Below are positions 1 to 64,000 of a stretch of 64,000 nt of DNA, piece after piece (the first letter of the stretch is position 1; every line of letters starts with the position of its first letter). Source of the stretch: Amoebophrya sp. A120 (taxonomy: Eukaryota; Protista; Dinoflagellata); contig CAJINV010000005.1 in the NCBI GenBank assembly GCA_905178155.1, forward strand, positions 8,409,591 through 8,473,590. Direction: 5' to 3'. Made by a program: the position numbers and the translations under genes. The notes below the pieces were generated by a model. It searched no databases. It worked only from the letters and a program-made list of their open reading frames with translations, and was not told the DNA's origin.

Positions 1-165
1 CACATTTGTGCTACGCGAGGAGGGCATTTGTCATGCGGAAATGGCATCAGGAAGCTTTCCAAAAATCTGTGATGCTGGGTCATGCATTACAAGCATCATG
101 GGTCATGCTAGACAAGCATGACAAGCCTTCCATTCTTCCAGACCCAGACATTTTTACATTTGATT
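1..165. mobile_element. Introner family A, partial (right end only)
   Basis: Right TIR ttccagacccagacatttttacatttgat at ~136-164. Confidence 0.85.
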
Positions 166-166
166 A

Positions 167-3100
167 TTGTCAGATGAAAAAGACGGAAAAAAGAACAAAA
201 CCAACGGCACCGTCCAGATTTGCGGGGAGTTATGCGACGAAAGGGTGGTTTTTCTTCGGGCCATGGGCGGATGCAAGACACTGCACTACATGTGCGAGGT
301 ACGTTTAATCTGCAGAAAAATGAAGTTAAGTTTGTTTTGCAAGTCATCTATCATGCACAGAACAGCAACAGATTGATGTTGACATGCACAACTTCCGCCC
401 TCTGATGTGTAACTGACAACCGTTGGGCAAAAAATTGGAATGCAATATACGACAACTCCAACCAAAGGTCCATTCCGACCACTCCCCGGCAATCCTGCAC
501 CGCTTTGCCGCCTACACCGAGATGGCGGTCTTTTACATGTTTGTCTACGTCTATGAGAGTGCACATAGCCCCCCCTCCCCCTTCAGTTGTCATTCAAAAC
601 CGCACGCCCATTTGCAGATGCCTTGATTGTAGCAATGTGAGCATGACAAATTTCGGATGAATGCCAAACAGTACTATATGGAACGTAGGTGTACTACCGC
701 TACCGGAATATTGCATGTACTACCGGGTTAGTCAAGGTGCCCCAATTTTGAAAAGTCAAGGTCAGCGCAAAAAAAAAGCCAAGGTCGGGAAATCCGATGA
801 AACGGGCGGACATTGGGCTCGCTAAGCGGACACTGGACTCGCTAATTACGTAGCTACTTAGCCGAGATCCGAAGTCTATATCTACCTAGCTTCGCCGTCG
901 TTAGCTAGCACAGGCACAATATTGCAATCTACCTAGCTACAGCATTCATTCGCATTCATTCTCTGTTGTGGTTTGAGTTGTTTTATAGGAATTCATCTTC
1001 AAAATTCATCTTCAAAAACAAAGAAAAAAGGCTTCCCTTTCATCCGGAAGAACTGCTTGCCGCCGGACCCTAATCCGCGGGGGACTACGCGCCTGGCCCC
1101 ATCTCGCAATTTGGACCCGTTACGGGTCTTGCCACCGTTTCGGGCCCAGCCATAACATGCGGCCTGGCCTACTGCTTCTGGCGGGATTTGCGTCCTTTGA
1201 TTTTTTTTGTTGAAAAGCCGCGCCCCTGCCGCCTCCTGAATCGAAACACTTTCCCGCATGCTATGCCCCCGCCTGGGCCTCCACCAAGCCCGGCCCCATG
1301 GGCCCCCAAAATCTGGCCAATAGCATGTGGGTCAACAGTGTTTAGCTTTTGGCGAGCGGGCTTTGCAACCTCCAAAAGTGGACCGAAATGGGGCCCGTAC
1401 CATGCGGCTTCCGCTTTTTTCGTCTTGGCATTTTCCGGCGCCCCTTTTTGGGCGGTCCAAATCGACGGAAATAGTCGCGCTGGACGCCTCGGCGGGGCGT
1501 CTCTTTTGGCGGCTCCTTTGCGTCGTTTTAGCAATCGGGAATCGAATGAATTGGCTCGGGCTTGTTTGATGGCAACGCCCCTTGAAAACTGCCGGCCGTT
1601 TTTCACGTCAGTACTATCAGCACGATGGTGCTTTAATGAGTATACAGAGCTGACTGCCGCCCTGCCGCTGTATGTCGGACGACGACGCGGCGAAGCGGGT
1701 GGGGACCTCTGCGAGCCGGCCGCCCCGCCGGCAACAGACCCCCGAGGGGCCTGTTTTTTTATTTTGTAGCTCGCCACTCTATCCCGGTCTGAAGACTGAC
1801 GAGGCTGGGCGGCGCCGCGCTCGCCTCAAGACTGCGGCGAGCTGCCAAGAGCGGCGCTCGACTCAAGAGACTGAGGAGCCCGCCGAGTAGTTGCGCGCCC
1901 GCAGCGTCAAGAGCTGCGGCGCTCCTCGACCCTCCCAACCGGAGAAAATCGGGTGGCCAACCGTGTCTGAAGACGAGCCGGCGGCTTCCTGGTTGGCGCC
2001 TCAGCGCTCGCCCCAAGAGACTGGGGAGACAGAGCAGAGGCCAGAGGCGCGAGAGCGGAGCGCCTCCCAAGAGATTGAGGCCAAAAAGTAATCACTTTTT
2101 TCATTCCACTACCGCAATAAGAAGCGTTGACTTTCAACGTGTTCAGACTCGAATCCGAGTTGAATCCGAGTTGACGCGCTTGATTTTGTCTTTGAGTTAT
2201 TATCTCGGTAGCCGAAAAACTTCTAAACCGCCGGAGCGTGGGGGAAACGCGTTGCACTACCGTACGAAAAGACGACGCACTACCGGGATAACCGACGACC
2301 AAAATTCGTCGAACCGGTACCACGGTAGTGCGTCGCTTTTCCCTTATCGGTTTTGTACGGTAGTGAAAGGCATATTCCCAATGCTACGGTGGATTTTAAG
2401 GCTTTGCGCTACCGATCTGCTTTCTCAATGCACTACCCGGATATTAATTCCCGCAGATTCCGGCAGTGGCTGACTTTTACCCATTATTTTTCGTGCGGTA
2501 GTGCAAACCCGAACACCCATGCTACGGCGGTTTTCAGATCTTTGCACTACCTGGATACTACACGCATTCTCAATGAAAAAACAAAAAAAACTGCCCCCAA
2601 ACTGCTCCCGAGGTCGCGAAATTTGTCGCGATCCGAGTGGAGTCCATGACTCTTATCTCGGTAGTACTATCAAAAACGGCGCTCCCGAAAACCTCTTTGG
2701 CACGGAAAAAGCGAAACGGTGGCAAGACCTCCCGCGAAACCGAACCCGTTCGGCCTGGCTCGGCCTCAAGATTGGCCGGGCGGCGGTTCCTCGCCCTTCG
2801 GCCCGCGCTGGCGGTGATCTGCGAAGCACAGCGCGAGCCAAAAGGCGACAAAACCGAACCCGTTCGGCCTGGCTCTGCCTCAAGATTGGCCGGGCGGCGG
2901 TTCCCAGCCTTTCGGCCCGCGCTGGCGGCGATCTGCGAAGCACATCAGGAGCCAAAACGCGACAAAACCGAACCCGTTCGGCCTGGCTCTGCCTCAAGAT
3001 TGGCCGGGCGGCGGTTCCCAGCCTTTCGGCCCGCGCTGCCGGCGATCTGCGAAGCACATCAGGAGCCAAAACGCGACAAAACCGAACCCGTTCGGCCTGG

Positions 3101-5774
3101 CTCTGCCTCAAGATTGGCCGGGCGGCGGTTCCCAGCCTTTCGGCCCGCGCTGCCTGGCAGGCGGTGATCTTCGAAGCACAACAGGAGCCAAAACTGGCTA
3201 CAACCAAACCCGTTCGGCCTGGCACGGCCTCAAGATTGGCCGGGCGGCGGTTCCCAGCCTTTCGGCCCGCGCTGGCGGTGATCTGCGAAGCACAACAGGA
3301 GCCAAAACGGGACAAAACCGAACCCGTTCGGCCTGGCCCGGCCTCAAGATGGGCCGGGCGGCGGTTCCTAGCCCTTCGGCCCGCGCTGGCGGTGATCTGC
3401 GAAGCACAACAGGCGCCAAAAGAACGCGACAAAACCGAACCCGTTCGGCCTGGCTCTGCCTCAAGATGGGCCGGGCGGCGGTTCCTAGCCCTTCGGCTCG
3501 CGCTGGCGGTGATCTGCGAAGCACAACCCGAACCCGTTCGGCCTGGCTCTGCCTCAAGATTGGCCGGGCGGCGGTTCCCAGCCCTTCGGCCCGCGCTGGC
3601 GGTGATCTGCGAAGCACAACAGGAGCCAAAACCGACCAAAACCGAACCCGTTCGGCCTGGCTCTGCCTCCCAAGATTGGCCGGGCGGCGGTTCCCAGCCC
3701 TTCGGCCCGCGCTTGCGGTGATCTGCGAAGCGCAGCAGGAGCCAAAAGGCGACAAAACCGAACCCGTTCGGCCTCGGTCTGCCTCAAGATTGGCCGGGCG
3801 GCGGTTCCCAGCCTTTCGGCCCGCGCTGGCGGTGATCTGCGAAGCACAACAGGAGCCAAAACGCGACAAAACCGAACCCGTTCGGCCTGGCTCTGCCTCA
3901 AGATTGGCCGGGCGGCGGTTCCCAGCCTTTCGGCCCGCGCTGGCGGTGATCTGCGAAGCACAACAGGAGCCAAAACGCGACAAAACCGAACCCGTTCGGC
4001 CTGGCTCTGCCTCAAGATTGGCCGGGCGGCGGTTCCCAGCCTTTCGGCCCGCGCTGGCGGTGATCTGCGAAGCACAACAGGAGCCAAAACGCGACAAAAC
4101 CGAACCCGTTCGGCCTGGCTCTGCCTCAAGATTGGCCGGGCGGCGGTTCCCAGCCTTTCGGCCCGCGCTGGCGGTGATCTGCGAAGCACAACAGGAGCCA
4201 AAACGCGACAAAACCGAACCCGTTCGGCCTGGCTCTGCCTCAAGATTGGCCGGGCGGCGGTTCCCAGCCTTTCGGCCCGCGCTGGCGGTGATCTGCGAAG
4301 CACAACAGGAGCCAAAACGCGACAAAACCGAACCCGTTCGGCCTGGCTCTGCCTCAAGATTGGCCGGGCGGCGGTTCCCAGCCTTTCGGCCCGCGCTGGC
4401 GGTGATCTGCGAAGCACAACAGGAGCCAAAACGCGACAAAACCGAACCCGTTCGGCCTGGCTCTGCCTCAAGATTGGCCGGGCGGCGGTTCCCAGCCTTT
4501 CGGCCCGCGCTGGCGGTGATCTGCGAAGCACAACAGGAGCCAAAACGCGACAAAACCGAACCCGTTCGGCCTGGCTCTGCCTCAAGATTGGCCGGGCGGC
4601 GGTTCCCAGCCTTTCGGCCCGCGCTGGCGGTGATCTGCGAAGCACAACAGGAGCCAAAACGCGACAAAACCGAACCCGTTCGGCCTGGCTCTGCCTCAAG
4701 ATTGGCCGGGCGGCGGTTCCCAGCCTTTCGGCCCGCGCTGGCGGTGATCTGCGAAGCACAACAGGAGCCAAAACGCGACAAAACCGAACCCGTTCGGCCT
4801 GGCTCTGCCTCAAGATTGGCCGGGCGGCGGTTCCCAGCCTTTCGGCCCGCGCTGGCGGTGATCTGCGAAGCACAACAGGAGCCAAAACGCGACAAAACCG
4901 AACCCGTTCGGCCTGGCTCTGCCTCAAGGTTGGCCGCCCGGGCGGCGGTTCCTAGCCCTTCGGCCCGCGCTGGCGGTGCTTTGCGAAGCACAACAGGGGC
5001 CGGCTCCTAGCCCTTCGGCCCGCGCTTGCGGTGCTTTGCATGCGAAGCACAACAGGGGCCAAAACGCGACAAAACCTCGACAACGGATTTCCCGACCTTG
5101 GCTGTTTTTTTGCGCTGGCCTTGACTTTTCAAATTTGGGGCACCTTGACTAACCCGGTAGTACATCGAATAACCCGGTAGCGGTAGTACACCTACGCTCC
5201 ATATACTACACTCGGTTGGTGAACTTGGCATGCACAGGCTTCAGGAGTGCAGGCGTTTGTATTGCGTTTCATGCTATACACATGAGGGGGAGGGGGAGTT
5301 GTGCACTCTCATAACGTCGGAACACTGTTCCTCAGCGCCTTCATTGGCATCTGGCTCCTCTACGCGCTGGTGACGGGCCGGGTGGGCAAAAAGGGCGGCG
5401 GGCTGGTGATGATGAAGATTCTGTTTCCCTGCTTTACTTATGCGTTGCAAATATCTCTGGGTCTGGATCTGGAACATGGCAACTTGTGATGCTGCATTTG
5501 CATTCCAAAAAAATCTGTATTGCATGAGCAGCAAAAGGAGTCCAACTTTTGTTACGCGGAGAGGGCATTTGTCATGCGGGATAGGCATCAAGAAGGTCCC
5601 AACGAATCTGTGATGCTAGGGCATGCATCGCAGACAACATGGCTCATGCAAAACGTGCATGACAAGTGTTGCAACCTCCCAGACCCAGACATATTTACAT
5701 TTCATATTACTTCGAGCCGGGCGACGTCGACGACGAGTGGGGAACCCGGGATGGTGAAGTTGACCACGTACTGA
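167..5774 (+). CDS. 3' part of a multi-exon gene, probable membrane protein (exons ~166-298, 468-551, 5319-5438, 5712-5774)
   Basis: A GT-AG intron at 299-467 and removal of the introner 552-5313 give the in-frame join ...MFVYV|GTLFLSAFIGIWLLYALVTG..., which is hydrophobic. The frame of the last exon is ambiguous. Confidence 0.6.
671..5209. mobile_element. Non-autonomous long-TIR (foldback-like) element nested in the introner
   Basis: ~126-bp imperfect inverted repeats at 671-796 and 5084-5209. No clear TSD and no transposase ORF seen. Confidence 0.8.
2737..5075. repeat. 114-bp GC-rich tandem satellite, ~20 copies
   Basis: gaagcacaac recurs at 3841, 3955 and onward (period 114). Core copies at ~3780-4930 look identical and the edge copies are diverged. 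Confidence 0.97.
5439..5706. mobile_element. Introner family A
   Basis: TIRs tatgcgttgcaaatatctctgggtctgga / cccagacatatttacatttcata; TSD ttact. Confidence 0.9.
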
Positions 5775-6639
5775 CCACAAGGGCTCCTGGGGTAGAAGAA
5801 GAAGTACGCAGTAGGAAAATTCTAGGGCCGACGCCGTAGAAGAATAGAAGCACTCAACATACAGGCTGCAAACGCAACGAGAAGGTGCTGAAGATCGATG
5901 AATATTCATCTTTCATCACTATCGCAAAGAAGATCATCATGCAAAGGAACAACTCAAGCGCAACTACGAACAAACACACCGGTTTTTTTTTGAAGTACTG
6001 ATTGCAATGGTGAAAGGGTTTTGGCGCACCAGATGAGGAGAAGCAGATCTGATCTCGCTGAGTTTTAGAACCTAAGATGTTCTACTTGCTTCATTTGATG
6101 ATCCACGATGTTCCAACAAGAATGAATCGACGAATAGAGAGAAAACTTAAAAATCGGGATTCAGAGTCCCGAAAAATGTTCTGCGATCCACAAGAAGAAA
6201 AATTTTAACATCGGCGGTCAGAAAATGATGAGCAGGATCAACATTTCATGCTCAATCTCAAACTAGGACATGGCAGCTTGTGCTGATCTTAGGAAGTCGA
6301 GGACCTTTTCGGCGTTTATTTGTACTCAACGAAGGCTTGTTCCAGATGAAGTTTGAATTTACAAAAGTGAAATCTCGATCTCCTCCAATACAAATAACCT
6401 CGAACAAACCAGGTCGCACAAATAACCGTAGACGATGTAGAAATCTTCCGTCGCTTTGCATTGTGTAAGCAAAAATCCGTATGATTTTATCGTAGTTAGC
6501 TCTCCAGAATATCTAGAATTAGTACCTGCACGAACTACACGTACACTTCTAGTCCGAGCACCGACACGAAAAGCGACCTATAATCTGCTGCTGTGAAACT
6601 GAAACTTGACCACAAAGTAGGATCTCCATCCCATTCAAA

Positions 6640-9161
6640 ATGAAACTCCTCAGCAGCAGTACCACGACCTGCTCCATCCCCACCCCTACTTTTTCCATCC
6701 CAACCCGCCGCGGCCTTCCGCCAAATCTAACCCCAAAGGCGCTGGAGGAGGTGTTGTTCGATTCGGAAGGGTATTTGGTAAACATCCCAGTCGGAGACGT
6801 GCTCGGGTCGAATTATGTCAACAGCGCAGGAACAAGCAAAACGAATGTCAAAAGTTTAATTCCGGAGGGGAAAAGTGCGAAGGAACATTTTGGATACGAT
6901 AGTTGTACAACCAGCACAACTACAACTTCCTCTTCTAAAGCCATCCTCTACCTGTCGGGAAGCCGAGATGTACTGGAAGCGGGGAACAGCCATGTGGTTT
7001 TCACGGGGGTTAGAGACGTCGATACTACAACAGCAGTTAGTGGTGCTACTCCCGCAGGTCCGGTAGTTACAACCGCAAGCAGCACCAGCAACGGCGGCGA
7101 GAGCAGTACGACTTCGCCGAGTTGCGTACAACAACTTCAGCAACAGAAAAAGACGAATTTCCAGGGTAAGGTCGTTACCAAAAACCGGGAAAGGTCGAGG
7201 TCTAAATCCAAGGGCATGATTACAGGAGAAGATGGTGATCTGCAACTTCCGCCCGGGGAATTCCATGCGAGTCGGTTTGTAAAGGAGCCGAAAGTAGTGG
7301 AGCAATTTTCATCTGCGAAATCGAAAGAGATGGAACAAGCTGGAAGTTGTACTCCAAACGCCGAAGCAGGTTCATCTGTAGAAGCTGCACGAGAACCGAT
7401 GAAAGCTACAACCACAACATCAAAATCCAATGCAGCAGCAGTTTCTACTACTGCGCGGAACATCTTCACAAGCAATACGAACACGAAGCCAATCATTCTG
7501 CAGAACACCATCCACGGGACGCAGAAGATCAGCGAAGAGGGTTTTGTCGAGCTCGCCAAGAAGTTCGACTTCGCCACTCAAGTCGCGGAAGAAACCGATG
7601 TGTTTCTCGGGCGGAACCGGGCCCAGAAATCCGTGGAGCGGAGCCGGGACGGGACGAGTGGGTGGGTGAACAACTTGTGTCAGGACACGACCTCTGGAGG
7701 TGGTTCAAAACCCAAGTTTATCGCCCCGGTCATCCAGGGGGGGAGTTTCGAGGGGCTGCGGGTGATCGCGACGAAGAATGTGCTCACGAAATGGGAACAA
7801 CAGGAAGACAATTGTGAAATGAAACCTGCTCTTCTGAAACAAGCAGAAGGAGCGGAGTATGATCAAAAAGAAGCAAGCGAACCCCCACTGCTTCTAGAGA
7901 CGACCACGAGCAAGAAAGAACACGAACCTGCTGAAGCTCCGGTGAAAAATAAAACATCACTTCCACCCAACATCTGCTGCATCAGCGGTCTGGGTCTTGG
8001 GGAATCATTTGAAGATCGGAAGGACATTGTGGAAACGGTGTTGAGAACGATGGAAAACAGTGACAAAAACGGGAGAAAAGCCGCCATTTTCCTCCCGACC
8101 AAGGGGGACTTGCAGGATGTTTTCGAGTTTGCTGAAAAGGTGGATGTGTTCGAAATCTATCCTGAATAAAAACGTACCCACACCAGAGTTGTAATGCTGA
8201 TTTGCAAAGACAGGAAGATTGGTAATGCGCATCCCCATGAGAGCCATTTCCAGTCGTGTTTTCGAATTTGTGATGCTGCGAACAGGATGAGCAGAGGGAT
8301 TTGTAATGCGACTTCCCTTGCTAAACTGCACTACAATACAGCCTGCAATTTGTCATGCGTGACTCACAAAACTCCTAGGTTTGTGTTGCAAAATCCCCAT
8401 CCTGACTCTGGTGTGGGTACGTTTTTACTCAGGATAAAATCGGCTTTCCATTTATTTGCGCGAATAACGGAATTGCGTTGACTTTTTCGCTGAACATGCC
8501 GGAGGATAAACCTGTGAAAGAATTGATTGCGGAAATTGTTGCTGCTGGGAAAACGCGCCGCTCTTGGGGTGTCGACTTGATGCGACCGGAGTGCGCGGAC
8601 GAGTTTATTCCAGTGGAAGAGGTGGACGAGCAGGCAAATACAGCAGCGGAAATAAGTTCTGGCAAGAAGGGTCTGCAAGAGCAGAAGTGCACCCGGGCGT
8701 ATCTCTCCCATTTGCTGCACTTGCAGGAACTGGCAGCCTACATCTGGCTCACGCGGCACAACCTGCGAAAATACGAATTGCTGTTCCGGGAAATCCGGAA
8801 GCACCTGGCGAAGGGCACGTTTGAGGAGTACAGGAACTGGTTCTATGTCACGCATGGGATGGGGATCTTTGGTTATTGTAAACCGGCGTCTTCTTCTCCT
8901 GCAACTGCTGACGCTACTGGTGCTGCAGCCGGTGCAGGACAAGTGTCAACATCGACGGCCGAAAATCAAGCTGTACCTTCCAACAAGCGACCGGCGGAAG
9001 CAGAGGAATTACTACAACCTGCTGTGGGGGAGATCATGAAAAGAACTGCTACAGGAGAAGTTGTGACACAGCAGCTGGGCACCGAGGCGAAGCAGGAAGA
9101 AAAGCAAAAGCCGGGTGAAGAAGCCAGCGAACCAGCAACAAAGATTGCGAAGGTGGACTGA
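6640..9161 (+). CDS. Hypothetical protein, S/T-rich N-terminus (exons 6640-8157, 8442-9161)
   Basis: Introner removal fuses ORFs 6640..8169 and 8478..9161 in frame: VFEI|GFPFICANNGIALTFSLNMP. Confidence 0.8.
8158..8436. mobile_element. Introner family C
   Basis: TIRs tatcctgaataaaaacgtacccacaccagag / ctctggtgtgggtacgtttttactcaggata; TSD aaatc. Confidence 0.93.
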
Positions 9162-9808
9162 TGAGGATCTCGTCAACTACCCTACTGTGTGAAAATGTTG
9201 TCCGTATTTCTAGTACCAGTCTCGACATGTTTTGGAACCAATTATTGCACTATCACGCGCACCGAAGAAGAAGAGAATGCATTGATTCCCGCACTACATC
9301 TACAACTACTCTCCGCCTCCTTCCTAGAAGTGCTGGTCGCGTTTACCAGAAGATCAGAAGCGCGTTCCATTCAAACAGACTCGCACCTGAGGTGCGTCAG
9401 CACTCGAGCAGAGTCCTATCGTTAGTGGTGCGTGGTCGTTTTGGTGGGTGTCACTGTCACATCACTGTGTGACGAGAAGCGAGTCACTTCTTCGTCGGCA
9501 TCGTTTCTTTGCTAAATTTTTCTGTCGTCGCGACGTGGTTTGATTCAGAAGTGGAAAGTCGTTCTCGTGTTGAACTATTCGTCGAAGACGAAAACTGAAA
9601 CTGTTTCGCTTTCGCATGAGCCATCGTGTGTGATTGTCGTGTCACTTTGTTCGGAATTTTTGCATCATCGGATGGAGCAGCACGACAAAATTCTCTTTCG
9701 CTCTGAAAAATCTTCATCTCTAGCTTCATCATGGAAGGAGCTCATCTGTATACTGAGTGATTTCAGTATCATCATTCTACCAAAACCAAATCGAAATCAA
9801 CGTACGTC

Positions 9809-12800
9809 ATGCCCTTCCTTCTGCACCACTATGACACTGTTAGTACACCTGTTCTTCACGACTTGCTTGCTTCCGTGAGGGACTTTCTTCATGGCCCTAT
9901 CAACTACTCAAGGAGCACAACAACCACCCGCTTTGATAATATCGACTTTCTTTGTACCAGCATCAGCAAGAACACCACCGCGCCTAGCTACACGACGAAA
10001 ACACTCAACGTTCGCACTACTTCCTTCAACGAAACTACGGAGGCGAAGCAGGCCGCAGAACAGGCGGCCGAGCAGGCTGTCGAGGATACCGTCGAGGAGC
10101 AAGAAAACCCCAAGGTGCCCTATGACCCGCTCATGTGTTCCAATCTCACACGTCAGATATAGAATATGAAAATCTGATGTGATGCAAGAAGTGCATTATC
10201 TAGTGTAGCCAACTCTCTTCATAGGATTCAGATTCTGCACGACAAGTTCCGGAGTCCCAAACCGCATTTTTACAACCTGGCGGAATTTGTATTGCAGAAA
10301 GTGGAACGCCCTGCGAGTCTCTCATGCTCATTATGCAAGACAAGTATCAGACTCTACTGTACCGCTTGAGATTGTAACACCTGAGCGGGTTATATGCCCA
10401 TTGCGCAGAAGAACGCGGCACAAGTTAGGAAGGCGTTCGACGATTTGCAGAACAATCGGCCGGTGAACTGATAGAACGACAAAAAATTTGTGAAGTTGCA
10501 TTTGCTTCCTCAAGAACAGACAAGCGCAAGGGCACGCCTCACTTTGTCTCGTCCGGAAGTAGGAGCAAAAATGGGCGGGTTGTGGCAGCGTCAAGATCAT
10601 TTGATGCAGGACATCGAGAAGTACAACAACGATGTCGTGGTTGCTCCCAGCAACCTGCCCGAAATTATTTTTTCCCAGAGCTCGTCGCGCCTGCTAAACC
10701 TGAAGCCCGATCTCGTATTGAAGCGAGGGTATTTATCTGCATTCCTGGACGCGACTGTGGATCAGTCGGGTTTTTCCGTACCGGCGAAGTCCCACGTGCC
10801 AAACTCTTCCAGCGGTCCACCTCGCGGAATCGAAAACAAGAAAAGTATTGGTGTGATGAAAAATAGTTTTGGTGCAGCCAACCCAACCACAAGACGTACA
10901 ACTTCTACTCCGACGGCGGGGACGAGTGCAGCTGCTACGACGCCAGCTGCATCGTGGAAGAACGGCCCTTCTCTGTCCACCAAATCGAAATCCTCCTCCT
11001 CCTTCGCGAATGAGACTGGGCAAGGAGAAAACGAACCAGAAGATGAAATCGCGAAGCACATACCGGTATGGATTGCAAAAATGTCTGGGTCTAGAAGATT
11101 GCAACTTGTGATGCTAAATCCGAATCATGAAAAATCTGTGTTGCATGAGTGCCAAAAGCTATCCCCTTTCGACCAAGTTGGGAAGGAGTTTCTCATGCAG
11201 GAGAGGCATGACAGAGACCTCACAGAGTCTGTTATGCTAGCCCCCGCATTCCAAAACTTAAGGGTCATGGAAAACCTGCATGACAAGCTTACAATCTTCC
11301 AGACCCAGACATTTTTGCAATGCATAACCGGTCTTGCAGGAAGTGAGCAAGCACCTGGCGAAGGTGATGCAAGCGGTTGAGAATTACAATGAAGTGCGGA
11401 AGAGTCATTTGAAGAGCTACCAGGAGCTAATGCAGAACGTGGAAAGTGGAAAGCACAAAATATGCCACGGAGAAGATCATGAAGTTGTGTTGATGAGACC
11501 AGGTTGATCTTGATGGCAGCAAAAATGAACATGCTTGCATGATTTTTGAGATTGAGTACTTCGGTTCTCTTCCAAAGACACTACACCATCTGGTTGTAAA
11601 TTCCTCCAGATGAAGGATCATTGTCTACTTCGCTGCGCATGATCCAGATCGTTTGCATGACCTTGACCAGCTGGTTTATTAATACAACGTTGCTTCATGA
11701 CTTTTTGTTTTTTCCAGCATTCAAGCCGAAGTTGAAGTGGCAAGAGAAGGTGGTTGAAAATGATAATGTGGACAAGTCCGGGGAAAGTGACAGTGAAGAG
11801 AAGGGTGTTGAGAAGATAAAAGCGGACGTCGAGCAGCAAAAGGACGGGAAACAGGAGGGAAACACGGACACGGACCAGCAAGCAGAAAAAAAAACCGCAG
11901 AGGAGGACACCAACAAGGACGACAACAAGTCGGGTGCAGAAGGAGCTAGCGAGAAACCCACCGAAGAAGAGAAAGCAGCTGCAGCTACGGAGGACGCGCC
12001 CGCGGCCGGTGACGAGAAGTTTGCAAATGGCGAACCGGAGAAGGATGAGGCGGGGGGCAAAGTTGCGACAGATACGACTGCCCCGGGGAGCGAAAGTGGA
12101 GCAGCCGCTGAAGCGGACGGGAAAAATGAAACCGAGCAGGAGGTACTCTTCAGCGTGCTCGAAATCAGCAGAAACAGGGTTCTCCAGAATAAACCCGGTG
12201 GCTTTACTTCCTCGTCTGGCCCTGCTGTCTCGACATCTTCCGCTTCTACCACTTTGCCAGGTCGGTCTTCCTCCTCCTTCGCACAGGCTGCACTGAGTCG
12301 TCGCGAAAGGCAGCACGCTCTTCCGGACATAACGGCTCCAAGAGCAAGAAAGCCTTTTGCAATACCGAAGCAGGACGCAGCAGCAATGTTTCTCCAGGCG
12401 GCCAGCACGAAGAACACGATCCCGGCGACAATTTCTTCGTCGAAAACTACCGTTGTTCCCCAACTGCTCGGTCGGGCGCTTATCGACGCGGGACTCGAAC
12501 AAAACCGCGAGAAGACGTCGTACATGTTCGGGGGTTTGTCATGGCACGACATAAAGAATAGCATACGACATCACTTAAACATTCACTTTCACAATGCCGA
12601 CGAGAACAAGGAAAGCGATGAGGCCCACGTGCAGGATGTCTGGGAAAAAGATCCCGATGGCGGCTACGAAGACTATCGTACGGAAAAAGTGCTGAGAGCC
12701 AAGAATACGCAGCATATTTCATCGCACTACAGCACTTACAGATTTGGTCTGCATGACAAGACAGCTTTGCGAAACAGGGAGCCTAGTAGGCAGTGTCATG

Positions 12801-12826
12801 CTTGTTTTCACTACTTAAGTAGATGA
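9809..12826 (+). CDS. Multi-exon hypothetical protein with acidic low-complexity segments; 3' end unresolved, may extend to ~13.7 kb
   Basis: Joins across introners 10121-10394 (KVP|IAQK) and 11067-11326 (HIP|VLQEVSKH), and GT-AG intron 11503-11717 (RP|AFKPK). One junction near 10460-10560 is unresolved. Confidence 0.55.
10121..10394. mobile_element. Introner family F
   Basis: TIRs tatgacccgctcatgtgttccaatctc / gagattgtaacacctgagcgggttata; TSD tgccc. Confidence 0.9.
11067..11326. mobile_element. Introner family A
   Basis: Family A TIRs; TSD accgg. Confidence 0.93.
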
Positions 12827-14521
12827 TCTCTTGCAATAAGTAGAAATACTTCAGCACTTTTTTCTCTGTATACACATCCGAACGAGGACAATATCGTGAC
12901 CAACGTCGACATTGACGAGAATTTGGTTGATGCAGCGATTATGGGAAGAGGACTTTTGGTTGCCTGCGTAGAGGTCATTTTGTAAATGCAATTCGGTCAT
13001 GATCACGCTTGTACTCATGCAGATAGAGTAGGCTGAGGCATAGATTCTTGATGCAAGTCCAAAGACTAGGACGGAGTCAACCATGTTCACTCACATCAAC
13101 GTCGTAGTACTGAGTTCTTGGATCACCCCTGTAGTAAGTCAGTAGCCAAGCACGACGCATGACAGTGACAACAAGCCTTCTTCCCCTCCACAAAAAAGGC
13201 ACGGAAAGCGTTTCAACAGATGGAAGCGGCGGTGAAGACACTGAAGGGAGATATTTATCGTTTGCAAACTTAGTACCTGAGGAACCAAACCAAGTGTCGC
13301 GAACTTGTCATGCAGGTTCTCGCAGTCACAATATGCCTTTGTCATGCAAAACTCGCTCTGCTGTCCAGCATGATCATGACTCGCACACGTAGTCAGTACT
13401 AGTTTCCACAGTTTTTAAAGACGCGGTCTGGGTTACTCAGGCTTCTGCAAGGACGATACTTGTTCGAAGATCAGCGAGACCATTCAGAAAGAGTGAGGAG
13501 ATGAAAAGAGCATCATCCACCAGGCACAGGAGACCGATAACAAACATACAAAGATCAATTTCGACAGGTTTGTGTGCAACAAGTCATCTTCTGAACGATG
13601 TGACCACGACTGCTGACGAGACCGTGCTGTGCCCCGTCCGGATCCGATTTGTCTGCGGGAACTGCTACAAATTCGAAGGAATCATCTGCCTCTGTGTTCA
13701 TCTTCCTGGGCACCACCGTTCGGTGGAGACGTCTGCTTTGCATATAGAGGTGTCCTCGCAGCAGTAACAAGCCTCGCCAAAATGATCGGTGACAGATGAA
13801 GTCGGTACTGAAATAAAAGAATGTGATGTTTAGCTGATTTCTACTGTGCCGATGATTTTCTGTTCCCCGAATCGGACCCGCAATTGTTTCTGTACCGTTC
13901 GACGGTTTGGCGAGTATGAGTCTATAATTGTTCCAGCAAGTAAGATTGATGACAAAAATTCCAGTGAGTTAGGAGATAGCTCTGCAGCTCACCATTCTTG
14001 ATATTTTAGCCTACGAAGAATGCAAACCATAACCAGAACAAGAGTCAGTTGTGAATACAGTCCCGCCGGAATTTCGTCTCATCGTCCTCGTCGCTGCACA
14101 TATTAGCTGCTTCTATCCTCAAAACTACAGAAACTAACCGACCCAGATATTACTACCCTCAGAAAGGACAACCTCATTTGACGACCACAACCCACATTAC
14201 GCAAGGTTACCCCGGAGCACACTCCTATCGGAAATAAGCAGTTCATACGTATTCAATTTTGTGATAGCCTTCATTCTTGATCTTGCTTTATTTTACTGCA
14301 CAGGCCTGCGCTTTGTCGAGACAGTGTTTTTGTCTTTATGTACTTGAGCACCAGGTAGTACTAGTAGTCACTCCACGAATAGCCTACTGAGTATAGGTTT
14401 TTTACAGCACCTTTTTTTTGCAAGTGTAGTACAGTTTCCTGTGTAAAGAGTACTTAAATAGTTAGAAGGAAACGCATGTCCCTGTGCTGAGCTTTACCGT
14501 ATACTTTTCAAGCTGAACAAC

Positions 14522-16550
14522 ATGGCAGGCGGTTCTCGGAAAAAGAAGAATCCGCGCGGCGGCGCGGGAGGAGCCGTAGGGGGAGACAGCGAGGACTCAG
14601 AAACGGGCTATGCTAGTGACCAGGACCAGCAAAGCATCAAAGGGGCACACAACAGCAAGCACCAGGCCGCCCACACCTCCACAGCAAATTCTACTTCCCC
14701 CGGAACTGCAAGCACGAAGCAGCTGGACCGCGGGGCATTTAAGCTCGAGAAAATGTGCATCCACTGCAACCGGCCGTTTTCTTGGCGCAAAAAGTGGGAT
14801 ATGCAGTGCAAATATGTCTGGGTCTGGAAGGACGCGAACTTGTGATGCGTATTTCACAACGCCCACAAATCTCTTATGCATAGGCAGCAAAAGATAAAGA
14901 TGGCCATTTCCTCTTCCTGTCACCAGAATGGGGGATCTGTCATGCGGATTAGGCATCGCAGGAGCTTCTCGAAATCTGTGATGCTAGGTCTGCCATGATA
15001 GACCTTCTGTGCCATGCAAAAACAGCATGACAAACCTTGCATCCTTCCAGACCCAGACATATTTGGGTTTAATATGGGAACGGTGTTGGGACGAAGTGCA
15101 GACCTGCTCCAATGCGTGTAAACGAGAGCGGAAAAGAAAACACTTCGGAACTAATTTGAATGCAGACAATGACCCACTAACACCACAACTTCTGCCAGAG
15201 GAGCAAGACGGCGGCCAGATAGGGGAAGGCGAAGAAATAGGAAACTCAGCAACGACAAACACTTCTGCTCTACCACAAGCTTCTGCCAGCAGCGGCGCCT
15301 CCGCTAGTACCGCCACCTCCGAGATGTTGAAAAAGTCTAGTGCGAACTATAGTACCAAAAACGCAGGGGCAGGAGCAGGAACACCCACAACAGCGCACGA
15401 GAGGCGCACGAAGGAGTGCGACGTGTGCAAAACCCCCGTGCAGCTGGCGTATAGGTTATCAAATGCAATAAATATGTCTGGGTCTGGTTGGAAGGATGCA
15501 ACGTTTGTCATGCACATTTTGCATTACTCCTGATGTCTGTGATGCATGCCCTAGCATCACAGATGTTGGGAAGGCTCCCTGATGCCTATACCGCATGAGA
15601 AATGCCCTTACGCCGTGGCAAAAACTAGACCTCTTTTGCTGTTCATGCAATACAGATTTTTGGAGAATGCAGACGCAGCATCACAAGTTGCATCCTTCCA
15701 GACCCACACATTTTTGCAGTTGATATAGGTGTAAGTGGGACAAATCAAAACAGTGGCGGTTCGTGTGCCGGCCCTGCTGGCCAGTAGTCAGTCAACAGGA
15801 ATATTTGGAACAAAATAGTAAGGCGACAAAAAATCACGGACAGAACAAGCAGCTTCCAGGGCTGCTAGGGAACCCCTTCTACTATCAAATGCAAAAATGT
15901 CTGGGTCTGGAAGAATGCAAGTTTGTCATGCTTGTCTGGCATGAGTCGAGAATCTGTGTTGCATAGCCACGAAAAGGCCCTCTTACCTGTCATGCAAAAA
16001 CGCAGAAGTTTGCAATGCGGAATACGTAAGACATGGCAACCAAAAAATTTGTCATGCGTAGCTGCGTATTGCAGTGCGTTTATAATTCACCTTTCGCATT
16101 ACATTTAAGTACAAGTTTCCAGACCCAGACATATTTGCACTCCATATCTACGTCTACGGCGGTACCTGGAAAGCGACCATTGGGTTGACGAAAAATGAAA
16201 TTTTGAACGAACAGCAAACGACAACCGCGAAAACTCGTCTAGAAGTTGCCATAGGGTCAGGACTTCCTCAACTAGGAGATGAAGTAGGTCTTGTGCAACA
16301 TGGATCTACTTCTGGTCAACTACATAACCCGGCGAAAGCAGGGGACCGGATGGTCGAGCTCGACGATAAGGCGAGCCACGAAGTAATGCCTTTCAACTAC
16401 TACACTTCTGGTGAACAAGCTGCACAGGAGAGTTGGGCGGAGGCGCAGCTACCTCAAGAAGTTCTTCATGGTCCCGGTGTTGCGTTTCAAGCTCCCGTTG
16501 TAGTTGAAAAAATCCTTCGGGACGATGATAAAGATGAATTTACTGCGTGA
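14522..16550 (+). CDS. DUF2256-domain protein fused to a second Cys-rich (CxxC...CxxCW...YGGTWK) domain (exons 14522-14799, 15080-15456, 15731-15882, 16152-16550)
   Basis: The spliced product reads KMCIHCNRPFSWRKKW|ERCWDEVQTCSNACK, the DUF2256 signature. It continues KECDVCK...AYR|CKWD...FVCRPCW...NPFY|VYGGTWKA. Confidence 0.85.
14800..15074. mobile_element. Introner family A
   Basis: Family A TIRs; TSD tggga. Confidence 0.93.
15457..15725. mobile_element. Introner family A (reverse orientation relative to 5439)
   Basis: Family A TIRs; TSD taggt. Confidence 0.93.
15883..16146. mobile_element. Introner family A
   Basis: Family A TIRs; TSD tctac. Confidence 0.93.
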
Positions 16551-16848
16551 TGGTCTTGTTTCTCCTCGTTGTCAACGTAGTACACCCACAGCTTGCAATT
16601 ACTGAAGTAAAAAATCAAAATGCCGTATTTCTTCTGAAGTTCGAAGGACAAATTTCCTGACATCAGTTCGATTCATTTATTGTTGTTCTCGCTGCAGTAT
16701 CGCTTGTATTGTCTTGCTGTTGCGCATCAGAGAAGTTGAAGTTCCTATAAAAACTGAAAGTGCCTGTGCTTGATTTCCGTGCGCATTATTTCAGACAAGA
16801 AACTTCTCGTGTACTACGTCTTCTAGTGTCAAGGTGGAAAAATGTTTT

Positions 16849-17557
16849 TGACAGCTTCCCGTTGTCCTCTCATAGAGCGTTTAGTTCCACCCGGAAACAG
16901 AACTGCCCACCATCCTGCTAGGCGACCTGAATGCAAGGCACGCGAAGTGGGACGCAGGTGGCACGAGGAGAGACTTCACTGCCAACAAGGCAGGGAAGAT
17001 TGTTGCAGAGCTATTAGGGCCCAGCGTGAACCATGAAGGAAATTGGGTACAGGCAAATGGAGGGCGCCTGGCTACCCGCCCGTCATCCTCCTCCACCCCC
17101 GACATGATAATTTACGAAAGTAGATTCTTTGAGCATGAAAATACGAACGTAATAAGCATGACATCTAGTGATCACGACCTGCTTCTGACAGAACTCAAGA
17201 TAGGACCGAATCTACTAGAACTTGCAGACTGGTGGGAATGCGAGCCGCCGCTGACCTTTGAAGACGAAAACCGGATCAAGTTCCTGATGGACGAAGCGAG
17301 AGATGAGGACTGGATAAGATACCGGGCGGCGGCCGAGGAGAGAGCAAGTAGTTTATTCCGAAAGATTGATCTTAGCGGGGCGACGGGAGCCAAAGAGGAC
17401 TACTGGACACAGAAGATTCTTGCGCCTGACGACTGGGTGCCGGGAGCGGTGATTAGCGTTGACGTGGCTGACGACACGCTCGTGAGGATCCGGGATAGTA
17501 TTCGGTCTGCCTTCTGACAGCTTCCCGTTGTCCTCTCATAGAGCGTTTAGTTCCACC
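16849..17557 (+). mobile_element. Degraded segment with an APE-endonuclease-like fragment between 43-bp direct repeats (possible LINE relic)
   Basis: Identical tgacagcttcccgttgtcctctcatagagcgtttagttccacc at 16849-16891 and 17515-17557. ORF 17026..17517 has T...STPDMII...SDHDLL, resembling the C-terminal motifs of the exo/endo/phosphatase fold. Confidence 0.4.
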
Positions 17558-19492
17558 GTCGGATGATCCGAGATGTCGATACAGGATCAGAAATTCTACT
17601 GAATTTGAGCGTAAATACACGGAGACCATTATCGGTCCTCTCGGGAGATCCATTTCAAGTGCCATCGGTTCGTGTTGGCAGTATGGTGAATAGGACCACG
17701 ATCCAATTTCCACAAGTTCCGTGTGCGGAAGCAAATGTTCTTGCGCGATAAAAGGAAATACGAACTGCGCAGCCAAAATGTTGCACAGGGCCATCACTGA
17801 AGTAGGTCTCCTGTCGGTTAGTCCTTCTGCCAATCTTGTCCTCGTAAAGATTTTGATGCGCCGGCGGATCATGCAAGAAGATAGAAGAACAAATCTGGCG
17901 ATCTTGATTCCCTCATCCTCGGTTTTCTATTATGCGCAAGGGCCACATGAAAGCAAGAATGAAAATGATCCTCGCAAGGAGTTTTCTTGTACATTGATTG
18001 CTTGTGATGCACGAGCGCTCGCATTCGATCCAGAGGACTACAACTTCTCGGTCCAGAAATAAGATCCCGCATTATACATCCTGGAGTTCGACGGAGCTGC
18101 ACTGAGAGTTCTTGGGGAGGTGGCGATTTACAACTTTAACGCACCAATAAGGACGAAGCCAGGAGTTCTTCCGGATGAGCTACTACTGCCGGCCAAGGAC
18201 ATTACTAGCACTACTGATTCAGAGCAGCAGACTGCTATTCTGAATCTCACTCAACTGGACTTACGTCGTTGTATTGACTGCAACTACTGAGCATGAAGAT
18301 GCCAAATTTGACAAGAAGAACCTCCCTTCGGCCATACCAATGGCACATAAAAAAAGGAAAGACAAGAAAGCACTTCACTGCATCTTCTCTTCCCTCAAAA
18401 ACAAGAAGTAGCCTGGTCGTAATTTGGTGCACTAACACAACATTTTTCATCAACTTCCACTCCAACGCAGCACACTCAGCCTGCTCAGATAAAAGAACTA
18501 AGATCTGACTTGTGATATACCACACCAAAGTACATCAGGTACAAGTAGTGATGCGGCGGTTTTGATGGGGTGAGAAGTAATCACTGATTGACAGGCTGCT
18601 CCTTTGCTGCAACCATGACAGTGAAGATTTTTATTCTGTACCCAAAGTGCACCAGCTGTAGCTGTTGTATAATGAACATAGATAAAGAAAATAAAAGGGT
18701 GGACGAGGACGACGTCCTCGTCAAGAAGTGTGGCGCGTACACTTAATGCATTGTCAGAAAAAGAGCAGTGCTGCAGAAACCGGACTAGCGATAATTTCTG
18801 ACTCTTGGCGCGATGACTTCACTTCGTCACTTTTTTAGAAAATCATATGATACAGAAGCTACTTGTAGTTACTCCAGGTGGAGTACTACTAGCATGTTGT
18901 ACTGGAGGACAAAATAAAACTATTCGTGTTCAGTCTTGAATACTAGAGCGAGTTTGTGATGGTGCAAAAAGCCGAGGGCGGGCGCGGGCCGTCCAGTTAT
19001 TTGTATAAATGCAAAGAGCCTACTTGTTGTGGTGGTCGTGGTGCCGATGCGACAAAAGGCTAGAACATCTAGGCAGGAAGGTGGATCAAGAAATTGTAAT
19101 GAATGAAATCGATCCAAGTAAGGATCAGAGTAAGGATCGATCCTCTGGGCAATCAACGTCAAGGTCATGTCCAAGATGAACGATCCCGCTTTGAAGAGCA
19201 GTCTTGTCTAGTCAGTGACACGACGATCATTTTGATGAAGATCGCGGTACATAATTTCGTGGCACACCTTCGTCCATTCGTTTTATTCTTTTGCTTTGCT
19301 AGATGGAAACCCAAAATGCTGTTCAGCGAGGCACATGACCAGCGATTTTTTGAGGGATTTTTGTCTGTTGGAATCTACCAATAAAAGAACAAGAAGTACT
19401 TAAATGTAAAGAGCATGTGCTTTGTCTGTGCCCGAACCAAACAATTTTTCGTGTAGCGTTGAAGTTGAAAACAGACATTGATTACTTAAACT

Positions 19493-22223
19493 ATGAATCG
19501 CTTAGTGCACCATCCGGATGAAGACGCCCCTTCGGCTGCCGCGGAAAAACCACCGCCAGGCCCAACTACGCGTTTCACGTGGCAGCCCGCGTTCGCCTTT
19601 ACGAAACGAAATTCCAAGGTACTACAAGTACACCGAAGGCAACAGTCAGCCGACAGAAATAGAGAACAACTTGCCGTTGGTGCGGGCGGTGGAGATGAAA
19701 GACGCAGCGGCACTCCGCCATATGACTTGCAAAACAAGTATCGTACTCGTATAAATGCATTACAAATTTCCTCAGCGTGAGAAATAAGATTTGTAATGCA
19801 GATTTGCCTTGGGAACAAGATTTGTAATGCAAGACTTGCATTTGTACGAGAGCAGCGATACTTTTGCACAGGATAGGGATACACCACGAAGAACTACAAC
19901 AGAACCGCGGTCCATCGTCACCTACTGCCCCCGGATCGAACTGAAAGACGACCCGGAAGGAGTTATCAAAATGGAAATTCTCCCCTCCCCATACTCAAAC
20001 TGGAAATTTGTGATGCAGATTTGTGGTCACAAATCAGCTCTGTCATGCTAGAAGGGAAAAGATGCGGACTGTGCCTGTAGTGCTGGGTGGCGCGTGGGAA
20101 AGCCTTGCGGCTTCAGCATCACAGGAGGCATCTGGAAGTGGGAAGCAGCATGACAAATTGCCTGCAAACGAGGCCACAACTGCGGCGCTTGCCCCTCTAG
20201 CAATAGAAGCCGACTTGTGTACTCAAATACAGCAGCACAAGTTTCGGCTTCGATATGGGGAGGGGGGATTTTTCCCTTTGATAGGAGTGAAAAAATTGGA
20301 AAAAATCAAAAAAGTGCGGGCCCTGCACGAGGACAATACTAGGACCACCGCTCCTGCTGCTTGTGCGCCTGGTGTTGCCGTTGATGACACCGTAACTACT
20401 CCTAGCGGCGGGGCGAGCGGCGAAGGACACGGTGCAAATGCATCTTCCGAAGCGGCCGCTTCAAAGCTGCTGCGCCAGGGCGGCGACAATGCTGATAACG
20501 AGGACCCTCAGCGACTACAACATGTGGAAATTTTTGTGACTCGAACGACCGAGGAATACCGCAAGAAGTCGCTGGAAGTTCAACACGAAGTTTTACTTCA
20601 TGCGGACGGTGTTGCTGCGCAGAAAAATGATCTGGCTCTTCCTCTCCAACCTGGAAAAAATATTAAGCCACCGCAAAATTACAACCTGTTCTGGGAGATC
20701 GGGTGTTCAGAGGGGATTCTGACGAAAAAATTGTTGCGAAAGATAAACATGGCGGAGTTAAACTTCGAGAAGAAGAGGAGGGCGACGTTGAAGATTTCGC
20801 GTAAAATAAATGCTGATGCTGCAGCCTCTGTTGAACAAGACCACGAGGTACTATCAAGAAGTACACCATCCTCAACCCTGTTCGCGGTCGACGTCGGCGA
20901 GAAATGCGTGCAGGATTTGAGGAACTACTTTGGCAGTTCTACTTCTTCGAGTCAAGACTCCCCCATGACTTTGACTGAAGTAGAGCGAGAGCAGCAGCAA
21001 CAAATTATACCAGATGGTGAACAACTGCATCAAGCAGAAGAAGAAGAACAAGCAGAAGAAATACATGCTGCGTCAAGTTCAACTGGTGCAACATCATCTC
21101 ACCCGCAGAAGTCGAGGACAACAAATAGTAACCGGATTCTCCTCCAGAAGTTCGATGTCTTGGAAGACAGTTTTCAGGATTCGCTACTAAGCTGCATGAA
21201 GAACAAGAACATAGGAGAAATTATAAATGGAAACGAACAGGAGCTACAGCACGACAAAGCTCTCTTCTACAACCACGTTGCGGTTTTCCTCGACATCTGT
21301 GGGAACCGGGATGCGTTGACGGTTCTAGAGGCTATTGAGAAAGTGGTTGGGTTTTTGAAACAGCTGTCGCCGAGGAAGAAGAAGAAGATTCAAATCGTCG
21401 TGAAGTCCGAATTTCTATCCTGTGCAGAAGCATCGTACTCGTAGTAATTGCAATCATGCACGCTCGTAGTAATTGCAATCATGCATTGCAAATTTTTTTC
21501 TCAAGGTAAATCCGCATGACAAATTTTATTTCTCATGCTGAGTGAATTTGTCATGCATTTATACGAGTGCGATACTTTTCCAATGCATAATTTCTCTCGC
21601 GGATCGTGGAGGAGCAGTGGGAGCCGCATTTCAGAGGACCAGTATCAACTGTAAAAATGTCTGGGTCTGGAAGATTCTGACACTTGTCATGCACGTTTTG
21701 CATGAGCCATGATGTCTGTGATGCACATCCTAGCAATACAGATTTTTAGAGAGCTTGTTGATGCGTATTCCGCATGACAAATGCCTTCTCAGCGTAGCAA
21801 GAATTGCATTTCCACCTGTGGCACTCATGCAATACAGACCTTTTTGGAATCCAGATGCAGCATCGCAAGTTGCATTCTTCCAGACCCAGACATTTTTACA
21901 TTTGATAACCAGACATCGGGAATTCTAACGGCGTTCAAGTTGGACTTGGAGCTGCACTAGCAGATCCAGATGCTACGACAACAACGCCGTCGAGTCACTA
22001 CCACAGCGACTGGACGCCGCTGTTTCTCTCTTTGATCGAAAAACTACGGCCGAATCGGCAGCACGTGCCGAGAAAGGCTGGGAGCGAGAAGATGAAAGCA
22101 TCATCTTCTACTTCAAAGCGGCTGCAAGAAGAAAAAGAGCAAGAAGACGTCGTCGCGATGAACAGGAGTAACATATCAAGTAGTGTAGTACAAAATCGGA
22201 AAATAAACTTTGCGGGAGCGTAG
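19493..22223 (+). CDS. Class I SAM-dependent methyltransferase-like protein (5 exons)
   Basis: In-frame joins across four introners. Motifs include WEIGCSEG (motif I-like), LFAVDVG, KFDVL, VFLDICGNR and IVVKSEF. Confidence 0.65.
19721..19881. mobile_element. Introner family E
   Basis: TIRs tatgacttgcaaaacaagtatcg / cgatacttttgcacaggata(gggata); TSD cgcca/cacca. Confidence 0.8.
19964..20283. mobile_element. Introner family D
   Basis: TIRs tatcaaaatggaaattctcccctccccata / tatggggagggggatttttccctttgata; TSD ggagt. Confidence 0.92.
21416..21589. mobile_element. Introner family E
   Basis: Family E TIRs; TSD atttc; short internal tandem duplication. Confidence 0.9.
21643..21907. mobile_element. 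Introner family A
   Basis: Family A TIRs; TSD accag. Confidence 0.93.
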
Positions 22224-23094
22224 GTCGCCGCGGTCGCACATCAAGAACTGTAAAAATAAATTGTTAGCGACTGTCAACAAGGAAGCTACAGGACCGTTTC
22301 TTCAACGAGCTCGTTTCTTCTGCACAGCAGATGATGGTGATACAACTGAGTACATCTGCGAGCAGTGCGACTTGTTTTTGTTCAGAACTCTAAGATCCTC
22401 TTCCTTTTTCTCGTGTCTGGCAGCATGACGAGATCCTCGAAGTAGATCCTGCTGGTCACGATGACTCTGCGTCTGCATGGCTCAGATAAAACTGCAATCG
22501 GTTGCAACATGAGGACCACCGAAGGTCGTGGAATTTTATCGAATTCATCGAGTTTCGAATTGGATCAAATCAACGACGAAGCTGTGTTTCGAAATAAATA
22601 CTGGCAAGTATCGCGACAGATCAAACGGAAGCACCAGTGCAGTTATCGAGCTGCACAAGAAAAGTTCTTCTTCGAATGCAGTAAGCCTGTTTTATCGATT
22701 TAGTAACCCTGATATCTTGATCGGTCTTGATGTTGATGTGATCTATCGGATCCTCTTCGAGACGAAGATTATCTGTGCCAGTGCTATCGTTCGGTACAGG
22801 CGAGTTTCAACATGTATCCATGGTTCTGAACAGTAGCAGAAATTTTCGAATCTTAAGCTTTCTCCGCGTTGTAAACTGCAACTGCTTTTTATCTCACTCT
22901 GTTGTAGTACTCTGTTGAAGTGAAAAATAAATATAAAATCCTTGTCTACCATATGACTTCGGCCGCCCAGTTGTGCAGCCACGGTAAAAATACACTCATT
23001 TTGTTTACTTGCGAGGGGGTGATCTAGTGCTACAAATAAAATTCTGGTCGTCAAAGTCAAACTATAAACTGAAAACACGACCAGGAAAATCACG

Positions 23095-26000
23095 ATGGCA
23101 AGAACATCAAAAGTACTCCTTCATCAAATGCGCGGAGGTCCTCTAGTTGTGCAGTTTCTAGTCGTCCTGCTGGCGCATGGTGATCTGATTCCTGCCGTGC
23201 GAGGGTATTTCTTATTGGATCTGAAAGGTACTAGCGGCGGCGGGCCTGGCCACGAAGAACAACAAGTCGATGTGGATCATGAACTACAAGACCCTATCAA
23301 ATGCAAAAATGTCTGGGTCTGGAAGAATGCAAGTTGTGATGCTGCATTTGGATGTCTAAAAAATTTATGTTGCATGAGCAGCAAAAGGAGTCTAATTTTT
23401 GCTACGCCGAGATGGCATTTGTTTTTGTCATGCGGAATAGGCATCAAGAATCGCACAAAAAACCTGTGATGCTAGGGCATGCATCACAGACGTCATGGCC
23501 CATGCAAACCGTGCATGACAAGTCTCGGAATCTTCCAGACCCAGACATTTTTGCATTGGATAGACCCGACTCCCGAGCCCGTTCCCGGAATGACTTTCTG
23601 CGGCATCGCGGGGTGGGACTTGTATCGCAAGAAAAAAGTGTTACAGTTACACACATAGTCTATGCAGGCCAAGCAAGACAGACGCGCTCTGTCATGCCGG
23701 ATATGCATTGGAGCCTCGTTTCATAGGTGTTTTCCCGTATGATTTCTGCATTACAAGTTTTCTCTCTCATGCAGAGGAGTTTGTGTTGCTGAATTCACTA
23801 CAAATGTGTAACTGTAACACTTTTTTCGTGGGATAATTTGCCCGCGAGCGGCAGTAGTACCTCCGTAGAACGAGCGGCTTCGTCTCCCTTTCTTTCTTCC
23901 GGGGCGGGAACGACTAGCAGAATGGACAAATGTACAACTGGAGCCCTTGTTCCAGATGACGAAAATCAAACGGGCGGGGACGATTATGATCAACAAGGCG
24001 GCACTACGGAGATTTTGAACTGGTTTTGGAACTGGGGGACTACCGTGCTGGCCAAGAAGCCGCCCAGGCCTGGTATTATAACCCGCTCAGGTGTTACAAT
24101 CTCAAACGTTACGAATAGAGTTTGGAGATCTGTGATGCAAGAGTGCATGATCTAGCCAAAGCCAACTCTCATGGGATTGCGCATGACAAGTTCCGGAGCG
24201 CCGACCCCCACTACAACCTGGCGAAATTTGTATTGCAACAAGTGGAACGCTCTGCGAGTCTGTCATGCATGCTCATCATGCAAGACAAATCTCAGACTCT
24301 ATTGCAACGCTTGAGATCGTAATACCTGAGCGGGTTATACCTTTTCCCGCCGACTGGTCCTTTTTCCCGACCAGCTGGGGCACAGACCTTTCCGGCCCGC
24401 ATGACTCGACCGTGCGCGACCCGGCGGGTCAGGGCTACTACGGGAACTTATGGTTCGGTTGGAACGAACCAGACTTAGTTTCGGGAACTGGATCATTGGG
24501 TCACTACGTCCCCGAGCTGGCTGCGGACCCAACTTGCAAAATGACGGAGTGGAAGGCTTTGCACAACCAGGCCCGGACGCTCGGCTACTTGACCACGAGC
24601 CCAGCGATCGCTTTTGATTGGAATTTATCCACCGCAGACATGTCTGGGTCTCCTGGAAGAAATCCTGGAACTTGTGATGCTAAGTCAGGATCGCATACAA
24701 AAGCTGTGGTGCATGAACTACGCCAACAGCTCCCTATATACTTTTTTGCTACACGAATGGCCGCCGATTTCGGGTGCGGGATAGGCACGAAGAAGATCCT
24801 GCCACAAAATCTCTCATGCTTCTGCGTGCATGGTCGAGAGCATTTGTGTGCCTCACGAGATGCATGACAAACACGCGCGTTTTTCTTTCAGGCCGAGATC
24901 GGTATTTGCAAGGCATAGAAATGGCTTCGCACGTTCCTGGCCGAAGCCTGCAAACCGGAAAACGAGGCGACCATGTGTGTATCAAATGTAAAAATGTCTG
25001 GGTCTGGAAGAAGGCAAGTTTGTCATGCGTGTCTGGCATGACTCGAGAATCTGTGTTGCATAGGCACGAAAAGGCCCTCTTACCTGTCATGCAAAAACGC
25101 AGTTCGTCATGCGGAATACGTAAGACATGGGAGCCAAAAAATTTGTCATGCATAGCTGCGTATTGCAGTCCGTCTACCATTCACTTTTAGCATCACAAGT
25201 TTCCAGACCCAGACACTTTTGCATTTGATAGTGTCCCAACTACATCAATTTTCACTTCTACATCTCGGACTGCAACCGCGAGGCTAGCGCGGTGGACTAC
25301 CTGAAGACAGTATCAGAATGAAAAATCCCCCCACCCCATACTCAAACTGGAAACTTGTGATGCTGATTTGTGACCACAAATCATGTTGTCATGCTAGAAG
25401 GGAAATAAGGATGCGGACTGTCGCGCTGGCTGGCCTAGGAACAAGGCCTTGCATCTCCAGCATGGCAGGAGGCAACTGGAAGTGGGAAACAGCATGACCA
25501 ATTGCCTGCAAATAAGGCCAAAACTGCGTCCCTTGCCCTTCTAGCAATACAGGCAGACTTGTGTACGCAAATCCGGCATCACAGCTTTCCTGTCCGATAT
25601 GGGAAGGGGCGGCTTTTTCTCACAATAAACGGGGTTAATGAACGCCAAAGAGTTGATGAACACGTACCCGTATCAAATGCAAATATGTCTGTGCTGTCTG
25701 GGTCTGGAAGGTGGTAACTTGTGATGCTGTCTTTGGATTCCGAAAAAATCTGTATTACATGACTAGCACGTGCGCGAGGAGTCCAGTCTGTGCTACGCGG
25801 GGAGGGCATTTCTTATGCGGAATAAGTATCAGGAAGGCGGTTCTAAAAATCTGTGATGCTAGGGCATAAAAAATTTAAAAGTGGACCTTCCTAAGCCGAT
25901 ATCCTGAGGACAAATGTCCCCACGTCGTCGACCCCATAGTCAGGAGGGGAACCTTGCAACACAAATCCAGAATTTTAGGGAGTCATGCATAACATAGTAT

Positions 26001-29000
26001 AGTCGTGGTTAGCTAGTGCAGCCGCATCAGAAGTCGATAAAGTATGGCAAGTCTCCAAACAGGGCTAGACAATGGCTCTATTGGTGAGCTGTGCGACGAG
26101 GCATATTTTGAGCACGCGCATTGTTCGCATGACAATAAGCATTGGGTCGCGGGGACGTTTCTGCACAGGATGGCCGAGTTTCGTCTATCAGAGTTCCAAA
26201 ATCGATCTCAAGGGTCTCCTGCAGCAGCCAGAGAAAAACGTGGCTGACAAGGACGAGCGTCGTTCTGCTGGAGCGGAAGCGAACGCCGAGGAAAACAAAC
26301 CGCCAACCACGTCAAGGCAGGAGCCGGTGCAGCATCGCAGTGCGGTGGCGGATTTGCTGACCAAAGTACTGCTGGAACAAGGGACCCCCGACGGGCCCAC
26401 CAAAAAGCAAGATTTTCGCGGTCAGGAAGAGGAGAAGGAACAAGAACAGGGAACTTCTAGGAGGGCGACTGATAATAATGCTTGGTACAACAGAAGTAGT
26501 ACTACTAGCAGCGACGACACCTATGATAGTCAGCCGCGGCAGGGGCAGTTTCCGCCCTCTTCTGCCGCAACAGCGACCCGGCCTCCGCTATCACGAGAAA
26601 AAATCCCCCCTCCCCATATGAAAAGGAAGTTTCTGATGCTGGATTTGCGTATACAAATCAGGTTTATTGTCTTGCAGTAGAGGACAGCAGGCTCCTGCCA
26701 AGCCTGAGTAGAGAGCTTTTGGCACTTAGCATGAGAAACGTGTATGCTGTAGGCCCAACAGAATCATAAACCGCCTGCATAATGCGGCAGAGCCTGCGGA
26801 GTTGCCTTCTTGCAAGACAGACGTGATTTGTGGTCTCAGCCCATACCTTTTCGATATGGGGAGGGGGGATTTTTCCTCTCAATATCCGCCTCCAGCTGTC
26901 CGCAAGAATTTGCAGGACATCTTCGGACTTCGAGAAAATGGAGATGCAAAGTACGGTCGGGATTTTCTTGTTAAAAACAACCGTGGCAGTGGTACCAACC
27001 AAAACAATTTATGTTTCCAGAACCCACCTGCGCAGAGTTGTCGTTCCTGTGCCGGTCGTGAGGATCAAAATGAAATGCAAGGCAACAACTTTTTCCGTGA
27101 CTATTATGTGGACGCGTGGCTGCAGTACGAAGACGCTTGGGACGAGTTCGAGAAGGAAGTTATGAAATGCAAATATGTCTGGGTCTGGAAGATTCTAAAC
27201 TTGTGATGCTGTCTCTGGATTCTAAAAAAAATTGCATTGCATGACCAGCAAGAGGACTCCAGTTTCTGCCACGCGGAGAGGACATTTCTCGTGCGGTAGA
27301 GGCATCACAAAGCCCTCGAAAAAGCTGTGATGCTAGAGCATGCATCAGAGCAGACATCATGGGCCATTCAGAATATGCATGACAAGCCTGGCAATCCCGC
27401 AGACCCAGACATTTTTGCATTTGATAGAAGTGAGTGGCAAACAACAGCAAATCCGGCTTCTCAGCGACATCCCGTTTCCGCCCGGACACACGAATCCGCG
27501 GACATCGCTGCTGACCCGCGCCACGAACCAGATTTCAGCGAAGGATGCTTATTACAAACTGGTGCTCCGGTACCACCCGGACAAGTTTCTGCCGAAGTTT
27601 GGACATCGGGTTTATTGTGGCGCCCCAACTGGTCTTCATCCAAGCGAAAGCGAGAAGGATGATATTAATGCAGAGAACAATCTGGAAAGAGAAATTGTGA
27701 AAAAAATCGAACAGATTTGCCATCGTTTGAACCAAGAATGGAAAGGAAAACATCACCTCGTCCAGGGTAAGAATTGTACGTAGATGCGATCCAGGGGAAA
27801 GACCTTCGTGAAATACAAGGACTTCGCTTCGTAGTAATGGCTCCACCTCCGAAAATTAGAGGTGAAAGAAGGACGCCTTCATGTAATTTGTAGAGATTGA
27901 ATATGAGGAATTCCTCCTTGTATAGTAGTGCGTGATAAACATGATCGTTCTTGTTCGGAGATATTATTCGTTGCAATATTCGTTTTTATTCGTGGTCGTG
28001 GAGTAAAGGCAAAGTGAAAGTTCGTTTTTGTTGTGGTAAAAAAGAATCACAGCCATTCCGTATATATATGCGCCACGCTTTCGCGCGGCCACCCTGTATC
28101 TATCCGTACCACGTGCAGAAATCCCCATGGATCCCACCGTGCTGGAGCCACGACAGCACAAGTCGTTACCTCGCAGGACTCCCCAAGTCGTAGTGAAGTC
28201 ATCGTCCGTTCCGGTCGTTTTCAGCTACTTTCGTTCATGCTCACGACCACACCGTGCAAAAAGCAGCTCGCTTGCCTGAACTTTTCTCGAATACACAGTA
28301 CTATCGATTGAATGTTATAAGTTAAGTGCGCCTGCTTGGGGTTCTGTTGCAAGTGCGACATTACCCTGATGAAAAAACAGTATCAATAGCTGCAGTTCCC
28401 AACATTTTTTTTCTGTGTGCGAGAGGCTCATGGAAGCCACTCAGTGAAACTTAAGTAAGTAGTAGACCTTTTTACCGACACAAAAACAGTTCTTCCGGCA
28501 GGAACGGAAAGGGACAAAGTAAAAACGATACTAGTAGAACCGCCAAAATGATGAAGAAGATCGCGCTGATCGCCTTTGCTGCCCCCGGGGGGGGGGCGGT
28601 CGTGTCCGCCCTGCAGAAGAAGGCCGGCACAGCAACACACTCCTGGGAGGGAAGCGAGGAGGTGCCGACCGGTTTCATTCAGCATGACCGGAAGAAAGGC
28701 GGAGCGACAAAGGTGGAAGCCAAGAAAAGCGGGAAAAAATCGAAAACCAGCCGCAAATCGAAGACCGGGAAGATGAGTACAACGTTTGGCGGTTCCAAAA
28801 AATCTGACGAGGATATTATCACGAGAAAAATCTGTCTCAGTCTCACTTTCTAATGCGGACGCTCCTTTGTCACGCTGCAGCTGCACATGCGAGAAAGGCG
28901 GCTTTCATATGTGTGGTTTTCTCTTGTGTCCGGCGCATCACACTCAAACTCATGACTGTTGAGTCTGCAAAGGTTTGAGACGGAGAAAGCTTTTTGTTCC

Positions 29001-32000
29001 TTGCATAGATTACGGCCCGTGGGGTTGGCTGACCGACAAAGCAGGGAGTGGCGGGGCAGCGTTGAAGAAGTTGATCTCGAAGTGGCAAGGCTCTTCGGCA
29101 GCAGGTATGCGCTGCAAATATGTCTTGGTCTTCAAGGTTGCAACTTGTGTCTGCGGCCTGTAAGTAGATCGTGCAAAAGTTTGTCTTTCGGAGGTAGCAC
29201 AGGATGCCCTTTTTCGGTCATGCTGAAGCCGTAAGCTCTAGGCGGACTATGTATTGTAAAGTCCTTTATTACAAAAATGATAACTACTCCCGCCGGCTTG
29301 GGCTTTCCAGTAGACCTGGTGAGGCATCTAAAATCTGCATGGCAATAAACACGTGGACAACTCATCCAGACCACTCAGACGTATTTTCAACACTTGATAT
29401 CTAACAAATACGAACGTCAATTGGACACCTACCTAGAAAATTTGGGCGATCCCAGTATTAGGAGAAGTGGGGATCAGTTCTGTCGTGGCCGCCATTGGTA
29501 TCGTTACCGCCATTGGGCAGAAAAATACAAAACCGAAAATCCTGACGCCAGCGATACGGAACTGAAGCTGTATGTCTTTCGTCGGTGGATGGGACGACAC
29601 TACCCCCAACTCCGCGGCCGTACGTTTCCGAATCACGCACCCAGCTCAAGAATCACGCACCTGAATCACGCACCCACGCACCTCAGAAGCAGCGCACTGA
29701 GTTCGGTGATGTTTATCCATTCAAATAGTTAGGAACACACTACGCAATGAAGCACGCACCCGCCCAGGGCAGCGCGCCTCACCTCGGCGCACCTGGCGCG
29801 CGCGCACCCACAGCGCGCACCTTTTGGGTGCGTGCGGTGGGTACGTGATTCTAGGTGCGTGATTTCTGGGTGCGTGATCTCGAGGGTACTGGATTTCATG
29901 TACTGGGTGCGTGATCTCGAGGGTCTGGGTGCGTGTGTGATTTCATGTCCCATCTCGAGCGATTGGAACTACCAGACGAGGAGACCGAGGAACTGAGCGA
30001 AGCCGAGACGGAGGGCCTAGCGACCGAGGATGCCAGCGAAGCGGCCGTGGCGAGCGAAGCGGCCGTGGCAGGCTCGCGGGCCGCGCAGCTGGCGGAAGTG
30101 GCAGCATTTGCCGTTGCTTAAACTCTTTGCTGCACATGGAGGTACTCGTCCGTGACTTTTTCTACTTTGCTTTCCTCAGTTTTGGCGCATGACAAAGATC
30201 TGTTGTTGATCGCAGTCCTCACAGCAGCGCAGGCTAAGTACTCACTTCTGATTCACGTGTTTTCTGCAAGACGGGTAGAGCGCAAGCGGCACGCGAGATG
30301 CTAATTATGATGCTGCTTGGTTCCAAAAAGAAGCTAGACACTAGCGGCAAATCAAGTTCTTAGATATGTCCTTCAGCACTCGCGGGATTAGGTTCTTTGC
30401 ACGTAGTGGACGCATTAAGAGGAGCGTCCGACCGAGAGCACTACCGCGGTCGGTTGCCGCTGCGGTGCGCGAATTTGTCGACCTCGCTCCCTCAACATGA
30501 GGAACGATAGGGCGTTATTGAGCAGCAAAGAAACAGTGAGTGCGTCCTGGACATGAGTGCTACAGACAGTTTGCTTCGCCTCCTTCATGTGCCCAAACCC
30601 AGTGCTTGACAACACCCATCATTAGCAGCGTTGCTTGATAGGATCCATCTTTCGCAGCGTACCTAGTGCTACGCTGTGATTGCTGTGACTGCTAGTTTTT
30701 TGCTTTTGTGGAAAGTAAATTTATTATGTCGTGTACTCACTCAATTGTTCATGATGTTCTGCTTATGAATAACCCAATTCAACAACTGATCCATCACTTT
30801 CAGGCACGCGCACGGCCGCACCAGAGCGGGGCGATGCGGTTCAATGGGTTAACGGGTTTTGAAGTTTTTCTTTCTCGGGTTTAGGAAATCTGTACTGAGT
30901 TATTTTCTTTTCATCTTCCTACGAGTTTAGTTCTTAAACAGCAACAGCAGCAGCAAGACTTCTTTTCGACAGTTTAATGCACATTGTTCCATAACAGGTT
31001 ATCAATTTAGTTCTCGGGTATCAAGTAGCTTCAGCGCCTTCATTTTATTCATCTACACGTCAGAGAAAGTAATTGCATTTCGCAGCAACGGAGTTTGTTG
31101 TTTTTGATTTTTCAACTAGCATTAAAAGACGTTTCACACGCGTTCTCACGTTCCGCATGACAACAATCAAAGTCAAACAAACAAATAATTACTCAAATCG
31201 TTTCGCATCATAATAACTTTATTGCCCATCATCTCTCTGTCACGGACCTGCTAAATCTTTATCTTTCATCCCTGAGAAGAACTGCATAGCCTGCAGCAAA
31301 TGTGGTCTATCCGTTTTTTCCTATCTGGCCTGCGTGCGTCGCAGGTAACACACATCAGTTTTGGATCGAAATGCCTACCCGTGATAGCATTATTTTCACA
31401 GTCCTTCATGCAAGAACCTTGCAGCAAGATGTTTTAGCAGCTTCTTCTTTTTTTTTTAGTTGGTTTGGAGTGCATCCTTTTTATACTAGCGTTTTCGGCA
31501 GAGCTCTCCCACGGGACGTCTTATGCTCTCCGCCTCCGGGTGTTGAGAACGAGCAGCCTCTTAAACTCCAAGAAACATGAGCTGCAATAGTTGTACGTCG
31601 TAGCATCAACTGAGGAAGCGCATGCTCAATAGTACTGCTGTGCACTAGATAAAAGCTTTAGTGTAAAAGGTAAGAAACGACTTCAGAGCTTCACCGTCCG
31701 GAGAAAAGACGAAGGATAGGGAATAAACGGCCAAATAAGGGGCGTTGCAGTTTTATCCAAATTGCAATCTTAGGATCAGTGTGAACATCTTGTTGGACCT
31801 GTTGGAATTTGCTAATATATTTTACCTATTGGAAAAACGCAAAAAAATTACGTACTAGGGCATTGCCTAAATTAAAAAATTTAAATTTTAAAGTTACGAA
31901 GGTGGGATCCTCAGTAAACGGTGGAGACTTTGTTCTATGTGGTCGTTTTGCACATGAGAGGTAACATGTGCAAAGAAAATTATACCAAACTTTACATGAG

Positions 32001-34370
32001 TCAGGTCTTAGTCAAGTAAATAAGCTTCTCGCTGTACCGACCGCCCCTCGTCGTGCTTCGTTGCGTTTTTTCAAAATAGAGCCTCTAGAAATAAACTCAG
32101 AAGCAAAGCAAAACGTACGAGGGAAAAAAAAGTTACAAATTGCGTTGCGTGACTTCTACAGCCCGACTACAAAAATAGTTTCTAGCTGCCCGACCGCGCC
32201 TCATCATAGTTCGTTTCGTATCGAAAGCACGTAAAACAGATGAAAAGCAGTTCGTGAAATGAAAGGCTTTCGTGGTGCTGTACGTCTTCAACAAAACTTT
32301 CCAAAAGTCGGTTCGTAATTCAAAAAAGAAAAGTCGGCTCGTCCACGTGTGGTTTCTTCGTTTAGGTGCTTTGTCTCGCTGTGTTGCTATACAGCGTCGG
32401 CCTATGACCCTACCCCCTCGGGGGTACGGACATACGGACGATCTTTTATGCACTTCGGATTGGGATTGACGACGGTTCCCGATCGCCGTTGACTGTGAGC
32501 TAGCACCCACGGTGAGTCTTCGGCTTGACCAGACGGGTTCCGTGCGAGCACCCTCTACGATTCCCAGCCCCTTTTCGCCCTTGGTCTGGGGTGGCTGGAT
32601 TCGAGTCATGGAGGGACCCCGTGTGGCAGAAGTCCCTCCCCTCCGTTGCTGCTGCGCGTAGGCTCGTATCGTATCGTTCTACTCTCGTGAACTCGTAGAT
32701 CTACGTACAGGATGACTCCTTTTCAAGACTTGTTTCCCCGGAAGCAGTCTACGTTTTGTCAACTCGCTCTGAGCTACTTATTATAACCTTGAAAGATTAC
32801 TTCTCACTCTTAAGCTCTCACTTTTTTGAGTTTTAGTAGGGCTTTTCAGCCAAAAAGGGACGGACTGCCCTTAGATCTCCGATGTGATGCTAGGGCATAC
32901 ATCACAGACAGTCATGGGCCATGCAAAATATGCATGACAAACGTGGCAAAAATCTTCTAGCCCCAGACATATTCGCAATGCATAGCCCGCGCTTGCGTGG
33001 CGCCCTCTTGACGGAAACGGGAATGATCCCCATCAAGGGGCCGCACACCTGTCCGGTGGAAACGATAAAGGCAGGCATGGATCACATCTTCGAGGTTTTG
33101 CACGATCCGCAGTATTTATCAAACCGATGAATGACGTGAGGAACTCCGCCTGCGGCTCTCCCCCAGTTGAACAAAGGTGCATGAGCCAAATGCATGAGCC
33201 CAGTTGAAGAACAAGTGCATGAGCCCATTTTTACAGCTTGAAGTCGAAAGTGCATGCAGCCCCAGCTGCATAACGACTTCACCATACCAGCTGGTTTCGT
33301 TTGAGCTAATATTCTGGATGGACTTGTCATGCGATTGTATCTGCCGAACGGGCCCGGGATGGCAAAATTGGCATTTTACATCGCAAATGAGGGGGAGCAG
33401 GGGAGAATACTTCTTGCCCGCCGCTCTCATACTGTTACAGCAATGGGAAGCGCGTGGTGCAGCATGTGTCGTGGTTCAATTTTTTCTCCGACGGCGATAT
33501 CCCACACTAGAGAAAAAGTAGAATGTATCAGCACATTTATAAATGCAAAAATAGAAGATAAAGAAATGAAAACTTTCACAGCAAGTAGAAGATCTGCATA
33601 TTACTTAACATTATTACCTGAAACAGCACGGCATGGCCGTGCCCACGACACCAGGCAGAAGATTTAGCTGTGGATGTGTTTTTGCATTACAAAGCTGGTT
33701 CTCGCGGCTTTTTCCTTTTTCTCTGGGATAGGCCATAGCACGACATCTGGTATCAAATGCAAAAATGTCTGGGTCTGGAAGAGTCGGGACTTGCCATGCA
33801 CATTTTGCATGACCCGTGAGGCCTGTGATGCTGGTGCTAGCATCACAGATTTTTTGCGAGCTTCTTGATGCTAATTACGCATGAGAAATGCCCTCTCCGC
33901 GTGCCAAGAGCTGACTCCTCTTGCTGCTCATGCAACACAGATATTTTTAGAATCCGCAGACAGCATTACAAGTTGCATTCTTCCAGACCCAGACATTTTT
34001 ACATTTGATATCTGGATTCGACATGCGATTGGTCGACGGAGAGGGCAATTTGACGATGTTGGGACGCGAGTACATGTATCAAATGCAAATATCTCTGGGT
34101 CTGGAAACTTGTAATGCTAAAAGTGGATGATAAGCGGGCTGCAATACGCAGCCAAGCATGACAAATTTCTGAGCTGCTATGTGTTACGTATTCCGCACGA
34201 GAAACTGCGTTTTTGCATGACAGATAGGAGAGCCTTTTCCGATGCCCCTATGCATCACAGATTGTCGAATCATGTCAGACATGTATGACAAATGTGAGAA
34301 TCTTCCAGACCCAGACATATTTGCAATCCATAACACGTCCGAGGGAAAATGTAAAGAAGTGGAAAAGTAG
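23095..34370 (+). CDS. GH128-like (Glyco_hydro_cc) glycoside hydrolase, copy 1; ~12 exons including a 7.3-kb intron
   Basis: The reconstructed protein has a hydrophobic N-terminus, WFWNWG, FFPTSWG, GWNEPD (acid/base Glu), TTSPA, CPNYINFHFY, TYP|RLRGALLTETG (nucleophile Glu), VSWF and GNLTMLGREY, and stops at 34370. It is colinear with the paralogue at 35936-42858. Confidence 0.8.
23295..23562. mobile_element. Introner family A
   Basis: Family A TIRs; TSD gaccc. Confidence 0.93.
23623..23835. mobile_element. Introner family G
   Basis: TIRs tatcgcaagaaaaaagtgttacagttacac / gtgtaactgtaacacttttttcgtgggata; TSD acttg/atttg. Confidence 0.88.
24077..24339. mobile_element. Introner family F, no clean TSD
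   Basis: TIRs tataacccgctcagg / cctgagcgggttata. The flanks ggtat and ccttt do not match. Confidence 0.85.
24626..24917. mobile_element. Introner family A, diverged
   Basis: Degenerate family A TIRs; TSD gaatt/gaaat; removal restores WNWLRTFL. Confidence 0.8.
24980..25230. mobile_element. Introner family A
   Basis: Family A TIRs; TSD gtgtg/gtgtc. Confidence 0.92.
25311..25627. mobile_element. Introner family D
   Basis: Similar to 19964-20283; TSD gacag/aacgg; removal restores YLKTGLMNAK. Confidence 0.85.
26589..26884. mobile_element. Introner family D (inside the captured gene)
   Basis: Family D TIRs; TSD tccgc. Confidence 0.9.
27161..27426. mobile_element. Introner family A (inside the captured gene)
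   Basis: Family A TIRs; TSD gaagt. Confidence 0.93.
29630..29945. repeat. Inverted array of (AAT)CACGCACC / GGTGCGTG(ATT) motifs
   Basis: Several cacgcacc copies at 29630-29760 face several ggtgcgtg copies at 29826-29940. Confidence 0.75.
33498..33730. mobile_element. Introner, diverged (G-like)
   Basis: TIRs tatccca..gagaaaa / ttttctctgggata; TSD ggcga/ggcca. Confidence 0.7.
33751..34010. mobile_element. Introner family A
   Basis: Family A TIRs; TSD tctgg. Confidence 0.93.
34077..34332. mobile_element. Introner family A
   Basis: Family A TIRs; TSD acatg/acacg. Confidence 0.9.
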
Positions 34371-35935
34371 TAACTTCTGATGACTAAACGGTCAAGAATT
34401 GAAATTACGACCTGGTTTCCGATCGCGAACTCCGAATGTCAAATTATATAGTACAGAGTAGGATTTTTGTGCTAGGTCCAGCACGAGGCGCTCGTGTTTC
34501 TGTCTTTGACATCAACAAACGTATCTATGAAATAAAGCGGAAACAGAAGTAGAGATGTAGCAGTAGTTATGCCAAAAGATGATGATGAGACTTGCACATG
34601 GACCGGGAGTTGTACCCGCCCTCGTGTGCTTTTGTTTTGAAAACTATAATATGTTTATGTTGAACTGGGCCGTGACTCACAGCTACAGTGAAGCACAGTT
34701 GTCAGTTTCGGATAGTTGTACACCACTTTTACAACTTGAACTTTGTAGGTTTTTCATGACAACTCTAACTCACTGCAGGGGATATTTTTCCAACAAGGGT
34801 GCGAAATGCTTCAACGAATACGTAATGCCGCGTGAACTACACAACTTGAACTTGCAAATGCAATGGTTGACGTGGTGGTTAGGATTGCCTGACCGCTACG
34901 CTGAGCCCGTCTCATGTGACTGGGTCACGTGGGCCGACATCGCTGATCTCTGATCTGAGGAGAAGAATTGAACGCAGCTAATTTAAAGCAGAAGCGGCGG
35001 CGGCAGCTGCAGTGGCCCTGTGTCGAATGGAGCTGCATCACATTCGGGAAAATTTTTGTGACGCGCTGTGAGCGGCTGCGGCGAAAGTGGCAGTTTTTCC
35101 AATAGCGGAAGGTTACACGGCCTCTCGGTTCATCTGCCAGAAATGTCTTGCGCCTGTTCAATTCTGGATGCATGGAAACAAGACACGCTCATGAAGTCAG
35201 ATCACGATCCTGAATAGACGTATGACGATCCTCTTCCACCGTCGGTAAAAAGGAAAGTCGAGGCGTTCAAGATGGAGATCATCGAGATCCATAGAATTGT
35301 CAATCTAAACCAGCACAGCAAGAAGATCATCAAACCCAAACCGGGTCTACTTCACTTGATCAATCGATGACCCTCCGCTAAAGAAAACAAAAGCGGAAAG
35401 AACAAGAAGCAACTCGAAGCAAAGTCATCGGTCTGGTCGTCGTCTGCCACGTCCTCTACCAGTAGGTGGACATACAAGAACATATTCGAGGCCGACACTA
35501 TTTGTCTGTTTATCTTGTTTTGCGAAGCACCACACGACCCAAAGTCACTTGGAAAGTATAGTATTATGAAAGAACAGAAGCCGATTTGCGAAAAGCAAAC
35601 TCTTGTTTATTTGTTGAAGTAGAAGTATCGCGTCTGCACACCTCTACTTACACGACTTTGAGTCAAACAAAAACCACTGTAAATCTTTCGACAAAATCTT
35701 CGCACACACGCAAAACAACTCACACCAAAGTACTTACTAAAAAAAAGTCCGCTACTTCTTCAACACTCACCAACCACTTTGGAAGCTAGCTTCTCCTTCT
35801 GTTGCATTTCAACAAGGAGTTGTATTTCGACCGACGTAAGTTTCATTACGATTCTGGAAATAATAAACAATTTTCTTCCGAAACTACAAACAGTACTTCT
35901 GTACACCTCTTCAAGAAAGAACGATTGCAAAGAAG

Positions 35936-38900
35936 ATGCCGGTTCATTTTATGAACAAGAAGCGCCAGGCGGCTGCCGGCGCAGCTGCAGTCACGACTTT
36001 TGCAGGAGCTGCCTCGTTGTTGGCTATTGAACCTGTGCAGGGCCTTATCGTACGAAAAAAGTGTTTCACTGTAAGGATTTTGCAAGTTTTGCATGACAAG
36101 TTTGTTCTACACCAGAGAGAAAATTTGCCATGCGAGATTCCTAAGGGAAAACACAGCTAAAAATCCACTGTCTTGCATGTGTAGCAAGACAAACACTTCT
36201 CAGATACATTTTCTGCATTACAAGTTTACAGTGAAACAGTTTTTTCTTGCGATAGCCCTGTCGTGGCTTGATATGAACGCCGACCTCCGGGAGCAGCCGT
36301 CGACCACTTTATTTCTGAAGAACCAAAAGGGTGATAAAAATGCTGCCCCCAGTACAACGAATGTTGCCGCTGCCGTTTCTGGGGCAACAACAGCAACAAC
36401 TCTTAAGGACGACCCGCAGCCCCCGAAGATCACGATGAGCTATTGCGGCATTGCGGGGGACACTCCGGACCAGACGAAGAAGCGGGGAAATTGGTACGAT
36501 GTACTGAATATGCATGGTAAGTACTTCGCCTGGGTCTGGATTTGTGATGCGAGTCTCGTATGCGAGGGAGATCTCTATTGCAGGATGAGGATCTGCTTTC
36601 AGCTTCCTTTTTTGTTGTGTTCTTGGATGAAGCAGGCAGTTTGTCTATGCGATTTACGAAGCCGAATCAACAAGAAACCTCGTAAAACAACTTGTCATGC
36701 AGCCGTGCTGCCGTACTAAAGAGGCCGTTGCATGATCATCATGGTACAACTAGATGACTCAGCGTCGTGTTTTTGTGATGTATAACGGCCACGACGGGAA
36801 AAGTGAACTGGTGGTGGAACTGGAAGCTGGACGCGGACCGGAATCTCTACCCACAGCAAATTTGTTTCCTTCTTGCACGTACGAATGCGAGAATATTGAA
36901 TGCGGTTTCTGCATGACAAAACTTTCCTTCGACCCTATCTGGCATGACAAATATTTATGCGTCTAAAGAAAAAGGTGGCGAAATTTGTGATGCATTTTCG
37001 TTTACGAGGACCGACGTGCAGTGCTAGTGTACAACTATGCGGGGAAAAATCTAAATTTGTGTTGCATAACCTCCCGGATGACTGGCTTTTCGTCCCGAAC
37101 AGCTGGGGCCAGGACTCGCCGAAACACGGCCCGAGCACGGACCACCATATGGCGTTCTCAACTGTTACATTCTCAACTGTTGCGCGGATTTGTCATGCAA
37201 AATTGCCAGCAGTTTCCACTTGATCAAGGTCTATTTGTCGGGAGGGTTTTTGCATCGCGACCAATGTCGAAGCTTGGGCTCCAGGGGGAATATGGTCTTA
37301 GAGCAGTTCCGACATTTCTCATTTTGCGTTGTCTCACATGCGACGCTTCATCCAAAAATCACACTAAAAACAGATGGAGGAAGGACGGCGCGCGGCTTTC
37401 GCCACGCGCTGCCCTTCCTCGCGCCAACCCGGGACGAGGAGTGTTGAAGAGTGTTCTCTACCCGGATAATCGCGATAAGCAGCCTGTACCTGGAGACTGG
37501 TTGATACGCATGTCGCTCTCGGTGTGTTCTCGGAGCGCGTCCTCTCTGCTCGGAAATGCCGTTCAAGTTACGCGACGCGCTTTTTCTTCTCGGTCAAATG
37601 TAGTACTTGGTCCACTCGGAGCGCCGTATGTTCTGTTGCTGCTCGTGTCCTACACGGAGGTGCTGCGGTTGTACAAGGCCTCGTCAAGCAGCACTATCAG
37701 GAGTGCCAGCCATCGAATCGAGATGACCATGCTTTTACTAGGAGGAACGGCAACAACGTGCGGACACCGACGACGACCAGACTCGGAACTACCATGAATC
37801 GGTGGCGCAATACGGAAGTAGCTACGGACGAAGGGGCTTGAGAGGTAAAGGGGATTGCCGGCTACCCTCAATAGGTAAGTTCCGTCGCGACTCCGGCTTA
37901 CGACCCCCGTCCCCCCTCCCACCCTTTGCTTCTGTTGCAGAATAAGTCAAGGGCTGCACTAAGACCGCCACGCACAATCTAATCCTTTAAGTTGTCGCTG
38001 TGCCCCAGGTGGGTTGCCAGTCAGCAGTGACAAACAACTGGCCAATGGTTTGACATCTCCGGTCCGCGGCACTTGCCTTTTTCGTCCGTGCCGCAGGTAA
38101 GGCACAAATGGTCCAGCCTCCCCTGTCTGGGTGGGGTTGCGGCTTAAGGGAGAGTCTCGCCCCTTAGCCCAAAGGGGTACGTCGTCTCTTCCGTGAGAAC
38201 AAAAACTTATGGCGTAAAATGGGTCGGGTCCTGGATCGTTCTGTATGCTGGGCTGTCGCGCTCGGCTAGCTGGCCGGGCTGTACTGATCAGGTGTGGTGG
38301 GTAGCTCCCGACTGGTTGGCACTTCTATTGGGGCGACTTGCCGTGGTAGCGCTCGGCTTTTGTATGTGGAGGTCGCCGAAAGTGCTTCCTCGCCCACCCC
38401 CCGGGGAGGGGATCCTTGACCTGTGGCGCTGGGTGCGGGTGTCCACTACATGATGATGATGATGATGAAGGTGCTTAGCATGACAAATTTTCGAAGGGCT
38501 AAACAGTGCGATAATCTGTGACAAATCTGTGATGCGAAAGCTGCAATATTGCCACTTTCACTGTTATTGTTCTTGCATTACAAATCCATGTAACAGTTGA
38601 GAATGTAACGTTTGAGAACGCCATACACCAGGACGGCATGTTCGGGGGGTGGCAGTACGCCCCGATGTGGCAGGGATGGAACGAACCAGACCAGGCGGGG
38701 ATCTGCTATGAAGAACTGCTCAAACGTCACAATCTCAAATCGGTTACCATAGAATCTTCTGGGTTTTGTTGTATTGCATGATGAGCATGACAGACTCAGA
38801 CAGCATTCCACTTTCTGCAATACAAACTTCGCCAGCTTATAGTGCGGATTGGGACCACGACCACTCCAGAACTTGTCATGCGCAATCCTATGAAATTTGC

Positions 38901-41900
38901 CGAAATGATGCACTTTTTGCAACACAAATTCCAGACTCTATTGCAACGTTTGAGATCATTGTAACACCTGAGCAGGTTATATCTGCGTGTCGGACCCGGG
39001 AATCGTGTGCGAGGGGGACGTATCCTGTGCAAAAGTATCGTACTCGTATTGCAGTCATGCATTACAAATTTTTTTCTCAAGGTAAAACAGCATTACAAAT
39101 TTTATTTCTCATGCTGAGGGAATTTGTCATGCATTTATACGAATACAATACTTTTGCAGTTCATAGGACGACTTGATGAAGCCTTCCTGTCTATTGTGAG
39201 GAAAAACGTCCCCACCCCAGAGTCAAGATGGAGACTTTGCAAGACAAACCTAGAAGTTTTGCGAGTCACGCATGACAAGTTGCAGGCTGTATTGCAGTGC
39301 AGTTTAGCAAGAGAATCCGCATAAAAGATCCATCTCCTCATCCTGTCTACAGCATTACAAGTCTCAAAACACACTTGGAAGTGCCTCTCTTGGGGATGCG
39401 CATCACAAATGCTCCTGTGCTTGCTAATGTGCATGACAATTCTGGTGTGGGGACATTTTTACTCAGGATACTGTCCGTTCTGCCAGTCCGCGTCGGGACT
39501 GGGGTGGTGGAACAGAACCATCCGGGAAGTGCCCACGGACCAAGCCCAGGTCGTCACCCCCTGGCAGCAAAACGCGATCACGGCCAAGGGCATGGGCTAC
39601 GAAACCACGAGCCCCCAGATTGCTTCCAAGATCAAGGAGTGGCTGCAACCGTTTTTGGGCGCCGTTTGCCAGAACCCCATGACGTGCCCCGACTGGATTA
39701 ACTTCCACTTCTACATTATGGAAGTGTCAGAATCGAAATTTACAAAATCGAAAAATTTGTGATGCGCAAAATCGATGTCAGTTGGAGCCTCAGTTTCCAA
39801 GTGGCGCATGACAAATTTGGGCAGCACCCAAATCCAGTCTGTCATGCTGTTTAGGCAAAGAAGACTGCTCCCGTCATGCTACTCTGGCAGCGTATTGCCT
39901 ACCCCTAAACAGGCTTGCAATGGGTCTCATTTTCCTGCTCCGCAATACAGGTTATCAGTGCCTTACATTTTGCGCATCACAAATTATTTCGATTTTGTCG
40001 ATTTCGATCCTGACACATCCATATACATTATGGGCTGCACCACCGATGTCACTGGGCTGCAGGAAAAGTTGCAGGAGGTGCTTGACGTGGTGAAGCTCTA
40101 CCCTTTATCATTTGCAAATATGTCTGGGTCTGGAACAAGATTGAAACTTGTGATGCTGTCTTTGGATTCTATTTCTACTACATAAAATCTGTATTGCATG
40201 AACTGCAAAAGGGGTCCAGTTTTCGCGACGCGGAGAGGGAATTTCTCATGCGGTAAGGGTATCAGGAAGCATTTACAAAATCTGTGATGCTAGAGTATGC
40301 ATGACAGACATCATGGGTGGTCATCCAAAATATGCATGACAGACGTTGAATTCTTCCAGACCCAGACATGTTTGCAATGCATACCCTTCCATCAAGGGCG
40401 CGCTGCTCACCGAAGTGGGTTTGTTGCAAAGCCACCCGGGAGAGACGTGTGACGGGAATACCATCCAAAAGGCCATGACCAACATGTTTCAGGCCCTGGA
40501 CGAGGTGAAGATGCCCAACGACCCTGCGAAACCCTTGGTGCAGTATATCTTATGCATTGCAAAAATGTCTGGGTCTGGAAGAGAGCAAGTTTGTCATGCA
40601 TATTTTGAATGACCCATGATGTCTGTGATGCATGCTCTAGCATCACAGATTTTCCGAGAGCTTTGTGATGCCTCTACCGCATGAGAAATGTCCTCTCCGC
40701 GTAGCACAAACTGGAGTCCTCTTGCTGGTCATGCAATACACTTGTTTTTGGAATTGAGACACAGCATCACAAGTTTAGAATCTTCCAGACCCAGACATTT
40801 TTACATTTGATATATCTCCTGGTTTAACAAGATCAACACCGGCAAGAGTTTCGACCTGAGTCTGGTGGAGGCGGGGACGGGGATATCAAAAGGAAAAATC
40901 TCCCCTCTCCATCAAATTCAAATTCAAATTGTGTTCACTGGCTGGCTGTGGGTGGTGGTTGGCGGTGGCCTCTTATCATGTGGCTCGATAGAACGGTGGC
41001 CTCTTATCATGTGGCTCGATAGTTCACGACGCTTAGTGCATCGCGAGACTCTACCCTGGGCTAACGTTCTCAATCCCGAGGGGAGTCACGGTAAGAAAAT
41101 TCTCGCTAGGGTCTTAGGGGCACAAATTGGATAGCGTTTCACTCGCCCAGACCGAAGCTATTTCTAACTACGAGCCAACTCGGGTTTCTTCTCGCAGTGA
41201 ACCTCACATCAACATCACTGCCACCCAGCTGGGAGCCGCCGCTTCGTCTAGCCGTCGGCAACTGGCCCACGGCCAATCTGCTAGACGCGCGCTGTCTTCC
41301 CGGCCCCACTGGGGCAGTTACGTGCCCCTGCTACTTACGCGGACGCGATCTGGCGCCGCTGCCGCAACGTCCGGATGCGTTCGACGTCGGCCGACGGGTT
41401 CGCGATGAGCTCCGCCCGTGCCTCTACCGCCGCCTCGACCGCCTCCTCTGCCGTAGCGTAGAGCTCCGGATGGATCGTGCGGGAGAGCGGGTAGGGCTCC
41501 TCCTCCCCCGGGACCTTAACCCTCGCACGCGCAACGAGCTTGCCCCGGGGCGCGTCGTACGTGACCCCGACCGGCAGGGCCTTGCTTGCCCCCTGGAACT
41601 CCAGCGCCTGCTTGACCCTTGGCGGATCCTCGGTGTGCTTTTTGCGCTCCAGCGGCTTCTGCGCGGAGGGCTGCACGGCCTCTGGCTGGGGGAAGCAGGC
41701 GCGGAACCTCGCCTCTGTCTCCCGCTGCTGGATCTTGCGCATGTGCACAAACGCAAGGCGCAGCGACCCGAGCCTCTTCGGCGGCAACCGTGGCTCCGGC
41801 CGGCATTCGTCGCAACTGCACTCAATGCCGGTAACCCGCCAGTCGTAGTCGCGCGGAGACAGGTCGCCCTGGAGGTACAGGTCGGCAGCAGCCAGTGTAG

Positions 41901-42858
41901 GCGAGACCACAAAACACGGAAAGTCTAACACCTCCCGAACTATCGAAGCGTACTGCTGCTGCACATCGTCGCAGGGGGGCGCCGGCCTGTCGATGATGTC
42001 AGCGATGCGCTGCGTCCCTACAAAGTCCAGGAGCCGTGACAGGGTGGTCGGGTTGCCGTCTTTGTCCTTCTCGCCGACACTCGCCAGCGCGGCGTCTTTG
42101 ACCTCTTTGCAAACATCAATGTCGCCATCCTCGATCTGCGTCGCCGGCCACCGACCTGCGCCGGAGCGCACACTGGGCATGGCGGCAATGCAGCTCGTGG
42201 GCTAGAACGTCGGCTGTACCCGGGTCGGGCGAGAGGTCTTGCTGCTGCAGAGGGCGGCAGTCGTAATGGGACTCCAGCCCCACCGAACGCGCGGGTGACG
42301 GTGCCAGGGTGCTGCGGAAGTCGCACGCCGGGGCCCCCTTGCAGCCAGCGGTATGGCGTGAGAAGGTCGGCCTCGACATCTGCCAGAGCGGATGTGAGCT
42401 GCCGCCCACCATTCGTCCAGGGAATCCCCGCGGACGATTGCGTGTCGTACCACGTCCGGAACGAGCGCAGGTCCGCGCGCGGGGACTGACCGATGTTTCT
42501 GATGCTGGATTTGCGTACACAAACCAGATTTGTCTTGCTGGAGAGGCCTGCAGACCCAAATCAAGCCTGAGTAGAGAGGCTTTGGCCTAGGCGCTTAGCA
42601 TGAAAAGCGTCTGTGCTGTAGTCGCAACAGCATGACAAACCGCCTGCAAAGTGCGGCGGTTGTCTGTGGAGTTGCCTTCTTGCAAGACAGACGCGATTTG
42701 TGGTCGCAAATCAGCAAGATAAATTTTCGAAAACGTGCCCTGTCAATATGGGGAGGGGGGATCTTTCCTCGCGATAGGGCAACGTAACGGATTTGGGCCG
42801 GGTGTACGCGGGCTTGTGCAGTAAAAAGCAGGAATATATGAACAGCGTTTCAAAATAA
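35936..42858 (+). CDS. GH128-like (Glyco_hydro_cc) glycoside hydrolase, copy 2; ~12 exons
   Basis: The reconstructed protein has a signal-like N-terminus, YCGIAG, WWWNWK, FVPNSWG, GWNEPD, TTSPQ, CPDWINFHFY|IMGC, LYP|SIKGALLTEVG, YI|SWFN and G|NVTDLGRVY, and stops at 42858. Confidence 0.85.
36046..36254. mobile_element. Introner family G
   Basis: TIRs tatcgtacgaaaaaagtgtttcactgtaa / ttacagtgaaacagtttttcttgcgata; TSD ggcct/gccct. Confidence 0.88.
36509..36784. mobile_element. Degenerate family A-like introner (approximate bounds)
   Basis: A ctgggtctgga remnant and tgtnatgc motifs interrupt GH128 between YDVLN and TATTGKVNWWWNW; no clean TSD. Confidence 0.55.
36848..37068. mobile_element. Diverged introner (family J)
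   Basis: TSD atctc/acctc; removal restores RNL|PDDWLF; weak TIR. Confidence 0.7.
37148..38625. mobile_element. Introner family H, expanded by a nested insertion
   Basis: TIRs tatggcgttctcaactgttacattctcaactgtt / aacagttgagaatgtaacgtttgagaacgccata; TSD cacca; removal restores TDH|QDGMF. Confidence 0.92.
37231..38468 (+). mobile_element. Probable 5'-truncated non-LTR retroelement with a (TGA)6 tail
   Basis: Tail tgatgatgatgatgatga at 38451-38468. Candidate TSD tgat(c/g)aaggt at 37221-37230 and 38463-38472. The open frame to 37797 is followed by a UTR-like segment. Confidence 0.5.
38707..38981. mobile_element. Introner family F (reverse orientation relative to 46688)
   Basis: Family F right TIR; TSD tctgc. 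Confidence 0.9.
39021..39165. mobile_element. Introner family E
   Basis: Family E TIRs; TSD ggacg. Confidence 0.92.
39192..39470. mobile_element. Introner family C (reverse orientation relative to 8158)
   Basis: Family C TIRs; TSD ctgtc. Confidence 0.92.
39717..40023. mobile_element. Introner family I
   Basis: TIRs tatggaagtgtcagaatcgaaat / atttcgatcctgacacatccata; TSD tacat. Confidence 0.92.
40106..40383. mobile_element. Introner family A
   Basis: Family A TIRs; TSD ccctt. Confidence 0.93.
40551..40812. mobile_element. Introner family A
   Basis: Family A TIRs; TSD tatct. Confidence 0.93.
40884..42776. mobile_element. Introner family D, expanded by a nested insertion
   Basis: Family D TIRs; TSD gggga/gggca. 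The segment 42495-42776 matches the intact member at 26589-26884. Confidence 0.9.
40913..42494 (-). mobile_element. GC-rich LINE-like 3' fragment encoding a C-terminal AP2-like domain
   Basis: Minus-strand ORF 41335..42180 ends LPVGVTYDAPRGKLVARARV...YATAEEAVEAAVEARAEL. An (AATTTG)3-type tail lies at ~40913-40930 on the minus strand. Confidence 0.55.
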
Positions 42859-44088
42859 GAATCGATGATCTTCCAAATGGATCTTCCAAATGGAGTGGAC
42901 CTAACGTACGGAAGATTATCGAGACCTGAAACATCTGATGACGAGACGGGCATCTTCAAATTGAAATGCGCGAGGACCTGGCTTCCGACCACGAACTCCT
43001 AAATTCTAAAGTTGGATTTTTGTGCGTGTGCCACTAGTGGAAGTATTTGGAGGACCTGTCTGGGGTCAATTATCGTATAAAAAAAACAAAGAAAGCGCGG
43101 CTTCTACATGCGCGTAGTTGCGTAGCAATGCGACCGTCGCACATCGATCATTCATCCTGAAGATCGGATGGCCCTGTGCTTGTGTTTTGAGAATTTGAAA
43201 AATACAAGAAATTAAAATTTGTACGCACTGCCGTGACTCAGCAAAGAACCACCTGACGAGCCACGGTAATTCTTGAAATTGCCGTGAAGTTGGGACGTCT
43301 TTACAAATGTAAGTCCTGTACGCGCTTGATAACTCCCTGTGTAGTAGAGAACTACTTGACCTAGACAGGGAAATTATAACTTCGAACTGCATAGGATTTA
43401 TATTCATTTTCGCAGCTCTGACGCGTGGCTCCATTTTTTAATGAAAACTGTAGGGAAATAACAACAAGGGTATGAAAGCACAAGCGGATCCTTGTGAGTG
43501 AACTACACTCGCAAGGAGGAGAATTGAAGACAGCAGGGAGGACGGTGCCGATGAAAGTCGGGTTTTGCACGGACCGGCTTTTTACTTACTGTTACAACGT
43601 AGGCCAAAAAAATCCAAGCAATTATTTCTACAGCTAAGAGTTTGAAGAAGGTTGTGAGCATTGTTTTTCACTTCCTGAAATAGTACGTGGGCACAGACCT
43701 CAGTGTTCGTTGTTCTACTTTTTCTTTCCCGAGATGAGAGGTCTGTTGACGAGTTTTGCGGCAACGAAAAAACGAGTGAAGCAACAGAGTTTTTATAATA
43801 ACCACACAGGCAACATTGGCATTGAGTTGATGCCCTCTGAGCGCAGGAGGCTGATGTGTTTGGCACTTGATACTTCTATAATTCCGAGGATACGAGGACA
43901 GGGGCGAGGTGGACAGGAAATTTTTTCTTTTTTTCATCACTTTGTCTACTGCCCTCCATTCGATTTCTTCGGACGAGAGGCGTAGCTTTTCTAATCCATT
44001 GCAAAGCCAGAAGGTCGTGATATAGCGCTATGAGCTCAAACTGCTGTTCTCCTAGCTGCGAGTTCACCGTCTCGTCCCCTGCGTCTTC

Positions 44089-45781
<1,693 letters not shown>

Positions 45782-46480
45782 AGTCCGCTCTAGTAGGTAG
45801 GACCTCGCTGTAGTACTACGTAGAAGCCCTCGTCTCCGTTGATGAATTGTTCTGAGTCCTCTACAATGGTGGTGTCTGTGTCTGTTCGACGGAAGCCGAA
45901 AGAAATCTTTATTCGGACCACCTGAGCAAGCTATTTTCGACATGCTGATTTCTTTGGTGATGGTATCGAAGTGTTGTCTCGAAGGACAAGTAGGTTTAAG
46001 TATTGAAGCAGATGGATTTTGCACACCATTTCGGCTTTGTGTCGCGTGGTTCGCGAAGTAGAAACTCGTCGAAAAATAATGAATCCGCGCTTGCGTGTTC
46101 TTTGCTTCCTTGCTTAGCTTCCCCCCACCAGAGTTGTTCTACCCTTCGATCGTTCTTCGTTCTCGTAATGTCGTCTTGGAGGTCGTCGGGCCCTCCCGTC
46201 CGTGAGTTGTTTACCTTTTGATGTCGAGAGAAAGTAGAAGGATATTGGAGAGGATGTTGTTTATTTTATTCGGCAGAGTTCGGCCACGTGTTGTGCGGAA
46301 GCATACTTGAGAACTACATGCTTGCTATATTTTTCCGATGTGCCTGTGCGTGTGGCACTTCCTCCTCGTTAGCGCTTGTAACTCGAACAGAATCATGTGT
46401 TGAAGGTTCATTCTGTAGCAACGATTTGTGCAGCTTCCTAGAAGCCATCTCAAAACAAGTGGCCGCGCAGCCACGACGCT

Positions 46481-47647
46481 ATGCCCTCCGCCTCTGCCTA
46501 CAAAGATCTTTTCGAGGGTGGTCTCTCTGGTTACATCGTTCTCGGGACCCAGCCCGAAGAAGCCGATCCAGGGTACGTCCAAGCGTACCAGGAGCTCCCA
46601 ACCGCCCAGTCCGTTTCCGGGAAACGCGCAACCTGCACCACCCCGACAGACAACCGGATAGAGGACGAAATCACCGAGGGACCAGGATATAACCCGCTCA
46701 GGTGTTACAATCTCAAATCGGTTACCATAGAATATGGAAATCTGTGATGCAAGATTGCATGATCTAGTTCTAGCAAAGTCTCATAGGATTGCGCATGACA
46801 AGTTCCGGAGCCCTAAACCCTACGACAATCTGGCGAAATTTGTATTGCAGAAGGTGGAACGCTGTGCGAGTCTGTCATGCTCATCATGCAACACAAATTC
46901 CAGATTCTATGGTAAACGATTTGAGATTGCAACGTTTGAGCAACTCATACAGGAAATGACGACTACTTGATCAAACGGAAGAATTTCGTCTGGTCGCCGA
47001 AGCAGTGCGCGCACTTGTGCGACCAAATTGGCGACGAGTGCAGTCACTGGAGTTTGTCGCTCGGGCCGGTGTGGAACTCGGAACAGATCCCGGGGGGCTT
47101 GTCCGGGGGGAAGATCGCGAAACCACTACCCTTCACGCCAAAAGCCGGGGCGCCGGGACACTGTTTTCTGTGCGGGATCGGGAAGAACTCGCCCGTGCAA
47201 CAGTTCTACAAAGACAGCATGTTGGTCGATGCGCCGGGTATGTATAGCTATGTGGGAGTGAAGAGGAAATTCACGACGGCGGAGCCGCGGAATAAAGAGC
47301 TTTTCAGCCAAAAACCCGATGGCCCACTGTTTGAAAGAAATTGGAGTATGGATTGTAAAAATGTCTGGGTCTGGAAAATTGCAGCTTGTCATGCTGTGTT
47401 TGGATCCCAAAAAAATCTGTATTGCGTGACCAGCAACAGGGGTCCAGTTTGTGTTACGCGGAGAGGGCATTTGTCATGCGGAATAAGCATCAGGAAGCCC
47501 TCTAAAAATCTGTGATGCTAGATCGTGCATTACATGAATCATGGATCATACAAAATATGCATCACAAGTCCCGGAATCTTCCAGACCCAGACATTTTTAC
47601 ATTTGATATGGAGCTACTTGCCACCGAAATGGTTGAGGTATTTTTGA
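46481..47647 (+). CDS. Hypothetical protein with a PAN/apple-like Cys pattern (exons 46481-46687, 46955-47346, 47614-47647; start may be upstream)
   Basis: Joins EGPG|NDDY and NWS|YLPPKW; CAHLCDQIGDECSHWS...CFL. Confidence 0.6.
46688..46949. mobile_element. Introner family F
   Basis: Family F left TIR; TSD cagga. Confidence 0.9.
47347..47608. mobile_element. Introner family A
   Basis: Family A TIRs; TSD tggag. Confidence 0.93.
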
Positions 47648-48173
47648 AGAGCATAGTAGTTTTTAGCCCTCAACGAGGGAGCAAGAAAAGAAGCAACGTC
47701 GCGTAGAAAATCGAGAAAAACACAATCAGAAAGCAATGAGTTGTTCTCCACCAGTGGCTGTTCATTCGAAGAAAACAGTCGATAGTGCGTGGTGCAGGGG
47801 CTTCTGCTACTTGAGCTAAACTGCTTACACATAAATTGCTGTCGTGCGAGCAACATCGGGAGCTGGCGGGGAGTGAGGCTGGGAAAGAGGTCGTGGACTA
47901 GCAGTGTAGAGCGGTTTTTCGCGAGGGAAGAAAAGAAGATGGTATTGATCGACAGTCGTGAGTAGAACATCGTCGCTCTATTTCTCGTCACTTCAACAGA
48001 CAAAAAGACCGCTTGCTCGTTGATACATATGCTTCGTCTCGCTGAAAAAGAAGAAGATCAAGATTACGAAAGTCGCACGAAGATCAGCAGAGGAACTACC
48101 GCAAATACTTACGACGAAGACAGAGACCACAATTCATCTGACGTCGCACAGCTACCGAGTCAATCGAAGAACC

Positions 48174-49261
48174 ATGCCACTTCGCCTGCCGCTGCTCTCC
48201 GTGAAGATCTTGCTGGTGCAGTTCGCAGCACAGCAGCTGGACGGCAGCTATTTCATGCTCCACGTGGCCGCCAGGAGCAGGATGTTGCGGCGGGAAGCAA
48301 AGCTGGTACCGGATTCTGTTATTGAACCTGAACAAAACAAAGAGAAAAACGGTGGCGACGAAACTGGTACGAATAATAATGAACCAAACTACGTGCCAAC
48401 AGATGACTCCTCGCCGGGAAAGAGGTTTTCGTCCACAACATCATCCTCCTCGTCTTCTTCCTTCCTCTCGACCGCCGTTGCAGCATCTTCGTATCTGCCA
48501 ATCCCGAGCACCGTGAAGATTCTGATTCCGTCCTTTCTCCAGCTGCTTTCATCAACTTCATCCTTTGCAACAACGTCTGTTGCGGGCACGTCTACACCGG
48601 CGGAAAGTACTACTCCTACCAGCTCCACTGGTGACGCCTCGTCGTCTTCCACCTCCACCAGCAGCCTCCAGCTCGCCAAGACGGGTAGTACAACAACTCA
48701 GACCCCCGACAGTGGGGCGAGTGACGTGGAGAAATCTACCGCGGCCTACATCAACGCCGTTGGGACGCTGGAAGAGCACTACGAGGGCGAAGCACGGGAA
48801 GCCGCGAACGCGCATCGGATGCAGAAGGCGCTCACGGGAGATTTGCTCGAGAACGCCAGTGCAGTGAAGAAAGCGGACGCCGAGTACCACCGGGATTTGC
48901 ACAAGGCCGCGGACCAGGCGAGACAGGTAAGTATAGGCGTTTTTGCATAAAGCTGCTTTCTAGGACCTGCACCTGTCGCATCGCAAGTCGAAACATATTA
49001 TTGCTGAACGAAAAAATAAAAAAACTACCAAAACACCATTATGACCAGCTGACGCAAGCCCTGTCCAACGACCAAGCAGCATTTGCGGAGGCTACGAAAG
49101 CCTACTTGAGCGAGAACGACGCGGACGCTTTTTCGGACGAGGACTTTCTCGCGAGCACCGAGGGCTGGGACGAGGAGGAAAACAAAAACTCCCCGAGCAC
49201 CGGCGGCGCGACAACTACTACCCCACCAGCGCCAGCGCAAGCACCAACGTCCTCGGCGTGA
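48174..49261 (+). CDS. Hypothetical S/T-rich protein, probably two exons
   Basis: ORFs 48174..48950 and 49001..49261, with a strong donor cag|gtaagt near 48927. The acceptor is not resolved. Confidence 0.5.
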
Positions 49262-51834
49262 ATAATGAATGTACCTATCGGCAGCTGCTCGGCAGTAGAT
49301 TTGGCACGAAGATTATGATTGAACTGCCTGATTCTACTAAAATGTAACGACCAACTGTTCTTGTACCAAATAAACTGTAAGATTGATACTGCAACTACCG
49401 ATAAACTGTTTGCTCCCAAAAATGTACCTTGACAAGCTGAACTTATCTCTGATTCCGTTTTCAATTTCATTCGAAAGGATGATTTCTAATCATCCTTCCG
49501 CTTTGAATTTCATTCGAAATCGCTAGTACGACGAAGGAGGAGAGGATTCTTGGAAAAGATTTTTCACGATTCCGTATAATTGTAGCATGTTCTCCTCCAT
49601 TCTCGGCAAGGTGTTGAAAAAGAGCAATCATTCGTGCCAGCAGAGAGCGACTCGTCGGAGTTCGAGGTGACGTCCGGTTGTGGAGAAGATAAGCACTCAC
49701 CTTGAGTTGGTGTAGTTGTGGTGGAGAGCAGTCGTCTACTTCTAATGGCTTCGCTCGTGTCTGCTCGTGCTTTCGTGTTTCTTTGCCGAAGCGAAACGAA
49801 TGGGTTTGTACTTTTTTGAAACCACAAAGCAAAGTCGTAGAAATAAAACTTTGCAATCGGAAGTAGGGTCTTTCTTGCAACCAAGCTAGCACTTGCACTA
49901 CCAAGAGAAAAAAACGAAAAATGGGCCTTCTTTCCGCTATTTTCGGTGCGGATGGCGGACAGCACCTGGTTGACGGTGTGTCGTCCTTGTTTGCCGCCAG
50001 TGGCACCACCGGCATGAAGCCGAAGGGCTCGTCGTCGTTCCTGGCACAGCAGGCGGAGGGGAAAATCTCTTCGGATCAGGTACAAGAACCACAAGTGTTG
50101 TGATCTTGCATAAACAAAAGATGAAGTTTGCATGGTCTTTCTGAATGAAAAAAGTCGACACAACATCATGAACGAAATAAACGCAGGTTGACTCCTCGAT
50201 TTCCGGACCGGCGGGCAACTTCGGAACCGGGATGAACAAGGTGAAGCTGCACCAGCCCAGTGCTGCGGTGAAAACTTCTTTCTGAGGCGGAAACAGTAAC
50301 TAAGTTCAAAATCAGCGGATAGAACAGGGCGTAAAACCCCTTCTTCTCCGTTTGATTTACTGGTCTTCGCGAGTGGATTGATGCGGTTGAAAAAAGAAAA
50401 ACTCGTGCAAGATGCTGTTGCGTCCCTGCAGATGAGATGTGTATTCGTCATCGCCTGCAGTTGTCAATAAAGTTTCCAGAATTTTTTCAACGCTGCAACT
50501 GTGCAGCAGTAGTCCCCACCACGATCCGTCAGTAGCTGCTGTACCCGAAACCGAAACGACACCACATTGGAGGTAATAATTCAAATGCTCGATGATCTTT
50601 TTGTGTGACTTCGCATCGACTTCTACTCGTCCCTCGCACGGTACTAGCAGGGGTTGATATTTTCTGCAGGCTGCAACAAATGCCTGCGATGCGAATGATT
50701 TAATAGACTTGCTGTTGCTTTGATTATTTCCTACGATAGTGGGTGTTATTGAGTCGAGAAGTTCTTCACCAGGTGTGCAACTCTATTCAATGTGTAAAAA
50801 TCAGCGCAAGCTCCGTCAACTATGCGCTGCTTGCAAAATGAACAGGAAAATGATTTATGATTTATGATTTCCAAGAACCTTCGGCTTCTGCTTCTCTCCT
50901 TGAGCTTCTGTTTGTTGTACGGTTTTGTAAAGCGAAATTAAAATACAGTGGCGTTTCTTGTTGAGCTTTCCTACTTTGTACGGACACTCGTCACTGCAAC
51001 TCGTAATATGTGACATTGGGAAAGAGCACTCAGCACTAGAAACCAAACCACTACACCCCAGAAACGATGAAAAAATCCGAGAAGAATGTGACAAGAATCA
51101 CTGACCGGTCGTAGGGAGAAGCGAAAAAAAAATCTTCGCGAAAGGTTGCGAAAAAAGTGCAAGCGCACTCGTGACGTTGGACTACCTTCGTCTCTGCTAT
51201 ACACGACATGGGTCGTGTGGTGTTTGGACTACAACGCGCGTAGTTGCAGCATCGTGTCCACGTAGTAGATGTCTAGAAATGTCTGACCACGTGTTGCCTT
51301 GGATCACGAACATTGATGTTGTCGTGTGTTATATCAATAAATCGGGTCGTCGTCGTGTGAAAGCAACTGCTCAAAGAAACACGTCTCTCGCCTGAAAAGG
51401 CAAAACTCGGTCACCACGGTTCTGGTCTTTGTCGTCGTGAATGAATCGTTTTCGCCATGTTGCTGCAGTTGGAACCTGGTTCACCTAGTACAAGTCGTGA
51501 AGTACTTGCCTGCCAGCACAGTCGTCAGCAAGAACTTTGTCGTCAGTCTAAAAATTGGGTGCCATAGCACATTGTAGTTGATCGGCCTCTCTGTCTCTGC
51601 TTGAGCAGCCATCTTTCATCATATCCGATGCACAGCTTCTTGTCTTCTACTACTCTTTCGTGACAACCAACCTAGAGCCGTTGTACAAGCTGGATATTTT
51701 TTTTGTTATCAGACGGGCTATTTGGACTTGAGATGATGTAGCTTTTTTTGAAGTTGGACTTCTCCGATGATTTAGCATTGTCCTCCTGTTTCACATCTTC
51801 ACGACACGTGAAGAACACCTAGAACTACATCAAA

Positions 51835-54800
51835 ATGCAGCCCCACCGCTATAGCATCCATGACAACAACCTGCAATCCCAGCCGGGCACCCGCACCAGC
51901 TCCCCACCACCTCGGGTCGCTGCACCGCCGTCCCCGTCTACGGTTTTGAATCAAGTGACAAATGGCACCTACTTCCACGCGCCGCACCTATCGGGACTTA
52001 GCGGGGGATACCAAATGCAAAAATGTCTGGGTCTGGAAGGATGCGAGATTTGTAATGGTTGTGTGGCATGACAAGAAAGTTTGTGATGCGTGTCCAAGAA
52101 GAGACCCTTTTGCCTGATATGCAAAAACGCAGTTTCTCATGCGAAAAACGCAACACAAAGAAGCGCAGACATTTCTCATGCTTGGCTGTGCATTACAGAG
52201 CATTCACTATTCCCAACACAGCATTACAAGTTTCCAGACCCAGACACTTTTGCACTTGATAGGGGGAAGTCGCAGCCAACCAGCCCGGCGGGTTCGTTCT
52301 CCAGTTTGTCGCCGAAACGGCGAGGAGCTGTTGCTGGGAACAGCCTCCAAAATGCAGCAGCAGCCCCTGCCTCCAGTGGCGGAACTACTGTTGCACCGAA
52401 GCACCAGCAACCAATCGAGCATGTGATGGCGAATATACGGAAGTTATCGGAAGAGGACTGCAAGAAGTTTTTCCATAATCCGGGCGTTAGTAACGTTTCC
52501 CGTGTGACGATGAAGGGAGAAAATCTTGCACCCCACCTACCAGCAGATCCGTTGGAGAAAACACCTCCCTTCGCCAACAAGCCGCACGCAAGCATCCGCT
52601 TCAACCAGGAGCCGTTTTGTTTACCGGAGGAACTGAACAGCGTGAAAAAGTTAATTGAAGAAGAGAATAATTACTACCACGAACCGACAGTAGAAGAGAG
52701 GTTGGAGGAAGAACTGTTGAAACAACAAGTGCCTGAAAATCAGCAATTTGCGGAATCCGCGAACATCCGGGAAACGATTTCCCCCTCCATCTCCCCGAAA
52801 AACGGTAGACGGAAACAAAAATTGTACAGTCGCGACTTGACGCTCGACGCTAATGCCGCCGCGAAAGCGGCGCCGATCGGGCTTTTGGACGAGAACAGTG
52901 ATGAGAAAAACCACCCTTTTCTGATGAATTACGAAAAAGTGTCGGCTTTTAAGAACTGGAATTTGAAATTCCACAAAACCGGGATCGACACGGTGGTTGC
53001 AGGTGGCGCAGGAGCGAGTCCTTTGGACAATAAATCACCTGCTTCGTCCCGGGCCGGTCTTATGCAGAGGCCAGCCACTTCCGGCAGTTCTTCTTCTTTC
53101 CCGGGTGGACCAGCGTCGTCCCACCCGTCTAGCCCCGCGAAATCCCCCCTGGACCTTGATTTGTTCCAGGAACAGGCAAAGCGGGCGGACAAGTTTTTGC
53201 AGAACATGAAGAGGAAACAGTTCATGGACAGTGGTGCTGCGGCTCTACCGACTGACCAACAGATGATCTCAGCGACAGCAAAGGAGTGGGTTCCTAGGGA
53301 TGAGGAGACCGGAATTGCGACCAACCCGGCGTTTATTTCCGCCGATGAGGTTCTGTTCGTTTCGCCGATCACCCGGCAATACAAAACGAACAAAGGCGCG
53401 TCGACGAACAAAGGTGATTCAAATTCCCCAATCATGGACCGGCTGCACTTCTTGCAGAAATCGCCACCGAACAAGCACAAGATCGGGTACAAATATTTCG
53501 CGTCAGGCGGGTTTCCGAAGTCGAAAGAGCAGTTGGAATCGGATTTGTTATCCAAAGCGGAGGAGGAGGGGCTAAGCCCAAAAGCGGTGAAAAACCGGGA
53601 ATTCACGGACCAGCAGTTGGAGCGAAACGCATTCCAAGCCCGGATGAAAGATGAATTGAATCCGGCGTTGGATAGCGAAAAATTCAAGCGGGACACGGAG
53701 ATGAGTCGGCAAGCAGCCAGAGCTTACGTGAATTTACGGATTCAGCGGTATTTGAAAGGCCCGAATGCCGCGGTGAGTAGCAATTTGAAAAATAACGTAG
53801 TTCCAGGAAGGGCTTCCAGTCCAGAGGAGGCAGCTGCAAGAGAGAAGTCGTTGCTCGTGAATGCGGATGAGATTGACAAGTGGTTTCCGGAGCAGCTGGC
53901 ACGTTGTGTGAAAGAAAACCGACCGTTGTTCCAACCGATCCACTCCGCGCCTGTTCCACCCAAGGCGATCAAGAGCCCATCGAGCAGTACTGCGAAAACG
54001 AAGAACCCCGCGGCCTTGTTGACAATTGGGGCAGGAAAGAAGAAAGCAGGTGCTAATGCGACGAGTCCCGGAGGTGCAAGTGTAAGTGCCGGTGGAGCTG
54101 CTCAGGCGGGTTCTGCTGCTGCGAATCCCGACGGAACAGGTGCAGACAAGGAAGCTGCCGCTCCGACGATGCAGGCGGAGCCGCTAGTTTCTGACGGGTG
54201 GTCTTTGGATTCCGAAGACCCACTATTAGAAGAGAAAACGGCACAACACGTGCAACGAGTTTTGCTGAAATTCGTCGAATTGGTAGAAATATCCCGTGCA
54301 AAAGTATCGTCTACTGATTGCATTTGTGCATTACAAATCTCTTTCCCATGGTAAATCAGCATTGCAAACTTGATTTGTAATGCTGGGCTAATTTGTATTA
54401 TGCAGTTCATACTAGAACTAGTACGAATACGATGCTTTTGCAGTGCATAAGAAAATGACGAAGAAGAATACGAGCGGCGGGAGGAAGAAAGGAAAAGAAT
54501 CGAGAAGGAAAAGCAAGCGGCTTTAAACCCCTTCGGCGACATCGGCAGGCCAAGCACGGTCTCCTCCACCTCAACTACCTCTGCTTCTGGGTTCGGCTCG
54601 CGCCCGGGCAGTCGGGGGGCGGTGGGTTCTGGGAAGAATGATAAGAAGAAAAAGCAACTCCTCCCGTGGCAGAAAAAGGAGAAAGACGAGCCGGAGGAGA
54701 GGCCGGGAGACGAGAAAACTGTCACCCGTGCGGTGTTCTGTCGGTTCTTACTGTCAACCCGGATCGTCTTGGATGTCGATGACTGGCCGAACTTCCCTTC

Positions 54801-57800
54801 AAAACGGTCGGTCAAAGTCCTACCGAAGGGGTACGTTTTGGATGTGGACCGAGAGCTGGAAAAACGCGCATTGGTGGTCGAAGCATCAAAACTCCAGTCC
54901 CCCGCGGGAAATCGGAAATCTCCGCGGTCGCAATCCCCGCAACAACTGGAGAAGAAGCGGATAGAGCAGCAAATGTTGAACTCGATCATGTACTTGCAAA
55001 GCACCGAGCTAGTCCCCGGCTTTCTGCAGAAAGACCCAATCCACTCAAGTAGCGGCGGAGGTCCTGGGCAGAACAATAACCCAAATCAACAGCAACTCTA
55101 CCGAGTGAACTTACCGCCGGCGGATAAGATCCACCACGACAAACTTGGGCAAGACCGGTTTTTTGAAACTTCTATTCCGGAGCTGATCTGCCAAAAGGGG
55201 TTGAAGTATTTGGACTTGGTCCTGCGGTTCGACTATGCAATGCAAAAGTTATCGTACTAGTATGAACCAGCCATGCTCCGGCTGCCGCCGGAGCGCAAGG
55301 CTGTTGGGCCGGGGCAAGACTGTTTGCCGATAGGACCACAACCCCGCGGGCCTATGCACAACGAAACACATTGCGCCGCGCCAACCCGCAGGACCACTTG
55401 CGCGCTTCCCGCGCCTGTGGGCGCTCTGCGCAGGGAGCAGCTGCAAAGACCACCGGGGGCGAACAGAAGCCGCCCGGCGGGAGAGGGTAGCGCGAGAGGG
55501 TGGCGCGAGAGGGTGGCGCGGAAAGGCGCCGAACAAAACAGCTCCGCGAATGGCCTGCAGTGCCAAATATGGGTAGCGCCATGCGGATTCGCGCCCGCTT
55601 CTTTGTGTTTTACCCTCTCGCAGACCTCTCGCAGACCCTCTTTTTGACCTCTTTTGGGGGTCCCCGCTAATAATCCGGCTATACTCGCGGGTAGAGGTCG
55701 ACAGAGGTGGCCGAGAGGTGGCCAAGAGGGTCCGCGAGAGGTCGCCCCTTATTCGCGCCACCTCTCGCCACCTCTGTCGAACTCTCGCGCCCCCTCTTTT
55801 TGACCTCTCTGCACCCTCTGAGGCACTTAGGCGCCGCCTTAAGGTGGGTCCTTCGGCGGGCTATACTCGCGCACCCTCTCGCCGACCCTCTCGAAAGGGG
55901 TCCCGCGCCACCTCTCCACCTCTGTCGACCTCTTTTTTACCTCTTTTGACCTCTTTTTGACCTCTCGGCCACCTCTTGTTTACCCTCTGTCTACCTCTTT
56001 TTTCGCATGAATATAATATACAGTAATTGCATGACAAATTTTTCCTAGAAGAGAAATGAAACTTGTCATGCAGTTTCAGGTAAGAAAGCAGATCTGTAAT
56101 GCTAGACTCGCATTAATACGAGTACGATACTTTTGCAATGCATATCGACGAAAAGTGCAAAGAGCTTGCGACCACCGCGAAGCTACCAAACGCATCAAAC
56201 GCGGATACCATGACGGTGAGGCAGTGTACCGATTGGTTTGAGCGGATTCTGCTTGCCTGGGTCGTGACGAACAGGCTGAGGAATGAGGAAATCGCTTTTA
56301 AAGCGGAACTGATCGAGCAAGCACAAGCGGAGAAAGCTGGTTCGCCCGGGTCGCAGAATCCGAACGGTCCGGGTTTGAATAGACCTTCCAATACCCCGGC
56401 TGGACAGAACCCGAACGAGGCGGATGTGAAGCGGATTGTGAAGTACAAAACGGAATTGAGGCAGTTTTTGGACATCATGCTCCCCGCCGCGGAGTTGGTC
56501 GCAGAACAGAGGCGGGAGCGGTTAGTCTGCTTGCAGAAGAAGATCCTCCATTGTTTCAAGCAGGAGCGACCGCGTATCATGCCGAAAGGGGTGTTGAAAG
56601 AGGAATTAGAGCCGGAGATGGATACTTTGTCCCATTTGAACGCACAAACAAGCTTTTTCGCCCTACCGAAGTCAATGAAGGGGACGATGTCAAATGGGGA
56701 GTTCCAGCGGCATCTGCGGAATATGCATTGCACGTATGTCTGGGTCTGGACAGCTTGAACCTGTATTGCGCGTTTCGCATGCCATTAAAATCTGTATTGC
56801 ATAAGCAGCAAAAGCGCCACACTGTCGTCATGCAAAGTCGCAACTTGTAATGCGTGCTGCGTATGAGCAAGCGAGAGCGAGGAGTGAAAAATTTGTCATG
56901 CTTCACTGCAATTAATATTAAAGTAGGCGCGCTCAATCATGACCATCCAGCATTACAAGTTTCCAGACCCAGACATGTTTGCAATGCATACGGAAGTTGT
57001 GCGAGGAGAGGAAATTTTCCGACAAGGACACCCAGGCGATTCTGGCGAAAACGGTTATGGATTGCAAAAATGTCTGGGTCTGGAAGATTGCAAGGTTTGT
57101 CATGCACATTTTGCATGACCCGCGATGTCTGCGATGTATGCCCCAGCATCACAAATTTTTTGCGGGTATCTTGATGCCTATCCCTCATGACAAATGCCCT
57201 CTCCGCGGAGCAAAAACTGGACGCCTCTTGCTGCTCATGCAATACAGATTTTTTTAGATTCCAAAAATAGCATCACGAGTTGCATTCTCGCAGACCCAGA
57301 CATTTTTGCAATCCATAACAGTTGCGGTGTTACAATCAGAAAGGTTCAGCAACGAGTTATTGGAGCCGGAGGCGTTGGTTTTGTCGAAGTTCCTGCACGA
57401 GAAGTACTTTTTACCTTTGTTCGTATCAAATGCAAATATGTCTGGGTCCTCTGGAAGGTCGCAACTTGGGATGCTATCTTTGGACTCTGAAAAGATCTGT
57501 ATTGCATGACCAGCAAGATGAGGAGTAGGCTGTGTGCTACGTGGAGAGGGCAATTGTCATGCAGTGCAGGCATCAGGAAGCCCTCAAAAAGTCTGTGATG
57601 CTAGGGCGTACGTCACAGACATCATGGGTCATGCAAAACGTGCATGACAAACAGGCGCACTCTTCCAGACCCACACGCATTTGCAATGCATAGTTCGCCT
57701 ACTTTTACGATTTCGGAAAGGAACTAAACCCGAATTACGTCGATCCGATGCTACAACTGCTACCGGGGGAGAATTCGGAAATGTTTCCGGAAGCAGGAGG

Positions 57801-60800
57801 ACCGGGTGGGGTTGCTGCACTTGGCAGTCTCGATTCTCCAATGCCAAGCACGATGTTCGCGAGCAGATCGACGGTTTTCTCCTCCAGTTCAGCGGTTTCT
57901 AATAACAAACAGAAGTTGTTGAAGCAGAAGCAAGCGAACTCGAACCCTTTCATCGAGCGCGACCCAGACGACGAGATTATCCCACCAAGCCCCCGCGGTG
58001 GAGGAACGAAAGTTGGGGGGAAGAAGACGAAGTCGAAAGAAGCGGGTACTAGTGGTGCTGCGGCGGTTGAACAACAGCAGCAGCAATCCCCTGCGAATCA
58101 CAACCAGTCGATTGATTCGTTGCACTCCACCAGTCAAAAATCGTCCTCCTCTTCTAACGGGACCACCAACACCGCCCAGCTCGCGAAACTCGTTGCCACC
58201 GGGCCGCAGCCGCAGTATTCCAGATATCACAGTGCACAACTCCCCCGCCCCCTCATTTGTATGGTATGAACAGCAACACAAGCAACAGCACAAAAGGGGC
58301 TTTCGCATGACAAATCAGCATGCAAATTGTAGTACTATTTGAGGTTCCAAAATTTATCATGCTGACAGTGCTTACGAGTAAGGTGTGAGTTTCGTACTAT
58401 GCATTACAAATGAGGGGGAGGGGGAGCTGTGCAGTTTCATACCAGAACGACCGAGCACATGAGCGAGAAGGCGTTTTTGCATTTACTGGACGAATATCAA
58501 ATGCAAAAATGTCTGGGTCTGGAAGATTTTGCGAGTTGTCATGCTTGTCTGGCATGACCAAAAAGTTTGTGATGCGTGTCCAAGAAGAGACCCTTTCGCC
58601 TGTCATGCAAAAACGCAATTTGTCATGCGAAAAGCGCAACACAAAGAAGCGCAGATATTTCTCATGCTCGCCTGTGCATTACAAACCGTTCACTTTTCCC
58701 AACGCAGCATTACAAGTTTCCAGACCCAGACATTTTTGCATTTCATAATGAATTGAATCTGATCCCGACGATCTGTGGGAAGGAAGATGCCCGGTTGTTG
58801 TACCACTGTGCGGAAGCGCAGCTGGTCTCGGAGAAGGATTTTTTCAGGTCCTGCGCGATCGAGGATTTCCGGGACCACTTAGACCGGCCGTGTAACGCAA
58901 GTCTTTACATGACGTGCTACGATCCGAAGTTGTTGCGGTACAAGAAACCCATGAATAGTTCCAGCTCTTCTGGGGGCGGTGGTAATGCCGCGGGAAACAA
59001 AGGTGCACGTGGAGGTGGAGCGAACAGTAGTAGCGCAATTTCTCTGCTGAACCAGTCTGCGTTTGAGACCAACATCGGGCAAATTCCCACGTCCATGTCA
59101 ACGGTGGAGAGTGTGAATTTAGCTCTTATCAAATGCAAAAATGTCTGGGTCTGGAACTTTGCTCGACTTGTCATGCAGGTTTTCAATGACCCATATCATA
59201 TGATCTGTAATGGAGACCTAGCATGACAGGTTCCGTGAGATCACTATCAGGCCTATCCTGCATGAGAAACTGCCTCTCAACTTGATCAAAAGTGGGCAGC
59301 ATTTGGTAATCATGCAACACAGATTTTTGCGTGATTCAGATTTAGCATGACAAGTTGGCTCCAACCATCCAGACCCAGACACTTTTGCAGTGCATAGCTC
59401 TGGGCTTGCAGCAACTGCAGGAAGAACACGAGGAGTTGGCTGCTGGGGAACAAGCTGCTGCAGCGGCCGGTTCGCCGGGTGTACAAGGAACTGCTGCTGC
59501 TGCACAACTCGCTTCCCCCTTCACCAATCTTGCCGCCGCGATCAGCGGCACTTTACCTCCCCAACCCCCCGGCCCGGGGAACGCAGAGAAAATCGAACTG
59601 CTGCAGAACAGTTTCAACAACCCGGGGCTGAAAGAACCGTCCACACAAGTAGCGATTTCCCAGCAGGACCTGGAACTGTTCCAGAACTACTTCAAGCTAT
59701 TATGCGTGGAAAACCAACCGATCAGGAAACTGATCCGTCGCGGGTACCCCTTACCGCGGTACTATTTCAACGCCGAGGCCTTGACGGAAACTTTTTTGAA
59801 AATGGTTTTAACCCGGTTTGCGAAGTTCGAGAGTAGCAACGGGTTCCCCCGGAAGAGTGCTTTGTTAGCTGCTGCTGCGGCGGAAGAGAGTAGCAAAGCT
59901 GGTGGTGCTGGAGGGTCGCAGAGCGAGACGCCTGGGGGAGTGAATAAACAAGCCGGTACAACTTCATCTACGTCTACTTCATCTTCTGAAAAACCATCGA
60001 CTTTTCTGAAGATCACGTGGGCTTTTGGAATCGTGAAGAAGGCGATGGTATCAAATGCAAAAATGTCTGGGTCTGGAAGAATGCCAACTTGTGATGCGCA
60101 TTTCAGAACACAGAAAAATCTCTCATGCATGGGTAGCAAGCGCTGCCCGCTTTCTGCACCCAAAGTGGGGGATTTGTCATGCGGATTCGGCATTGCAGAA
60201 GCTTCTCGAAACCTGTAACGCTAGAGCTTCGATGCCAGACCTTCTGTGTCATGCAAAAACAGCATGACTCTTCCAGACCCAGACGTTTTTACATTTGATA
60301 GATGGCGAAAATTTTCGAGAACCAGCAGCGAATGAAAGAGGAGAAGCGGTTGCATATCCTAAAGGAAAAACGTCCCTGTCATGCAAATGTACAATGACAG
60401 GACCACGTGTAATGCGCATCCCCAGGAGAGGCATTTCCAATCGTTTTTTGGCAATTGTAATGCTGTAAACAGCATGAAAAAATCGTTTTCTCATGCGGCT
60501 TCCCTTGCTAACCAGCACAACACTGCAGATGAAAGCTTGTAATGCACAACTCCCAAAACTTCCAGATTTGTGTTGCAGATTTACCAACTTGACTATAGGG
60601 TGGGGACGTTTTTTCTCAGCATATCGCAGCACTTGAGGACTTCGAAAGCGTTGTTCGATAAAGCGACGACGATCGAGCTGGAGAAGGAATTCTCCCTGTT
60701 GAACAAGATTGAAGACCAGAAGCGGCACGATGAGGAGACGAGATTGTTGAAGAAAATTTCCTATGCAATGCAAAAGCATCGTACTAGTATAAATTGCATT

Positions 60801-62199
60801 ACAAATCAGCCCAGCATTGCAAAATTAATTTGTAATGCGGATTTACCTTGAGAAAGAGATTTGTAAATGCATATAATGCAATTACTACGAGTGCGATACT
60901 TTTGCACAGGATAGTTCCGTTGCGAACGTTTTGTCTGCGCAGGCCATTGCGGACCAGCGGGAGCTGCCGTCGGATTTGGAATATCGGTTGCAAAAGTATA
61001 TGTACTTCTAGTAGCGATTTTTGCATTACCAGCATGATGAAAGATGGAATTTGTGATGCTCATGAACCTAAGAGACGAACTCTGTCGTGCAAGATTGCGA
61101 ATATCAAGATTACTACGAGTGCGATACTTTTGCAATGCATGTGGGGCAGTCTGATTCCGAGGAGCTGATGAAGGCGACTTCGTCCAATGAGTTAATGAAG
61201 CTGCAAAAGGAGTTGAAAGAACGGCAGCGGACGAAGGAGAGGAGGAAAAGGTATACTTACTGTGCTACACCTTGTGGTTTGCGCATGACACAGACTCTCT
61301 GCTGTCAGCAGGGCGCATGACAAACTTCATGGTTATTTTCTGAGTTCTTCCAAACGCACCTTCTCGGTCGTCTCCGTGACAAATTTTTGAAGAAAAATTC
61401 TCACTATCACTATCAGTTGCAACATAATCCTCGAAACGGGCCGGCTAAACGTGGACAAGAACGAAAAGTCCGCTCTGGAATTCGCAATCGACTACGAGCA
61501 CTACTTACGGTCTTTGTTTCATTCAAACCCGAGCAACGAGCAAGGCAGCTTTTACTTCGATAGCGCGGCGGTCTTGCGATCGGCGAAGCGGGAGTACAAC
61601 CAGATGAGTAACCGGGGGATGATGCTTGTGGATAACAGCCAACCAGCTTCGCCGAGTAAACTTGAGCAGTTAGGGTTGGCCGGGTCGAAACCGCAGAAGG
61701 ACTACAAGGCGATGGACATTATCGAGCAAGAAGAAATCACGCATTCGGTCACTGATGCGGCGGTGAAATTTCGAAAAAACTCCAGCCGCACACCTTCGCC
61801 TCTGACACAGAACAAGTTTGGGACGAGAGGAGGGTATGATCATAGATGGTTGCTTGCTTTCGTTTTCGCTAGGTAGTAGATCTTCGCATGACAATGCTAC
61901 ACTAGATCAGCGTCTCGGGGGTCCCGTATGACAAACAGCGCACTAGTACAATGCACGTTTCCAATAAAACACCAACCGCAACCGTTCACAGCCCCCGCCG
62001 CGGCATCATGGGTAGTCGAAGCCGATCCCCGGATCCGGTGTCTGCGTTTGCCGATGCGAGAACCGTAGCGCAGGAAAAAACGAAGTTCGCGATTACCAAT
62101 TTGAACAGCAAGTTTCTGGCGAGCCACCCGTTGTACGGGGGATTGACAAGGGAGGATTGGGGCATTGTACCCGTGAAGGCGGAGGAGTCGCCTTATTGA
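51835..62199 (+). CDS. Large hypothetical protein, ~16 exons
   Basis: Continuous frame after removing 13 introners and the GT-AG introns 61251-61416 and 61834-61910 (e.g. LVE|NDEE, RFD|EKCK, LDE|LNLI). No recognisable domain. Confidence 0.75.
52009..52261. mobile_element. Introner family A
   Basis: Family A TIRs; TSD gggga/ggggg. Confidence 0.9.
54290..54449. mobile_element. Introner family E
   Basis: Family E TIRs; TSD agaaa. Confidence 0.9.
55234..56144. mobile_element. Introner family E, expanded by a ~750-bp GC-rich insertion
   Basis: Family E TIRs; TSD tcgac. The insert at ~55266-56010 has AGAGG/CCTCT repeats. Confidence 0.88.
56722..56990. mobile_element. Introner family A
   Basis: Family A TIRs; TSD cggaa. 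Confidence 0.92.
57056..57317. mobile_element. Introner family A
   Basis: Family A TIRs; TSD acggt/acagt. Confidence 0.92.
57424..57692. mobile_element. Introner family A
   Basis: Family A TIRs; TSD gttcg. Confidence 0.92.
58225..58441. mobile_element. Introner family B
   Basis: TIRs tatcacagtgcacaactccccc / gggggagctgtgcagtttcata; TSD ccaga. Confidence 0.9.
58495..58747. mobile_element. Introner family A
   Basis: Family A TIRs; TSD acgaa/atgaa; close relative of 52009-52261. Confidence 0.92.
59127..59396. mobile_element. Introner family A
   Basis: Family A TIRs; TSD gctct. Confidence 0.92.
60049..60300. mobile_element. Introner family A
   Basis: Family A TIRs; TSD gatgg. Confidence 0.92.
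60355..60623. mobile_element. Introner family C
   Basis: Family C-like TIRs; TSD ttgca/tcgca. Confidence 0.85.
60762..60913. mobile_element. Introner family E
   Basis: Family E TIRs; TSD tttcc/gttcc. Confidence 0.88.
60982..61141. mobile_element. Introner family E
   Basis: Family E TIRs; degenerate TSD tggaa/tgggg; removal restores the frame. Confidence 0.8.
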
Positions 62200-63497
62200 A
62201 GTGGGAGTGAACAACGAACACATGGACATGTTAATGCGGCAACATGTCAGTACTTCTATGCATCGTCACAGACGGCTCTCTTACGGAAACGTGTAAGTAT
62301 GTCTTGTTGAATTTACGATAAGATTTTTCTTCAATTGTTTTTCTCGCATACTAACGAACACAAGCAGATTTTCGATAATTTCCTCTAGAAACACGTATGA
62401 ACCTTTCCGAGAAATCATTAATAGCACGACTTCGATTTTTCTTTGTATGCGAATGTGAATGCGATCACAATCTTCAGGTCGGTCGTTGGTATCTTTTAGC
62501 GTGGTGTAATCTTCTTTTTGTTAATTTTTTGGAGATTCTGCTGGTTGAGCCCGATGAACATGATTTTATTGCTAACTATCATGCAAAATTTTTGTATGAG
62601 CGCGACGTCCTAAGATCGCAATAAAGTGGTTTTCTTTTTTGAGTTACAAGCAATATTGGCGCATTGTGCCGAGTTCTTGCCATCAATCTGTTTATTACTA
62701 TTGTGCATAGTTTTTTATCACGGTGGTCTAAACTGCTTTCTGTTTAACTTTCTGATTCTATTTTAGGCGGAGTTTCATCTATAGCAGCTGCAGCACTTAT
62801 TGAGGTCGTTTCTGCATGATATCCTTCTTGCTTTGTTTCATTCAAACTGTACACAATTTGTTTCAAGAGTTGGATGCTGTACATTATACCAAGTTCGTTT
62901 CCATTTATGTCAACGATCACTCTCATTGTCAACTTTCATCTCCCGCCATCTTACCACACGAGGAGAGGCCTATCCGTAATAATTGCCATTCGTCCACTTT
63001 TCGTCGTCGTATGAGGCTTGAGGGGAACAAGAATGCGGCGCAGCGAGAATTCCTAGCGTCATTCAGTTCGATCAGAGAAAACTTGAGCGGTACGGCTGGT
63101 GGAACAATTGGACGAGCTCAAAGTCATAGAAATCATTTTCTCGAGAGCGATCAGCGTTGCAGCAGCAATTGCAACGAGAGCCCACGACCGTGCCTACGTT
63201 AAGACCTTTGCAAGAGGTTGCAGCATTTGATGTGAACAATCGTGCCTCTGGACGACTGCAAGTGATTCAAGCACAAGATCACTCTTCCTCATTGAGATTT
63301 TTGTGAAAATGGTCGTACATTCAATGTCCCTCGTGTACCCCGCGCCGCAATTGTTCCGACGGTGGCAGACGGACATGGAATTGTTCATCCGAGCATCGCG
63401 TGTAGCCGGAGTTAGGGCACCTCCTGCTTTCCTCCGTCTTTTCGCAAGGAAAAGTTGCAGTTTCACATCTAAAGCGAAGGCCAGCCGCGGCCCGAAG

Positions 63498-63966
63498 ATG
63501 CTGCGCCAGGACCACTACCTCCGTCTCTTCGTGTTTCTGACGATTTTTGTTCTCGTAGTCGCGGCCGTGATCAACACCGACTTGCTCCACGACCACCACT
63601 TTGCGCAGCCAGTCTTCGCAATCGAACAGAAATCCATGCAGCAAGCTTCCCTGGTGCAGTCCCAGAATACCAAACATCTCCGCACAGAAAGAACAGGACA
63701 AGGCACGAGGTCTGCAACATCAGCAGCGTCGAATAGTAAAGCGCGAAGTACCATTTCCTCCGACGCTAGTACAGCAACATCCGCGTCGATGTTGGAACAA
63801 GACGCTGCAGCTACAGGAACATCAACCACAGCACAACAAGATGAAGACGTCACCCAACTTGTCGGCCAAGACCGGCCGGAGGACGAGGATTCCGGGAAGG
63901 AAATTATTTCCGGGCAACGGACTTACGAGCGGGAGAACACACCGACTTACGAGCCGAGCAGCATCC
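63498..63966 (+). CDS. 5' exon of a secreted or type II membrane protein (runs off the window)
   Basis: MLRQDHYLRLFVFLTIFVLVVAAVIN..., open until the introner at 63967. Confidence 0.6.
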
Positions 63967-64000
63967 TATGCATTGCAAATGTGTCTGGGTCGGGAAGAGT
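63967..64000. mobile_element. Introner family A, partial (left end only)
   Basis: tatgcattgcaaatgtgtctgggtcgggaag. Confidence 0.8.

Follow-up and report, generated by a model that had tools for sequence, protein, structure and literature searches.

Introners of Amoebophrya sp. A120 have been described as non-canonical introns of about 240 nt that fall into many families, are removed from RNA and carry inverted repeats composed of TAT, seven variable bases and As, together with 3-5-nt direct repeats (Farhat et al., 2021; PMC7789003). The available part of that account describes terminal repeats only, with no internal word, phasing or target-flank preference, and it reports no transposase in A120 and no detectable U1 snRNA in these genomes, leaving the movement and removal of the tens of thousands of signal-less introns of these parasites to be explained.

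In one MITE, subterminal repeated motifs are bound cooperatively by transposase proteins, and the accessible part of the work on Emigrant/Lemi1 (PMC1636448) describes, as found here, a short motif repeated in non-coding TIR elements, which is conserved for mobilisation, as is probable here. The motif reported here is likewise conserved and lies at a set distance inside the ends but, unlike the MITE repeats, it is one word in 14 families with differing TIR cores, is spread throughout the interior in a 10.5-bp phase, belongs to elements that act as introns and is known from sequence alone. hAT and CACTA elements likewise have subterminal repeats. Compared by termini and TSD, the IS3EU/GingerRoot transposons share TA..TA termini with the present elements, whereas their TSD is usually 6 bp in the sections of the source at hand (PMC10045372) and ours is 5 bp, since the RNA-like joints drop the element plus 5 bases. 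The nonconventional introns of euglenids also have non-canonical junctions, paired ends and TSD-like repeats, and their removal machinery has not been identified (PMC11282704); the same source, as far as accessible, gives CAG/CTG near their ends, a signature absent from the terminal logo here, and reports no phased internal word.

Introners of the analysed window

The window, a stretch of 64,000 nucleotides from A120, is packed with TAT..ATA inverted-repeat introns flanked by 5-bp target duplications (Table 1), which match the published type in their TAT ends, repeats, non-canonical junctions, division into families and removal from RNA. Together with 127 related loci, the window yielded a catalogue of 502 introner copies in 14 family groups, and sequence clustering left 29 singletons besides 17 clusters, which range from 2 to 205 copies. 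A TAT start was found in 497/502 copies by a search that accepted TAT or TAC, and the TSD was perfect in 410/502 and had one mismatch in 92/502, at least four of its five bases being demanded to match; the element search made no false calls in three shuffled windows. The elements are short and non-coding, with TIR and TSD. All families have TAT..ATA ends, A-rich positions 11-15 (A at 0.68, 0.76 and 0.91 in TIR positions 11-13) and a 5-bp duplication, and the "unrelated TIRs" of the earlier note therefore apply to the TIR cores, which differ, and not to the repeats as a whole.

Table 1. Introners and related features of the window, with sites of the internal word (positions counted from the first base of the window).
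Feature	Position	Strand	Sites and remarks
A element, right part, cut by window start	1..170	.	4 sites
Family K element with nested motif-free TAT..ATA element 677-5203	552..5313	.	
Family A (A2) introner	5439..5706	.	4 strict sites 5485+, 5570+, 5609+, 5657-; TIR, 5/5 TSD
Family C introner	8158..8436	.	4 strict sites, all +; one-directional family
Family B introner	10121..10394	.	1 strict site
Family A3 introner	11067..11326	.	4 sites
Degenerate G-like TIR element	12674..12870	.	2 sites
Family A4 introner	14800..15074	.	4 sites
Family A2 introner, reversed relative to 5439	15457..15725	.	4 sites
Family A1 introner	15883..16146	.	4 sites
Family E introner	19721..19875 (right end approximate)	.	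19757-, 19792+, 19823+; gaps 35, 31 bp
Family D introner	19964..20283	.	4 sites (two 32-bp pairs)
Family E introner	21416..21589	.	2 sites
Family A2 introner	21643..21907	.	3 sites
Family A2 introner	23295..23562	.	5 sites
Family G2 introner	23623..23835	.	2 sites
Family B introner, damaged TSD	24077..24339	.	3 sites
Degenerate A-like element	24626..24917	.	2 sites
Family A1 introner	24980..25230	.	4 sites
Family D introner, approximate ends	25311..25627	.	3 sites
A2 element split by ~7-kb insert, left part	25671..25868	.	2 sites
Same split A2 element, right part	32883..32984	.	2 sites
Family D introner	26589..26884	.	0 strict, 4 tolerated sites
Family A2 introner	27161..27426	.	4 sites
Degenerate G-like element	28817..29007	.	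1 site
A-like element, strongly decayed	29106..29399 (right end approximate)	.	0 strict sites
Degenerate TIR element	33498..33730	.	1 site
Family A2 introner	33751..34010	.	3 sites
Family A1 introner	34077..34332	.	4 sites
Family G1 introner	36046..36254	.	2 sites
A-like relic, internal GT donor-like site	36509..36770 (approximate)	.	36543+ (tolerated partner 32 bp on), 36693+; no RNA cover
Element without recognisable TIR	36850..37060 (approximate)	.	36911-, 36942- (31 bp apart), 36986+
Family H introner, ~1.2 kb motif-free cargo	37148..38625	.	4 sites
Family B introner	38707..38981	.	2 sites
Family E introner	39021..39165	.	3 sites
Family C introner, reverse of 8158	39192..39470	.	4 sites, all -
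Family I introner	39717..40023	.	4 sites
Family A2 introner	40106..40383	.	4 sites
Family A2 introner	40551..40812	.	5 sites
Family D element, ~1.6 kb motif-free cargo	40884..42776	.	1 strict site
Decayed A-like introner	44510..44724	.	2 sites; RNA-like joint 44505>44726, 5 extra bases; spanned by DNA contig
Family J introner	44784..45088	.	3 sites; joint 44781>45092, 5 extra bases
GT-AG intron without TIR	45271..45471	+	3 strict sites, 54 + 33 bp apart; joint 45270>45472
Family E introner, broken right terminus	45517..45666	.	3 sites; joint 45508>45664, 155 bases
Family B introner	46688..46949	.	3 sites
Family A2 introner	47347..47608	.	5 sites
Family A1 introner	52009..52261	.	4 sites
Family E introner	54290..54449	.	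2 sites
Family E element, ~750 bp motif-free cargo	55234..56144	.	3 sites, right end only
Family A5 introner	56722..56990	.	3 sites
Family A2 introner	57056..57317	.	2 sites
Family A2 introner	57424..57692	.	3 sites
Family K introner	58225..58441	.	2 sites
Family A1 introner	58495..58747	.	6 sites
Family A3 introner	59127..59396	.	3 sites
Family A4 introner	60049..60300	.	3 strict sites, all +
Family C introner	60355..60623	.	4 sites
Family E introner	60762..60913	.	2 sites
Decayed E element, approximate ends	60981..61141	.	1 strict site
Predicted GT-AG intron	61251..61416	+	perfect 32-bp pair 61283-, 61315-; junction absent from RNA tables

In putative RNA contigs (two samples of one study), four TIR elements are missing together with exactly 5 extra bases, the element and one target copy being removed at non-canonical junctions. 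One of them, 44510..44724, is skipped in RNA-like contigs and spanned by a DNA contig. Elements with 0.75-1.6 kb of motif-free cargo survive, and one of these (55234..56144) is skipped with one TSD copy in a contig that joins 55228 to 56145.

A shared internal word with helical phase

Counting both strands, the window contains 185 matches to TGTNATGC, where 8.64 are expected and the highest of 100 shuffles gave 17, and 163/185 lie within 56 hand-listed element stretches. Catalogued elements carry 13.0 matches/kb in the window and 12.2/kb in the related loci, whereas long ORFs have 0.07/kb, the remaining non-element DNA 0.39/kb and plain GT-AG introns, as predicted, 0.75/kb, which bears out the claim that the motif is rare in exons and intergenic DNA. 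It was also confirmed in the eight elements previously named (starting at 5439, 8158, 19964, 19721, 36046, 37148, 39717 and 44784) and, as had been proposed for some GT-AG introns, it persists in the one at 45271-45471, which has an RNA-like joint. The extended word is approximately AYYTGTVATGC, with TCT.., ..TTGC and TGC.. as tolerated variants. Its middle base N shuns T (15 TGTTATGC against 761, 414 and 317 with C, G and A, for which an order-3 Markov model of element interiors gives 112, 21 and 20), and near-neighbour words have no excess over the same model. Every family consensus contains the word (14/14 multi-copy groups), as the earlier note had claimed for every introner family, although this does not extend to each copy, 13/502 having no strict site and 4/502 no tolerated interior site.

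In a split-half test, motif bases mismatched in 570/12376 cases (4.6%) and other interior bases in 11183/47596 (23.5%), the free middle base behaving like the latter (425/1773, 24%), and motif mismatch was below interior mismatch in 16/16 alignments tested. The frequent changes within the motif, G>C (109), T>C (100) and A>T (83), are the tolerated variants. With the motif masked, 133/143 between-family consensus pairs gave no alignment (z<4), and 10/143 kept some similarity, e.g., G1-G2 (z 11.4), D-I (8.1) and C-K (8.0). The motif is thus fivefold more conserved than its neighbours, rather than no better conserved, and the families mostly cannot be aligned once it is masked, rather than aligning end to end, which supports the introner motif as a shared cis-code across families.

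The sites follow a 10.5-bp period, pointing in the same direction at whole turns and in opposite directions at half turns. At this best period coherence was 0.51, the null sets reaching at most 0.31 (0/200), and it was 0.43 when the 30-34-bp pairs were left out (0/200 null sets). The phase recurred in the 11 least-related consensuses (0/500 null sets) and in 31 copies outside families (0/500, and 3/500 without 32-bp pairs), while pooled copies peaked at 10.4 with nothing at 11. Direct pairs 31-33 bp apart were present in 15/18 consensus groups (weight 15.0 vs a null mean of 2.1). Sites are spread over the whole interior and not the ends alone, the outermost beginning 33-57 bp inside 36/36 consensus ends and keeping to set spacings of 33-34 and 41-45 bp from the termini. 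This helical phasing and the 31-33-bp pair are new here, as no prior description of a phased internal word of introners was found in the published literature searched.

No orientation bias relative to the host gene was observed in 18/18 groups (436 oriented copies), including the one-directional families C (19:21) and A4 (10:7), in which all consensus sites point one way. Complementary middle bases of outer sites, expected in 81.6 cases if there is no pairing covariation, were seen in 80/213, and the word occurs in 6/39 predicted plain GT-AG introns, some of these predictions having wrong bounds. Given the 10.5-bp phase, the absence of orientation bias and covariation and the few plain introns with the word, it reads as a double-stranded DNA code rather than an RNA signal; of the two branches of the earlier reading, the DNA site is supported and the RNA signal is disfavoured.

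Mobilisation, intron removal and other readings of the array

We give a probability of about one half to the reading that the phased word array docks a sequence-specific protein along one face of the helix, most likely for a mobilisation complex. The presence of the word in all families, its conservation, its 10.5-bp spacing and its blindness to transcript direction are observed, and from these we infer protein binding to the array. Several protomers would line one helical face and would wrap or loop the 110-320-bp element so that its two ends meet, and only copies with an intact array would found new copies. Families with differing TIR cores would share the binder, either a transposase domain or a partner from the host, and removal from RNA would depend on other features, probably the paired ends together with the target duplication. 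A role in mobilisation alone would show that different introner families have converged on a single docking architecture or have retained it; an additional role in marking introns for removal would amount to intron definition on DNA. One word with a strict helical grammar across families is a bait for finding the protein, makes a DNA-binding factor rather than an RNA guide the thing to look for and provides a genome-wide predictor testable against intron retention.

Two long TAT..ATA elements without a strict site, 677-5203 of the window and 13016-13888 of related locus L051, are both flanked by perfect 5-bp duplications, which indicates that such ends can move without the word and speaks against mobilisation, as do the perfect 31-33-bp pairs outside elements and the tiling of the whole interior. 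A binder was not found either: transposase or integrase Pfam domains were absent from the 26 scanned of 45 window ORFs and the 94 scanned of 149 related-locus ORFs, and no cognate autonomous element or transposase was seen among the long TIR elements or these 120 ORFs (<1 Mb of genome covered).

Alternatively, a host protein on the phased array could mark the element in chromatin and direct its removal from nascent RNA in either orientation, in which case the array would be what the splicing system recognises, at the level of DNA. We regard this as unlikely, although orientation blindness and phasing fit it as well as they fit mobilisation, coding context accounts for 80% of 431 junctions compared to 45% of random places, and the family E copy 45517..45666, in which the sites are intact and one terminus is broken, is nonetheless skipped in RNA-like contigs. 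U1 snRNA, moreover, is undetected in these genomes according to the part of the report available (PMC7789003). Outside recognisable elements, a perfect partner at 31-33 bp accompanies 19/117 strict matches (1-3 in the controls), at about 12 loci where neither TIR nor family similarity is left and which include the GT-AG intron with an RNA-like joint. One-mismatch partners at this distance show no excess, so that the perfect pairs outnumber what old copies under neutral decay should retain. Old introns in which the pairs are intact and the ends unrecognisable hence make a DNA-level host role in intron removal possible.

On the other hand, among 65 copies with a broken TSD or terminus, mismatch was 10.7% in the motif (inflated near indels, as the alignment masked the motif), 7.7% in conserved interior columns and 8.3% in the TIR, and this decay alongside other conserved columns favours a role in mobilisation. 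Private changes were similar in motif (1.3-1.7%), TIR (1.8%) and interior (1.6%), the singleton rates at variable columns being underestimates, while shared changes differed eightfold (2.7% vs 21%). The four short copies without any interior site and the L051 element sit in predicted open frames, motif-free cargo is tolerated and in one case removed, and coding-context copies keep the word no better than 16 non-coding ones (4.8% vs 3.4%, a small sample). The loss of the word in damaged copies as fast as conserved columns, and the few word-less copies in open frames, weaken the suggestion that it is the recognition element of an unknown splicing system. Redundant sites could mask host selection. 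A tentative idea, with the odds clearly against it, is that Amoebophrya has most of its introns defined on DNA, a protein polymer on the phased array marking each introner in either orientation and directing its exact removal along with one target copy, in place of splice-site recognition by U1; the same marking complex may also mobilise the elements.

A quite improbable reading is that the array positions or binds an abundant protein of host chromatin (histone, DVNP or HMG-type) and aids spread or tolerance of the elements only indirectly. In its 10.5-bp period, and in the A/T run and the GC that lie 5' and 3' of the core, the array is similar to DNA-wrapping signals, one host factor suits families with different TIR cores better than many transposases, and TTG, the 5' half of the word, is enriched at -13 of target flanks (126/996 vs about 12 at adjacent places). 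However, near-invariance at seven bases suggests a sequence-specific reader and not general wrapping, matches are scarce elsewhere in the genome, and the outermost site keeps its fixed distances to the termini.

That the families share the word through common ancestry or through a mutational bias (decay of CpG to TG/CA), the word now having no function, is very unlikely and as a sole cause is refuted by the Markov excess, the conservation around a free middle base and a phase kept while site number, order and direction vary by family; the shared termini and TSD length and the residual masked similarity leave a deep common origin of the families possible, and CG is depleted within elements (0.63-0.70), as mutational bias would have it.

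Least probable is an RNA signal, either single-stranded or pairing with opposite copies or a small RNA, which is largely refuted by orientation, covariation and a period of 10.4-10.5 instead of the 11 of RNA helices, by 78/436 oriented copies without a strict sense site and 98/436 without the complement, and by the lack of any Rfam family in the window, even though most copies have sites in both orientations, UGUNAUGC in sense orientation slightly outnumbers its complement (691 vs 596) and the elements are predicted to fold well as RNA (z -7.8 and -7.4). TIR positions 14-30 were paired in 6405/7939 cases, against 6238 expected from column make-up.

The introner word and its conservation

The genes of the window are co-oriented and interrupted by short elements with a TAT start, an ATA end, inverted ends (TIRs) of 25-30 bp and a flanking 5-bp target duplication (TSD), and these elements fit the end description of Amoebophrya A120 introners in the available text of PMC7789003, namely TAT, seven variable bases and then at least three As. 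A scan of metagenome contigs for the end of family A yielded at least 127 related loci (674 kb), a sample skewed toward family A as the query family. The families of the window recur there (best matches up to 96% identical) at a similar motif density (2.97 per kb in the loci vs 2.89 in the window), and no viral contig matched the family A end pattern. A TIR-plus-TSD search blind to the motif found 502 distinct copies, and none in three shuffled windows; the copies form 14 family groups, with family A divided into five subfamilies and 18 consensuses in total.

The earlier note had proposed that one short motif tiles every introner family and is rare elsewhere. The full word, approximately AYYTGTVATGC, is indeed present in 18/18 consensuses from all 14 groups, but the claim does not extend to every copy, as 13/502 lack a strict site; any tolerated interior site is absent from 4/502, and two long TAT..ATA elements also lack strict sites. 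The copy at 3155-3265 of metagenome locus L078 is site-free. The window contains 185 matches (8.64 expected), 163 of them inside elements. The density reaches 12-13 per kb in elements, with 0.07 in long ORFs and 0.39 in other DNA, confirming the rarity outside elements; predicted plain GT-AG introns stand at 0.75, and 6/39 of them carry the motif. The only 6-mers common to all 14 groups are GCATGA and CATGAC. Since the word is 7-20 fold above an order-3 model built from the element interiors themselves, CpG decay does not explain it. A possible resemblance of the word to Sox-Oct, C/EBP-ATF, Rbfox and Sm sites plays no part in the reading. TCATG/CATGA is also enriched in plain predicted GT-AG introns (6.5 per kb vs 2.6 in long non-coding DNA and 1.7 in ORFs; for example 11503-11718), representing either eroded words or a separate signal.

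In a split-half test, which set base classes from half the copies of each family and scored them on the remaining copies, motif bases mismatched in 570/12376 cases (4.6%) and other interior bases in 11183/47596 (23.5%), so the word is clearly better conserved than its neighbours. The corresponding counts were 425/1773 for the word's middle base and 1232/15475 for TIR positions 14-30, and the commonest motif changes were the tolerated variants. Nor do the families align end to end, as would be expected from simple common descent: once word and flanks were masked, 133/143 between-family pairs gave z<4, residual similarity being confined to ten pairs, foremost G1-G2, D-I and C-K. A deep common origin is nevertheless likely, because the termini are common to the families.

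Helical phasing and the nature of the site

Same-direction sites are paired at 31-33 bp in 15/18 groups (weight 15.0 vs a null mean of 2.1 and a null maximum of 3.5), the spacing between facing sites is most often 15-16 or 47-48 bp, and the first inward site begins 33-34 or 41-45 bp inside the element end. For all site pairs within 110 bp of each other, a period of 10.5 bp, equal to the B-DNA pitch, fitted best: pairs of the same direction fall at whole turns and those of opposite direction at half turns. Phase coherence was 0.51 vs a null maximum of 0.31 and still reached 0.43 when the 30-34-bp pairs were excluded (0/200 null sets in both cases). The test was repeated with period and centre fixed beforehand, and the phasing was then reached by 0/500 null sets for the 11 least-related consensuses (3/500 for strict sites without 32-bp pairs) and by 0-4/500 for 31 copies outside families. 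Pooled copies peaked at 10.4 and were flat at 11, and spacings of 18 and 39 bp were exceptions to the phase. A single centre near the word's middle would place every site on one face of the helix.

The host strand was callable for 436/502 copies (66/502 uncalled). The word had also been considered as an RNA signal marking sequence for removal, but no family showed an orientation bias relative to the host gene among these 436 copies, including families with one-way consensus sites (C 19:21, A4 10:7), and the sense word was absent from 78 copies and its complement from 98. Outer sites showed no pairing covariation (80/213 vs 81.6 expected), RNA folding is predicted to proceed chiefly via the element ends, and no Rfam family matched in the window. 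The lack of orientation bias and covariation, together with end-driven folding, makes a single-stranded RNA signal unlikely. We consider it about 85% probable that the motif is a DNA site, the word being bound on double-stranded DNA.

The internal word had no match in the available text or supplement text of PMC7789003, figures lying outside the text search. Neither word nor phasing was described for these introners in the portions covered of PMC7789003, PMC12130899 (including first supplement matches, 12/14 files), 10.1101/2020.10.14.339549, PMC10045372, PMC11282704, PMC11453091, PMC9860276, PMC13693241 (whose covered part has nothing on introns) and PMC1636448, subscription papers being outside this scope. 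Introners were already known, and the phased word common to their families appears to be new.

Removal from RNA and gene context

In contigs guessed as RNA (RNA-like contigs; two samples of one study), four TIR elements were absent, each with exactly 5 additional bases, which restores the empty target site. Imperfect TSDs narrow the RNA cut: the left copy is retained up to its first base at 44505-44509 and up to its third at 44779-44783, the latter placing the 5' cut at most 2 bases from TAT. Excision at the DNA level is made less likely for element 44510-44724 by a DNA contig that runs through it at single-copy depth (43.6). RNA-like cover was scant over 35900-43900, which includes decayed relics (36509-37060) and the long H and D elements, and raw RNA runs X9 and X10 (87 and 2 reads, on repeats) were left out of the analysis. 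Coding context was found at 80% of 431 junctions vs 45% of random places; a frame-control test discriminated poorly, the frame being open in 400/435 for +5 and in 359-365 for out-of-frame cuts.

Joints in RNA-like contigs and other features of the window
Feature	Position	Remark
Skipped element joint	55228>56145	RNA-like contig
Skipped element joint	44505>44726	RNA-like contig
Skipped element joint	44781>45092	RNA-like contig
Skipped element joint	45508>45664	RNA-like contig; right terminus of copy broken
GT-AG intron joint	45270>45472	RNA-like contig
Long TAT..ATA element	677-5203	5-bp TSD, 123-bp TIR, internal tandem array of ~119 bp; nested within K introner, no strict motif; inner part also in metagenome locus L035
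Queuine tRNA-ribosyltransferase-like gene (PF01702)	6610-9158	split by C introner at 8158
Non-LTR retroelement endonuclease fragment (PF14529)	16885-17514	flanking repeat ~37 bp
Insert of ~7 kb with genes and own introners	25869-32882	splits one family A element; flanked by 17-bp direct repeat beginning at a motif site; first 170 bp like family C
181-bp piece	38280-38460	96% identical to 10365-10545 of metagenome locus L010, in introners of two families; ends in three-base repeat tail

A possible mobilisation role and the timing of selection

Private changes were alike in motif (1.3-1.7%), TIR (1.8%) and interior (1.6%), rates at variable columns being underestimated, while shared changes differed eightfold between motif and interior. 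Nearest-neighbour copies differed by 4.5% at invariant motif bases, close to the pairwise rate of ~4% that by our own arithmetic is implied by the TSDs (92 one-mismatch vs 410 perfect, mismatches distributed across all five positions). A damaged-copy analysis (collinearity filter, 487/632 copies kept, families with <10 copies excluded) gave, for 65 copies with a broken TSD or terminus, mismatches of 10.7% in the motif, a figure inflated by masking, 7.7% in the conserved interior and 8.3% in the TIR. Equal private rates and motif decay in damaged copies fit a constraint acting on those copies that later transpose. First-site retention fell from 347/410 to 25/50 with falling TIR identity, a trend whose expectation is voided by indels and by C ends scored against A/E/N TIRs.

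The leading explanation is that a protein binds the word on double-stranded DNA as phased multimers, which would bend the short element until its ends meet for transposition; that the motif array serves mobilisation in this way we hold to be about as likely as not. No transposase domain was found in the 26/45 window ORFs and 94/149 locus ORFs scanned.

Outside recognisable elements, 19/117 strict matches have a perfect 31-33-bp partner (controls 1-3), at about 12 loci and several in GT-type introns; one-mismatch partners showed no excess (12 vs 6-17). The perfect pairs speak against a transposition-only constraint and hint at motif retention after insertion. One of the two main rivals, which we find doubtful, is a DNA-bound mark steering element removal from RNA. 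A word-free TAT-N7-AAA element with a perfect TSD and its own internal repeat (metagenome locus L051, 13016-13888) lies in a predicted open frame, and this one case argues that the word is not always needed for movement of this end type or for tolerance in genes. A ~63-bp in-frame duplication adjoins this element. A general chromatin code, the other main rival, is improbable for a word so concentrated in elements.

As for target choice, T occurs at -13 of empty sites in 485/998 flanks, in most families, and G at -11 in 428/998, mainly in families A and E; TTG at -13 was seen in 126/996 flanks vs ~12 nearby. Flanks match TIR positions 10-16 of their own family at a single offset (z 4.5, falling to 2.5 when A and E are left out; 36 tests). 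From this preference at -13/-11 we infer that the insertion machinery reads DNA one turn beyond the cut. Across the catalogued insertion sites the preference is palindromic, lies 11-13 bp outside the TSD, is partly family-specific and resembles both the TIR and the word's 5' half. Among the other features of the window, the 181-bp piece resembles the 3' end of a retroelement that would use introners as safe sites.

What the first reader, a model, noticed from the sequence alone, without database searches (positions are those of the whole stretch)
25671..32984. 7-kb mosaic of captured genomic DNA inside an introner, between the two catalytic halves of a GH128 gene
Seen: a family A introner is split with a 17-bp duplication (tgtgatgctagggcata, 25852-25868 and 32883-32899). 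Joining across it gives NTYP|RLRGALLTETG, matching the paralogue's KLYP|SIKGALLTEVG, and the downstream exons remain open. The cargo includes a truncated introner, an NFKBIL1-like gene with its own introners, and other fragments. Inference: because the cargo retains introners, it was captured from DNA or unspliced RNA. The long TSD and lack of TIRs or poly-A fit no standard class, so this may be an undescribed cargo-carrying element. It also implies TIR-guided splicing over 7.3 kb past nested TIRs of the same family.
Basis: partly seen in the sequence, partly recalled or inferred. Interest (0 to 1): 0.85.

Follow-up and report, generated by a model that had tools for sequence, protein, structure and literature searches.

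The report
Introner-targeting insertion spliced across 7.3 kb
A 7-kb insertion sits inside one of the transposon-like introns of a marine parasite's likely sugar-cutting gene: it is likely a 1-kb mobile element that lands on a motif found mostly in such introns plus 6 kb of copied chromosome, and one low-depth RNA contig joins the exons across the whole 7.3 kb, so these odd introns likely act as shelters for large insertions.

Summary
The core observation holds. A family A introner is split by a 7,014-bp insert with an exact 17-bp duplication, and the host frame is open across it. One RNA-type contig (depth 2, 15-nt upstream anchor) joins 25666 to 32986, and the same run bridges the right junction. 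So the 7.3-kb splice has direct but thin support.

The 'truncated introner' is complete, and the insert starts within a few bases of mid-exon sequence of a 5'-truncated gene. The right end is not featureless: two other loci share its last ~30 nt, each followed by the introner motif TGT-N-ATGC. The left junction recurs 1 kb from the right end.

Best reading: a ~1-kb non-coding, motif-targeting element with a long duplication, plus ~6 kb of genomic DNA captured at its left junction. It is probably not a cargo-carrying unit. The element's class is unresolved: TPRT-type is favoured, Helitron- or Penelope-type are rivals. The left junction was not seen bridged by reads. New variant of a known kind; interest 0.65.

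The parts
23095..25670 (+). Host GH128-like gene, 5' half: 7 exons, signal-peptide-like start, WNEPD motif
   Evidence: Open frame after removing six introners; PF11790 E 0.053, below cut-off
25671..25868 (+). Left half of the split family A introner; its 5-bp duplication is 25666-25670 / 32985-32989
   Evidence: Alignment with 13 family A copies; TIR/TSD scan
25852..25868 (+). Left copy of the 17-bp duplication (the 17th base could come from the junction filler, so 16-17 bp)
25859..25879 (+). Left-junction scar: last 10 nt of the duplication plus first 11 nt of the insert; recurs at 31855-31885 with 10 extra nt
   Evidence: 0 of 300 shuffles reach the score; the 11-mer occurs only at 25869 and 31875 in the window
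25869..27783 (+). Cargo gene 1: 5'-truncated, 354 open codons from the first base of the insert, DnaJ-like C-terminus; lacks about 268 N-terminal residues of the A25 relative
   Evidence: named A120 protein P0004 is 100% identical over 145 aa, P0001 on a contig of different length is 89.7%
25900..26172 (+).
   Evidence: Both TIRs and a 5/5 duplication; removal keeps the frame
26589..26884 (+). Family B introner in cargo gene 1
27161..27426 (+). Nested family A introner in cargo gene 1; its right TIR pairs better in silico with the outer left TIR than the outer right TIR does
   Evidence: duplex -42.4 against -32.8 kcal/mol; its own pair -47.6
28548..30121 (+). Cargo gene 2: complete, 249 codons, three introns (about 28815-29010, 29106-29401, 29618-29949), no known family
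   Evidence: Open frame; X3 record 11 lies in two pieces, 29479-29617 and 29950-30089, with no differences; no informative Pfam hit
30122..31854 (.). Non-coding remainder of the cargo
   Evidence: Longest stop-free frame on + is 96 codons; sites where reads differ from the window stop at 31816
31855..32882 (.). Candidate ~1.0-kb non-coding mobile element E; left limit inferred from the repeated scar
   Evidence: One unbranched contig 31781-32883 at the depth of host exons in X1 and X2 (25.5 vs 26.2; 41.7 vs 44.5); no Rfam family at gathering level
32854..32882 (.). Conserved right terminus of E, shared by two other loci that differ on both sides and continue into TGT-N-ATGC
   Evidence: Loose ends before 32854/32856 and behind 32890/32891 in both DNA-type runs
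32883..32984 (+). Right half of the split family A introner, beginning with the right copy of the duplication (32883-32899)
25667..32985 (+). The 7,319-nt intron as removed in RNA (the joint can slide 4 nt to 25671-32989)
   Evidence: X6 record 23: 130 nt on 32986-33115 plus 15 loose letters equal to 25652-25666, unique in the window
32986..34372 (+). Host GH128-like gene, 3' half: LTETG motif, four further introns, stop at 34372
   Evidence: joint 33114 to 33435 seen in X4
35951..40883 (+). Tandem GH128-like paralogue used as comparator; has a family A introner one base away from the same codon

Best explanation
The insert is likely two things joined at this site: a ~1-kb non-coding mobile element that likely integrates by a staggered, target-primed cut at a motif found mostly in introners, and ~6 kb of intron-containing chromosome likely copied in at its left junction by template switching; one RNA contig joins the host exons across all 7.3 kb, so the host introner likely still marks the splice. 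Steps. (1) Shown: the last ~30 nt of the insert recur at two other loci, each followed by TGT-N-ATGC. Inferred: the element's enzyme, or its annealing end, picks this motif and a second nick 16-17 nt away makes the duplication, as in target-primed reverse transcription. (2) Shown: the left junction recurs, with 10 extra nt, at 31855. Inferred: the cargo was added here, during or after step 1, by microhomology-mediated template switches onto genomic DNA, which keeps introns. (3) Shown in one contig: exon 25666 is joined to 32986. Inferred: the outer TIRs still define the intron, after or around removal of six nested introns. (4) Inferred: because the insertion lands inside an intron it is nearly neutral, so introners work as safe harbours and can host whole duplicated genes.
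For: Exact 17-bp duplication and a normal-length rejoined introner. Shared terminus at 2 other loci in both DNA-type runs, with 35-36 nt matched and one differing letter each. The motif has 164 of 185 window hits inside 56 introner intervals, 12.2 against 0.41 per kb. No loose end at 32883-32889 was listed, which random targets would give (13 of 14 loose ends shown). The left end is mid-exon, as for a 5'-truncated or template-switched end. The 9-mer at 31855 occurs elsewhere in the window only in family A introners. Sites where reads differ from the window run from 26384 to 31816 and none is listed in 31817-32882. A second A120 copy of cargo gene 1 is on record (P0001). Spliced junction and retained-intron contigs occur in the same run. 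E and host exons have the same depth, so an empty allele or a second host gene is at most minor in that DNA sample. A tailed insertion with a 10-bp near-duplication sits in an introner of the paralogue. R2-type enzymes prime without homology and jump templates by microhomology (PMC13586686, passages).
Against: No poly(A) or repeat tail and no coding remnant in E, so no enzyme is identified. The two other termini are seen only as ~30-nt matches; contigs are laid only if they match, which favours copies that also match the target. The position of the differing letter was not printed. The splice rests on one contig at depth 2 with a 15-nt anchor. X3 shows no depth on the upstream exon bin 24376-24769 while it covers the 3' exons with the right half retained. 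The left junction was not seen bridged. The middle of the cargo (29180-29676, 29849-30571) has single-copy depth and no differences, so no close donor is visible for it. The scar at 31855 was found after the fact; 8 of 150 random window 33-mers scored as high against the whole insert, which holds introners. On the minus strand E reads A|TC...CTAG|T, as a Helitron would. X1 and X2 may be the reads behind the assembly and are one sample.
Confidence: 0.5

Rival explanations
1. Helitron-like read-through. E is a non-autonomous rolling-circle element on the minus strand whose weak 3' terminator was bypassed, so 6 kb of flanking DNA travelled with it as one unit.
For: On the minus strand E begins TC after a host A and has CTAG followed by T at 31855. 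The conserved ~30 nt would be the essential 5' end. DNA copying keeps introns. Terminator bypass is shown for Helraiser (PMC4778049, passages).
Against: Helitrons make no target duplication, and here there are 16-17 bp. No GC-rich hairpin lies ~11 nt before the CTAG (-3.3 kcal/mol); 24 CTRR-T sites occur on that strand of the insert. The CTAG is part of a 9-mer that matches this target. No second close copy of E next to a donor is seen.
Confidence: 0.17
2. Retro-transduction of an unspliced or antisense RNA, Penelope-like. A source copy of E lay downstream of gene 2, and a 7-kb unspliced transcript was reverse-transcribed as one piece and truncated in gene 1.
For: Precise right end, truncated left end, long duplication, co-oriented cargo. 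Penelope elements have moved intron-containing genes and carry 30-40 nt tails (PMC3846280, PMC8557442, passages).
Against: No second pLTR or inverted copy in the insert. No hammerhead by Rfam or pattern. No close source copy of E. The published case is pLTR-framed with an 8-bp duplication. The target-like 9-mer at 31855 is not explained.
Confidence: 0.15
3. One-off repair of a staggered break with copied genomic DNA and no element. The shared 30 nt would be the end of a short repeat that happened to be at the end of the copied piece.
For: No TIR, LTR, tail or ORF. The left junction looks like microhomology-mediated repair.
Against: 2 of 2 other loci that share the terminus break from the window within 9 nt of the same junction and carry the same target motif. 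The motif follows a random position about 0.14% of the time.
Confidence: 0.09
4. The left junction or part of the cargo is misassembled from a near-identical duplicate, and only E is truly inserted here.
For: Left junction not seen bridged. The reads differ from the window at many cargo sites, some at full depth. The sequence at 31855 resembles what E's own left junction would be.
Against: All 30 bins are covered in X1. The left scar differs from 31855-31885 by a 10-nt gap and lacks the first 7 nt of the duplication there, so it is not a simple overlap. An annotated A120 protein matches cargo gene 1 exactly while a second, 89.7% identical one lies on another contig.
Confidence: 0.07
5. On the splice alone: the 25666-32986 contig comes from cells without the insertion, or from reverse-transcriptase skipping between the 4-nt repeats, and the filled allele is not spliced.
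For: One contig, depth 2. Short direct repeats around a hairpin are the recalled signature of such artefacts. X3 keeps the right half and lacks an upstream exon.
Against: The same run bridges the right junction. E has 94-97% of host-exon depth in the DNA runs. X4 cover starts at 32989, at the exon edge. Both gene halves remain open.
Confidence: 0.2

Closest known systems
Introner elements / non-canonical introns of Amoebophrya sp. A120 (Farhat et al. 2021, PMC7789003)
   Same: TAT-starting inverted repeats, short direct repeats, about 250 nt, no GT-AG; the outer intron here is one of them.
   Different: Expanded about 26-fold by an insertion that holds six further introns and a whole gene. The sections read describe no nested cargo and no element that targets introners. 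The longest annotated A120 intron is 35,152 bp, type not given.
Site-specific non-LTR retrotransposons (R2 clade and relatives; PMC13586686 passages, other members recalled)
   Same: One precise end at a sequence motif, one ragged end, staggered-cut duplication, template jumping.
   Different: No RT or endonuclease remnant and no tail. The target is a dispersed intron motif, not rDNA or a small-RNA gene. The extra DNA is unspliced.
Penelope-like elements moving intron-containing genes (Arkhipova et al. 2013, PMC3846280)
   Same: Intron-retaining gene copy inside a target duplication; short terminal extension.
   Different: No pLTR pair, no palindromic junction, no hammerhead; 16-17 bp against 8-10 bp duplication.
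Helitron 3' transduction (Grabundzija et al. 2016, PMC4778049)
   Same: A|TC and CTAG|T on the minus strand; one conserved end; intron-retaining capture.
   Different: A long duplication is present; no terminator hairpin; target is a 7-of-8 motif rather than AT.
Templated insertions by microhomology-mediated template switching (MMBIR/FoSTeS, theta-type end joining; recalled, no paper read)
   Same: Kilobase genomic copy with a short locally templated filler and imperfect flanking repeat.
   Different: Occurs at the junction of a repeated, motif-targeted element.

Membership tests
Amoebophrya A120-type introner (outer intron) | Inverted repeats starting TAT, with a 3-5 nt direct repeat at the boundaries | tested here: met
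   definition read in PMC7789003 section 11
Amoebophrya A120-type introner (outer intron) | Removed from RNA without GT-AG ends | tested here: met
   One contig, depth 2, 15-nt anchor; thin
Non-LTR retrotransposon (TPRT) | Target duplication with one precise and one variable end | tested here: met
   16-17 bp here; precise right end shared by 2 other loci; duplications of those loci not seen
Non-LTR retrotransposon (TPRT) | Poly(A) or simple-repeat 3' tail | tested here: not met
   Insert ends read directly; no tandem repeat at either end
Non-LTR retrotransposon (TPRT) | RT and endonuclease ORF, or a cognate autonomous partner | tested here: inconclusive
   No ORF with a family hit in E; partner search needs the genome, which is not held
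Penelope-like element | Pseudo-LTRs in tandem or inverted arrangement | tested here: not met
   No repeat of the right 480 nt in the window; end-to-end comparisons at chance level
Penelope-like element | Hammerhead motif (not universal in the group) | tested here: not met
   Rfam scan of 30100-32900 and a core pattern search
Helitron | 5'-TC and CTRR-3' between host A and T | tested here: inconclusive
   Met for E on the minus strand, but the CTAG lies in a target-like 9-mer and 24 such sites exist
Helitron | No target duplication | tested here: not met
   Exact 17-bp repeat
Helitron | Hairpin about 11 nt before the 3' end | tested here: not met
   Only an AT-rich palindrome and a 3-bp stem, -3.3 kcal/mol
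TIR cargo transposon (Pack-MULE type, recalled) | Terminal inverted repeats | tested here: not met
   91% of 300 shuffles score as well
Cargo-carrying mobile unit | The same ends and cargo at more than one site | not testable with these tools
   No genome held; only the right 30 nt seen elsewhere; flanks of the second cargo copy not seen
GH128 glycoside hydrolase (host gene) | PF11790 match and two catalytic glutamates about 100-120 residues apart | tested here: inconclusive
   E 0.053 on one exon, below cut-off; motifs at residues 203 and 321; no PDB sequence hit for that exon

The most novel reading that the evidence does not exclude
An undescribed family of tail-less, TIR-less mobile elements parasitises Amoebophrya's introners by inserting at their shared TGT-N-ATGC motif, carries kilobases of intron-containing chromosome including whole expressed genes, and stays harmless because end-guided non-canonical splicing removes the whole load.
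Probability: 0.2. Interest if true: 0.85.

Novelty: new variant of a known kind. Interest (0 to 1): 0.65.

Why it matters
How Amoebophrya removes its non-canonical introns is open: U1 was not found and no splice motif is shared (PMC7789003, sections 10 and 16). This locus is a natural test of end recognition. The two ends lie 7.3 kb apart, six introns are nested between them, and a nested same-family end pairs better on paper with the outer left end than the true partner does. If the junction is confirmed, intron length and interior do not matter, and ends are matched inside-out or by the flanking 5-bp repeat. Second, an element that aims at a motif about 30 times denser in introners than elsewhere would be a transposon living on introners. 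It would explain how a compact genome tolerates large insertions and how intact genes get duplicated into introns of other genes.

Tried and rejected
No genome is held, so donor loci and other copies could not be searched. Three word-index protein searches with single exons found nothing. The protein atlas gave no result. The right terminus was not found in metagenome or viral contigs. Two raw-read RNA runs with the same species label laid only 4 and 2 reads and are uninformative, probably another strain (X9, X10). No listed holder is on record as RNA; X3, X4 and X6 are taken as RNA because they skip introns. Earlier findings: none by sequence, place or the first word set; three from other genomes by words. 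Rejected: terminal inverted or long direct repeats; a hammerhead or other Rfam family in E (one weak snoRNA hit at 30174, below gathering); strong RNA structure at the right end (z -0.05 and -1.5); a spliced-leader relic (best 15 of 21 with a recalled motif); crossover between two introners (neither flank continues as introner). The right terminus is a weak inverted match to the duplication (top 2% of insert 30-mers); I left it as unexplained. Contig depth was used only to compare E with host exons; it is not a copy number. Literature: no paper on nested or targeted insertions in introners came up. Supplements were not read; Dataset S2 of PMC12130899 and Fig. S4/Table S7 of PMC7789003 may list E's family. 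Roy et al. 2023 (Curr Biol) was seen only as a reference.


Full report
Setting. The window is dense with ~270-bp elements that start TAT, end ATA and carry 5-bp duplications. This matches the introners described for Amoebophrya sp. A120 (PMC7789003, sections 10-12 and 16 read). A named A120 protein is identical to the spliced C-terminus of a cargo gene (P0004), so the organism is most likely that strain.

The observation. The 17-mer is exact at 25852-25868 and 32883-32899. The two halves align end to end with 13 other family A copies and overlap by exactly that 17-mer; none of the others carries it exactly. Rejoined, the copy is 283 bp and 64-78% identical to the others. With all introns removed the host gene is one open frame of 412 codons, 30% identical over 280 residues to the tandem paralogue. 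The two presumed catalytic motifs lie on either side of the insert. GH128 membership is likely but rests on a sub-threshold Pfam hit and one passage on catalytic residues (PMC10956234).

The cargo. The 'truncated introner' is a complete family C copy, 25900-26172. Removing it and two more introners gives 354 open codons from the insert's first base. Homology to the 577-residue A25 relative starts at about its residue 269, so the gene is cut in mid-exon. A second, complete gene follows at 28548-30121, and one of its introns is skipped in an RNA-type contig with no differences. All six cargo introns are retained in the DNA. Reads differ from the window, at some sites with two letters present, between 26384 and 31816, and depth is above host-exon level over much of 25.9-28.8 and 30.5-31.3 kb. 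A second A120 protein 89.7% identical to cargo gene 1 lies on a contig of different length. So close copies exist for much of the cargo. None is visible for 29180-29676 and 29849-30571. Whether the cargo is one donor segment or a mosaic is open.

The right end. In both DNA-type runs one contig covers 31781-32883 at host-exon depth and then breaks. Two other loci share the window's 32854/32856-32890/32891, with one differing letter each, and differ on both sides. That stretch is the last 27-29 nt of the insert plus the first 8-9 nt of the duplication. The contig breaks place one difference most likely at the fourth target base, giving TGT-N-ATGC; the tool did not print the position. This motif has 164 of its 185 window hits inside 56 introner intervals. 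One of the two flanks contains a further copy of the motif. Copies with unrelated targets could be under-detected, but no loose end at 32883-32889 was among the 13 of 14 listed. I read this as a defined element end with a target preference.

The left end. The last 10 nt of the duplication and the first 11 nt of the insert recur at 31855-31885 with 10 extra nt. None of 300 shuffles reached the score against 30122-32882; 8 of 150 random window 33-mers did against the whole, introner-bearing insert. The 11-mer occurs only at these two places, and the 9-mer otherwise only in family A introners. This splits the insert into E (about 31855-32882) and a ~6.0-kb cargo bounded by its own imperfect repeat. 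Target-like letters between cargo and E are easiest to explain if the two were joined at this site.

Splicing. X6 record 23 lies on 32986-33115 and has 15 further letters equal to 25652-25666, a stretch unique in the window. The same run bridges the right junction (record 22), X4 skips the next intron and starts at the exon edge. Against this: it is one contig at depth 2, and X3 keeps the right half in a 929-nt contig and has no depth on an upstream exon. Slow removal of a long intron, or transcription from within E, would give that pattern. On paper the outer left TIR pairs better with the nested family A right end (-42.4) than with its own (-32.8), while the nested pair is strongest (-47.6 kcal/mol). 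Correct joining therefore suggests inside-out pairing or use of the flanking 5-bp repeat; this is inference.

Mechanism. I favour target-primed insertion of E with a 16-17 bp duplication, and capture of genomic DNA at its left junction by template switching (0.5). R2-type enzymes prime without homology and jump templates (PMC13586686, passages); microhomology-mediated templated insertion is recalled, not read. Rivals are Helitron read-through (A|TC and CTAG|T on the minus strand, but a duplication and no hairpin; PMC4778049, passages), Penelope-like transduction of unspliced RNA (no pLTRs; PMC3846280 and PMC8557442, passages), repair without an element, and left-side misassembly. E fails a defining test for each named family, so I file it under none.

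Novelty. Non-canonical introners, ORF-bearing introners and introns up to 35 kb are in print for A120. Intron-retaining gene capture is known for Helitrons and Penelope elements. The searches listed under Tried and rejected found no account of elements that target introners or of cargo genes inside them; supplements were not read. An unchecked earlier report of this scan describes a 13.6-kb hairpin-bounded intron spliced in another dinoflagellate, which agrees with long-range removal but is not evidence. Verdict: real feature, new variant of a known kind, interest 0.65.

Noticed in passing
window 37149-38624: An introner of the GH128 paralogue is 1,476 bp long because of a ~1.24-kb insertion ending in an (ATG)n tail, flanked by a 10-bp near-duplication at 37221 and 38463 (9 of 10). 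It looks like a 5'-truncated LINE-type piece inside an introner.
   Followed up: partly
window 40884-42776: A family B introner expanded to 1,893 bp by an insertion with an intronless minus-strand ORF of about 280 codons (starts 42180) with a weak AP2 hit (E 0.007) and a 31-bp tandem duplication at 40963-41022; no clear target duplication.
   Followed up: partly
window 671-5209: A 4.5-kb element with 129-bp inverted ends (92%) that encloses about 20 copies of a 114-bp GC-rich tandem repeat.
   Followed up: no
window 25671 and 40106: Host gene and paralogue (30% identical) each have a family A introner at the same codon, one base apart; independent insertion or intron sliding.
   Followed up: partly
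window 29618-29949: The third intron of cargo gene 2 is a different repeat type, built of GCACCC-type units in inverted arrangement, without TAT/ATA ends; it is skipped in X3 record 11 and has other copies.
   Followed up: partly
window 28134-28814: RNA-type contigs about 97% alike to exon 1 of cargo gene 2 are deeper than the exact copy and do not match its later exons, suggesting an expressed family with a shared start and variable ends.
   Followed up: no
window 32866-32897: E's right terminus and the target duplication can fold into one hairpin across the junction; significance is borderline.
   Followed up: partly
whole window: Introners of several families share internal TGT-N-ATGC repeats, about 3 per element, which may be part of the splicing or mobility signal.
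   Followed up: partly
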